In this document: piece after piece, positions 1-55,484 of the stretch | How the letters are laid out: each line of letters opens with the position of its first letter | Numbering within the stretch: position 1 is the first letter of the stretch | DNA from: Seison nebaliae | Lineage: Eukaryota | Assembly (NCBI GenBank): GCA_023231475.1 | Contig: JALJEE010000507.1 | Span: 1 to 55,484, forward strand | Length of the DNA: 55,484 nucleotides | Direction of reading: 5' to 3' | Position numbers and translations under genes: made by a program | The notes under the pieces: generated by a model | The model's input: only the letters and a program-made list of their open reading frames with translations | Told to the model about the DNA's origin: nothing | Database searches by the model: none

Positions 1-120
1 AAATTTTGGATGAAAATTTTAGATGAAAATTTTGGATGAAAATTTTAGATGAAAATTTTGGATGAAAATTTTAGATGAAAATTTTGGATGAAAATTTTAG
101 ATGAAAATTTTGGATGAAAA
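1..120. repeat. Tandem minisatellite, 13-nt monomer GATGAAAATTTT(A/G) with strictly alternating A/G (26-nt dimer); truncated by the window start
   Basis: Read directly: about 9 monomers, gatgaaaatttta alternating with gatgaaaattttg, no spacers. Confidence 0.95.
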
Positions 121-469
121 TATTTGTTTAAAAAATGATGGAAATTATGGAATAAATTGAAATTTAATGGAAGACAAATGAACATCATCATTATGATTAT
201 TCTACGATTACATTGTCGTGTTGTTCTTGAATATTCCAGATAAACATGTTATGTTGTTGGTTTATTGATATATCTCTGCATGTCGATAATTAATATTTAT
301 TCATTTGTCTTCCGTCTTTCTTCAAAACTCGTACTAATAATCTCCGTCTGTTCTTTCGGTTTACGTCCTGTGAAATCGACATACCTTTCGTACTAATTCG
401 CTAAAGATCTATTTCCAATATTCTCTCCTCACTACTATTTCTGCGTGTACATCCACCCACTCTCCCACC

Positions 470-470
<1 letters not shown>

Positions 471-502
<32 letters not shown>
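471..502. repeat. (AC)16 microsatellite
   Basis: Read directly; it produces the spurious CVCVCV ORF at 435..644. Confidence 0.95.
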
Positions 503-509
<7 letters not shown>

Positions 510-1763
510 CACAGGGAAAGAATGAGTATAAAGTTCAATAAAAGAAGAATGAAGTGAAAGTTGAGACATGGCGCTATAATTCGTGAATAGGATCAGATGG
601 AAGAATTGGCATCCGATCGAATAAACGAATATTATTCGAAACAAAAGAATGGAAACGTCAAACGGAATGAGAACGAACAGATATCACCAGAGGAGTTGTG
701 GTTTCATTCCGTTCATTCATTCTTTCTTTCGACGGGATTAACCCTGATGTCTCTCCCCCTCAATCAGTGAGGACAATGGAAGTATTTGATCGAATATTAT
801 CTTTTGTCTATAATCGACGAGAAAACGTGTCTCGATCATCATTTATTATGATAATTTCATTCGAGACATTATCTGTGTTAATCCAAACAAGATGACCTTC
901 TGTTAGAGAAAAAGAAATAAATCCTCTTTCTTATCGAAAATAACATTAAATCATATTCTCCAATACTGTCGAGTTGGAGATAATCCTTCTCCTCTATAAA
1001 CAAATATGAAATTCGATTTAGGATCACATTAAAATAATGAAATGAACATCTGAACAACGAGAATGTGTCGAGCAGAAAACTAATATTAACTTTCCCATAA
1101 ATATAATTTGTGCATAATGAAATTTTCTTTCCGATTACGCATAATTTAATAATCGATCGAGCAATTGATAATACTCCTCAACTTATTCCTCATTTATATC
1201 TTGTAAGTTTAATCATCTTGACGAATATTGTTTGAGTTGGTGGCAAATATTTTATTTTCCGTCAATTCATCTATCAAAAAATGGAAAGTGTCTTTTATTG
1301 AATTATCAAATTTATTGTGAATGAAATTTCTTCAAAAATGAAGAATCCGAATTCATTTCCTGTTAATTTCCCTAAAGGAAAAATGAACGGATAAAAATAA
1401 AGAAAAAGGTATGAGGAACGGAATTGAGGAATAACTCCTTCTCCGAATATATTAACCGTCTGATTCCCTTGAAGTAAGATATAGAATCACCCAATATAAT
1501 TAGACATCATCACTAATAATAAGAATTTCTATAAGAGAATTATGGAAGATAGTGAGTCGGCAAACTCGATTTCGTGATATTCTTCCAAGTAGTTGACATA
1601 TTTCCTAATTAATAAAATTTCCATAAAATCATGAAAAATTAATGGAGAAAATATAAATTAGAAATTTCAAATAAGAGAATTTCATCAATTTCATCAATCT
1701 CGTCTGGTTTCTCCCTCAAAAACAAATTTCATATTCTACTCGAAATATCATAAAAATGATATT

Positions 1764-1819
1764 GATGGAATTGGGAAGGGAATGAAAAAAAATTTCTATT
1801 TCTCCTTCCCAATTCCATC
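1764..1819. repeat. Perfect 16-bp inverted repeat (hairpin)
   Basis: GATGGAATTGGGAAGG (1764-1779) and CCTTCCCAATTCCATC (1804-1819) around a 24-nt partly pairable interior. Confidence 0.85.
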
Positions 1820-2174
1820 GACCATAGTACTTCGATGAGGATGTTGATGGAGAAAACATATTTATGATTAGAATCGTCTGACACTCATTGCATACTAGTT
1901 GTCGATCTCCTCCATCATTGTGGAAGAGAAATGAATGACAGACAGAAATGGATGACGAAGTCGAATGTCGGCAGGTTAATAAATGACATTAGTCTTATGG
2001 AAACATTTTATTTGACGACTAGGTATTAGGTCTTCGATTCATTTGGGAATGGGGACACGATTTAAAAGTTATTATTGGAAAAAAATGATGAAAAATATTT
2101 TGAAAATAATTTTATTAAAGTTTCTTCCCATCTCAACTCAATACGAATTGTTAAATGATTTTTCAATAAAAATT

Positions 2175-3182
2175 TCATTTTTTCTCTTCTGCATATTGAT
2201 AATGGAGATCAGATACATCGTCATGTGATAATTTCTCCCATCCACTTTCCTTCATATGATAAACTAGAAAAATAATTAATTAATTAATAATAAAATATAA
2301 TTTTTAAAATTTTTTCAAGATAAATTCTCTAACCATGAACTGTACCACCACTCATGGCATCTCGATAAGTGGCATGATAAATTGCACGTCGTGCCAGATC
2401 ATGAGCCTCCTCCACTGTCAAATCGTTACGATGTCCTGAATCTAAAACACCGTATGCATATGGTGAACCGCTGCCAACGGAAAAGATATGATTCGTCAAT
2501 CGAGTTCCGTCACTGTCCACATAATAGAGTCCGGGGCCTCGTTTGTCCCAACCGACGATCATCGTTCCCATCGACAATCCCATTCCTTTGTAATTGTACA
2601 CGATATTCGCCAACATTTTCGAGGCAGCTGCCACTGAAATTCTTTCTTTATTCCTCAATTCATACATTCGACATTCCTTCGCTAAATATCTCTCCCAGAA
2701 ACTACAATCGGCAGCGCCGCCTGCCATCGTTCCTAACAAATACGGATTAATCTCAATCACCTTTTTCACCGTCTGCGAAGCTGATAATGGAAATGATGAT
2801 GGAAAATATTTGATAAGAATTAACCGATTAGACTTCCTGCAGTCGCTCGTGAATCAACCGCCACCATTACACCGTGTTGGAATTTGAAAGCTAAAGTGGT
2901 TGTTCCGTGAGCGAAATTGATTTTAATTCCATCTTTATTATGATCATTATATCTCTCCAAAAATCCTTTCGGCTTTTACGGGAAACAAAAGAAATTGAGA
3001 AAATGGAATGAGATAAAGAAAACATTAGCAATTGGTGGTTTCTCTACATTCGCAAATGAATCGATAGAAAGATTCATCATTTGATCGAGATTAAATTCAT
3101 TTCCATCTTTTATATCACCAATCAACTCCTTCTTCCAATCCAATTCTCCACGTCCCAATCCCAGAACATCTGCCAAAGCCAT
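2175..3182 (-). CDS. PSMB5: Proteasome subunit beta type-5, 4 exons
   Basis: Spliced product reads MALADVLG...propeptide, then [26 protein letters not shown]...[26 protein letters not shown]...SVGSGS...[22 protein letters not shown]...QYAEEKK*. Three GT-AG introns with donors GTTTTC, GTTAAT and GTTAGA. Confidence 0.97.
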
Positions 3183-3429
3183 AATTGAAATTAATTTGAT
3201 GGAGAAATTCAAACGAACGATTGAAATTCTTTCGAGAAAAGTTTGAATGAATAAGATTTTTTTTAATAATCTTTCTCATGAAAATTTTGTTTGAAAAATT
3301 TTTTTAAGATTATAAACGAAAATAAAATTCAAATTTTAAGCTTTTAATAAAAATTTAAAATTTTTAGCTTTCTACACGAAATTTCTTTCTAAAATTAACA
3401 AATTATTATTTTAACTGTTGTTGACGATA
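3183..3429. promoter_or_regulatory. Probable bidirectional promoter between PSMB5 and SMG1
   Basis: The divergent start codons (3182 on -, 3430 on +) are separated by only 247 nt of very AT-rich sequence; promoter function is inferred from geometry. Confidence 0.6.
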
Positions 3430-6400
3430 ATGAGTGGTCATTCGAAACGGCCGACGAGTAAAGTGAAGTCGAGATGTCGGAGAAATGAATATCCGTTGGC
3501 GCCTGGACCACAGGAAGGTTATTGGGACATTTTGGAACGAGAAGAGAATTATTTTTGGAGGAGATTGAAAGAGATCAATTCATCACATTATTCTCTTAGT
3601 CAATTGATTGATGAAGAGCGATGGTATGAGAAGGATGTGAAGGAGTTATTCGAAGTATTGAATGGATTGAAATCGATAATGAAATATAATCTCCATTTGA
3701 AAGATAATCAAATGGTGAATGTATCATTTCCATTTACATTCATTCTCTTCCAAGAATTGGAATTCTTCAATGACCAATTATCCAAAACGGAACATTCCAC
3801 TTTAATTCATTCGATTTGTAATAATATTATGGAATTGATCGAACAATATTTATCAGCGTTCACTGAATTTCGTTATTTCCAAGATTGGAATGGTAGATAT
3901 TTCACTTGGCTCTTTTATCTCATCGATAATTTGTGTACGAGATCGATTGGAAAGAAGAAAAGTAAATCGAATACATCATTCCAATTTTATCTGATTTATT
4001 TAATTGAACGATATTTATTGAACAATGAATTCCTTTCCATGTTAATGCGGAAAGGATTATCCACTATTTTATTAACAACAAATCGATTCAACGATTACCG
4101 TCGTCCATACCATAAAAAAATGATCCGATCCATAAACCCATCAGATGATGATGACGAATTAGGAGATGATGAAAGAAATGTTGATGATGATGATGACAAT
4201 GAAGATTCGGTTCAAATAATTATTGAAAATCGTCGAGAAATCAGTCCAGATGAGAAATATGGTGAAATTGATAAATGGAAAGTGGAGATGTTAATTGAGA
4301 AACATTTCATTTATTGTTTCATTTCGATGATCGAGAAAGCGAACGCCAATTTATCAGAAGGAATGAGATATCGATTAATTGATGATTTGTTCCATTTTCT
4401 CGAACGATTGAAATCAATGGAATTATTACCGTTTTTCTATTCCGATATAACTGATATCTTAATCGGAGTTATTTTTGATTATGATGATGGTGATACGATA
4501 ACTTGTCATCGTGTTTCCACTTATCCTTTATATCTCTATGATTTGTACGATCAACTTTTTACGAATTTGAGACGGAACGATGATTTGGAAGGTATGAAAT
4601 CCGTCCACAATTATATCTTCCCATTATTTATGGATATTCTCGACGATTTCTTCACAGCGAAAGGTAAAACGAAATTAAATTTGTTGAAAGTGCTCAATGT
4701 ATTCGTCATGATTTTCAAACGAATTTCCTTCAAATCCAATTTAGATGATTTTAAATTATTCGTCGATTCTCATACTCAATCAATCTCATTAATCGATATT
4801 TTCAATATGATGTCATCATTAGATGATATAGAAATTGAGGATGATATTATGAGACATTTCTTCTTCTCAATTCAAATCGATACAATTCATTTCTGTTGGA
4901 AAGAAGAATTTTGGAAAGATTCAATCGGACAACTTAATGAATCTCTCACAAATTGGACGAAGAATTTCTTAGGAAGATTTCTTTCCATTTCTCATACGAA
5001 TTCTCTCAATTCTTTCCTCCAATTCATCTTAATTATCGATAATTCCTTTCAATTAGAGAAGGAGATAATTCCATCATTTTTCCTCTCATCCATCAATTCT
5101 CAAAATGATTCGACTGATGAATATCTCAACAAATATTTAATTTTCCGTTTAAACGATAATTCAAATGCAGAATCAACGATCGATTTATTCGAAGAAATAT
5201 TCAAGAGAATATCATCCCCTTGTCATGAGACGGAGAAGATTTATGAAGAAATAATTTTCCTTCTTAATCTGGCGATATTGGAAACGGTGCATTCACCATT
5301 AGAAAAAAATTATAATGAAAATTTTGAAAAATTAATAATTTCAGTTTTTGTGGAAAAACGATCGATCAATTCCGTTCAATTGAAAAATATGATAAATCAT
5401 TTTTTCAATCTTTATCCATCGGATGAATTGAAGAAAGAAATTGGAGGAACGATATTATTCTTGTTTAAACAAATTGTCGATGATATTAATGAGAAGAAAC
5501 GGAACGAATTAATTCGATTAATTTTAATATTTTCTATTTTGGAGAATGGAAATGGAAAGAAGACGATGGAAGAATTTGAGGAATTGATTTATTTAAATTT
5601 ACAATTGAAATTAGAAGAGAATGGACAAGAGATGGATGATCTTATTCTCATTACGATACTTTCTCGTTATTTCTTCACCTTATTTGTTGATGTTGATTTG
5701 ATTTTGGTGACGGAAATCGAATATCTGTTAAATGGTAAACAATCAATATATGATGAAAATGAGAAGAAAATGTCGAGAAAAATTTTGAAGGAATTTCATA
5801 TTTTCTGGAGTCATATCATCGACACGTTGGAGAATATGGGAAAGTCGTTACGGAATGTTTATGGAAATCAACAAATAATTTCATTTCTCGTTAAATTGGT
5901 GGAGTGGATTGAAGAGAAATGGATCGATAATCGATTAATGATCAATCGAAATTTCGAAGAGATCCAACACGAATATTTTCTTTTCATTCTCAACATTCTC
6001 ATTTCCGTTCTCTGTCATAATTTGATGGTGACGAAATTGATATCGAACGAATTGGATAAATGTTATTGGAGAATTTCTCATAAACTTTATAATATTTTCC
6101 GTTTGAATGAATATCGATTGACACATCAGACGATCAATGATTCGATGATATTTCTCAATTCATTTTATGGAATTTGGAAACGATTAAATGGAATTTATAT
6201 CAATCAGAAATTCATGAAAAATTCTCATGAATTAACATCTCTACAAATTGTTCAAGAGCAGAAATTCCATGAAATAAATTTCATCTTTTCAAACGAGAAA
6301 TATTTGAAGCGATCACGTTCTAATGATATTAATTCGATCGATGACATTTTTGAATGTTTCGACATCAAACGGATTAATTTCGATAATTGTGATGAATTAA

Positions 6401-7785
6401 TTGAAATGAAGAATGAATTATTATCTGATCATTTGGAAGAGTTATTCATTTATATATGCACAGGATACGAACCGATGAAATATGAAAATGAATCAATTTC
6501 TCATTATTTCCAATTTCTTTACGAACGATTAAATGTGGATGATATTCAAATTCTCCCACCAATTTCCACCATGATGAAATATGTGATGAGTTCATTGACG
6601 AATTATCTGATAAGAAATCGAATGAAGACGAAAGTGTTTGGAGGAGTGGAAGAGACGTTAGTGGCGATGGATTCGACATTGAGTGAATTCTTCACTCGAA
6701 TGAACGATGATGCGATGGAAGGATTAAATAGAAATGTTGAAAAGAATTTCAAATTAATTCAAAGAATGATTATGTTTCTATTATTATTACATGATCTGGA
6801 ACGATCAATGGAACAGATTGTCAAACCATCACTTCTTACTTTCACTTATGATAATGGAATAAATGATAAATTGGAAATAAAATCAAAAAAATTGAGTCTC
6901 ATACGAAAATTGAAAGAGACTCAACTTTATCCGAATAATGTCTGTAAATTCGTTCAAATGAATTGGGAAATATTCCAACAATGGTTTTCCTCTCAACAAC
7001 TTCATTGTATTCGACTTTATTATTTTGTCATTTTTGATCATTTTAATTTTGATAATGATCATATTTTCCTTCAAGCTTTCTTCTATCATTCTCAACGATT
7101 TCTTACCGAACAGAAAAGAAAAATTGATAATCCGATAATGGAAGAAATCGTCTGGTATCAAATCGATGTGATTGTGGAATTGAAAGACATTTCTCGATTT
7201 CATGTACTTTTTTCATTATTGAAATATTTTAATATGGAATCCATTAGTTCCATTCTGGCAATGGAGAATGCCATTCAATTGGAATTAAATGGAAATGATA
7301 TCGATCAAGTAATCGATGAATATGATAAATGTGAAATGGAATTAAATTCAATTAATTCCTCCCACAGACGATTTCGAATATCGGAAAGAATTATGAAAAT
7401 TTATTTAAAAAATTTCGAAAAAGTTAACGAGATCGTCATAAGGAAACGATTGAAGAGACATTGTGAGATATTTGATGAGTTGACAGAAATTGATGAGGAT
7501 GAGAAATTTCGATTGAATCTCCAACTTCAATCCGTTCGACAACAATTCGCAATGAAATCTTTCGTAGAGAAACAATTTGGAGCGATCAAATCGATCATTT
7601 TAGACAATTCACCAATTTACGACCAACAAACATCGATTGGGGAATTAAAGGAGATGGTAGATTATACGGACGTTTTACAACATCTTCCAACCGTCACAGC
7701 TATCAATCTCAAAATGACAATTGATCAAATTGAAAATTTATGTTCATGGAAACATTTAAGATTACTTCATCAATCCATCGATCTA

Positions 7786-7820
<35 letters not shown>

Positions 7821-10800
7821 AGAAATTAATAATGGAATGAATGAATTGAAAGAATATAAGGATTTATATGAACGATTAATTAGTATTAATCGATTATTAT
7901 CGACAAATAATGATTTGACATTGATCAATCCGAAATTAATGGAAAATTCTTGTCAATTAAATTATTTAATTAATTCGAATTTATTTGATATTAATGAAAT
8001 TGAAATGATCAATGAATTGAATTGGGAAACGATCGATTTATTATCGATCAAACATCAAAATTTATTGAATCAACGAAAATCTCAATTGAACAAATTCAAT
8101 TTAGTTCTCGATTCATTTCATGTCATCTCATTACCATTTCCTTATCAACGTGTCTTGACTGATATCATTATTCAATCTAACATCAAATTTAGTGATCGGG
8201 AAATTCTTAAAAGATTATTGAAACCAATTCCTCTCATCTACGACACACAGAATGAGAATGACGCATTTTTATTTGATGGAAATCTCATCAATCTTTTCCA
8301 TGACATCGATATTAATCATCTATATAATTTCCAGATATTTTTGAAAGTGATGAAACATCAGAAATTCGATGATTTCCAACAACGTGACAATTTGCGAGAA
8401 ATTATCGGAAATCATTCTCACATTTTCCGATGTTCTTCCAACGAATTGAAAGAACATTATGTCAATTTATTCACTCACGATAAATTGAACATCGACGAAG
8501 AATTCGATGAATGGAAATCAAATATCGATTCATTGGATTGTTTAAGAACGAAATGTTTCGAGAAGAATCTCTTAGAGATTAAGAGAAAACTCAAAAGAAT
8601 TATCGACGATTCTCTCGTGAACGGATCAAACGAAGAATTGAATGGAATTAAAATATTTTGTAAAAAAGACGAAAGAAATGAATTGATGGAATTGAAAATA
8701 TTATTGAAAAATCATCATCAAATGATTTCTCATCATTCTTTAATTTATTCACTTTGTCATACTGTCGCTATTGAGATATCTAAAGAGAAATATTTATCCA
8801 TCAACAAACAATGGATTCGAAGTACTTTATTTTTCGAATTAGAAATAAAAAGGAAATTGGGATTATCTGATAAATTGTTAATGGATTTGATGAGTGGTTG
8901 GGAGAAATGGACGAAAGAATATTTTGATAATCAAAAAAATTATTTTAAAATACTTTGTGAAATTCATTTACTTATTCAAAATCTTTCTGATAGTTCCATC
9001 TGTCTGGAAATGCTCCAATATTTCTATGAACATCCTTCTATCGTTTTCGATGAGATCGATTCATGTCGTCGATTGAACATGAAACATTTCATCAAATATC
9101 TCCCTCAAATATTCGCCATTTATTCCAATATCATTTCATTAAATATTCCTATCGAATTGACTGATGTTATTGATCAATCCAAAAATATTTTTCTTCATAT
9201 TTTTTATTCATTTCTCAACATTTCTCAAAAGAAGAATATTTTCACTCATTGTAACGAAAATACTTGGAAGATATTGATCTATCCGTTATTGACGAAATTG
9301 GTGGAATCGGAAATTTTAGAGAATAATATTGGAATTGATCAATTCTCTCCATTTCAATCATATCGTGATCAATCCAAAAAATTAATTCCATCAATAGAAT
9401 TTAGTCATTTGAAAGATGAATTTGAACTCTCTTCCAAATTCGGTCGAATACTTAATTCATTAATTAATTCATTTTTAGTTGGACGATGTCAAGAAGATCG
9501 AGATATGATTAATGATTACATCCTCCTCATCACTGACATGAGAGAGGCATCGGTTTATGGAACTGAACAACATAAACAAATGATTCATCCGATACATCGA
9601 ACAATCGTCAAATTTTTCTATGTAATCAATAATCGATATCATTCGATAATTCGCAAATTGAAGAATATCTCTAATAATGTTGGGAAGAATGAATTTATTC
9701 GAAAAAGTCAAATCATCATGAAGGAATTGAAGAACATTCCATATTTCTTCGATACACAAACATATTGGATCATCAATCAATTGAATCAATTAATCATGAG
9801 AAATCTCCCGAAAAAAATCCTCCCCGAAATAATTGAGAAGGAATTGAAAAAATTGAAAAATTTAATCGATGATCTTTTCCATCAAATGACAACATTCAAC
9901 GAAACGATCGAAGAAATAATTGAACAAACATTATCAAATAAATTTGAACCGATTAAAATCTTAACTAAGAATAATATGAAACTCCTTCACAAATCGAAAG
10001 AAATTCGATTAGCGAAATTTTTGGAAGAGAAACCGTTACAACCGATTCAGACGAAATTCAATCAGATAATCGATCATCTCAAATTGACATCTCAAGAATT
10101 TGATAAAATTACAATGAAGACTATTCAAACGAATAATGAGGAGATGAATCATAAAATTAGAAATCAATCAGATTATGATAAACAACAACCTCATCATCAT
10201 CATCATCATCATCATCATCACCATCAATCGACACGGGTGATGAATGTGTCGAAGATTCTGGTGAAGAGTTTGATGAATTTGAAAGGTAATCGATTGATTA
10301 TGCCTCGAAATTATTATAAGAAATCATCGTTAAATGAAGAAGGAATTGTGACGATTTCTGGTGTGAACGAAATTGTTCACGTTCTCCATTCGAATACATC
10401 ACCAAAACGGATTTGTTTCATTGCTAATACGGGGAAACGATATCGATATTTGTTGAAAGGATATGAAGATTTGAGAGTTGACGAATTGATTTCACAAGTG
10501 ATTTCCGTTTATAATGAAATCGTTAAAACGGAAGATCGTTCCAAAATGCCGTTAATTAAAACGTACGATATCGTCACTTTGGGATCGAATTGTGGTCTCA
10601 TCGAATGGATGTATGGATACACTTCACTCTACTCTTATTACAAGAGATATCATCATCAGAAAGAGGAATTGGAGAAAGAGAATGAGAAGATTTTGAAACC
10701 GATGGAATCATATCAGATGGAATTGAAAACCGTTCTGAGAGAGGAAGAGAAGAATGTAACAGATGATCATGTCAAACGATTAGTTTATGATCGATTAAAA

Positions 10801-12069
10801 GAGAAAACTGAATCGGACATCTTCCATCATGAATTATATTCATTGACAACATCATTCATTCAATGGAATAAAATTCAAAAAAATTTCATCGAATCATTTG
10901 TCTCGTCATCAATTTTGAATAATTGTCTCTTCAATTTGGGCGATCGACATTTGGATAATATCCTTCTCGCATTCCATACAGGACAATTGCAACATATCGA
11001 TTTCAACGTTTGTTTCGAACGACAGAAAGCTCTCAAATTTCCCGAAACGGTTCCATTCCGTTTAACTCAAAATATCGCTCACGTTCTCCGTCATCCGTAT
11101 CAATTGGAGAATGTACTAATTGGAGAAGACGCTAATGTGGATGTGGGGAATCATCGACTTTTTTCATTTGCAATAGAGACGATGAAAATTTTGAAAGATG
11201 AGAATCATTTCCTGTTCGATTTGATGAAATGTTATTTCAATTATTATCCGTTCCCATTAACGAATTGGCAGAATGGTCATTCGACAATTTTATATTCGAG
11301 ATTGAACAGTTCGTTGGGAGAGAAGGAAGATGAAATCGAAACGATTCCATTAGAATGTATCATTTATCGATTGTTCAAGAAACATTCGATAGAAATTATT
11401 CCCATCATCTCATGGATCACAACGATCATTCAACATGACGATGTAAAAGATGAGAGGAAATTTCATTTCTCTCATTTCCATATCATTCAACAAATTCTCT
11501 TTCGATTATTCATTTATCTAACGAACGATCGAAGGAACATCTCAAATTTGACAAAGGAAAATTATAATTCTCATCTCATTGATTATCAGTTAATCCTTCA
11601 ATTCTTCTTGATAACATCGCCATTATTATCGAGTGGAAGTGAACATCAAATTTCTTCTTTTATTCAACATATACGGAAATTACAAAAGATAATTAACGAA
11701 ATGTTGAGAGAGACGAAAGACGATTTGGTTAAGTCGTTTAATGAATTGCATGAGAGTTTGGAAGAGATTGGAGATATAATAAAAATTTTCATTTTAAATA
11801 ATTCTTCTTTCGTCAATTATGAAGTGAAAGATAATTTATTGAGCTCGAATGAGAATTTATCTTTGTTGGATAATGCCAATAAATCTGATTATGTTCTCAC
11901 TTGTTTCTCTCATCAAATCAATTCACTCTTTCACACATATGAAGAACAATTGAACGAATGTTCAAAAAGCGAGAATTGTATGTTGGAGTATTGGAAGAAA
12001 TTGTTGAAGGAAGCTGTCGATCCGAACAATTTGAGTCGAATGTATGAAGGTTGGATGTCATGGATATGA
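3430..12069 (+). CDS. SMG1: SMG1 PIKK-family Ser/Thr kinase (nonsense-mediated decay), apparently single exon, about 2879 aa
   Basis: Kinase motifs YRYLLKGYEDLRVDE, LGDRHLDNIL and HIDFNVCFERQKALKFPETVPFRLTQNI, plus the C-terminal FATC EAVDPNNLSRMYEGWMSWI. These match the SMG1 signatures (KGxEDL, DRHLDN, DxNVCFE, YEGWxxW). First ATG at 3430. Confidence 0.9.
7786..7818 (+). repeat. (AAT)11 coding repeat, poly-Asn in SMG1
   Basis: Read directly. Confidence 0.9.
10192..10224 (+). repeat. (CAT)n coding repeat, His11 just upstream of the SMG1 kinase domain
   Basis: Read directly. Confidence 0.9.
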
Positions 12070-12529
12070 GAAGGAAACAACAACAAGAACAAGAACAACA
12101 TGATTAGTATCATTAGGAGAGAAACAAAGAAGAAACTTTCAAAGAAAAATAATGAGAGAATTTGGAGAAAAGAAGTTTTGTTCGATTGTGTGAGTCTAGC
12201 TAGCACAGTTGAAGTGTGTTTGGGGGAGGAAGTGACACAATATTCTACACCATCTGCCCACTCATATACATTGTAGTTTTTATGTGTATAAACTGCTTCT
12301 GAAATGAAATTTGTTTATTTAAAGAATAAATTTTTTTTTCTATTTATCATTATTCTCTTCTTCCCTCTTATTCGGTTGTTATTCTCATTTCATTTGTGTG
12401 GATGTAGGTAGAACTCGAAAGATGTTGAATGAAATAAAAACAAAATTAATTTGACTTGAAACGCTTCCTCTTCGAATTTCGTCCATCTTTTTTTCATTCA
12501 AATTGAAAGTCAATTCTCATTTTTATCAA

Positions 12530-12543
12530 GTTGTCATGACAAT
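12530..12543. promoter_or_regulatory. RFX X-box upstream of the CCDC74-like gene
   Basis: GTTGTC-AT-GACAAT is a near-perfect palindromic X-box about 170 nt upstream of the ATG of a cilia-associated gene. Confidence 0.7.
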
Positions 12544-12709
12544 TGTGTAGTAGAGTAGTAAAGATTATATGAGACATTATTGATACAACTTGTCAATCAC
12601 AATTGTTTAAAGCTCATTTCAATCGAAATAATTGGAAATAATTATCGTACTGTTCCAATTTATTCATCTAAATGTCGACTCATCAGTGAAGGAAAGACGT
12701 TGTAAGAAA

Positions 12710-14065
12710 ATGAATAACGGAAGTACGATTAATGCCGAACCGAGTTCCACACAACTAAACCATCACGACGGTGTCTACTTGCCCAAGTGGTCACACAACG
12801 AAGATTTGGGTGCATTCTCCCGGAAAGGACACCTCACCTTCAGTAGTAGCAGTAACGGCACTTCAGCCGAATTAGAGGAGACTGAGAAGAAACGTTCACA
12901 TCGTTCTCATAAACGGCACGAGAAATTGCACAGACACAAACAACAACATGTCACTGAATTGGAGTCATCTAAAATCAGTTATCTCCAAGAACAACAAACT
13001 TATCTTCTTAGGAAATTGCATAAAGAAATTGAAAATCTTCGAATTGAGAATCAAGGTTCCTAACCCATATTTAAACTTTCATCAATCACTTAATACTTAA
13101 ATTTCTTTCCGGAAAGATCTCCAATATAAATTAGCAACTAAACGCGACCATCATAACTACGACGATGAGAAGCGAGGTTTCCTTTCTGAAAAGTGTGAAT
13201 ATTAAACAGTTTATTGTATTTGATAAGATTTGACAAGAATCGCTTCCGGATTGAAAAAGAAAGTGAAATATTTGAAGAATGATTTGAATACGCAACAGGA
13301 AACGATTAATAATTTAGAGGAACAATTGAAAAATTTGAAATCAACAGATATTCATCATTTGGATCATTCCACACAAACGAATCAATTAGACGATGCTGAT
13401 ATGAAAAATGAAGAAAATTTGACATTGGGTCAAATTCAATCAATCGATCCCTTATTGATACGAGTGAGTGACGGAAGTGTTAGAACACCAACCGACTCCG
13501 AAATGAAACGTCTCATTGTTCTCTTCTTTTGTAAACAAGAAATGATTGTTCGTTTGTTTTCAACAATTCTGTTCACTCTCTTTCTAGACTAATACAATTT
13601 CATCTTCAAATCCATCGAATAATCTACAACATTTGAGAAGTCGAGAAAATTTCGCACTCCCACCTCCCGAAGAATTGATATTGCAACCTCAACATGAAAA
13701 GTGAAAATTTTCAAAATTTTTTCTCATTTAATTATCGTTTAAGTTTTACTTCTGGTCATCATGTGAAAGGAGGAAATCCGATTTCATACCGTGCAATATC
13801 CTCTACAAATTTCGTGGAAATTGATCGGAAAGTTCCAATTTCTGATAGACGTGGCTCAAAATCGAAGACCGGACAAGCCATTTATTTACCGCCTTTACCT
13901 AATTCGTTCAATAAGAATTCGGTGACCGAACGGACGAAACGAATGAAACAAATTCATCGTGATCGATTAGCTCGAATCAATCCCACTTACCCATCACACC
14001 ATTCAGAGAATCCATCCTATCGACGATCGAATGATGATAAAGATCGTTTGAATAATTCCCAATAG
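12710..14065 (+). CDS. CCDC74: Coiled-coil domain-containing protein 74-like (CCDC92/CCDC74 family), 5 exons
   Basis: Exons about 12710-13055, 13117-13176, 13228-13517, 13588-13700, 13744-14065. KISYLQEQQTYLLRKLHKEIENLRIENQDLQYKL resembles the CCDC92/74 coiled-coil motif, and YLPPLPNSFNKNSVTERTKRMKQIHRDRL resembles the CCDC74 C-terminal motif. The intron 3 donor is ambiguous (13518 or 13548). Confidence 0.72.
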
Positions 14066-14324
14066 AGAACATTTCTTTTATTTATTATGACAATATTTTA
14101 TCTACAACGTCTACCGATTATGATATTTGATTTCCATTCAATTCATCGGAAGTATTCAAAAAATTATTATTATTCTCATTCTCATTATTAATAAAAGAAA
14201 CATTTTCTTTCTCTTTTTACTGTTATTCATATCGTAACCTTAAACTACGTCATATCATATGACGCAACATTTTAAAATGTTTGTATGATAATTTGAAAAA
14301 AAAACATTAAACATCTTTTCCAAC

Positions 14325-15146
14325 ATGTTAAATGACCAATATCTCCTTCAATTCCCACCAATCGACGAACATATTCATAAGAAAAGTTTTTATTGTTCTT
14401 CTTCTTCTTCTTCTTCTTCAACTTATTGAAAACTAAAAGAAAAGAAGAAAAAAGAGAAACGTCATCATAAGAAGAAGAGTCATAAGGAAAAGAAGCATCG
14501 TCATAAAAAAAAGAAATCTAAAAAAAGTTCGAAGAAAAGTTTGAGGGAATCTAAAATGAATAACGAAACATCAACTTATCAACAAAATTTTCCTAATAAT
14601 CCTGATCCTACACAATATCAATTTCAGCTGAATAATAATAGGACGAACAGCGGTCATATAAAAGAGAAAGGATTTAAAACGGAAATGGTTAAAGCTTTCC
14701 TTAACGGTTTTCTGGAAGAGAAACGGGAAAAAACGATAAGTTCACATAAACCTCAAGAACCGTTCGGGAATTCTGATGGGAGATATGTGGCAAATATTCA
14801 ACATCCTCCTAAATATATTCCGAATAATAAGGAACAATACCCACAAACTTTCGTTCCACAATATGAAAATGCGGAGAATCATCAATATGAAAATTTTCCG
14901 ATTTATCAACCGAATGGAAATGTTTCAAAAGAATTTCCTTCGAATAATTTGAATAATCAATATGAAAATCTAAATTGGTACGATAATAATCCGTACGGTA
15001 ATAATCCAAATGATATTTATCCGCAACAAAGACAACAGTCTAGAAAAGAAAAAGCGAAAGAAATGTTTATGAAAGCTAAACCTGGATTGGAGATAGCGTT
15101 AAGAACTGCTGGAGTGGCAGTTGGAGTTGCCGGTTTTCTAATATAA
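14325..15146 (+). CDS. Orphan low-complexity protein A (Lys/His-rich N-terminus, N/Q/P/Y-rich middle, hydrophobic C-terminal helix), 2 exons
   Basis: ATG at 14325; intron 14386-14439 (GTTTTT...AAG) joins in frame to ORF 14541..15146; ends KEKAKEMFMKAKPGLEIALRTAGVAVGVAGFLI*. Confidence 0.7.
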
Positions 15147-15247
15147 TATAAAAAACGAATAATTTCTTCAATATGTAATTACCATCATTTTTCCATATTT
15201 TTCTAATCTTTTCTCCAATTCAATTAAATTAACTTTTTTTTAAACAG

Positions 15248-16243
15248 ATGTTTCCACAGATTCCCAATTCTTTAAATCAGCATCCATCTGATAATAATTA
15301 TGTGAAAACGAAGAGTGAAGAAAAAAAGAATAAACATAAATCAAAGAAAAAAAAAGAATCTCATCATCATCATCATCATCATCGTCATTCAGACACGAAT
15401 AATATTCCTGCCAATCAGCCAACATTAGTGTCGTGGAATAATTCATCAAATGAACATCCTCCTCTTCCCCCTCCGCTTATGGTAGCAGAACCAAAACTAA
15501 TGCATTTTCAACAACCGTCAAATTTCCAAGAAAAACCGCAATCACCTACTTTCCAATATCAACCACCAAATCAATACCCAATCAATTCCTTACAACACAC
15601 ATTATCATCACAAGATTTGGTACAATCGTCAGTTGATCGACCACCATTGAATAGATTTATGTCATCGGAAGAGGTATCAACAAATGAAACATCGAAAGCT
15701 TCAATCGGTCGTTTAGCAAAAAAATGGAGATCGAATACGGGAAAGAATAAAAATGTTCCAAATCCATGGAATTTGCCTCTCCAACAATCTCAGTATCAAC
15801 CAAATATGCCATTAGTTCCTTTTAATCAATCTTATGGATATCCATCTATATCTTCTCCGCCTCCCTATCAACTTAATCAATATCAAACACCATATAATTA
15901 TGCACAAAATAATTATGCACAAAATACTTATGCACAAAATAATTATGCACAAAATAATTATGCACAAAATTATTATGCGCAAAATAACTACCCACTAGAT
16001 AATTACTCTCAAAACAACTACCCAATATATCCGACAAATAATCAGAATTATGATCCATCTTCACAACAAAATTATCAGTACAATCCTCATTTATTTTCAA
16101 ATGTTAATCAAAATGCTCCGGCTGAAAAGGATGAATCATTGAAGGATAAAGTGAACAATTTTGTAAGCGACCATAAAGTACCTTTAATGGCGTTAGGCAA
16201 AACAGTTGAAATTGGATTAAATGTAGCTCAACTATTTGTATAA
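15248..16243 (+). CDS. Orphan low-complexity protein B, probable tandem paralogue of protein A, with NYAQN repeats
   Basis: 331-aa ORF with a basic/His-rich N-terminus, a Q/N/Y/P-rich body and the C-terminus KDKVNNFVSDHKVPLMALGKTVEIGLNVAQLFV*. A splice-acceptor-like TTTTTTTTAAACAG lies directly before the ATG. Confidence 0.75.
   Translation: MFPQIPNSLNQHPSDNNYVKTKSEEKKNKHKSKKKKESHHHHHHHRHSDTNNIPANQPTLVSWNNSSNEHPPLPPPLMVAEPKLMHFQQPSNFQEKPQSPTFQYQPPNQYPINSLQHTLSSQDLVQSSVDRPPLNRFMSSEEVSTNETSKASIGRLAKKWRSNTGKNKNVPNPWNLPLQQSQYQPNMPLVPFNQSYGYPSISSPPPYQLNQYQTPYNYAQNNYAQNTYAQNNYAQNNYAQNYYAQNNYPLDNYSQNNYPIYPTNNQNYDPSSQQNYQYNPHLFSNVNQNAPAEKDESLKDKVNNFVSDHKVPLMALGKTVEIGLNVAQLFV
15896..16030 (+). repeat. 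15-nt coding tandem repeat AATTATGCACAAAAT (NYAQN): 6 near-perfect plus 3 degenerate copies
   Basis: Read directly. Confidence 0.92.
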
Positions 16244-17064
16244 TTTTCTTTTATTGTTCCGGTACTTATCCGGTAATTGTTTATTTCTATAATAAAACTA
16301 ATTTCGTCAACTAATAAAACTATAATAATTTCACAGAGCAATAAAAAAAAGTGAAATATCTAACAAGTGAAATACAAAGATTTTTTAAATAAATTAAGTG
16401 TAACATTTCATCTAACAATATCTGCCTAACAGAAAAAATATAATAACCTAACAGTAATAACCTAATGCAAGAAAGACCTCATATGATGATAGTCCAAATT
16501 GAATGGAATATATATTATATTATTTTTCGTATAATCTTAATATAAATATTGATATTTTTAATAATTTTAGTCTAAATAAGTTTAGAATGAACTTAACTGG
16601 TTTTGAGTAAATAAACATCTAAATCAACTTTTCTCTTATATCTTATATTGTTTGACATGGTAAATCTTTGTATAATGCAAATTACTTTAATTCCCATTCA
16701 TTATGACCATATCCATCTCCATAACGTTAAACACTTAATTTTGTCATCTGGACCGATAACATACCTGACGATCGATCGAATATCTCTTGTGGAACTACAA
16801 CGTTTGATTGACATTAGTGATAACCTAAATTTTTTCATATTATTTTCCAATTTATACATCAGTTTAATATCATACTATTGGGAACTAATATTGGAATTAG
16901 ATAAATAAGATGTAGAACTTTATTGAATTAAAAATTTCATGATTATTTTGATAAAATTAATAAGCACATATTAAATTAATTAGAAATTTAAAATCTTATG
17001 TATAATTATATCTATAGTTTAATTTACTCCTTTGCATCAGGGCTCATTCAGGGAACATTCCCAT

Positions 17065-17400
17065 TCAGAAACCTGCCATCTCACCCATATCTCCCATTTC
17101 TTCTTGACCACCCATTCCCCCTGGACCACTCATACCTCCCATACCATTCATACCTCCTGGACCACTCATACCTCCCATTCCTGCTTGACCACTCATACCT
17201 CCCATTCCTCCTGGACCACTCATACCTCCCACCCCTCCAGGGCAGTTCATACCGTCAATGCCTCCTATCATTGGCATACCACCAGATTGCCCATTTCCTG
17301 CATTTTGACTAAAAAATCTCATTGGCGAAAAATTTTTAAATGCCGATTCTCCGTATGCCAACGTGAATGTAAGCAGGAGAATTATAATTGTAGTTTTCAT
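17065..17400 (-). CDS. Small secreted Gly/Met-rich repeat peptide (GGMSGPGGM repeats), possibly 3'-truncated
   Basis: Signal-peptide-like MKTTIIILLLTFTLAYG followed by 27-nt-period Gly/Met repeats; GC-rich relative to the flanks. Confidence 0.7.
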   Translation of the reverse strand: MKTTIIILLLTFTLAYGESAFKNFSPMRFFSQNAGNGQSGGMPMIGGIDGMNCPGGVGGMSGPGGMGGMSGQAGMGGMSGPGGMNGMGGMSGPGGMGGQEEMGDMGEMAGF

Positions 17401-17897
17401 GTTTAATGCTGTAGAAATATTGTATGGAACTATGGATTTTATATTCTTATAGAAGATATATACAAAATTTATATTCTTTTTACTAATACAATATTCTTTT
17501 ATACCATGGCGTATTTGTTTTTATCCCTGATATGATGTTCTTTTATGTCAATTTCTCAGATTGGTGTTATATGCAGTTAATTAAATTACAATTGACTAAA
17601 GAAATCAATTTATGGCTAACAAGGATATACACCTAACAAGGTATACCAACCGTTGATTTCTGAAAATTATGTAGGTAAGAAAAATAAAGTTAAATTGATT
17701 TGTAGATTATCTTATCCTAAATCAAAAAGTATTACACCAGGTTTTTGATCTTTTTATGTCCTGTATATAGATGTTGATTTATGTATATCATTTTTATAGA
17801 ATATGAGAACAAATATTAACAATTTAAATTTATAATTATTTACGATGAGAACAATAATAATATTAAAAAGATTGAGGATCAGATTGAAGCAAGATAT

Positions 17898-18654
17898 TTA
17901 TTGTTGATTAAATATTGTAGGAAGGTCGACTCCTAAACTTTTATAAAAACTTAATATTTCTGGATGTTTAATTATAAAATCCAAAGCTGAAAAATAAGAG
18001 GATTAAGTGAACAAGAAACGTCTGATAATTTACTAACCAATACAGCTTTTGGCTATATCGACATAACCTTTACAACATGATACAATATCACATTTATGCT
18101 TCTCTGTCACAGGAATATTATTCATGATATATTCTTCACCAATCCTAAAAAATAAATATAATTAATAATATACGAAGAAATAGAGAATATACTTCGTTTT
18201 AATGGCATATCTGGTGCATGTAGTGGCACCCAGAAAACCGCAATCTTCGTGTCCAACTTTCAGTTTGATATAATGAATATGAGTAACATGTTTAATTACT
18301 GTCTGTAAAACGATTGTATCGGTATTATTAAGATGTGAATGTGAAGCACAACAAAAATGTCTGGAAAAAATTGATAATTATTTCAACAGAAATTCTTTTA
18401 ACGAATTATCGCCTCTAGATATTTGGGACTTCAATCGTGCAACTTCTTCTTGTAGAATTAAAGGATAATCTTTCAATTTAAGTTGTTTATCAAGTTCTTC
18501 AATTTCATATCGTATTTTATCAACATTTTGCAGATTGGTCTAAATTGATTAAAATAATATTATTAGAAATTGCTGTAAACGAATAATTACAAACCACAAT
18601 TTTACATGTGATGATGGAAAAAGTAAATATTATAGCTAATAAGAAATGTCTCAT
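17898..18654 (-). CDS. Secreted EMI-domain (CCxGY) protein, 5 exons, 186 aa
   Basis: Exons 18654-18595, 18539-18403, 18360-18193, 18144-18038 and 17986-17898 splice in frame (561 nt): MRHFLLAIIFTFSIITC..., a coiled coil, then HFCC...CGFLGATTCTRY...KC..SCCKGYVDIAKSCI.... The Cys pattern and CCxGY motif are typical of EMI domains. Confidence 0.75.
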
Positions 18655-19707
18655 TTTTTCATTAGAGTTTCGATTTGAAATTAAATTTTTATGTATTTTT
18701 AAATAAAGTTTGAAAAGACAAATTGACATTTGGTCAGTATCTCATCTATAAATACTGTCTAATTTAATTCTCCCATTCTGAAAATTAGAAGAAATTAATA
18801 TAGTTTTCTAAAACAGTTTTAATGGCTCAATTCTCAAGTTATTTTATTAGAATTTATTTCATTTCTGCAAAAAAAGATCTCAATAATTTAATCATTTCAA
18901 CTTTTCCATCTATTAAAAGTTGTTATTAATTAACTATTGGACAAAGGCGATTAAAATAAAACAAACTTATTTTTAAATTTAATTAATTTTTTTTTTGATT
19001 ATTGTAAGTAATATTTATCGATTGAAATCGTAGTTTGGAGTTTGGTATTAGGTATTAGGTATTAGGTCAATGATGAATACTATTCATAGAATAGGAAGGA
19101 ACTAATTTCGTACTATTTAAAAATGTAACTATTGGTTACTATGGACAATGGAAATGTGAAGGATAATCGTATGGAAATTATACGGTCAACAAGGTCAGCA
19201 TGTTACTACGAAGCAGGTTGAGTTTCTCCTTAAATTTAGGAAGAAAAAGAGTTAGCTTGAGTAAATAAGAAACGAAGAGAAATTAATAAATATTTCACAA
19301 CTAAAATTGCAAAGTCCATACTCCATTTAGTTGTGTGAAGAATTTTATTTGAAAGGAGAATTTTTTTCAAATAATTTCGTTCTTACAAATTTATGTTTCT
19401 CAATAAATTTTCCAATATGTTACGCAATAGATTTGATATTGCACGTTAGAACTTGTTGTTACATGTGTATTGATGAAATTAAATTATATAAATTAAAATA
19501 ACAAACATTGGACGCTACTTTAAAATTTTGTATTCAATTTTCATCATCAATCGTAAGAGTAACTGGATTTGATGATATGAATTAAAATTTAGAAACATTT
19601 TAAGTTTCTATTTCATTTTGTAGGCTTGTCCTTATCACGCATCAGAAGTGATTACATAATTGACATTTCATAAGAATTTCTATTGGCAGAGAAATTATTT
19701 AGAAAAA

Positions 19708-22700
19708 ATGAAGAGGAAAATGAAAGTGAATATAACAGCTCCTCCTCTCATTCATGAGAGTGAATCAGATTGTGATGATGAATCGAGTGATGAAACAACA
19801 TCTGATGAATCCATGTCATGGACAGATGAAGAGAATGACAAAATATTATTTCAAAAAGATTCAATTATTGCAGTGCGATCAGATAGTGCGGAACAACCGT
19901 TTTATTTATGTCGAATAAAAAAAGATATCACGTCGAAAACGGAGAGCGTACCAGCTCAATGGTTATTGAGTCGATTTGATGATTTATCGTTAGAGAAATT
20001 ACAATATCGTTTGGGATATATGGACCAAGTGAAAACCGATACGATTATCGGTCCAGTTGTCATGATTCAAAAGAAGGCGAATGTCGGTCTCGTTTATTTC
20101 GAATTGCCAGTCGATGAATACGGAATGTTATTGACATTATTGAAACGAGACAAAATATTTTTGGGAGATCTCCAAAAATTAAGGAAAAGTTTAACGAAAG
20201 AAAAAGATAAAATTAAATTAACAAAACCGTTACCGAAATTAGAAACGGAATTGGCAGCAGCGTCTAAATTGACTACTACTGATGATACACCGTTAGCGAC
20301 GAAAGATAAAAAATCGTCTTGCTCATCATCATCCTCCAAAGATATAACTCGTGAATCGTCATTGGTGAAGAAGAATTCAATTATAAAAGTTCCATCAATT
20401 CCGAAGAAAATTTTAGAACGCGAAAAAGATGAAGAAGAAAATGGAGAGATTATGGAAATTAATGTTGATATGAATGATGGAAATGTTGATGAAAATGTTG
20501 TTGTTGTAATCGAAAAAAAAGTAGAAAAAGAAAATTTAAAAAAAAATTTACCATCATTACCAAAACCATCATCATCATCGGATGATGATAGTGTAGATGA
20601 GAGTAGAAATGGTTCGTTTGATAAGAAATTGAGACGATCAGAACAAGCGAGAAAACGAATGAAGGAATTATTTGCAGAATTTCATAAAGTCAGTTCGGAA
20701 ATGGATCGAGATGAGAAAAGAAAATTGAAAAGAGATCCCACATTCAATATCATAAATTTTATGATGTTTTCATCTTCATCTGGTGATTCTAGTTCATTAG
20801 AAGATGATAGTAGTAATGAAGAAACGGTGATGAGAAAGAGAAGGAAAAGAACGAAAATATCGACGAAAACTGGTGGTAAGCGAGTGAGGAAGAGTGGAGT
20901 GACAAAGAAGAAACCGAAAATGAAACGATTTTATTCAAATAAATATTTGACTGTCGTTCCTACCTTAAAAGTTTATGATGTTAATCCGTTTTATGAAGAT
21001 GAGAAAATGACACCGCCAAAAAATCTCTCAATTTTCTCCCAATACAAATTGGTGACGAGAGCTGTCATTCTCAATGATATTGGAATGTTGAAGAAATTGA
21101 TGAAGGATTATGATAATATTTGCACATTACAAAGCGTTCGATCTGTTGTTGATGAAAGAACTCCTATCAATTTTGCTATGGATAATAATCGATTAGATAT
21201 GGTGAAATTATTGATTGAAGACGCTCGAAATGGAAGTTCAGGTAGTACCGATAAAACACGAACAAAATTACCAGCAGTTATGATGAGTTCGATTCAAACT
21301 GGTCATTATGATCGACGAATGTTGGGACATGGAATTCGAGAGATATGTATATCTCGTGGTTCACGTGAAGGAAATAATGCATTGACGAAAGATTTATCAA
21401 TTATTTCAGGATATTCATATTCAAGAATGGATTTGATGGAATATATCAAATATGCAGGAGAGAATGGTTGTAATATGGAAATATTTGAATATTTATTTGA
21501 AGAATTAGGAGATACAAATTTTTATCAGACAGCACAATTATTTCCATTATTAGTCTCATCTGGAAATTATCGATTGGCAAGTAAATTTTTGAAAATATCA
21601 CAAAATAATAAAGCATATTTTCAAGTGAATCGTCATCATGAAGAATCATTAGAGGAAAATATCGATTTGGATGAAACACCAAAAGTGAGTCGATTAACTT
21701 CCGTTACGAAGAAATCAGCAGTAGAATGTGATTGTATTACTCCCATTCATTGTGCGGCAGCTAATCCGAATGTGAAATTATTGAAACGATTATTAGATGT
21801 AGTGGCTGATATAAATATTATCGATAAACGCGATCGACGACCAATCCATATCGCAGCGGCTTGTGAGAGTCCAGATCCGTTGAAATTGTTGATGAATCGT
21901 GGGGCATCATATACGTGTATAATGAAAGAAGGATTATTGCCCGTACACATAGCGGCCAAATATGGTCGATATCTTAATTTGGAAGTGATTCTTCGACAGG
22001 CCACTCGTGACCATAATCGATTGAGATTGACAGCTGAAAGACAAGCGAAATTACGAGAAGAGAAATTGAGAAAAGAAAATGAAAAAAAGAAAGACGATTC
22101 GTCACTTACTCATAAAATCGATAATGATGATGATAAATCATCAATAGATGAAATGAATGATAATGATGGTGATGGTAGTGGTGGTGATGGTGAAGATGAA
22201 CCGATATTCACTTCGGCTATTTTAGATAAAGTTCCCGAACCAGAAACATTGGATCGATTAGGAATTGGAAGTGTAAATCGAACATCAAGAAACGGTTTCG
22301 CTGCCATTCATTATGCGGCGAAATCAGGTTGCTGGAATAGTATTCGAGTTTTAATCCGATTTCATGCACGAGTAAATTTACCAGCTACTGGTACGGCGAA
22401 TGGTGGAGTGACAGCATTGATGATAGCCGCACAATATGGTCATTTGAATATCGTAAAAAATTTAATAGAAGTTGAAAATGTTCGAGCTGAATCATTTGAT
22501 CGTTTTCGTCGTTCACCATTAATTCATGCTTGTATGTGTGATCAAGCACATATTTTGTCTTATCTCCTTCATCTCGGTTGTGACGTAAATAGTTGTGATT
22601 CATCCAATAATTCTGCTTTACATTATGCCGCCGCTTATGGTAGTTGGTATTGTGTGGACATGTTATTATCACATGAGAAAGTAGAAGTGGATGTGAGGAA

Positions 22701-25700
22701 TATTTGGCAATTCACTCCATTAGCTGTGGCAGCATTGAAAGGACATAATGAAATAATGACGTTATTATTGACGAAAGGTAAAGCGAATATCGATTTGGTT
22801 GATGGTGATGGACGATCATTATTATTATGTCTTATATCGTTGGGGAAAAGAAGTGAACATTTATTTTCACAAATAAAACATCTCCATGAGAAGTATGGGG
22901 CGAAATTGGACATTATCGATTTTCATGGAAATAATATTTTCCATTTACTCTACGATTGTTTTGGAGAAGAGACGTTAAAAGAGAATTATGAGAAATTATT
23001 CGATTATACATATGGGAAATTGGGAAAAGAAGCGTTTATTGCGAAGAATAATGATTTGATGACACCGATGGATCTCGCAGTTCAATCATCTAATTTTTTC
23101 TTTATAAATCATTTCCTTTCCGATAAATTCGATTCGATCATCTACAAAGATTTAGTATCATTAGAGAAAATGGAGGAAAAGAAATCATTCCAATCAATCA
23201 TTCATAAAATCATCTCACAAATTAATCAAAATATCAATTCTCTCGAATTATCTTTCGATTTAATTTCACTTCTTATCAAAAAATTCGAGAAGGAAGTCAA
23301 ACGAATTCTTAACATTCGTTCACCACAATCACCACTTCAACTGTTATTGACCAAATTGAGATTATTAGACTCATGTAAATTGAATGAGAAGAAAAGTTGG
23401 TTGAAAATCTTCATGAAATTATTCGACATTCTTTATGAAATGAATCCCACCGTTTGTCGATTAACTGATTCATTCTCTCCTCGAACATTGAAGGAAGCTG
23501 AAGAGAATCAATATTATAAACAACCAGAAAATATCGAATTAGCTGACGAATTGAACAAGACAAAATCCGGTCATCATATCACTATTTCTTTATTGGAAAC
23601 GATTTATGAATATCGTCAATCCACCCTCATTTTCAATGAATTGATCGATAAAATTTATTTGAAAATCATCAAAGAAGTTCTCCCCAAAAAATGGTTAAAT
23701 GATTATAGTAACGGTGCGAGTCATTCATCATTCTATTATCATATTCTCTCCAAATTCGACTCGATCACTCCTCGAACTCTGTTGGAATTGGTGGAGAAAT
23801 TTATGAAGAAATTCGAAACTTCGTCATTTGAATTTCTAGAGCAATTATTCTGTGAGGAATTGATGGATGAAAAGAAAGAGAAAGTCATTCGTCCTTTCCG
23901 GAACATTTTAATCGAATTATCGAAAACTGAACAATGGAATCGATTAGAAGCATTATTAACAGTGAAACCGTTTGATGGTTTAATGTCGAAGAAAGTGAAA
24001 ATTGCCGCCGATCCACAAACCAATAAACAATTACTCCATTATCTTGCCGAGAATCGTGAGGAGAATGATTTGATAATGAAATTGATGGAATTGTTAACGA
24101 ACAAATTCAAATGTGACATTAACGCCACAACAAAATCGATGGTAGAAGATGAGAAAGATCTTCATTTGATGACACCGTTACATTATGCTGTGAGGAATTG
24201 TGACAAGTCGTTGAGTGGATCTAATAAGAAATTACGTTTCCTCTTATCAAATGGAGCAGATGTGGAGAAAGTGAATTCATTCGGTCATTTGCCATTGGCA
24301 CTTGCATTCAACACACCAAATTTAGAACCAGCATTAATTTGTACTGATTTCATGACATTACCAAATAATATTTTATTGAAAATGATGAAGACGAAAGATA
24401 AAGGAGGACGAACTCTTTTACATTTAGCCGCTGCAACCAATTCTTTAGTTTGTATGGGACATTTCATCCGTCGCGGTTCCCGTTTCGATCAATTGACAAA
24501 AGAAAAAAATTCAGTTTTAGCTTATGCTGTCCAATGTGGTAATTCGAATACGGTAATGGATATTCTCAATCGATTAGAAGAGAAAGATGAACATTTATTA
24601 TTCGGAAAATTTTATGATGATTCCGTCTCATCACAATACGCTCACATTTTTGCCAATTATAATGCGCTCATCAATTATCGAAAAATCGATAAGACACCAG
24701 CAGATCAATGTAAAATGTATCCGGGAGTAATCGCCATGGAGAATAGAGAAGTATTTCCGTCGAAAGCATTCCTCTGGTTACCCGCTATTAAAACCATGAA
24801 AAACGGTAATTATATCGATAATGGAATCGACTTAACAAAAACAATTTTCGAAAAAAATTGGTCGAATGTCATTCTGACGTTATTGGACATTTGTCATCGA
24901 ATGCTCAATTCGGATGACGAGTCACAATTGAAGAATATTGTGACGTTTTTGAAAGTTAAATTTTTTTTAAAATTAATTTGAAAATTTTGGAAAATAATTT
25001 ATTTTCTTTTTCTTTCCAGTTGTTATGTACACACAAATTGACCGGAGTCTTCCAAAATATTTTAGAAGTTTTCAATCGTTATTCCAAACGAGGTTTAATT
25101 TTCACTCTTTTTATTATTTTCATTCCATCATTTTGTTAGATATGTTCAAGAGAATTGTCATCGAAGAAGGATTTCTTCTTCATCATCTCGCCAAATGTCA
25201 ATTATCTTATGAGGAATTGAATGTTAAATTTCATATTTAATTATTAATTAATTATCAATTAATTGTTTCAGGTTTATATGAAATCGTTGAGGAAATATTG
25301 GGACATTCATCAGAAGGACGAGAATGGAGCTACCGTTTTCCATTTGGCAGCACTCCATCATAATCGAATACTACTCCGATATTTATGTTCGTTATTTGAA
25401 ATTCATTTGACAATTTCATTATTTTCCCGACAGTTTCCAATAAATTGTTTAGGGAGAATTTGGTTTGTGGGAAAGGATATTTCCCGTTAGGTCTCATGCT
25501 CTGGAGTTTCGATACGACAGAAAAGGAAATAATGTTAATTTTCATTTGATATTCCTCTCTTAATTTACGAGAAATATTTAGAGATTCATATGAAATCATG
25601 TTCAGAAATTGTGAAGATTCGGTGGATTGTATTGGGAAATTGATGTCGTTCCCATCGACCGATCTCAACACATTCCAATATAATACGGAAATCTCCAAAT

Positions 25701-26378
25701 TGGATGCATACAATTCCGACGGTTTTTATTTTCCCCATATTTTTCCCGAATTATTTCAATTTATTTCAATTTCAGATTCTAAAAAGTTGAAATCGATGAC
25801 ACCATTATTACGATGTGTTTATAAAGGAAAGATGGAATTGGTTCGATATTTCCTCTCCAAGGACTTGGCATTTCAAGCCATCAATGTTGGTGATGATGTT
25901 GTTGGCGATACACCATTGATGGTCGCCATTCGTAGGAATGATCATTATCTTTTGAAAATTTTATTAAATTGGAAATTTAAAATCCGTTGGCATTATTTGT
26001 GGAAGAAAGAGGAAATTTCGCGTATTCAGAAGAAAATGGCGAAAGTAGTTCAAAAAAAAGCGAAATTAATTCATTTCGATTCAGCCACTAAACAACCGGA
26101 CGAAGATAAGGAAGATGAAGAAATGAAGAATGTTGAAAAGAATTCTTTACCATCAGATAAAGATGAAACGGAAGAGGAAGAAGAATTGTCAGAAGAAGTG
26201 TCAGAAGAAGAAGAAGAAGAAGAAGAAGAAGAAGAAGATGGAATTGTAAAACATAAATTTGGAAGTATGACTAGTAGTGAATTTGGTGGACATGATCCAT
26301 CTTATAAACCGAAAAATATTGATGATGATGATGATGAAAATGATGATGATGAAGACGATTATGATGATGAAGACGATT

Positions 26379-26415
<37 letters not shown>

Positions 26416-29113
26416 GAAAAATAATAATGTTGTTGTTCAACAACATTTTGGTTTGTTTGGACATACACAAAATGTCATAATTGAGAAAGTGATGGGAGTG
26501 AAATTGTTAAGAGAACAATTCTGTCGAGAGTTGTCGGATGTGCAGAAATGTAATACAGGAATTCAATTAGAAACAAAGAATAAATATGGACAGAATATTT
26601 TCCACATTCTCGCCTCACCTTTCGGAAAAGAGGAATTGGCATTTCATAATTCTCATTTATTCTTCACAATCGTTCAATGTTTCGGGAAGATGCAAGATAT
26701 GGGAGCGGTTCATGGAAAAGTGGAAATTCAAAAAAATATTGAATTATTCGAAATCATCAGCGACTTATTAGTTGAGAAAGATATTGATGGTATTACTCCA
26801 CTCCAATTGGCAGCGACTGCTACATCGAATACGATGTTTGAATTATATTCGAGTTATCTTCGATGGACGAATAAACATTTGGAGAATATCGGTCGTTGGG
26901 TACCACCACAACATTTCGACATAAACAAAGATGTTGTAATGAAAGACGAAAAATATTTGGAATCGTTTGAGAAATGTCAGAAATTATTAGATCGATATCA
27001 GAGTATGAATAAAAATATTGTTGATTTGCAACGTGCCACTCGAGCGAAAAAATTAGGAAGGAAATTCCGTTCGACAGATATGCCATTAGACACCGTTCTT
27101 GGATTAACAGCAGAAGTGGCGGAAGTTGTTTGGGTGAATGAGAAACCGTTAGATGTGTTAATGACGAAAGTGGATTTGAAATATGGTGGTCATTGTTATA
27201 ACATGTTTTATCGAATGCAATTAGTTCATCATTTGCAAAAGAACGATTATATTTTATTGACACGATGGGGAATGGCGGGACAAACTGGTCAACATCAAAT
27301 GACACCGTTTAATGACGAGAAAGGAGGACAAGGTGAATTTTTCAAAGTTTTTAAACAGAAAACCGGTTTCACTTGGAACGATTATATTGACGGGAAGAGA
27401 CAAGAGAATAAATATCGAGTGTTGGAAGTGAAAGAGAGATATCGTCCGACCGTTTTCGACGTCAATTGGTTCACCACTCATCAAACAGATAAAATGGGTT
27501 TTGGTTATGATCCCGAATATTTGAATGATGATCATATTGATGATAATGAAATGTTGAGATTATTTCCATTATTTTATGAGATTATTCATCATCAAGTTTT
27601 CCATCAATCATTAAGTCAAAAAATTGATTCGACCACAATGAATTTATATAAATTGACTGATGACGATTTGGATCGTGCCGATAAAATTTTAGATGAGATC
27701 ATTGAGAAATCTACAGTAAAAGAAAATACTTTCGTAACGGGTAGTTTCGATTTAACAGAATTGAAACATCGAAATGAATTGATGAGATTATCCGGTCGAT
27801 TTTATGAGATTATTCAACCACCAAATTTCCAATATGAATTGACGAAGAATATCGTAAATATTAATGACGTGAATCGAATGAGAGATATCGTCGCACATTT
27901 AAGAGAATTGAATATTGCCTCCAAAATGATGTTAGCTGCACGATATCGATATTTGATAGAGAAAAAGAATCCATTGAAAGAGATTTCTCTAATGATTTCA
28001 AATATCAAATTACGAGCGATGAATCCGGAAGAATGGCGAAGTCAATTAATTTTGAGAAGTTTCCATGGAACAATGGCATCATTGTCAAATGTTAATCGTA
28101 ATCGAGGTTTATTCGCATATAATCGATATAATCAACAATTTGAAATGGAGGATAAAAAAGAATTATTTCAAGATAAACTTTATGATCAAATTAAAAGTGG
28201 AATGGAATCATTCGAAAGAAAAACTTCTCATACTGTCGAAGCGATTTATGAGATCGATCATTTGGAACGAGAAACATTCGTCGAATCAAATGAAGATGAT
28301 AATAATTTCATGTATTTGTGGCATGGAACGAATAATGCCAATATTCTTTCAATTCTTCTTCAATCGCTCAAATGTCAACCGATAGAAGCGAATAACATTC
28401 ATGGTGATGCATTCGGTCCTGGAATTTATTTATCCGATTCCGTTCAAAAATCTTTGGCTTATTGTCAAGGGAGACAATTCAATGAATTCGCTAGTGGCCA
28501 ACGTGCATTTATTCTTTTATGTGAAGTGAATTTAGGAAAGAAAGTTGAAGAGATTGTAAATTTCCATGAATTTTTTGAAAAGATGAATGCGAAAAAACAT
28601 CCGAAAATCGTTAAAACTTTATTCAATCCTCACTCCCGTTTACAAGAGATCAATCCAACAATTAGAAAAACTCGTCCAGTCATCGATAATACGAAAGAAG
28701 AATTTAAAAATTTATTGAATCAAATCAAAATGAATGAGATGTGTCAGAAAGTGAAAAAAATAAAGGAAAAGAAATTCGATTTAGATGAGATTACATCGAT
28801 CAAAATCAAAGGACAAAGTCAACCCAATCCGGATAACGAGATAATAATCGATCATAAGATCCGTTTTAATCTAGGTCCATTAATGAAAGCGGATGGAACT
28901 CTTCCATTCAACGAATATGTCGTCAGAAATCCGAAACGAGTTCGCGTCAAATACATCGTCCAATATCGAGTGGGAGAGACACCTGATGATTTTGAGGCGA
29001 TGAAGAGAGTACAAGAAGAAAAAGAGAAACAGAAAGAAAAATTGAAGAAATTCGATTTGGATGAAATTATGAAAAATTTACAAAAAAGAATCGACGAAGA
29101 AGCAAACAGATGA
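19708..29113 (+). CDS. Ankyrin-repeat / WGR / PARP-regulatory / PARP-catalytic poly(ADP-ribose) polymerase (PME-5/tank-1-like architecture), 7 exons
   Basis: Many ankyrin repeats (TPIHCAA, RPIHIAA, TALMIAAQYGH, SALHYAAAYG, TPLHYAV). WGR domain LMTKVDL...FYRMQL...LLTRWGMAG...FKQKTG. Catalytic motifs YLWHGT, FGPGIYLSD, FILLCEVNLG and NEYVV (H-Y-E triad). Introns 24955-25019, 25093-25139, 25223-25271, 25387-25433, 25534-25581 and 25722-25775 join ORFs 19660..24981 and 25598..29113. Confidence 0.9.
26204..26413 (+). repeat. Acidic coding repeats in the PARP: (GAA)11 at 26204-26236 and a (GAT)n-rich tract at 26321-26413
   Basis: Read directly; poly-Glu and poly-Asp tracts. Confidence 0.9.
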
Positions 29114-29447
29114 TTGAAACTTCGACGAATTTGACGAAAACATTTTCCCATACCGATTTCTCACATTTTACTTCTTTTTTTTCCGTTTTTCTACAATTCC
29201 TTCATAAGTAGTTTTCGTGTCATATGTATATTCTCTCCCTCAACACATTATCACAATTTTCACAGGAATATTTGTAGTCTAGTTGTTTCTATCGTCAGTT
29301 TCCGTCGGTTGAGGAATTGTATTTATTTCTCGTGTACTCTTCACACGTTTACTTTCTTTTTTTACTTTGGGAGTCGTTGTGCAATCGATTATCAAATAAA
29401 AGTTCTATTAAAAATTCATTACAACTTCTTCTTCTTTCGACAACATT

Positions 29448-32400
29448 ATGATACTCTTCTTCCTATTAATAACAATTAAAGAATTGACATCAATCCACAT
29501 CGAATTTGTTGACGATACTGAAAACTATTTGTGGATTAATGAAGGAGATTCTTTCGAATTGATCGTCTCATCAATTAATTATTCGGGAAGGAAATTCTTT
29601 AACATCGATAAAGACTCAATTTGTATTCTTGAGGTTTTCACATCTTCTATCTTGAGAACCGACATATTAAGCCTAATATTACTACTTCATATACTCCTAC
29701 TACTACTACTAGAATTGAATTGTTTTTTCTATTAATTCTCCTCAATTCCATCTCAATTTATAGTTTTAGTTGAATAGTTTTGAATAGGTACTATTGAGTA
29801 GATTATTAAGAAGTAATTGGTAAAATTAATTGATAGAATTACAAAACAGGAAATAACAAAATGAATAGAACTCTAATAGAAAATAATATTTTTGGTTAAC
29901 TATGGAAAGATTCTACTTTCCTTCACTTTCCGGAGATAGGATATTTTCAATTAGATTTAGTATATTCCAAAGATGATAAAAATTCGAAAGATGTTCTAGA
30001 AAAATATTTAGAAAAATTAGTTGGTGTTTGGATTTGTTGGTGATTTTTTTATCTCTCCACTGCTCTAGAAATAATGATTGATGATTTTAAATACTGACAA
30101 GAGGATTTAGAGAACTGGATTGATTAGAAAAAGAAGAAATAGAAACGAAAAATAACAATAACGTTTTTTTTTAGTTGAGAAGATCTGAATATTCATCAAC
30201 GATATTCTCAAGAAACAACATCGAACTGGACGATAGTGTATTCGATGATTTTTATGAAAACCATAAAATATTCTCATATGAGATCGGGAAGAGTTATCGA
30301 TATCGTTTCATATCAATTGACGATAACGAAGCAGAGAAAGAAGAAATATTTTATTTATAGTTATTTCTTTCATTAGTCGTTTAATAATTTCTCATGAGAA
30401 AATTTAGTGTTTGGTTAGAAATTGACAAAAAATATTATTTACAATCTGATGAACATTTGGAAATTATTGTTTATCCGAATGATAAGATATATGGGCAATT
30501 ATCGTTATATGGTGATGGACTGAATGATTATAATTTCGACAATGAGATAGAAATTCAATTAAGTTATTCGAATAACTTACCAGGAACAACTGTACTTCAT
30601 TTCAAATTCACCAATTCACAAATATTTCAATTATTGAAATTTCCCAACAATTTCCAAATTTCCAATAAGTTTCTTTCGGAATTCTTAATCGATTTTCATA
30701 CATTTCCATTGTCATTCCAGTTCGATAAGAATCAAAATAGAAAACATCCAAAACAAAACAATAAATTTTCGAATTGGACGAATCGATTCTCCAATTAATT
30801 TATTGGAATGTGTAATGGAATTAACGAATGTTTTCATTGAAATTAATTCTGGAAAATTTAAAAGAAAATTACCAAAATCGATTGTCAGTAAATTATTAGA
30901 AATTGAAAAAAGAATTTATTCGTTTAATATTCTCCCCAATAATCTTCCAATAACATTTCAAGTTTAATAACATTTAGTTCAAATTCACCAAAACTTTCTT
31001 TGCATAGATGAAAAATTTTTCTGTAAAAGAATCGAATGAAAAAACTCATCAAATTGTGATTTGTATTGATCAGAAATATCTGAAAGCTGAGAATGTTTTA
31101 GAAAGAATTTTAAGGAAATCCAAAGAACTCGTACTTCTACTCACCATCCGATATTCTTCTTCCTCAATTCAAGAGAATGTTTTCGAAAATTTTTTATCGA
31201 TTTATATTTAATTTAATTTTCATTTAATTTAAAAGGATTTAATTCTAAAAAATTCTCATTTTATTGAATCGATGGATATCATCGATGGGAAGAATCGAAT
31301 TAGAAACGGTATATTCGAACGGTTTATGGTAATTTTATTCAACAATATTTGTCATCAAATTGAAATGATCTTTCCCGAAGACGATCTAATCGAAGATTAC
31401 GAAATTATTTCTTTTGAAATTACATCATTACTCTCCATTAATCATCAGTCTCAATGGGAAGAGAATAGAATTTCCAATTTTAAAATTTCAGAAAATAATT
31501 CTATCGATATTACCATTCTACCAGACGGTGAGTTATTAGGTAACATAAAATTATGGTACGACAATAATATGGTAAATAAAATAAAATCAATAAATACGAC
31601 AATAATTCTATCAGATTCATATGAAAATATTCACGATATCTTGTCACTTGTTCAGACGACAGACAAAGTTTATATGGATTATTATGTGGAATTAGAATTG
31701 AAACAAATAGATAAAATTCTCATTCGAAATAAAAATTCTTATTCTCTACTAAATTATTTTCAATCTCCAAACAATTCCACATTGAAATTCATGGAACATT
31801 TCAAAAAACAATTCACAAAATTAAATGATATGAATGTTTATTTCGATCCGTCTCCGATCAATTCACTCACTGAATTATATGAGTTACAAATAAAGAATGT
31901 TCAATTTCCCAACAATTCCACAACTGATTATACTCTACCAATAATTGATGGGAATGATAAATTATATTTCATTATCACGAAATCGATAAAAGAACCGTTA
32001 TTTCAATTACAATTCATCGATCGTCAATTACTTGGCGAATTTGAGAATAAATTGAATTTAAAACTAAATTTCAAAATTAAGAAGAACCTGTTAGATATTG
32101 ATGAATTCTTCGAATGGTTTCTCATTCAAATCCAAATTACAATTCATTCCTGTCATAATAACTGGAGGTTCAATTCTTGTACAGAATCAGATTCTCCAAT
32201 ACAGAAAACGGAAAAATTAAATTTCCAACTTAATCAAACCAATCGAAACTTCCAATTAATTTTAACCCATCATCGTTTTCCTACGTCAATTCTGAAAAAT
32301 GTGACAATTCAAATTGACAACGTTCAAACAAATTTTGAGAATAGTTCGATGATTTTCTCTCAAAAATATTTTTTCATTGAAATTTTTTAGATTCATATTT

Positions 32401-35400
32401 CAATCAAATTTATCAACTAAATAAATTTTCCACAATCGAACTCACCGATCATTTTGACGAGACCAGACAATTATCTTTTATTCAATTAACTGATGATAAA
32501 TTTTCGTCTAACTGTACAATCAAATTTGATGAAACGTCAAATACTATGACGATCGTGGAGAATGATTGTTTTTTGAAAGTTTATTAATTTTCCAGTTTTA
32601 GTCTTCTAATTTTCGTTTTTCAGATTCGGTTAAAGAGATTTGGCATTTCTAGAGAATCAATTGTTAACTGGCAAATAATACCATTAAATTCTACAAATCA
32701 ATTCTCCGAAATGAATGGTACAATTAATTTTATAGAAAGTTCCAATTTATTATGATTAATAATGAAATTTTTAAAAATATTTTAAAAATAAAAATTTCTT
32801 TACAGATTCTCAATTTTCAGAGATTTTCCTTCGTGTTATCGATGACGAGATTGCTCAATTGATGAATTATTATCAATTAAAATTGAACGTGAGTGATATG
32901 TCGAGTGTCATAAATGAGAATTCGTCAGTTATTACCATTCGAATAGAAGAGAACGATTATTCCGAAGGTGTTGTTTATCTGTGTAATGGAGACGATTCGC
33001 CAATTCGGATGATGGAAAGTTGTGTAGAATATCCTCACTGTAAATATCCTACAAAAATTATTATTGGAATTTGTCGAAATCATTCGAATCTCACGACGAC
33101 TGTCGTTCAACTAGATATCTTCAATTTCGATGGACAATCAGCAACCGAAGAATTTTATGGAATTCCATTAATTGTAGAATTTGATCGATGGGAAACGGAA
33201 AGAAATATCACTCTAGTTGTTCGCGATGATGATATTTCAGAATTCGACGAATTTTTCCAATTGCGATTAACACACCCGAAAATTAACAATAATTTATTAA
33301 TAATTCAAAGGAATTTGAGTGTAATAATTATGGAGAATGATAATCCCAGTGGCTATGTAGAACTTCCTTCATATCTTCAACAAAATTCTTCGACGATCGA
33401 ATTAAGTGAATATTGTACAAATTGTGCGATGAAATCGAATGAAATCAAAATATCGATATTGAGATTTGGTGGAACGTTGGGAGAGAAAAGTATTTCATGG
33501 AAATTAATTGAAATGACGAAAAATTCAAATGAATCATTCGATTCAATTTGGAAAATGAATCAAACAGTTAACGATCTCTATCCGTCGAATGGGGAAATTA
33601 CAATTTTCCCGAAGGAAATTCAAAAATCTTTGAATATTTTCGTTAGAAATGATGAGATTTATGAGAATGACGAATTCTTCTACTTGTTAGTGAACGACGA
33701 AGGAAGTTATTTGAGAAGTACAAAAATAAAAATTTTAGCAAATGATTTTCCTATCCAATTTATTTCACCCATCGTTACCAGGAACGCTTATTTGACGGAT
33801 AAGTTTAGTCCAAATGATTTGCTGGTAAGTGAAGGTGAAATTATCGAATTAACTTTATATCGGAATTGTACTAATATTTGTGAGAGTTCTCGACAAAATG
33901 TTAAAATTCAAATTGAGCAATCCTCTACGATTGACGACGAAGATTGGGAGTTCTTGAACGAAACTATAACGCTAACAAATGAGAAAGAATTCTTAATAAG
34001 TTTCAATGAAAATGAAGAATTCGTATCATTTTCCATCAATATTCTTGATGATGATATTGCAGAATATGAAGAGATTATCATTTTTCAATTATTGGAATGT
34101 GAGGGAGATTCCATAATTTACGATCCACAACAAATTCGTGTCCATATTCAACCGAACGATGATATAGGTGGAAATATTTCTCTAGAATCAGAAAAAGAAA
34201 TTCAAATGAATGAGAACGTGGAAAAATGGATAAGATTCAAATGGAATTTACCTCAATCCACTTCGAATCATTTGGGAAATTTAAGAATTAATTGGAACAT
34301 TATCGACGCGGAAGAAAGGGAAGCGAAAAATGATTTCGTTCAATCAAGTGCTGATAATGAATATATGGAAGTTGATATTAAAATAAAAATCAAATCAAAA
34401 TCAGAAGATATTCCTGAAAAGAATGAAGAATTTATTTTCCAATTAACTTCAGTGACAGTTGTCGATTATCCAATGGTGGACGTGAAATTTGGAAATATGA
34501 CCTCGGTAAAGATCAGAATCAAAGCGAATGATAATCCCAATGGAATAATAAAAATTGTCCGAACAAATTATGAAAATTTTTTGAATGAATATGATTTGAA
34601 GTGGATAAAAAATGAATTGAATAAGAAGAATTTGAAAACGATAATTTCTTTAGAAAACAATTTCACATCATCAGTAACAATTGAAAGGAAATTAAGTTTC
34701 TTCAACAATTTATCGGTTTCTCTTTTTTTTCTTAAACATTTTCATAAATATTCAATTAAACCAGTTCTCTTGGACAATATTTCCAGATTTGAATATTTTT
34801 TATATGTTGAATGACAAATTCAAATTACTTTCACTCACTGAAGAAAAGTATTTTGTTAAGAAAACACTTTTCGGAAATATAACTACGAATAACGATTTAA
34901 AAATAACAAAAAATTCGAATGAAATCGAGAAAATATTGAAGAGGAAAGATCGATCAGTTCTATTTCAATTTAATGGAAAAAAAAGTTTATTTGTGATTTT
35001 CATAACTTATCTTATTTTTCTCAAGATAATTATGGGGAAATTAAATGGAGTGAATTAGATTTGGAGCCGAGTAAATTTTTCAGTTTTCTCTGTAAAATAT
35101 CTTCAACCTCTATCAATGACCGATTGTCAGGATATATATTTTCGTTAGTTACGAAAAAGAAACAAAACATTCATTATGATGGAACATTGAGAATGGAAGA
35201 TTCGAATAACGACTTTTTGGAGATAGAAATCGATCATGTAATAATGGCATTGGCGATTCATTTGGAGGTGGGTGAAGAGAAGAAGAGGAAAATAACAATT
35301 CAATTCCATTATTCATCTTCATTAGAATTGGAAGTTTTCCTTACTTGAAATTTATTTTATTGATATATTTATTTTGATAGATTTCCAATCCGAAAGATTT

Positions 35401-38400
35401 GTACACGATAACAACACAAGTCTCTTTTACCATTTCCGAATTGGAATGGAATGAAAAAAAGTCATTCCAATTAGCTATTTCTCTCGTACCCAATGGACGA
35501 TATATCGCTTTCCTTTTCGATCGAGAAATACAAACGAGAATTTTAGCTGCTCCTGTTCGTTTCGGGAAGACTTTGGAGAATGCCAATTTATTAATCGGTG
35601 TACGAAATCGAGAATATGAGACACATAAATTTTTGAATTTACCCCAACGACCTTTCATCATTGTGGAAGATGATGATTTGAATGAAGCAATACATCGATT
35701 CTATCAATATCCGTTTGAAGGTTATCTTCAACAATTATTCTTGTTTCATGGCGAATCGTTGAATTTCGATGATTTACAAAAATTAATCGATTGGAAACCA
35801 GAAAATCAATTTTATAATCTCATTTCAAAATACGAGACAATGAAAGAGAATGAAAAAGAGATTATTCTCCCGTTTCAAACGATCAATGATGATTTTTCAG
35901 AAAGTTTACAAATTTATCGTTTACGGATATTTCCGAACGGATGGAATGAAGAAAGTTTAAAAGAAATTAATGAGTTAAACGATTTCAATTTATTAATTTA
36001 CATTCTGCCAAACGATAATTCTTATGGGAATTTCTATCATAATTTGACGAATGTTTCGAGAAATATGGTTGAAGAAAATGAAATTTTCAATTTGACAATT
36101 CATCGATCTTCTTTCAAAGTGTCGAATCTCCCAATAAAAATATATTGGACAATTTTAACGTTGAACGATTATAATTGTATAAGTAATTGTATGGTGCAGA
36201 ATACGAATGATGATTTCGTTTCTTCTTCCGGTTTTATCGAATTTGATTTGAATGAAAAAGAAAAAGTTAAATTTTTTTCATCAAAAATTTAAAAGTTTTT
36301 TTAGAATTTAATTATAAATCCAATCAATGATTTAATACCAGAATTGAAAGAATCATTCATAATCTTATTTTCATTAACGGACAAGAATTTCATGTCAAAT
36401 TACCGAATTGATTATTCCCAAGAATTAATTAAGAAATTCAATGATGGAACCAAATCGATTCCATTCGATTATCCAATTTCTTATGAGAAAAATTTACCAT
36501 CGATTCGGATCGACATAGAAGAGAATGATTATCCGAAAGGAATTTTAACGTTTCTCGATAAAGAATCAGAAGAAGAATTGATGGAATTCGATAAATATTC
36601 AGGAAGTGATTTTGATAAATTTTTACAAAAGAATTTTGCAGATAATGATACTCCGATCGTTCTGGTGAATGAAGAAGATGGTTATGTAAAATTGACGATA
36701 ATTCGATGTCAAGGATCATTAGGTGACATCGAATTCGAATGGAGAACGGAAACGATTAATGAAAATTTATTAACAAATTTAAATAAAATGAAATCGATCG
36801 ATGGTATTGACGAAATAATGGCAGCATCATCTGAACGTCGATGGGATAATGGAACGCTTATCCTACAAGATTATCATGTTAGTAATAAATTGCGTTGAAT
36901 GGAACTGCACATGGTCAGTTGTCTAAATGTTTGTTCTAATAAACAGAAACAAATCGATATAATCGATAATTAAACGACTAGAAATGTTAAGAGAATTATA
37001 GTTAAATAGATTAAATTGAATTGTGATGATTTGATTGAGGAGCGACTGGAATATTGGACCATTTTCACTTTGTAATTCTGATATTCATTTTCATTCTCTT
37101 TTTTATTTCCATTCAAATTCTCATCACTCATTCTCTTCATTAAATTATCGTTCATTAACGATACATGTTGTGTGGCGGTGGCGATGGAAGTTTTCCTCGG
37201 AATATAAATTAGTGGAAATATCTGTTTCTCAGACGTTGTAGTTTGCGGAATTAGACTATAATCATTATTTTCTTCATTCTTCTTTTGAATATTCTTCAAA
37301 GGAATCTCACAAATAAATCGTAATTTTTGTAAACAGGACTCACTTCTCCAATAGAGATTCAATTTGTGTGACAAACACAAACAACGTCCAGTTGCGTCGA
37401 AAGTTTCAGGTGAATCTCTTCCATGGAAATTCCACCAATTCGACCATTCATCTCCATTGGAATATGGACCGGGAAACGATGAATATTTCTGACGATAAAT
37501 CCACATCCATGAATCAGCCTTCCTTATTCCTGACGTCCACCAATCTATCGAACGACTGTATCGTTGTTGACGTCGAATTTGATGTTGTGATTTTCGATTT
37601 TTTCTTTCTTTCAATTTTGGTCCTACAAAAAAATTAATTAAGAAAAAAATACTCAATTGGAAAACTTTTACGTTGGAGGAGATTCCATTGAAGGAAGTTT
37701 TGTTCTTTCAAATTCTCCACACTCACCAATTCACCATTTAACGACCAACATGCTCTTCGAGCTTGATAATAAGTTTCCGTCCATTGAGAGACGATGTAAC
37801 AGGAACCGGTAGATAAAATTCCGTTGAGGATATATTGTTTTGGAAAGTTGTTTTGGCCGATCGTTTTCAAATAATCTTCGCAAATATTTTCTTTGTTTTT
37901 ATCATAATTCTAAAGAAAGTAAAATTGTTTAGTAAAAAACTTTTAAAAATAATTAACTATATCTGTTAATTCTCTTTTAACAGTTCCGTTTGTAGATTGA
38001 TTATTATTTTGAGTAAGTTGTTCATTTCCCCTTTTCAAATGATTATTCGATCGTTGAACAATTTGATTTTTTAATGCTTCTAACTGTTCCGTTAATTTAC
38101 TTTCTTTATATTCTAAAACTTTCTGAAGTTCACCATTTACCGCTTTCGTGATAGCTCGAATGATTTTCGTGTGATCTTCCTCTGACAGTTTACGAGATGA
38201 TGTTGTTTGAGAGGAGGAGAATGAGGAGGATGATAATAATATTCGTAAATCTCTTGTAATCGAATCATGTAAATTTTCGATTGCTAAAACTGCATTAGTC
38301 TGATATTTATTTAAGTTCTTTGTCAATTCTTCTATTTGTAATAAGAGTTCGTCATTCTCTTTCTCTATTCTCCGTAAACTTTGTTTCATTTCTATAAAAA

Positions 38401-41400
38401 ATGGTTAAATAATTCTCTGAAAATGTTGTCTCGTCTCTCTGAAGCTCATGAGATTTGAGCTAGATTTTTATTATAGAAAATATTATTATTATTAACAATT
38501 TTATTGTTGTTCAATAAATCTCCATGGGAACTGGTTGTTATAACAACTTCATCATAAAAATTCTCTTCTCGATCTCTATCGAACTTATTTAGACATTCCA
38601 TTTATTCAACTTTGGAAATTCGTTCTTATTGCTATGAATCGTCCAACGACTGGTGTGGCACCAGGTACTGCTTCACGCCTACAAACGGCAAAACCTGGTA
38701 CTCGTGCAGGAAATATAACAACGGCGTTAATGGCTGATCGTCCTGTGACACGTGGTGGTCTTGGCGGTCTTAAGACTGCCATGGGTCCTGGTACTGGGGC
38801 GAATCGTTTAGTTCAAGACAAGAATTATTTTGTTAATTTAATTCGAGCTAAAACTGTCGACGCGAAAAATGAGATTGATCGTTTGAAAAAGGAGATGGTA
38901 AGAGCGAATGAAGATAATACGAATTACATGGCATATAATCGTCGTGCTGAGGAATTGACGAAAGAAGTGGAGAGTGTTCGAGGGAAGAAAGCTGATTTGA
39001 ATACCGTTGTCGATCGATTACATAGTAACTCGAATATTTCTGAATTGAAATCATCAATCGAAGAATTGAAACGGAAAATTGACAATGAAGAAAAAGAGAG
39101 TACACGAATAATTTCTCAACGAACTCGATTAGATGCGGCGGTGAATGAAATGCAGAATGAGATGGATGAATTGAATGCGAAAGAACAACATGCAGTTGAT
39201 CGTTTGAGTTATGAAGATCGACAGAAATATTTAACAATTAAAGAAAAGAATTCCGAATATACGAGTCAATTGACGACGATGTTTGGAGAAATGGAAACTA
39301 TTCGAGATGAGATTGCTGGTTTTATGGGTCGATTAGACGATACACCAGAAAAGAAGGAAGCATTAAATCTTTTTGACAAATTGAATGAATTGGAACAAAA
39401 AAAAGATTCGATGAAAAGTGACGCTGAACGATTTTCAGCTTTATCTCCAAAAGAGGAAGAAGAGAAATTATTGGCACAAGTCAAGAACGATAAAGTGGAA
39501 ATAAGTGGAATGGATGAAAAGTTTAACTTAAAATTTTTCATTGAAAAATTCAAAAAAAAATTTCAACTTTCCTTTTTAGGATTCGCTCAGTTCGAGCGGA
39601 ATTGAATAAACATGAAATGGAAGAGGAAAATGATTTGGATGATGACGGAACGGACGAGAAAGCCATTCGTCGTCGTTATGAGAAATTGCGTCGGGAAGAA
39701 GAGGAAATGGATCATTTCAATGGAGAATTTACTAATCGTCTACAGGACGCGACGGGAAATTTGAATCAAGCTCAACATAATGTGGTTCATTTATTGGATA
39801 TTTTAAGTCGAGTAGTTGAGAAGACGGATCGATCAGCAGCAGATGATGCGAAGAGTTTAATGGTGACAACAATCGAAGGAATGAATGATCAACTTCAATC
39901 TCTGCAACGCGATTTGAAGAAAATGGATCCGATGAAAGAGAAACTGAATGATGAATATAACGCTTTGGAAGGAAAGATCAAAGAGTATGAAGAAGAATTG
40001 GGAGATTATACTGACAACGAAACTATAAAAAGGAAGGCTGAAGAGAAGCGAGACAAACTAATAGAAGAGAAGGATTTATTACGAAAACGAAGAGATGAAT
40101 TTGTTCGAATGATCAATCAAGCTGAGCAAGATTTAAAACGTTTGAAAATTACTTACAATAACCATAAGATGACGAAGTCGATTGAACCGTTAGAGGAACA
40201 ATTGCAAGAACTGGAAGGGAAGAATTATTCACTACGTCAAATTATTGCTAATAAGCAATTGGCTACTGATTATGAGAAATATAAATTATCGTCGCTAGAG
40301 ATGGTGGAGGAACAACAGAAATTCTTACGTGAACATGCAGCTAATGCACCAGCTCCTGTTAAAGCAACATCATATTAACCTTTATATTCTCCATTCTCCT
40401 CCTTCTTCTTCTTATAAATATTTTGTCGACTATTATTGTTGTTGTTTGTGAAATTGATTTGAGGTGGACAATTGACGTGTTTGGGAATGATTTCTTTAAT
40501 AATCGTTCGACTTCGTCTTCCACCGTTATTCCTCGCGGCTAATAAGTGGGTAAATGACTTCTGACATTTCCCACCAATCTCGCGAACAACTAACGAATAT
40601 CGGCAGTCAACACCATCTCGAATTTCGAAAGTTTTGCCTTCTCTCTCATTCCATGAAGTTGATTCGATTCGAATCAGATAAATTGTGAGGAGTTGATGAA
40701 TTAGTAAGAGAGAATTCATTTTGAAAGAATAATCTGATGAGGAGAGAAAATGAGTAAATTTGGAAGGAGTGGAATGAGAATCGATTAAGATATGGAAACG
40801 AAGGAAAAACAAAAATAAAGAGGAAGATGGATTGACGGTTGATTCGTGTTCGACTAAAAATCATTGTGACATATCTGTAGATATTGAGGGGAGACAGCGG
40901 ATAAGGAGGAAATAGAAGGAAGTCGATCGATGACTTGATGTTTTGGCAAATTGTCGGTTACTGGTGGAGGAGGAATAGGATAAAACTAGTTGTTTTCACC
41001 ATCACATTCTCTCGCATGCACTCCTTAACAACAATGTCATGTCACTCACAACTATTATGTATATCATCATTGGTAGAAATACATCTACATATTAATTGAA
41101 TGATAAATGAGATGAAGAATTTTTTTGAGAAAATTTGTTTTACCGAACTACTATATTCCTATTACGCACTGTTATTAGTTGTATTAGAACTAGTATTGTT
41201 ATTATTTTCATTAGTTCACTATGTTCTCATCAATCGATATACAAATACTAATATTATGTTAGACAACATTATATAATTCTCTTTTTTTTAATAATTTCCT
41301 CTTCTTTCTTTTTTCCGTCTTGTTCGACTGACTGTTTTTTCCCCGACTTGTGAGTCTCATAAATATACCGCCAACGTTAACTGCCATAGTGCAAATTGAA

Positions 41401-44400
41401 ATGAAACATTCTTAACTTCTCTAACCTGTGTAACAATCCATCTCCAATTAAGAATTTTATGAAGAAACAAAGTAATATTTCGTTTTCAATCGAAGGTTGT
41501 TCCTCGTTTTCCTTAATGCATTTGAAGTGCAGAAATGAAGTTCTCATATCGAACTAACTTTTGTTACAGACAATCAATGTTCAAGTTGAAATTGTTCAGG
41601 ATATCCGGATAAAATTCGATTTACTTTTCCTAATTCTTTTTCATTGTCCTCCTCCAACTTCACTCACGTTCGTTCAACGACACAACAACAACAGCAACAA
41701 ACACGTTCGGTCGTCGAATAGTTAGGAAGTTTCGATACATTAAATTCATTTAACATTCTACATCCTTTCTCCTCAACACACAAGTGAACATATCAATTTG
41801 TTAAGTGTAAATCTATTGATGGATATTAAGTTAACGAAAGACAACTGTTACGTCATAGGAGAATAGCACGAAATTGATAGTGCACATTCTGTGCATTTTC
41901 GATGCACAAACTGTTATATGGTAAGACTTCGTTATTTTTCTTATCTATTCATTCTTCGTTTCCATGTTGCGAATAAGAGTAATAAGAAAACTTCGAGAAT
42001 TATATGTTGGTGAATGTCATCTTATTATTCTCTCCAAGTCACTGTCACGGGTGAAGGAAATTGATAGATAGAAAGTTGTTTATCTTCATTTCATAAACTG
42101 ATGAGAGAATCCTATAATTTTTCTTCGTCACTTATTCCAATAAACTTCATCCTACGAACAAATTGGAGAAAAGTTAAAATGATTTTTTTTTGAAAAGTAA
42201 AAAATAATTTCTTATTGTCGATATTATTGATAGAGAACAAACATTTTGGAATGCGAGGAAAAAGTGAAAGAATTAAAGGAAAAGATTTAATTAACTGAAT
42301 CCATTCAATGAATTTCACGTCCAGCTATTTTGAGGAGTGAACTTATTTATTTATTAGTCGGTAGTGAATACCATGACACCAAACAATCTATTATTTATTC
42401 CTTGTGCACATGACGAACATACGTGAATGTGATGTCTAGTAATGATTGGTAAGGAAATGAAAACCACAAATTATTTGTTAGCGGATGGATGATTGGCATA
42501 GGAAATATTCATTTGGAACAAACATCAGCATAATAGAAGCGGAAAATTTTCATCTGAAAAATATTGTGAAAAGAAGAAAGACAATACATTAATAAGTCGA
42601 AACAATTAAGATGATGCGTGCGTGGGGAGGCATAAGTGTTCTTTCGTCCATTCTTCTCAATTTAGCACGCTATCTCATTTAACGATAACAATAAATATGA
42701 ATTGAATTAGACGAATTGGCTGATAAACGATTCGACTCATTCAAAATAACACCATTGACCTTTGTCCTCTCTTTCATCCCCTCTGATTTATAGGCGGCAG
42801 CTGGTGAAATGATATTGGTCAATGGCGAACGGTTAACGCAAATTGTTATACCGTTGAATGACGACGATATTACCGAGGGTGCCGAAGCATTTACTGTTCG
42901 CTTATATGCTAAATCACGTAAATTATTGCACGCTTCAAAATATGAAGTTACATTGAATTGATTTATGAGAATTACATTGAAATTCCTCTAGATAATCGTC
43001 ATAATACGACCGTCGGATGATGCATATGGTATATTCCATTTAATAGTGGATTGTCATCAATCAACTACTCGCTGTGAGGAAGACGAGAGAATTGTCAATG
43101 TGACCAATTTGTCTCATGCCAAAATGAAAGTTTGTCGATTCTAAATTGAATTTAAAAAAAAAGAATTTGTTAATTTCATGTTAATCGAGATAATCACATA
43201 GATTATTTCCCACAAAATATTTCAATTAATTTATTTATCAATTAAATAATCAAGGTGCGACGTAGTCGTGGAAATTATGGTAATGTCATCATAAATTGGG
43301 AAGGAAAATTAATCAGGAAATTCGAGGAATTGCCTTCATCTCAATCAATTTCATTACAAACGATTAGTGGCACAATCGAAATTCACCACAATCGATGGTT
43401 GAGTGATGATAATATAATTGTTCCCTCGTTCGCTGATGATCGACCACATCTCGAACATATTTGGAGAGTATCAATCTATCCGTCAACCACAAACTCGCCA
43501 TCATCGACGATTGGAAGAGTTAGTCGACGTACAACATATGTTCGAATGAATTCGCAATTATATCAATCGTTTTCCTCGAGGCATTCGAGTGAATTGAGAT
43601 ATGATGAAATATTGGATGATGACCGATCATTCGACGGATATTTATCGGATGGTGAATTATTTATTGTCGTTCAGAAGAGTGAGAATGCTTATGGAATATT
43701 TCAGTTCAGCATCTCACCGTCTTCTCTCAAATCAACGAATTTATTAGACACTTGGTATCCACGTTCTCCATTAATGAATGTATTCGAAAATCATTCTCAA
43801 GGTTGTCACAACTTCTTGTCCTTTTTTATCAATCAATTTATCTTGTCATTTATTTTTCAATATTTGTGCATGTCATTCTCATTTTGACATTAAAGCAAAT
43901 GTATGTGTCGAGAGAGATGGGGGAGCATACGGTGTAGTAGATGCACAGTTAGAAGTGACATCATTCGGTTTAAATTTATTCAACTTATTCTCTTTATCTC
44001 TCAATCTCCTTCTTAATAGATACTAAAAATTACAATTATTATCGTTATCCTTCCTATATCAAAATTGCCCGTGAGAACATCGACTATCAACTTCCGGATA
44101 ATTTAGTATTACGGTTCGAAATTCCTTTTCAATTTCATTCTAACAATTCTCCCACATAGATTCAATCGACACGTCAAGGTGAATTGTTTAACAATTCAAA
44201 TAATCAATGACGAAGAAAATGAACTAACTGAAATAATTTGGTTCAAATTATCCAACGTTCAATTAATCCAATCAGAGAATAGTGAAATTATTGATCGTTT
44301 GTTTATCATTCAATCAAAAATATCATTTCTTCCACAGATGTCCCATCAATAAATGGTAGTTCGAGAACAATCGGAATTTCGTTAGTTGATGATGATGAAA

Positions 44401-47400
44401 ATAAAAAATCAAATTCTATTCAAACATATCTACGAATTGATTTGAGAGAAGATAACGAGAAATTCTCTTGTAATTTCTATCCAATCTCTTATCAGAAACT
44501 CTTAGCCAATTTACGTTACATTAATCATCAAACTGATGAGAGAAATGGTCAATTTAAATCGATGGAAAGTCAAATAAATTATGTAAATGGAAATGAATGG
44601 GGAAGTTCTTCGGAATGGAATATCCAAATGAATTATGTCAATTCATTGAATGATACATATGTTCCATTATTTTGTATCGACACAAGACACATCAATTCCA
44701 TAAATTTCACAATTTATCGATTATCTCAACAGAAAAAAAGAGTTAACATTTAGAAATTTTTTAAAATTCTCCACATTTTCCAGGTGAGCGTTCTCATATT
44801 GATTTATCCTACAGTCGTCAATTTGAACAAATCCGAGAATAATCAATCGTTAATCGATTTTGGAATATTTGGAATTGATTATTCAATCGATTCACAAATA
44901 GTCACATTGAATGAAAACGAGAATGAGAAAACATTTGCAATTAATCTCCTCAAAGAAACGTATGTCAATCATCGAATATTTGACATCAAATTTAATTCAT
45001 TAAATTCCTCAAATTTCCAATTCCATTCAAATTATCTTTTACACAATACTTTCTACAAGAACCAAATCGAAATTATCGGAAATAGTTTTTATCGATTTCT
45101 TCTCAAAAAAAATACGGGAACAACTTTCAGTTAAATTATTCTCAACCAATTTTCATTTTAAAAATTTCATTTTTCAGAATTTCATTTTCTACCCTCACCA
45201 AATGGAAATCTCAAAATTTTACAATTGACGAATAACGAATTGAATTTTCGTATAATACGTCATGGAGTTATCGAAGAATTGCAATCAATTCGATGGAAAA
45301 TTTCTACTGATCAATCTAATTCAGAGATTGAATGTCAAAATTATTTCCAGAAAATCGAAGGAATTTCCATATTTCTTTCTGGCGAATACGACCATTTAAT
45401 TCAAATAAAAACAAATAGTGAATTATTTGAAAGATTAATAGTTTTCTTTTTTTTGTGAATAAAAAATTCCATTATATTTGTAGATATGTAAAATTGAATT
45501 GATTTCCAATTTCGTTCAAGGTGATCTAGAAACCCTATTCATAATTTTACCATTTCAATCGATTAATGAGGAAATATTTCAAATTAACATAAATCGATTG
45601 ATTCTGAATGAACATAATGAAACAATTGAACTATCAATTAATGATATAAAGTTATTGGAGAATTTCTTTTTAACATTTATTAAAATTAAATTAGTAAATT
45701 TGAAGGGAAATTACTCGTCAATTTTAAATTGTCGTCAATTTCAAATTCATTCCAAACTCCTTCAGTTTAGTGAATATCTTTTCATAATTCAATCTATATT
45801 TTTTGGACAGTTTGCGGAAGAAGGAAAAGATTTTTTCAACGGAACTTTCAACAAAATATTCAATACGACTGATCGAATTATATTGGAAATTCCAATTGTA
45901 TCTGATGAAATACCTGAAATTGACGAGACTTTCGTCTTCTACGTTCATTCCATATATTTCATTCCGAACTTTTTATTCTATTATGAACAAGAAACAAAAT
46001 TTCAAGACATATTAAGAGATTGTTAATTTTAATTTCGATTTCATCAATTTATTATCATCTATCAGATCTTAGAATGGAATCATATGATTTATCTGATTGT
46101 ATGATTCATCATAAAAATTTCAAGTGTTTTCCTTTGAAATATGAAGGAAATTTATCATTCAATTTAACAATTAAAGAGAATGATAAATCTGAAGGATCAT
46201 TTCGATTGGAACCACGAATCCTTAAAAATAATAAATTAGAAATTCTTAATTCTCAAGATTCCAATAGAACTTATTATGGAATGGAGAACAACCAGAAGCC
46301 CTTGCAATTTTCTGTGAAACGATTAAGTTTCTCTTTTTATGCAATTCTATCATTTAATTAATAATTTTATTTTCAATAGATTCATTCTTTGGGAAAGTTT
46401 TCATCAAATGGAACATTTCAAGTGTCATCAATTTCACGGAAGATATCAAAAATGATGAAGGAATGATCATTTTTGAGGAGAATCAAAAAGAAAAATGTAA
46501 AACTAATATTTTCATCTTTTTACAAATTATAGTTTGTTTCCAATATTTGTATCAATTAAAACTACCTTGTCCATTTACCTTCCCCCCTACTCTTCTAAAC
46601 TTTTTGCTATTTTAATCGTTTCGTTAAAAATTATGAATTCCTTTTCTGAGTCAATTCAGGTACACATTATTTAGATCACCTGAAATATCATTAAAATATC
46701 TTCCTTGTTCACCACCTGTTTGAACTTTTGATCCGAGTGAATCTAAAATATATTTCTCCTAAACTCCCCTAAATGGTAACCCATTAATTCTAAAATCATC
46801 TTCATCCTCTTTAATTCCTTTAGGAATTTTGAAAAAATAAATTATTAGATTTTCGATATTAAATTGATATTATCGATATTAAATTATATAATTTCACAGA
46901 TTTTTCAATAATACTCAAACAAGATAATATTGCGGAATATGAAGAGGAATTTATTTTGAATATTTTCAACTTCTATTCAAATCAAAGAGAAGATTATATT
47001 AAAATTCGGATATTAGCAAACGACGGAATTTACGGAAATGTCACTTTTTCAGAAACTGATACAATTCTTTCATTATATGAAGGATTCAATATCGCAATAC
47101 CAATAATTCGACCGATCGATAATAAAATACTAAAATCGTTGACCGTCATTGAAATCGAGTGGGAAGTGAATTCAATAAATGTTACGACGATTAATATGGA
47201 GAATCATTTCGAAACTGTTTCCGGAAAAGTAGAATTATTATCCGTTTAATCTTTAAAATTCGTTGAATTTTTTTTGAAATCTTCTTCTTTAGTACATGAA
47301 TGAGTCGTATATAATATTATCAGCGATTGATGATTCTTTACCAGAGTTAAGTCGAATGTTTCATTTAAAATTGACATCGTATCGAATGAAAACGTTTAAT

Positions 47401-50400
47401 AATTCGATATTTGACAAATGTTTAAATTGTGTGAATGAAGAAAGTTAAAATTTATAAATAAAATTTAAATTTTTTTTATAATTTTAGGTTATTATCATTT
47501 ATCGGAACCGATAAAATTAACTAAATTGCCGATACGATTAATAATCGATGAGAACGATTATCCTTATGGATTGTTCGGATTCGATTTGGAACTTTTGACA
47601 ATTGAAGAGAATGTCGATAAAGTTTCGATAAATATCCATCGGTATCATGGCACATATGGGAACGTGTTGCTCAATATTGACATCTGTCCACCAAATGTCT
47701 TCAACGGAATAATTGCAAAAGAGGGAAATGATTTTTCATTTATTTCGAATAATAAAAGAATCGAATTCAAGACAAATGAACGTAATCATTCTATCATTCT
47801 TACTATAATCGATGATGATGAAATTGAAGACAATGAGGTTTCTATTAATTAATTCAACTCATTTCTCGTTGCAATGTGAGTGAATTTGAATTGTGTGTTT
47901 GTGTGTGGAAAATAAGAATTTGATATGAATAAATCGAATGAATAAGTTCAGTGAATTGCATCAGATGATGAAATTGCGTAGCTTCTCAAATTTTTTCTTA
48001 CTCGAATTATATGTGTAACTGCGGTTTTCACACCATCTACCATTCCGTCTATGATAATCAGTGCAAATTCCTTCCAGTATTTCTTACGTTCCATTTATTG
48101 ACTTAGCTGTTTGACATTGAAGCACATTGTTCTCTTTCGACATCAATTCCTTTCAATCATCATTCTCACATCATGGAACTTTTTATCAATTCTTTTGGCC
48201 ATACTCCTATCTCGTCAAATCACTTCATTTTCTTCTTTCAGTTCCTTTGTCTCCAAATCAATTATCTTACAATCCAATCATTAAATGGTACAGGCGAGAA
48301 GTTTATTGATAATAATCGATTATTGATTGAAATTCAAGATAATGATATTCAACGTCAAATAGTTTATGTGAAGAATGAATATCAGAAATTGATTAGTAAA
48401 GAAGGAAATGATGTGGTAGTGCCAATCCATCGTAATTTTGTTTCAGTTCAACCAATTTATTTATCAGTCGAAATCTCATCTATTTCTACCACTGATGAAA
48501 TAGATTACAAATTAAGGAATAAAGTTCTATTTTCATTATTTCAAATAATATCTCATATATTTCATGTTAGTTCCTGGTATTTTCACCAGATGTAACAGAA
48601 ATTTTCCTGGAAATTAAAATCATTAAAGATTCAAAGGCTGAATGGTTTGATCATATAATTCTGGTCATAAATTCAACTTCAGATAATTTCAGTTTGATAA
48701 ACAACACAAGTTTTCTAATTTTCTTTCAATTTTTAATTTTTAAAATTTGCAGTTAATATTTTTGTTGAGCCGAACGATTTCCCTTGTGGCGTCTTCACTC
48801 TTCATTCACTCGAATTGAATGAAAGAGATTACAATGAAATAGAAGGTGAAGTATTGATTGAACGAACTGTTGATGAGTGGTGTCAATTATCGATCGATTA
48901 TTCGTTCGTCGATAATCGGAATAAAACTGCACATGAATTTTTTCCATCAAATAATCTCATAAATTTTCGAATTGGAGAAAAGAAAAAGAAAATTAATTTT
49001 ATCTTCAAAAATATGGAATTCCAACATTATTTTCTGAGATATTCTGTGAAATTTATTCCAATTACAATTCCCATACCGATTTCCTTATCGAAAGGATTTC
49101 CTGGTATTTCTATCCAAGATTTTGATTATGGAAATTGGTTCGGATATGAATTACGAGAATTAGAAATTCCTCTCTCTAGTTTGAGAAAAGAAATTTATTC
49201 TTTATCGTTCTCTCCTAATAATGAGGAATTTATTTCATTTAATGGAAATGAAGCACAGATTGAGGGAGAGGCTCGTCTACCTCTTTATCGGCATCATCAA
49301 TCTTTTTGGATCAATATCAAATTAAATAAACCGAATTACATATCGTCTAAATTGTGCTTGATTCTCCAGAGTGAATTAGAGGAAATTGAAGAAAGTGACG
49401 AACCTCAAAATCTTTTATTCTTACCAATTACTCGAATGGTCATCAAAAATGAAAATCAGAAAGAATTATCTGAAATTTATTCATTAAAAATTCTTAATAA
49501 CAATTATTTAATAATTCATTTATCAGGCAAATTAAATTTTTATAAATGGAATAATTATTCCTTCCAATTCACCACCACTATCGACTTCAATGACCAAGTG
49601 ATATCCATAAAAGAAATCGGAGGATCAAATCAATTTTTAATTTACTCTCAAAATCATCATCGATATCAATTAAATTTATTCGGAATGAATAATAGTCATT
49701 GGATATTGAATGACGTGAAATCGTTCGATTGTAAAATGGTTTGGGAGGTGGATAAGATAAAATTAAATTATTTTATAATCGCCTTTGATTCATGTTCGAA
49801 GCAAATTGAAGTTATTATTTGAAAAAAAAATTTCTAATATTTTTTTTTAGTGGTCCAAATTGGAAAATGACAAATTCACCACCTTCAATTTACTCGATAA
49901 ACAAACGGATATTATATCAATCCAAATGATAAATTTAAATGATCTTTCATTCGTCATTTTTGTCTATTCCAACAGCAACGGAACTGAAGGAAAAATGAAG
50001 TTTTCTTTTTTTCTTTTCAAACAAATTTTAGACAACAATCGTTTTAGTTTTGATTTATTCGAAATCGATTATAATGAAAAGAATTTAAACGAATTTTTGA
50101 TAACATCAACTGAAATCGATGAAGTGACGAGATCGGATTTAGTTCAAATGGAACAACTTCAGTTTTTACTTCTCTTCAATGAAGAGAGGAAGATTTTAAG
50201 TGTCTATGAAATCGATCTCCAAAATGAACATATTCAAATCAATTTCATCACTTTCTTTACAGATATTATTCATTTTCAAACATTTATTCGTAACAAACAA
50301 TTTTATCTTTTTGGAAAACTTGAAAAATATTCAGTCTTGTACAAATATGAAGAAAAAGTAAAAAAATTCATATCTCTAAAAACGTTCGAATCATTTAAAC

Positions 50401-53400
50401 GATTTTTAACAATTTCAATCGATCATAAAGTTTTCATCAAATTTTTTCTTCAAACTTAATTCTTTAACTCTGTGAAAAGACTACTGTGAAAGTGACGAAC
50501 GATTTTCAACAATCGAGAACTAATTCTGAAATGATGGAAATTTCAATTTTGAAAAATTATAGTTTACATTCGGGATATCTTTTCAAGAAGTTTTAATTAA
50601 AATTCATTAATTAAGTATAAAAAACAATTTTATTTCGAAGGAATTTATTTTTGTCATCCGAAATGGCTGAATTAGATATACCGATTAATATTTTACCATT
50701 GCCAATTTATCAATCAATTCGAATAGTTATCAAAGAGAATGATTCAATTTTGAGTAATTTCATCAAAGTTTCAAGTTGTCGCAATTGTCTAATGAAGGAA
50801 GGTGCTGATATGTCAATATCGACAAGATTGGGAAATGTTTTTAATAATGAAATGTTGGAAGATAATATGGTGGGATTAGACGCAAAAGACAGAAAGATTT
50901 ATGTTTCCACTGATTTCTTTACTAGAGATCGAATGGAATATATTGGAATTCCAATAAGAATCGTCAGGTGGAATTTGAACGATGAAAAAGAGGAGATAAG
51001 AATCAGATGGAAACTTTCTTCAATTTCTCCTATCAATTTAGAGAATTCGATTCAATTGAAATTAGAAGGAAATACAGAAATTATGAGAAAAAATGAAATT
51101 GAGAAAATTTTCATTATTTATCTCAAAGATTTGAAATTGGATGGAAACCATGAGGATTATGTTCCATTTCGATTTCTGAGAATTATATACGAATATTATT
51201 CAACGAACCATAAGAAAATATCTGCTGATAATAACCAACAAATAATTTTGACACCATTATACAATCCAACTGGAGTGTTGACGTTAAATAGAAATTCATT
51301 TGTTATTCGTCGAATTTTGGATGAAACCGTCTCGAAATCCGTAAATGTTGAAGTGACCATATATCGAGATCAGGGCACAAAAGGAAATATTCAAATTTCT
51401 TATGAAATATTTAATGAATTAGAACCGGCAGATCGACGAGAAAGTTTTGTAACGATGATCGATAATCAGAAAATTATCAATTTGAAATTTCAATTACCAA
51501 TCGATAAAATTTCGAATTTGAACGAAAAGGATATTTTCTATAGACTAACTTTAACCAATGTCCAATTAATATCAAAACAATCATCGAATGAAGTGCCACC
51601 AGATATCTTGAGGAATATTTATGGTGACGAATTTATCAATATTCATTTATTGACGGAAATTGATACGATTCAAATGTCTCAAATAACTTTCTATGAACAA
51701 ATGGATATCGTTCATGATTTTAATGATGCCATTAGTTTTTCATTGAGAAAAACGGGTAATAAGAAATGTGAAATCATTTGGATGATCGTTGGAGAGAAAA
51801 GTGAACGAATATTCTCAACAACTAACAATTCTATTACAATGAGAGAAATGGATAAAAATTATCATGTGGATAACATAAAAATTCTTTTAAAAAATGAGTC
51901 AAATATTTTCCATATAAATCTTTATTCACTTTCACCTTATTGTCAAATTGGGAAATATTCGATGAAGTTCCGAATAAAACATGGTAATTATAAGGCTGGA
52001 ATATTCTCGTTGAAATATAACAGTAATCGACAAGTGAATGAAGGAGAGAAAGTTTATTTATCAGTCAAACGGATATCGGATTTCAATGGACGAGTTAAAG
52101 TAACTTGGAAAGCGGAACCTGCAGAATTGGTGAATAATTTGATGGGATCATTAATTTTCGAGAATGGAATCAAACTGGTTTATTTTAATATAAAAACTGA
52201 GAATTTGAAAAAGATTGATGATAATCGACGGATAAGAATCGAATTAATCGATATTCGAATGATGGATGAAGGTAGTAATCTTATTCCGTTAATTGACGAT
52301 GTTGAACGATATGTTTATGTTCCATTAACGAATGATGATGGATTGGATGATATTATTTATATTCCATATAACCGACGAATGATAAATTATTACATGGAAA
52401 ATAGACAACTTGAAATTTCGATAAAACGAGGTGCAAATTTATTAAATATAAATCCGTTAATGGTTTATTGGCAAATATCACCAGCATTATATGTGATCAA
52501 TGAAAATGATGGTCATTTCATTTTCAATTCTAATCAATCTGAATATTCCTTGATGATAAATGTCACTTCATTCTCAAAAGAGTTTCTTGAGACAATTCTC
52601 CAATTTCAATTGATAAAAACCGAACCGAAAATATCGAATGTGTTCGATAAAAATCTACAAACAATTCCCAATTCTCGAACGGGAACTATTGCCCTAAAAG
52701 AGAATGTGTCTGGACAACTTGTACAATTTTCATTTAGTGAATCCATCATTCATTCATCCACTAGTTCAATAATGGTGATATCGATCGAAAGAACAGGAAA
52801 TATTTCCAATTCGATTATTGTCAATTATGAGAATTATGATGTGACTGCTAATGAGAAAGTTGATTATATGTTAATGCAGTCAACATTGACTTTCGGAAGA
52901 AATGTGAAGAAAAGTTTTTTAATATTGAAAATTCTTCATTTTCCCCATCAATTAATTCAACGACAACTTTACCTCCTTCTACGACTAATTTCCGCTTATT
53001 CCATTGAAACGAATACGCCAATTCAAATTGGAAAATTAAATAATCATCGAATTTGGATTTCATCTTTATCTGAATCTTCTCCAATTCCTTCAACTACTTC
53101 AATTTATTCAACTACTTCAACTACTTCGATTTCTTCAACTACTTCCACTAATAATTTTCCGTCGACAACGAGTGAGGTAATTGAGATAGAGAAATTGTGG
53201 ATCATCCAATTTGAAACGAGATGTTACGATTCGATTTCTATAGCAAATACGGATGATACGACTTGTATTTATGTAGAATTGGCTGCAACTCGAAATATTA
53301 AATTGACACATCCCTATGTCCATCGACCCATTTCTTTATCCGTCGTTTTAAGTACACAAGCAATCGGTGATTCATATGCTGAAACGATACAGTTACCCGA

Positions 53401-55484
53401 CATCGAATTTCTTATACGTCCAACGTCATATAATAAACGATCTTATACATGTATTCGTGTGGGGAAGATGTCGGTTCCAATCACATATCTTCATTTATAC
53501 CCGAAGAATTTCAATGGATATCATTTGGGTTTGAGAATCTGCAAATTAAATTTAATGACAACCAAACTATCAACTTCAACTAAACCGATTACTTTTCCAC
53601 TTTCAACTTCATTATTCACATTATCTTCTTCAACTTCATCAATTTTTGCTAGAGCGACGGTTGAATTGTTACCGCCGTTCAATTATGTTGTTCGATATTC
53701 AGTCGCTTCTTTCCAATTTATAACGCCACAAATAAAATTGTCTTCATCTGATGATTCATCAATTTCGGTCTTCTGGAGAATATTTTCTAATAATCAACAG
53801 AATAATGAAATAGTTAATCGTTTATTAAACTCAATTTTTCCCGATGGTATCGAAGGAATTATTCGATTAACTCAACTTATAGAATCATTTCAAATTTCCA
53901 TTAATATTCTACCAAGCTTACCTCATTCGACATATTATTGTTTTCAACTCCAATATCCATATAATGGAAATCAAGACATTTCTATAGTGCCAAGAAGTAA
54001 TACTATCACTATCGAAATTATTAATGATAAAATTATCAGTCAAGAGAATATTTATCGATTTGCAATTCCACATCCCATTATCGAAGGGAAATATGTGGAG
54101 AGTAATGAAATTAACGAACCAACCACATCTCCAATGAATGTAACATTTATGATAATACGTGAAGATAATTCGTGGCGAGAAAATTTCCTGTTTTGGAGAA
54201 TTAGTTGTTCCCAATCCATATCATCCTTCATATTTCCCACTAGTGGTCAAATTATTTTCCATCCTAATGATATTTATCAAAATTTCACTTTTACTATTAT
54301 ACCCAACGATCTACCTCAATTATTTACCAAATGCTCAACTTTATTATTGACATCCAATCAACATTTATCATCAAAATTACTTTTTTTTATTCAACCAAAT
54401 GATGATCCTCATGGAATATTTTCCATCAGTTCCGGTTACATTCTCATCGCTAATCCCGATGTGGTTCACTATGATAATTTGAGGAGTGTAGTCATCAATT
54501 TCCATCGAAGTAAAGGAGTGTTTGAAGATGTGAATGTTCTTATTGAATTAACTACAAACAATGACAAATTGAGGATGAATTTCCTGCAAAATACAAATAT
54601 TACATTTAAAAATAATCAATCTGATGTGTCAACAATTATTGATATACCGAATTCGATAATCTTATATAAAAGTACATTTATTAGAATTTTTATAAAGAAA
54701 GTGGAATTGTCAAAAGTTGAGAATTTCACTCAAAATTATATTCCACCAAAAATATCAGAGAGTAATGATTCCCTTATAATTTTTGTACCAAATCTAGCTT
54801 TGAATCCAGAAATCTCTTTCTCCAAATCTAATTTTCTCTTGGAATCTGATGATACAACGAAAACCTATTTGAAAGTAAATATTACAGTGAAAAGAGAAGG
54901 AGCTTTCGGTTGGTCAAATATTCTCTGGAAATCATCTTATTCTCTGGGTATTCCATCTGGTGTCGTCAGATTATCCTCTAGCGAAACACTGAAACATTTC
55001 ACTTATAAACTTCTTCCTTCCATCGATACAGTTAATTTCTTTAAGAAAAGATTTTATTTTTTCCTATTTCTAGAATATTAAAATTAAAATCGATTCCGAA
55101 TTTTCCCATTCACAATTTCCTCATATTGTGACGGTGGATTCGACAACAATTGAGAAAAATGGCATATTGGAAATCGAAGAAGATAATCGATTAATTTTCG
55201 TTCCGATATCGAATAAATATGAAACATTCAATATTCGAATGAGAAGAATATTCGATTTAATTGAAGAAACTGGAATCGTCATCGTTTCATCCATTCCCAA
55301 TATCGTGAGAAAGATTGAATTGAAAAATTTTAAGAAAAATGAAAAAACACAAATAGTTGCCAATGTCAATCTGAACCCATCAACGAATAACGGAATAAAA
55401 TCATTTTTTATTCAATTTGCCACAACGAAAAATCAGAATAGTGCTCGAATTTCTCGAATTTATAATCAAACCGAAATTCGGTTT
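29448..55484 (+). CDS. ADGRV1: ADGRV1/VLGR1 (GPR98)-like giant adhesion receptor ectodomain, about 37 introns in the window, 3'-partial
   Basis: Signal peptide MILFFLLITIKELTS. Many Calx-beta repeats (DDxxxExxExF and I.I.xNDxPxG motifs). A LamG/pentraxin-like segment at about 35030-35800 (FEGYLQQLFLF), EAR/EPTP-like repeats at about 49400-50500 (FYKWNNYSF, SVLYKYEEKVKKF), then more Calx-beta repeats. This domain order matches ADGRV1; the GAIN/7TM region is not within the window. Confidence 0.8.
36970..40719 (-). CDS. Secreted or GPI-anchored coiled-coil plus C-type lectin protein, 4 coding exons, nested in the ADGRV1 intron
   Basis: Exons 40719-40380 (signal peptide MNSLLLIHQLLTIYLIRIEST, CRYSLVV...C motif), 38391-37958 (coiled coil), 37909-37666 and 37622-36970. 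CTLD motifs: GSCY...YYQARRACWSLNGELVSVE...WWTSG...WSNW...CLCL...W...C...FICE. Ends in a hydrophobic tail FNLIYLTIILLTFLVV*. The exon1/exon2 join AAA G|AA ATG is phase-compatible. Confidence 0.78.
38518..38547. promoter_or_regulatory. Tandem RFX X-boxes upstream of IFT74
   Basis: ATCTCC-AT-GGGAAC (38518-38531) and the perfect palindrome GTTGTT-AT-AACAAC (38534-38547), 87-116 nt upstream of the IFT74 ATG. Both fit the 14-nt X-box consensus of ciliary genes. Confidence 0.8.
38634..40378 (+). CDS. IFT74: Intraflagellar transport protein 74, 2 exons (38634-39520, 39580-40378)
   Basis: N-terminal RPTTG...RLQTAKPGTRAG...DRPVTRGGLGGLKT...RLVQDKNYF is characteristic of IFT74, followed by a long coiled coil (EEEKLLAQVKNDKVEISGMDEK|IR...). 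Intron 39521-39579 GTTTAA...TAG. Confidence 0.92.
53059..53172 (+). repeat. Ser/Thr-rich coding repeat (TCAACTACT units), mucin-like linker in the ADGRV1-like protein
   Basis: SSPIPSTTSIYSTTSTTSISSTTSTNNFPSTTS in ORF 50651..55081. Confidence 0.7.

Follow-up and report, generated by a model that had tools for sequence, protein, structure and literature searches.

Which signal marks the start of an intron in Seison nebaliae, a tiny marine animal related to rotifers, is a question raised by a 55,484-nucleotide stretch of its genome (the window), in which the initial annotation found that nearly all introns begin with GTT, where animals usually have GTA or GTG. Comparisons across animal phyla reportedly rank the donor motif as the best-conserved splice signal (PMC3033335), and transformed donors are known mainly from intron-poor microbes (bioRxiv 10.1101/2022.06.08.495308). 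The Seison genome paper mentions introns only with regard to gene compactness, and six splicing terms are absent from its two supplements (PMC8351084). A literature search found no earlier report of an animal whose introns nearly all start with GTT.

Fifty-three introns were placed in the window, 40 from four deposited proteins mapped without regard to splice motifs and 13 from our own gene models, so that all 53 are predicted from deposited models, reading frame or homology. The motif-free mapping gave exactly one GT-AG solution for each of 41 deposited-protein junctions (a restriction to GT-AG may already have been built into those deposited models), of which a GTT junction at 40358 was excluded as a probable gene fusion. 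The count also leaves out the long ADGRV1-like intron with its donor at 36878 (GTT), six doubtful calls of the parser described next from the 5' end of that gene (five GTT, one GTA), two GTT junctions in the small genes around 14.4-15.2 kb, and a candidate donor at 19217 with no linkable reading frame. Donors were also called with a parser that ignores position +3 (the +3-blind parser); a version lacking the acceptor model performed too weakly to be used. Rfam detected no RNA families or snRNA genes in the window, and a metagenome scan with PSMB5 gave 80 loci, nearly all intronless, with a gap or second segment in 6 of the 80. The genes and introns, with a slash at the exon-intron boundary, are as follows:

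2264..3023, minus strand: PSMB5 (SNEBB_004488), three introns (3023-2973, 2824-2781, 2333-2264), all GTT; deposited protein mapped without splice motifs.
13056..13743, plus strand: CCDC92-domain gene (Pfam PF14916), four introns with donors at 13056, 13177 and 13548 (GTT) and 13701 (GTG).
13701..13743, plus strand: first exception, a 43-nt intron in the CCDC92-domain gene with donor AAA/GTGAAA; placed by reading frame only.
17987..18402, minus strand: cysteine-rich gene, donors at 18402 (GTT), 18192 (GTA) and 18037 (GTT); own model, frame open across the three junctions.
24955..25775, plus strand: Ankyrin-WGR-PARP gene, donors at 24955, 25093, 25223, 25387, 25534 and 25722, all GTT; own model.
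30669..36304, plus strand: first part of the ADGRV1-like Calx-beta gene (SNEBB_004494), with ten introns, each 39-67 nt long and all GTT; deposited protein mapped.
36878..42793, plus strand: 5.9 kb, probably an intron of the ADGRV1-like gene, with donor CAT/GTTAGT and two nested genes inside; placed by homology.
37623..37957, minus strand: nested gene SNEBB_004495, introns 37957-37910 and 37665-37623, both GTT; deposited protein mapped.
39521..39579, plus strand: intron with donor AAA/GTTTAA in a nested gene that we take to be IFT74-like; deposited protein mapped, and called by the +3-blind parser.
42947..55073, plus strand: continuation (second part) of the ADGRV1-like gene, with 24 introns, of which 23 are GTT and one is GTA; deposited protein mapped, with homology spans.
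46497..46899, plus strand: third exception, a 403-nt intron in the second part of the ADGRV1-like gene with donor AAT/GTAAAA; sole feasible donor.

Fifty of the 53 introns start with GTT, two with GTA, one with GTG and none with GTC, a GTT share with a Wilson 95% interval of 85-98%. This agrees with the near-universal GTT of the initial annotation, whose 59 junctions were not itemized and so could not be matched one by one. The three exceptions that it named are all present: GTGAAA at 13701, where the unspliced frame stops at a TGA overlapping the donor; GTATAT at 18192 (minus strand), in the cysteine-rich gene, which had no Pfam match in the one exon scanned; and GTAAAA at 46497, whose junction is spanned by 50 ungapped homologue alignments. 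Our CCDC92-domain model has 386 codons and no internal stop, and its introns were also called by the +3-blind parser (one extra parser call was left out), as were all ten introns in the first part of the ADGRV1-like gene. Protein mapping confirmed the PSMB5 donors GTTTTC at 3023, GTTAAT at 2824 and GTTAGA at 2333 (minus strand), and the sequence motifs spanning its second and third introns occur in 109 and 91 of 119 homologues. The six PARP donors are all GTT as claimed, in a model of 3031 codons with no internal stop whose family was assigned from homologues, and five of them were called by the parser; contrary to what had been said, their junctions are not fixed by homology, since 11 homologues align to exon interiors only, and the in-frame, stop-free intron at 25722 was picked by eye. 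Similarly, GTTTAA is present at 39521, but the frame, said to fix this junction, permits two donors, a GTG and the GTT. Of five in-frame joins compared by homology, the one that gives the 5.9-kb ADGRV1-like intron scores highest, but narrowly (35.4 vs 29.6-33.9 bits).

The GTT pattern does not depend on choosing junctions by eye. GTT is found at 39 of 40 junctions of deposited gene models, at 22 of 23 junctions where the frame leaves one feasible donor (P 1.4e-6), and at 14 of 15 junctions spanned by homology. The +3-blind parser made 55 calls, 43 of them GTT, and missed 6 of the 40 deposited donors; after +3 was swapped to A, G or C it still recovered 36, 36 and 37 of the 40, respectively, and so has no bias toward GTT.

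Background composition falls well short of these counts, in line with the check that the initial annotation had proposed. T follows GT in 37% of cases in coding DNA (336/909), 42% in intergenic DNA (223/536) and 44% at non-donor GT sites within short introns (12/27), and T follows T within introns in 55%; even against a chance of at most 55%, 50 of 53 has P about 2e-10. If +3 were free, about 10 GTC donors (about 19%) would be expected in place of none (P 1.5e-5). Position +3 is 94% T, whereas T at +4 (49%) is at background level, without excess. These observations support positive selection of U at +3 and a changed donor specificity. Because nearly all predicted introns start with GTT, the splicing machinery of this animal has likely altered how it recognizes the start of an intron, and the lack of any GTC donor points to an adenine opposite +3.

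Exon ends are A-rich before the donor (AAA/GTT), with A at -1 in 28 of 50 GTT donors. Of the 23 frame-forced donors, 18 carry A at -1, against 8.1 expected, and 2 carry G, which suggests that the usual pair between C9 of U1 and G-1 is not in use; the frequency of -1 G equals background. Position +5 is G in only 8 of 53 donors (15%), close to the earlier count of about nine, and 36 of 53 have neither -1 G nor +5 G. The claim that +4 to +6 lack a consensus was nearly right, apart from a weak gain of A at +4 (19 vs 11 expected) and a weak loss of T at +5 (14 vs 25 expected) relative to the dinucleotide background. The commonest start is GTTAA (12/50 GTT donors vs 6/88 decoy GTT sites), and GTTTG occurs in 2/50. 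Strong exon ends are rarer among +5 G donors (1/8 vs 27/45; P 0.02), a seesaw that, like the +4 and +5 signals, is weak and uncorrected for multiple tests.

Acceptors are T-rich from -13 to -5 and end in TAG (24), CAG (19) or AAG (10; n=53). Short introns are uniform in length, mostly 39-54 nt, intron bodies contain 4.7% G, intron starts are U-rich, and TpA stands at 0.60 of expectation in window and introns alike. Seven branch-point patterns were tried, and none was commoner than in shuffles. Starts of GTATCC (RTATCC, the minor U12-type donor) number 0 of 53, and minor introns were rejected on this ground. The introns are likely removed by the ordinary major (U2-type) spliceosome, as judged from their GT-AG ends and pyrimidine-rich acceptors; the feature missing is donor complementarity to the standard U1 5' end (AG/GURAGU).

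Ordinary U1 in its normal register does not separate 53 donors from 222 decoy GT sites (AUC 0.55), with a mean duplex energy of -1.9 kcal/mol for both. This result and the selection of +3 U support a changed donor specificity, as the initial annotation proposed; of its options, G at U1 position 6, or selection of +3 by the G of the U6 ACAGA box, is disfavoured, since G would accept C and GTC is absent. When single U1 changes were combined with registers (136 combinations), the most donor pairs were formed by A at position 8 in a shifted register (6.1) and A at position 6 in the normal register (5.8). The variants were derived from these 53 donors themselves, and even the best show weak pairing (mean -2.3 to -2.8 vs -14.2 kcal/mol for the consensus) and little separation of donors by energy (AUC 0.52-0.67). 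Two further shifted variants discriminate better than A at 6, and A at 6 by itself leaves -1 A unexplained (exon side z 0.8). Adenines at both 5 and 6, as in an Entamoeba-like U1, were rejected (z 1.1).

Our best explanation, offered tentatively, is that the 5' end of U1 has changed so that adenine faces +3 within an ordinary major spliceosome. Position +3 would be read by A, not G. This A would sit either at position 6 of U1, with the register normal and perhaps a U at position 9, or at position 8, in which case the helix would lie one base deeper in the intron and pair with A/GUUAA, the commonest donor here. The exon end is known to be read by U5 loop I via UUU (PMC8163875), and this UUU would hold the A-rich exon ends; U6 would contribute little, and short length, a U-rich, G-poor intron body and the pyrimidine-rich acceptor would supply the remaining information. 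The seesaw between exon-end strength and +5 G is as expected of ordinary U5 and U6 (PMC11732430), and Entamoeba, the only lineage with +3 U for which we found a known U1, has a matching U1 change. Counting against a changed U1, most atypical-donor lineages (yeasts, Giardia, Trichomonas, Thecamonas and Mamiellales), and also the tunicate Fritillaria, keep the standard end. Weak pairing and poor discrimination count against even the best variants, and the shifted form predicts a +6 G that is seen in 1 of 50 GTT donors. By donor sequence, A at 8 and an unchanged, shifted U1 are indistinguishable. With somewhat more reserve, we propose that AAA/GUU may be the first rewritten donor code in an animal, in which a co-evolved U1 5' end possibly shifted by one base on every intron, would have replaced both the -1 and the +5 G contacts, on which the two donor classes of other animals are based.

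Possible, though on balance improbable, is an unchanged U1 that is no longer decisive, with relaxed or protein-driven recruitment (TIA-1/Nam8-type binding at U-rich intron starts, U1-C, LUC7) and with +3 U chosen at a later step through a changed U6 ACAGA box, Prp8 or snRNA modification. The weak U1 pairing in every register tried, the U-rich intron starts and the G-poor introns agree with this, as do the findings that TIA-1 brings U1 to weak donors that precede U-rich tracts (PMC9311317), Fritillaria donors changed with the U1 end unchanged and m6A altered (bioRxiv 10.1101/2025.08.15.670264), and about 35% of metazoan BUSCO genes are missing in Seison (PMC8351084). Yet U-richness favours no single position, and T predominates at +3 but not at +4. 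An unchanged U6 also sets G44 opposite +3, which would accept C; G44 as the +3 reader was rejected because GTC is absent.

Rather unlikely is a standard U1 whose helix lies one base deeper in nearly every intron, assisted by changes in U1 proteins, with U10:A-1, C9:G+1, a mismatch at +2, A7:U+3, U6:A+4 and U5:purine+5. This one event would cover +3 U, the missing GTC and the replacement of -1 G by A, and shifted registers are present in mammals (review PMC9311317). Unchanged U1 separates donors better when shifted (AUC 0.68) than unshifted (0.55), and the donor positions outside GTT fit the shifted register above a simulated background (z 2.9 vs 2.1 for the normal register). Among GTT sites alone, however, the shifted score has an AUC of 0.57 (P 0.08), below that of the normal register (0.66). 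The hallmark of shifted GTTAAGT sites is +6 G, found in 1/50 GTT donors vs 7/88 decoys; moreover, -2 is A, unread by G11, and the duplex, mismatched at +2, is very weak.

That junctions are partly wrong, with predictors and readers preferring GTT while real donors differ, is very unlikely: every junction is predicted, the deposited models include at least one probable fusion, and the parser's calls are imperfect, but the single-donor and homology-spanned junctions and the +3 swaps argue against it. An unconstrained +3, where GTT merely reflects T-rich introns and strong TpA avoidance, is highly improbable; this composition may have eased a shift away from GTA, but the GTT excess and the absence of GTC exclude free drift at +3 for this window. 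Least credible are copies of an intron-creating element carrying GTT, rejected despite the uniform short lengths: 49 short introns resemble one another no more closely than their shuffled versions do (best pair score 14 vs 11 in a single shuffle), and a second GTT follows the acceptor in 2 of 53.

An intron-rich animal in which almost all donors carry +3 U and -1 G and +5 G are mostly dropped is a natural experiment on how +3 is read, and bears on the joint change of signals and snRNAs over thousands of introns; gene prediction in Seison's group is also affected. Should U1 prove standard, the case would still be striking, as U1 would be left with almost no pairing.

Donors have been divided into U5-type (AG//GUNNN) and U6-type (NN//GURAG) classes (PMC11732430, PMC9803359, PMC8163875). 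In Seison, too, exon-side strength anticorrelates with +5 G, but most donors fit neither class, given the 36 of 53 without -1 G and +5 G. Shifted-register donors are a rare class in mammals, with +6 G. The sites of this kind read by standard U1 resemble Seison donors in GTT, -1 A and +4/+5 A (review PMC9311317), whereas in Seison GTT is the rule and +6 is seldom G; the shifted-type features here (-1 A, GTTAA, z 2.9) could be supplied in part by U5 and U6. Fritillaria borealis is likewise an animal with a genome-wide change of splice signals and a major spliceosome, but its terminal dinucleotides are altered and its U1 5' end is conserved (bioRxiv 10.1101/2025.08.15.670264), while Seison keeps GT-AG and differs at +3 and the exon end. 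Entamoeba, with GUUUGU(U) donors and a co-evolved U1 (Roy and Bowser, bioRxiv 10.1101/2022.06.08.495308), shares near-universal +3 U in GT-AG introns, and for this reason the initial annotation's "undescribed" specificity was too broad. Entamoeba, however, is a protist with few introns, whose donor is a strict hexamer retaining +5 G (97-98% GUUUGN) and whose branch point is fixed. The introns of Seison, by contrast, are those of an intron-rich animal in which only GTT is fixed, +5 G is infrequent, exon ends are A-rich, no branch-point motif was detected among the patterns tried, and donors do not follow the strict GUUUG(U) hexamer. What seems to be undescribed is such a near-universal +3 U in an animal, together with the loss of -1 G and +5 G.

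The GTT splice-donor pattern in the window is real and far above chance. Four deposited proteins were placed on the DNA by exact translation, with splice motifs not used, yielding one GT-AG solution each for 41/41 junctions. Introns begin with GTT at 3/3 junctions in PSMB5 (its frame matched the deposited S. nebaliae protein SNEBB_004488 in a protein search), 2/2 in SNEBB_004495, 10/10 in SNEBB_004494 (P0244, the first part of an ADGRV1-like Calx-beta gene) and 25/26 in P0245, a deposited model joining an IFT74-like gene to the second part of the ADGRV1-like gene. Junction 40358 (GTT), which fuses those two genes, was left out, giving GTT at 39/40. Our own models of three further genes (CCDC92-domain, cysteine-rich and ankyrin-WGR-PARP), none with an internal stop, contributed 13 junctions with 11 GTT, 1 GTG and 1 GTA donors. 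The predicted junctions (n=53) thus comprise 50 GTT, 2 GTA, 1 GTG and 0 GTC. T follows GT at 37-44% of non-donor sites and follows T at 55% of intron positions; the initial annotation had claimed near-universal GTT donors and called for a comparison of +3 T with intronic background, and in this independent set 50/53 upholds the claim even against 55% (P ~2e-10). Its three exceptions, GTG at 13701 and GTA at 18192 (minus) and 46497, recur as the only non-GTT donors.

Because the deposited models are themselves predictions that could have acquired a GTT preference, three selection controls were run. At 40 junctions, all GT within 24 bases or less that could be joined to AG in frame without a stop were considered; a stop or frameshift demands an intron at 39/40, and GTT is present at 22/23 junctions with a single feasible donor (P 1.4e-6). 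A parser that ignored +3 and took its acceptor and length models from the deposited introns called 55 junctions, 43 of them GTT, and recovered 34/40 deposited donors. Recovery was 36, 36 and 37 (n=40) after +3 was changed to A, G and C, which indicates a parser without GTT preference. Two of its 12 non-GTT calls are true exceptions and the remainder unconfirmed candidates. Ungapped alignments to ADGRV1-like proteins cross 13/36 junctions of P0244 and P0245, 12 with GTT plus GTA at 46497, of which 5/13 rest on a single weak match. Earlier placement of junctions by homology holds for PSMB5 introns 2 and 3, whose surrounding motifs are present in 109/119 and 91/119 homologues, but not for PARP.

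SNEBB_004488, SNEBB_004494 and SNEBB_004495 are all encoded on one contig, the window. Seison lives on marine crustaceans, is grouped with rotifers and acanthocephalans, and has compact genes in a genome of ~46 Mb with ~35% of metazoan BUSCO genes missing (PMC8351084). G+C content is ~31%, with low TpA (0.60), high CpG (1.37) and high TpC (1.49) over the whole window.

Features of the window
3415-12069, + strand: PIKK-family kinase frame, intronless, 2884 codons, PI3/PI4-kinase and FATC domains
13701-13743: GTG-donor intron, TGA stop overlapping the donor
19708-29113, + strand: ankyrin-WGR-PARP protein, ~3030 residues
36878-42793, + strand: ADGRV1-like gene, probable intron of 5.9 kb, donor GTTAGT
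46497-46899 (403 bases) and 47838-48241 (404 bases): long introns, vs the usual 39-70

The PIKK-family frame lacks introns though the surrounding region is intron-rich. The ankyrin-WGR-PARP protein exceeds most homologues (2000-2900 residues) in length, and no link to its frame was found for an upstream GTT site at 19217. The contig start (1-120) repeats a ~12-13-base unit head-to-tail, two frames at 14430-16243 (+) are rich in Asn/Gln/Pro/Tyr with no Pfam match, and a short repeat frame at 17065-17520 (-) is rich in Gly/Met/Pro. The probable 5.9-kb intron contains two nested genes, one per strand, and P0244 stops just within it; the P0245 fusion of the same-strand IFT74-like gene with the second half of the ADGRV1-like gene is probably an annotation error. 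The GTTAGT donor of the 5.9-kb intron differs from the standard donor at +3 alone. Unspliced RNA at the GTG donor would yield a shorter protein, and spliced RNA a longer C-terminus. The 403-base intron carries one of the rare GTA donors.

Against a phase-aware exon background (n=53), exon ends are A-rich, with A at -3 in 31 (19.8 expected), at -2 in 34 (19.6) and at -1 in 30 (19.0). G at -1 occurs in 12 (10.1 expected), exceeding the 12% seen ahead of coding GTT (P 0.04); the 23 frame-forced donors have A at -1 in 18 and G in 2. Positions +4 and +6 are at intron composition level, while a dinucleotide background gives +4 A 19 vs 11 and +5 T 14 vs 25 expected. G at +5 occurs in 8 vs 2.6 expected from intron composition, and is not enriched at GTT donors (8/50) vs decoy GTT (18/88); 36/53 donors lack G at both -1 and +5, so that most fall outside the U5-type and U6-type donor classes (PMC11732430, PMC9803359, PMC8163875). 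Most introns measure 39-54 nt, G makes up 4.7% of intron bases, and acceptors are T-rich (TAG 24, CAG 19, AAG 10). The first exon base after AG is A in 26 and G in 9, and the second is T in 35/53 (17 expected). No branch-point motif was detectable in these introns, no minor-class donor occurs among the 53, and the 49 short introns compared, no more alike than one shuffled set, are not mutual copies.

Position +3 lies opposite U1 position 6 and afterwards opposite U6 G44 (PMC11732430). With the U1 5' end given in PMC9311317, standard U1 in its normal register failed to tell the 53 donors apart from 222 decoy GT sites close by (AUC 0.55), and duplex energies of the two were equal. With U almost fixed at +3 and C absent there, the base facing that position would most simply be adenine. 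This adenine could be an A at U1 position 6; A7 of an unchanged U1 shifted one base, with U10 opposite -1 A; or an A at position 8 with the same shift, removing the +2 mismatch. When 136 combinations of single U1 change and register were compared, donors formed the most pairs with A at 8 in the shifted register and A at 6 in the normal one. Discrimination was highest for U at 11 shifted (0.77), followed by A at 2 (shifted) and A at 6 (normal register) at 0.74; unchanged U1 shifted reached 0.68. Fit above background outside GTT was z 2.9 shifted and 2.1 normal; A at 6 combined with U at 9 gave 3.1, and the Entamoeba form 1.1. All these fits are small, were made on the very donors they score, and are confounded by U6 and by U5, whose UUU loop reads the exon end (PMC8163875).

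A changed U1 is our tentative preference. Selection of +3 by protein or at a later step is a less probable account. Unchanged U1 in the shifted register is rated slightly lower again: it supplies the adenine and fits above background outside GTT, but +6 G is absent and the normal register separates donors better among GTT sites. Artefact, drift or introners, even taken together, are improbable. Avoidance of TpA (0.60) may have helped the shift away from GTA and is insufficient as an explanation.

Consensus statements in the papers on animal splice signals make GTT a minority donor in animals. In nematodes, and perhaps in bdelloids, it may be quite frequent. The searches, with logos in figures and most subscription journals out of reach, found no publication on Seison or rotifer donor motifs and nothing linking Seison with splicing or the spliceosome; no donor information came from PMC10125929. 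Nematode introns are T-rich (PMC1557818, whose excerpt gives no +3 figure), and PMC3033335 reports near-monophyly of donor motifs across animal phyla. Donors in Entamoeba are GUUUGU, with U1 altered to match, while most other odd-donor lineages retain standard U1 (Roy and Bowser, bioRxiv 10.1101/2022.06.08.495308); in the animal Fritillaria, intron ends changed and the U1 5' end did not (bioRxiv 10.1101/2025.08.15.670264). The GTT donors described here are a variant of such known transformed donor signals, notable in that the host is an intron-rich animal and both G contacts, at -1 and +5, are lost.

Follow-up and report, generated by a model that had tools for sequence, protein, structure and literature searches.

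Does this locus hold a gene within the intron of a gene that is itself intronic? The host is the small marine rotifer Seison nebaliae, whose ~46-Mb genome is very compact with introns near 45 nt. Across the window, i.e., the whole stretch of 55,484 nt analyzed, the best reading in our view, and on balance a probable one, is a three-level layout in which IFT74 on the forward strand likely lies within an intron of a lectin-like gene on the reverse strand, which in turn likely lies within an intron of a giant ADGRV1-like receptor gene on the forward strand. The positions originally given all proved right. In the gene models, each coding region falls inside the intron that is proposed to contain it (Table 1). 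A misassembly was considered and ruled out because one contig spans the locus entirely and two further runs tile it. The five sequencing runs that cover the locus behave as DNA, with the presumed RNA run covering introns evenly; we infer both long splices from frames, domains and splice-site scores.

Table 1. Features of the locus (positions in the window; predicted or proposed features are marked).
Feature	Position	Strand	Description
ADGRV1-like 5' half	29448..36877	+	~2140 aa; hydrophobic N-terminus; stop-free chain
Last exon before outer intron	36305..36877	+	ends in first half of a Calx-beta repeat
Outer intron (predicted)	36878..42793	+	5916 nt; phase 0; GTT...AG
Lectin gene (model)	36970..40719	-	inside 36878-42793
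Lectin exons 2-4	38391-37958, 37909-37666, 37622-36970	-	within 36970..38391
Lectin intron 1 (proposed)	38392..40379	-	1988 nt; phase 1; predicted; holds IFT74 CDS and X-boxes
Two tandem X-box (RFX-type) motifs	38518-38531, 38534-38547		86-116 nt upstream of IFT74 ATG
IFT74	38634..40378	+	561 aa; CDS inside 38392-40379; one 59-nt intron, 39521-39579; stop 40376-40378
Lectin exon 1 (proposed)	40380..40719	-	340 nt; 113 codons plus one base; phase 1
Alignable non-coding blocks	41782-41916, 41965-42068, 42371 to ~42660		low-depth diverged contigs; frameshifting indels
ADGRV1-like 3' part	42794..55484	+	at least 3582 aa; frame still open at window end

Several lines of evidence make the outer intron well supported and very likely real. 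First, as originally predicted, the forward frame stops at 36877, ahead of GTTAG, and is picked up again in phase 0 at 42794, after TTATAG. Second, this break does cut a Calx-beta repeat mid-way: the left exon matches model positions 9-45 (16.2 bits) and the right positions 57-97 (24 bits), the second half of the cut repeat being carried by the first exon of the 3' part (42794-42946; Pfam Calx-beta positions 59-98 were matched in 42794-42958). Joined to each other and to the next exon, they cover Calx-beta positions 9-120 at 56.5 bits. Third, of 660 in-frame alternatives, the 36877/42794 join scores highest, at 47 bits; no join to an acceptor before 42700 exceeds 23.4 bits, and the top five joins all lie at 42793 or 42800. 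Neither the HMM rows nor the in-frame joins revealed an orphan Calx half inside the outer intron; the interrupted repeat is made whole by this join only, and all nine nearby candidate acceptors for a short intron after 36878 score 2.5 or less.

The gene that is interrupted in this way had been named ADGRV1. It does contain the long Calx-beta array of ADGRV1, with 25 forward-strand Calx HMM rows that score over 5 bits in 32636-54646 (some rows represent portions of a single repeat; human: 35 repeats), nine of them left of the outer intron and 16 in the 3' part, and with Pfam Calx-beta above its cut-off in 32775-34811. However, because the GAIN and 7TM regions lie beyond the window, the gene is best called ADGRV1-like. 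The 5' half was built as a chain using GTT..AG introns only, with uncertain exon boundaries before 30700, and the exons of the 3' part were taken from database model P0007. Together the halves amount to at least 5720 aa, compared to 6306 aa for human ADGRV1b (PMC13729602). Human ADGRV1/VLGR1, as described there, likewise has a signal peptide, a long Calx-beta array and a similar total size; in contrast, LamG and EPTP gave no Pfam or phmmer match in the window, and neither did the fish LamG and EAR regions give a significant one. Gaps in the Calx array at ~34550-36050 and 49000-51270 are placed in the expected order. The sole homolog found for the 3' part is a fish ADGRV1-type protein (~23% identity over 9% of the query). 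The link of ADGRV1 to cilia derives from vertebrates in the account of PMC13729602.

The inner intron is less strongly supported than the outer one, and we regard it as likely. As originally predicted, the reverse-strand exon 40719-40380 ends in AAG before GTTAATA and joins in frame, at 38391, the AA ATG that follows TTTTATAG. The product is a stop-free 556-aa model in which the proposed exon 1 contributes a candidate signal peptide and three cysteines, and exons 2-4 a coiled coil, a C-type lectin-like domain and a C-terminal hydrophobic tail; from the ATG at 38389 onward, the lectin is identical to the public protein P0009 (442 aa). By a local matrix trained on 27 introns, the exon 1 donor (7.1) ranks first of 14 within its ORF and the acceptor (9.0) first of 28 locally, both inside the range of the training introns. 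In 5000 shuffles, an ATG-initiated ORF of the length of exon 1 arose in 55 and an open frame that long in seven. The coding score is +27.6 bits in frame vs. -22.2 and +3.8 in the other frames; no coding signal is seen over the final 82 nt, and because a non-coding window reached 25 bits, the model of coding sequence is in part driven by G+C. In the diverged lineage, one contig covers 40510-40710 of exon 1 with 34 differences and no gaps; the non-coding pieces flanking this exon carry indels there, and 24 of the 31 listed differences in exons 2-4 fall at third positions.

Hydrophobic stretches at both ends of a protein are expected of a secreted, GPI- or tail-anchored protein. The 556-aa model is hydrophobic at both ends only, and the lectin gains a candidate signal peptide, the counterpart of its hydrophobic C-terminal tail, only if the 40719 exon is included. 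What had been read as a signal peptide is no more than a moderately hydrophobic N-terminus, and chance ORFs nearby score equally high. The sole in-phase ATG exon that would fit before the IFT74 start instead consists of 23 hydrophilic codons.

An arrangement with one level of nesting is unlikely but deserves weighing. The outer intron would still be real, while the lectin gene would start at the ATG at 38389 and share with IFT74, in head-to-head orientation, an X-box promoter of 244 nt, and the ORF 40719-40375 would be a separate small secreted gene or a chance ORF. Spliced-leader trans-splicing exists in some rotifers, and a leader could possibly be added at the AG two bases before this ATG. 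This arrangement is consistent with the start of P0009 at 38389 and with the position of the near-palindromic X-boxes between both ATGs; exon 1, moreover, has no homolog among 1.84 billion representatives, the ESM Atlas, Pfam and the PDB. Gene finders, however, are often unable to predict nested genes (PMC10282587). The 442-aa form would lack a hydrophobic stretch at its N-terminus while having the lectin domain and the hydrophobic tail at its other end, and would place a disulfide domain in the cytosol; the upstream ORF, in turn, ends exactly on the best donor along its length and in the right phase. A contig of the diverged lineage from run X5 (3.9x) connects 40426 (+) with 40968 (-), which would put most of exon 1 in the opposite orientation, with an inverted 9-mer near both ends of the apparent inversion. 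However, it is one low-depth record in one of five runs and leaves 54 letters where ~73 are needed. Across 38399-38632, the X-box region, the diverged-lineage contig does not align.

The reverse-strand gene, predicted to encode a secreted and membrane-anchored protein, is best called C-type lectin-like, and sugar binding is not implied. Pfam Lectin_C covers 3-106 of 107 at 19.2 bits, below the 22.6 cut-off; the 43 PDB matches are mostly CTLDs (best E 0.0027), and an Atlas match of 0.82 is a lead only. The single-sequence structure of P0009 (pLDDT 42.7) was too poor to search with. C-type lectins bind Ca2+ and sugar through EPN or QPD and WND motifs; by eye, these are absent from P0009.

IFT74, a gene of ciliary transport, is complete and encodes a full-length homolog of known proteins: six matches at E 2e-37 to 9e-31, four of which bear IFT names, show 26-32% identity over ~540 aa, and their C-termini end together with that of IFT74. 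The lectin intron was proposed to hold the complete IFT74 CDS with its X-box promoter. The coding sequence and the motifs do lie within it, but the transcript cannot fit: one base separates the IFT74 stop codon from lectin exon 1, and because the lectin donor is read from the complement of this stop codon, the IFT74 mRNA must overlap exon 1. No AATAAA for IFT74 was found in 40379-40720. The overlap of the 3' UTR is probably within the 15% exon-overlap tolerance applied in PMC8527503. Both X-boxes fit the degenerate published pattern and one fits the most restricted pattern; in the window, these patterns match 76 and four times, respectively, and an X-box motif alone is not predictive of an RFX target (PMC2375033).

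In the three-level layout, each gene likely has its own promoter, that of IFT74 being of the RFX/X-box type, and the nest is most likely a tolerated by-product of genes inserted into long introns. Opposite-strand nesting would be kept because mis-splicing is avoided, and genome compaction would then have trimmed the spacers, which now measure ~92 nt between the ADGRV1 donor and the stop codon of the lectin, and a single nucleotide between the IFT74 stop and lectin exon 1. Because IFT74 lies on the same strand as ADGRV1, the ADGRV1 pre-mRNA would have to traverse the IFT74 promoter and 3' end. The short IFT74 intron would likely be removed first from this pre-mRNA, thereby eliminating a stronger decoy acceptor. 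If confirmed, the locus would be a small, clean test of read-through across a same-strand gene two levels down.

That the nest also acts as a switch is very unlikely. RFX-driven IFT74 transcription in ciliated cells would suppress the long lectin form through polymerase collision and by virtue of the complementarity of the IFT74 mRNA to the lectin donor and exon 1. In favor, the lectin donor and exon end face the IFT74 stop codon and 3' UTR exactly in antisense, the tandem X-boxes lie inside both introns, and interference is described as shaping the expression of nested genes in Drosophila (PMC5174743). However, compaction by itself accounts for the overlap, and in mammals host/nested pairs are mostly uncorrelated, with anti-correlation rare (bioRxiv 2023.05.02.539096); the original suggestion of coupled or mutually exclusive expression finds no support here. 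Just as unlikely is an extended version in which compaction would have made a switch of a passive nest: the base pairs of the IFT74 stop double as the lectin 5' splice site, the IFT74 mRNA would mask the donor of its host, RFX in ciliated cells would shut off the secreted lectin, the same promoter could also drive a short form of the lectin or a transcript of the ADGRV1 3' part led by IFT74, and the spliceosome would prefer GTT.

A large extracellular region could not be headed by a cytosolic coiled coil that lacks a signal peptide. Least probable, and remote in our judgment, is that the ADGRV1-like halves are separate, the 5' half ending by intronic polyadenylation at ~36900-36970 and the 3' half being spliced from the IFT74 donor at 40358: although P0007 exists as a database model joining 40357 to 42794, the local matrix gives both splice sites of the outer intron low scores (donor 2.1, near the bottom of the training range; acceptor 0.4, below all 27 training sites and 60th of 303), AATAAA occurs twice just inside the outer intron (36884 and 36938), and isoforms that are truncated or start internally are described for human ADGRV1 (PMC13729602), each product would be left with half a Calx-beta repeat, the 40358 donor (0.9) scores below all 27 training donors, and the IFT74 homologs terminate together with the unfused frame. 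Minor truncated or chimeric ADGRV1-like forms could coexist with the full splice. The public models use neither long intron, and P0007, which fuses IFT74 to the ADGRV1 3' half, is probably wrong. If the nest is confirmed, two public gene models would be corrected, i.e., this fusion and the lectin without a signal peptide.

Double nesting is a layout already described in other animals, and the nest alone establishes no new regulatory principle. Its rarity was overstated: although Drosophila has only a handful of cases (PMC5174743), in the ctenophore Hormiphora californensis 484 of 2357 nested genes are likewise doubly nested, with an intronic gene as their host (PMC8527503). Those cases rest on full-length cDNA and are often flanked by transposons (PMC8527503), whereas the rotifer nest rests on gene models, leaves almost no room for transposons, and sits in a genome in which introns are mostly 40-59 nt. 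The Russian-doll nestings of Drosophila have the same topology, with interference as the proposed constraint, and 71% of nested genes in D. melanogaster lie on the opposite strand, so that strand alternation is the usual bias (PMC5174743). By contrast, the innermost rotifer gene is a conserved, intron-bearing IFT gene that shares its strand with the outer host and whose 3' UTR necessarily overlaps an exon of its own host. The 80-Mb genome of the glass sponge Aphrocallistes vastus is also compact and nested, and automatic annotation misses or mis-joins its nested genes; there, nesting is genome-wide and RNA-backed (2432 genes), whereas we describe one locus (PMC10282587). We found no published report of nesting in this rotifer group, and the main text of the species genome paper does not contain the word "nested". 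If confirmed, the locus shows that double nesting is maintained even where an animal genome measures only ~46 Mb and its introns are near 45 nt.

The two long introns had been said to stand out as gene containers. Of the 27 scored introns, 23 measure 40-59 nt and the rest 94, 125, 403 and 404 nt; no gene was found within the two of ~400 nt, which shows that an intron of greater length need not contain a gene. A fourth gene in 40860-42790 was considered and rejected, with no ORF above 103 codons, no convincing coding window, no Rfam or tRNA match and no significant fold in the 10 strands tested. The alignable blocks in this region (41782..42660), with no Rfam match and fold z-scores above -2, likely serve the lectin gene as regulatory DNA upstream of it. 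As a separate observation, 26 of the 27 introns start with GTT.

The ADGRV1-like gene (+) described here probably contains, in its outer intron, a C-type lectin-like gene (-), the first intron of which would in turn hold the IFT74 coding sequence (+). As judged from sequence, this locus is probably real: a further, hitherto unannotated case of an arrangement already known. The window has the composition of AT-rich animal DNA, and Seison nebaliae, a seisonid rotifer, is reported to have a genome of ~46 Mb, with two strains (PMC8351084). Because a single contig, possibly the source of the window DNA, spans 34000-45000 and contigs of two further runs tile the region with overlaps, the locus is not an assembly join. 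Low-depth contigs ~83-88% identical to the window originate from a second, diverged lineage and yield some conservation data.

The outer intron is very probably genuine. A profile for which a fish ADGRV1-type protein supplied 24 repeats places Calx-beta repeats on the + strand from 32636 to 54646 (25 rows >5 bits), with 9 to the left of the outer intron, 16 to the right and none within it. The match spans model positions 9-45 in the exon that ends at 36877 and 57-97 in the one that begins at 42794; when these two are joined and the following exon is added, it extends over positions 9-120 with 56.5 bits, and the 36877/42794 junction re-forms the DY-x4-G spacing. Among 660 in-frame GT-AG joins with ≥25 open codons, 36878/42793 ranks first at 47.0 bits, and joins to any acceptor before 42700 reach at most 23.4 bits. 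The 5' half is stop-free for ~2140 aa from ATG 29448, and the total length is at least 5720 aa compared to 6306 aa for human ADGRV1 (PMC13729602). Two AATAAA motifs downstream of the outer donor count against the intron, and its sites score low (donor 2.1, acceptor 0.4) in a matrix from 27 local introns (24 from the public gene model P0007, three from IFT74 and the lectin). Apart from the window's own model, the fish ADGRV1-type protein is the sole homolog; LamG and EPTP gave no match within the window and the GAIN and 7TM regions fall outside it, and we refer to the gene as ADGRV1-like. Its 3' part is also interrupted by introns of 403 nt (46497-46899), with a minus-strand stretch that looks coding but is broken, and 404 nt (47838-48241), with a possible 14-codon exon at 47982-48023; no genes were found inside either.

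IFT74 is clearly identified by its sequence: it encodes 561 aa with a single 59-nt intron, six homologs match with E values of 2e-37 to 9e-31 (four carry IFT names), and its C-terminus coincides with their ends. The original prediction of an upstream X-box was borne out by pattern matching, which predicts two motifs. One of these conforms to the strictest of the published patterns, for which the window has four sites; an X-box motif by itself is reported not to be predictive (PMC2375033). A CCDC92-domain gene (Pfam PF14916) has an X-box-like motif at 12530-12543, ~170 nt upstream.

The inner intron is likely real, if less securely so than the outer one. The exon 1 donor scores 7.1 (rank 1 of 14 within the ORF, 5 of 222 within the region), the acceptor scores 9.0, and the phase between exons 1 and 2 is correct. 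Exon 1 has an in-frame coding score resembling exons 2 and 4, only 55 of 5000 shuffles produced an ATG-ORF as long, and a 201-nt piece from the diverged lineage can be aligned to it gap-free. It is the longest of 26 in-phase ATG-to-GT candidates, among which the only one fitting ahead of the IFT74 ATG has 23 hydrophilic codons. The resulting 556-aa product would be hydrophobic at both ends only. The alternative is that the lectin starts at ATG 38389, as in the public model P0009 (442 aa), which translates exons 2-4 without exon 1. The AG two bases upstream of this ATG would also suit a spliced leader. Counting further against exon 1, it has no homologs among 1.84 billion representatives, the ESM Atlas, Pfam and the PDB; its candidate signal peptide is unremarkable beside chance ORFs, and its last 82 nt carry no coding signal. 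In P0009 itself, the helical segments are of the coiled-coil type, a lectin-like domain is present and the last 19 residues are hydrophobic. The domain scores 19.2 bits in Pfam, under the cut-off, and C-type lectins make up most of its 43 PDB matches; in exon 2, 24 of the 31 differences from the second lineage that were listed, out of 49, lie at third positions.

A last point against exon 1 comes from one of five runs (X5), in which a 3.9x diverged-lineage contig joins 40426 (+) to 40968 (-), placing 40440-40968 inverted relative to the IFT74 end. An inverted 9-mer at 40435 and 41035 could have given rise to a chimera in the library or to a true inversion in that lineage. Because the contig has 54 unaligned letters, fewer than the ~73 required for a clean inversion, and occurs in one run only, a chimera is favored and a true inversion is the less probable source. 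P0007 (4137 aa, 38634-55484), which leaves IFT74 via donor 40358 and enters the ADGRV1 3' half, is probably an annotation error, as this donor scores 0.9, under every training donor, and the fused protein is hardly sensible.

The lectin donor GTTAATA (40379-40373, minus) is complementary to the last codon and stop of IFT74. Therefore, any IFT74 3' UTR is antisense to lectin exon 1, and the proposed nesting holds strictly for the coding sequence but not for the 3' UTR, which must overlap that exon. The simplest account would be that genes came to reside one after another in long introns and that spacer DNA was lost afterwards. Nesting on opposite strands is reported as the common state and ascribed to selection against mis-splicing (PMC5174743). 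Double strand alternation would place IFT74 in sense orientation inside the ADGRV1 pre-mRNA. The IFT74 acceptor at 39579 scores 10.4, far above the true ADGRV1-like acceptor, and its use in place of the latter would cause a frameshift. If the 59-nt IFT74 intron is removed fast and the poly(A) signal of IFT74 is weak, the long intron may be completed. AATAAA is absent from 40379-40720, downstream of IFT74; this is weak evidence, because only two of six other stops have AATAAA within 150 nt. Coupled or exclusive expression of the nested genes, as originally suggested, is possible but unsupported; mammalian host/nested pairs are reported to be mostly uncorrelated (bioRxiv 2023.05.02.539096).

Double nesting is already known from Hormiphora (484 cases; PMC8527503) and Drosophila (a handful; PMC5174743), and compact sponge genomes reportedly hold nested genes by the thousand, concealed by annotation settings (PMC10282587). 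Among the literature listed in our searches, no reports of nesting in rotifers or seisonids were found, and the main text of the Seison nebaliae genome paper (PMC8351084) lacks the word "nested".

Features of the locus and the rest of the window
Feature	Position	Strand	Description
Outer intron	36878-42793	+	proposed
Lectin exon 1	40719-40380	-	candidate
Lectin exons 2-4	38391-36970	-	
Inner intron	40379-38392	-	proposed
IFT74 coding sequence	38634-40378	+	
X-box motifs (two)	86-116 nt upstream of IFT74		predicted
CCDC92-domain gene	12710-14062		
PI3K-related kinase	3430-12069		2879 aa, single exon
Ankyrin-WGR-PARP gene	19708-29113		1773-codon open frame
ADGRV1 exon	50642-55030		4.4 kb

The donors of the window may merit more attention than the nest. 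They are GTT rather than the usual GTR, with T at +3 in 26 of 27 introns (e.g., those in 42947-55073, 39521-39579 and 37957-37910), and a model-free check between consecutive ORFs gave 39-52 nt solutions that are also GTT. No description of this preference was found among the literature listed in our searches; it may reflect an altered U1 or U6 snRNA. Very long exons lie next to tiny introns in the kinase, PARP and ADGRV1 entries of the table. Non-coding blocks at 41782-41916, 41965-42068 and 42371-42660 are alignable in the diverged lineage and neighboring DNA is not; they gave no Rfam match or significant fold. Further ORFs lie at 14430-16240 (+) and 17068-17520 (-): two resemble each other, are Lys/His-rich and Gln-rich and have a terminal hydrophobic segment, and another encodes a small Gly/Met-rich protein that looks secreted.
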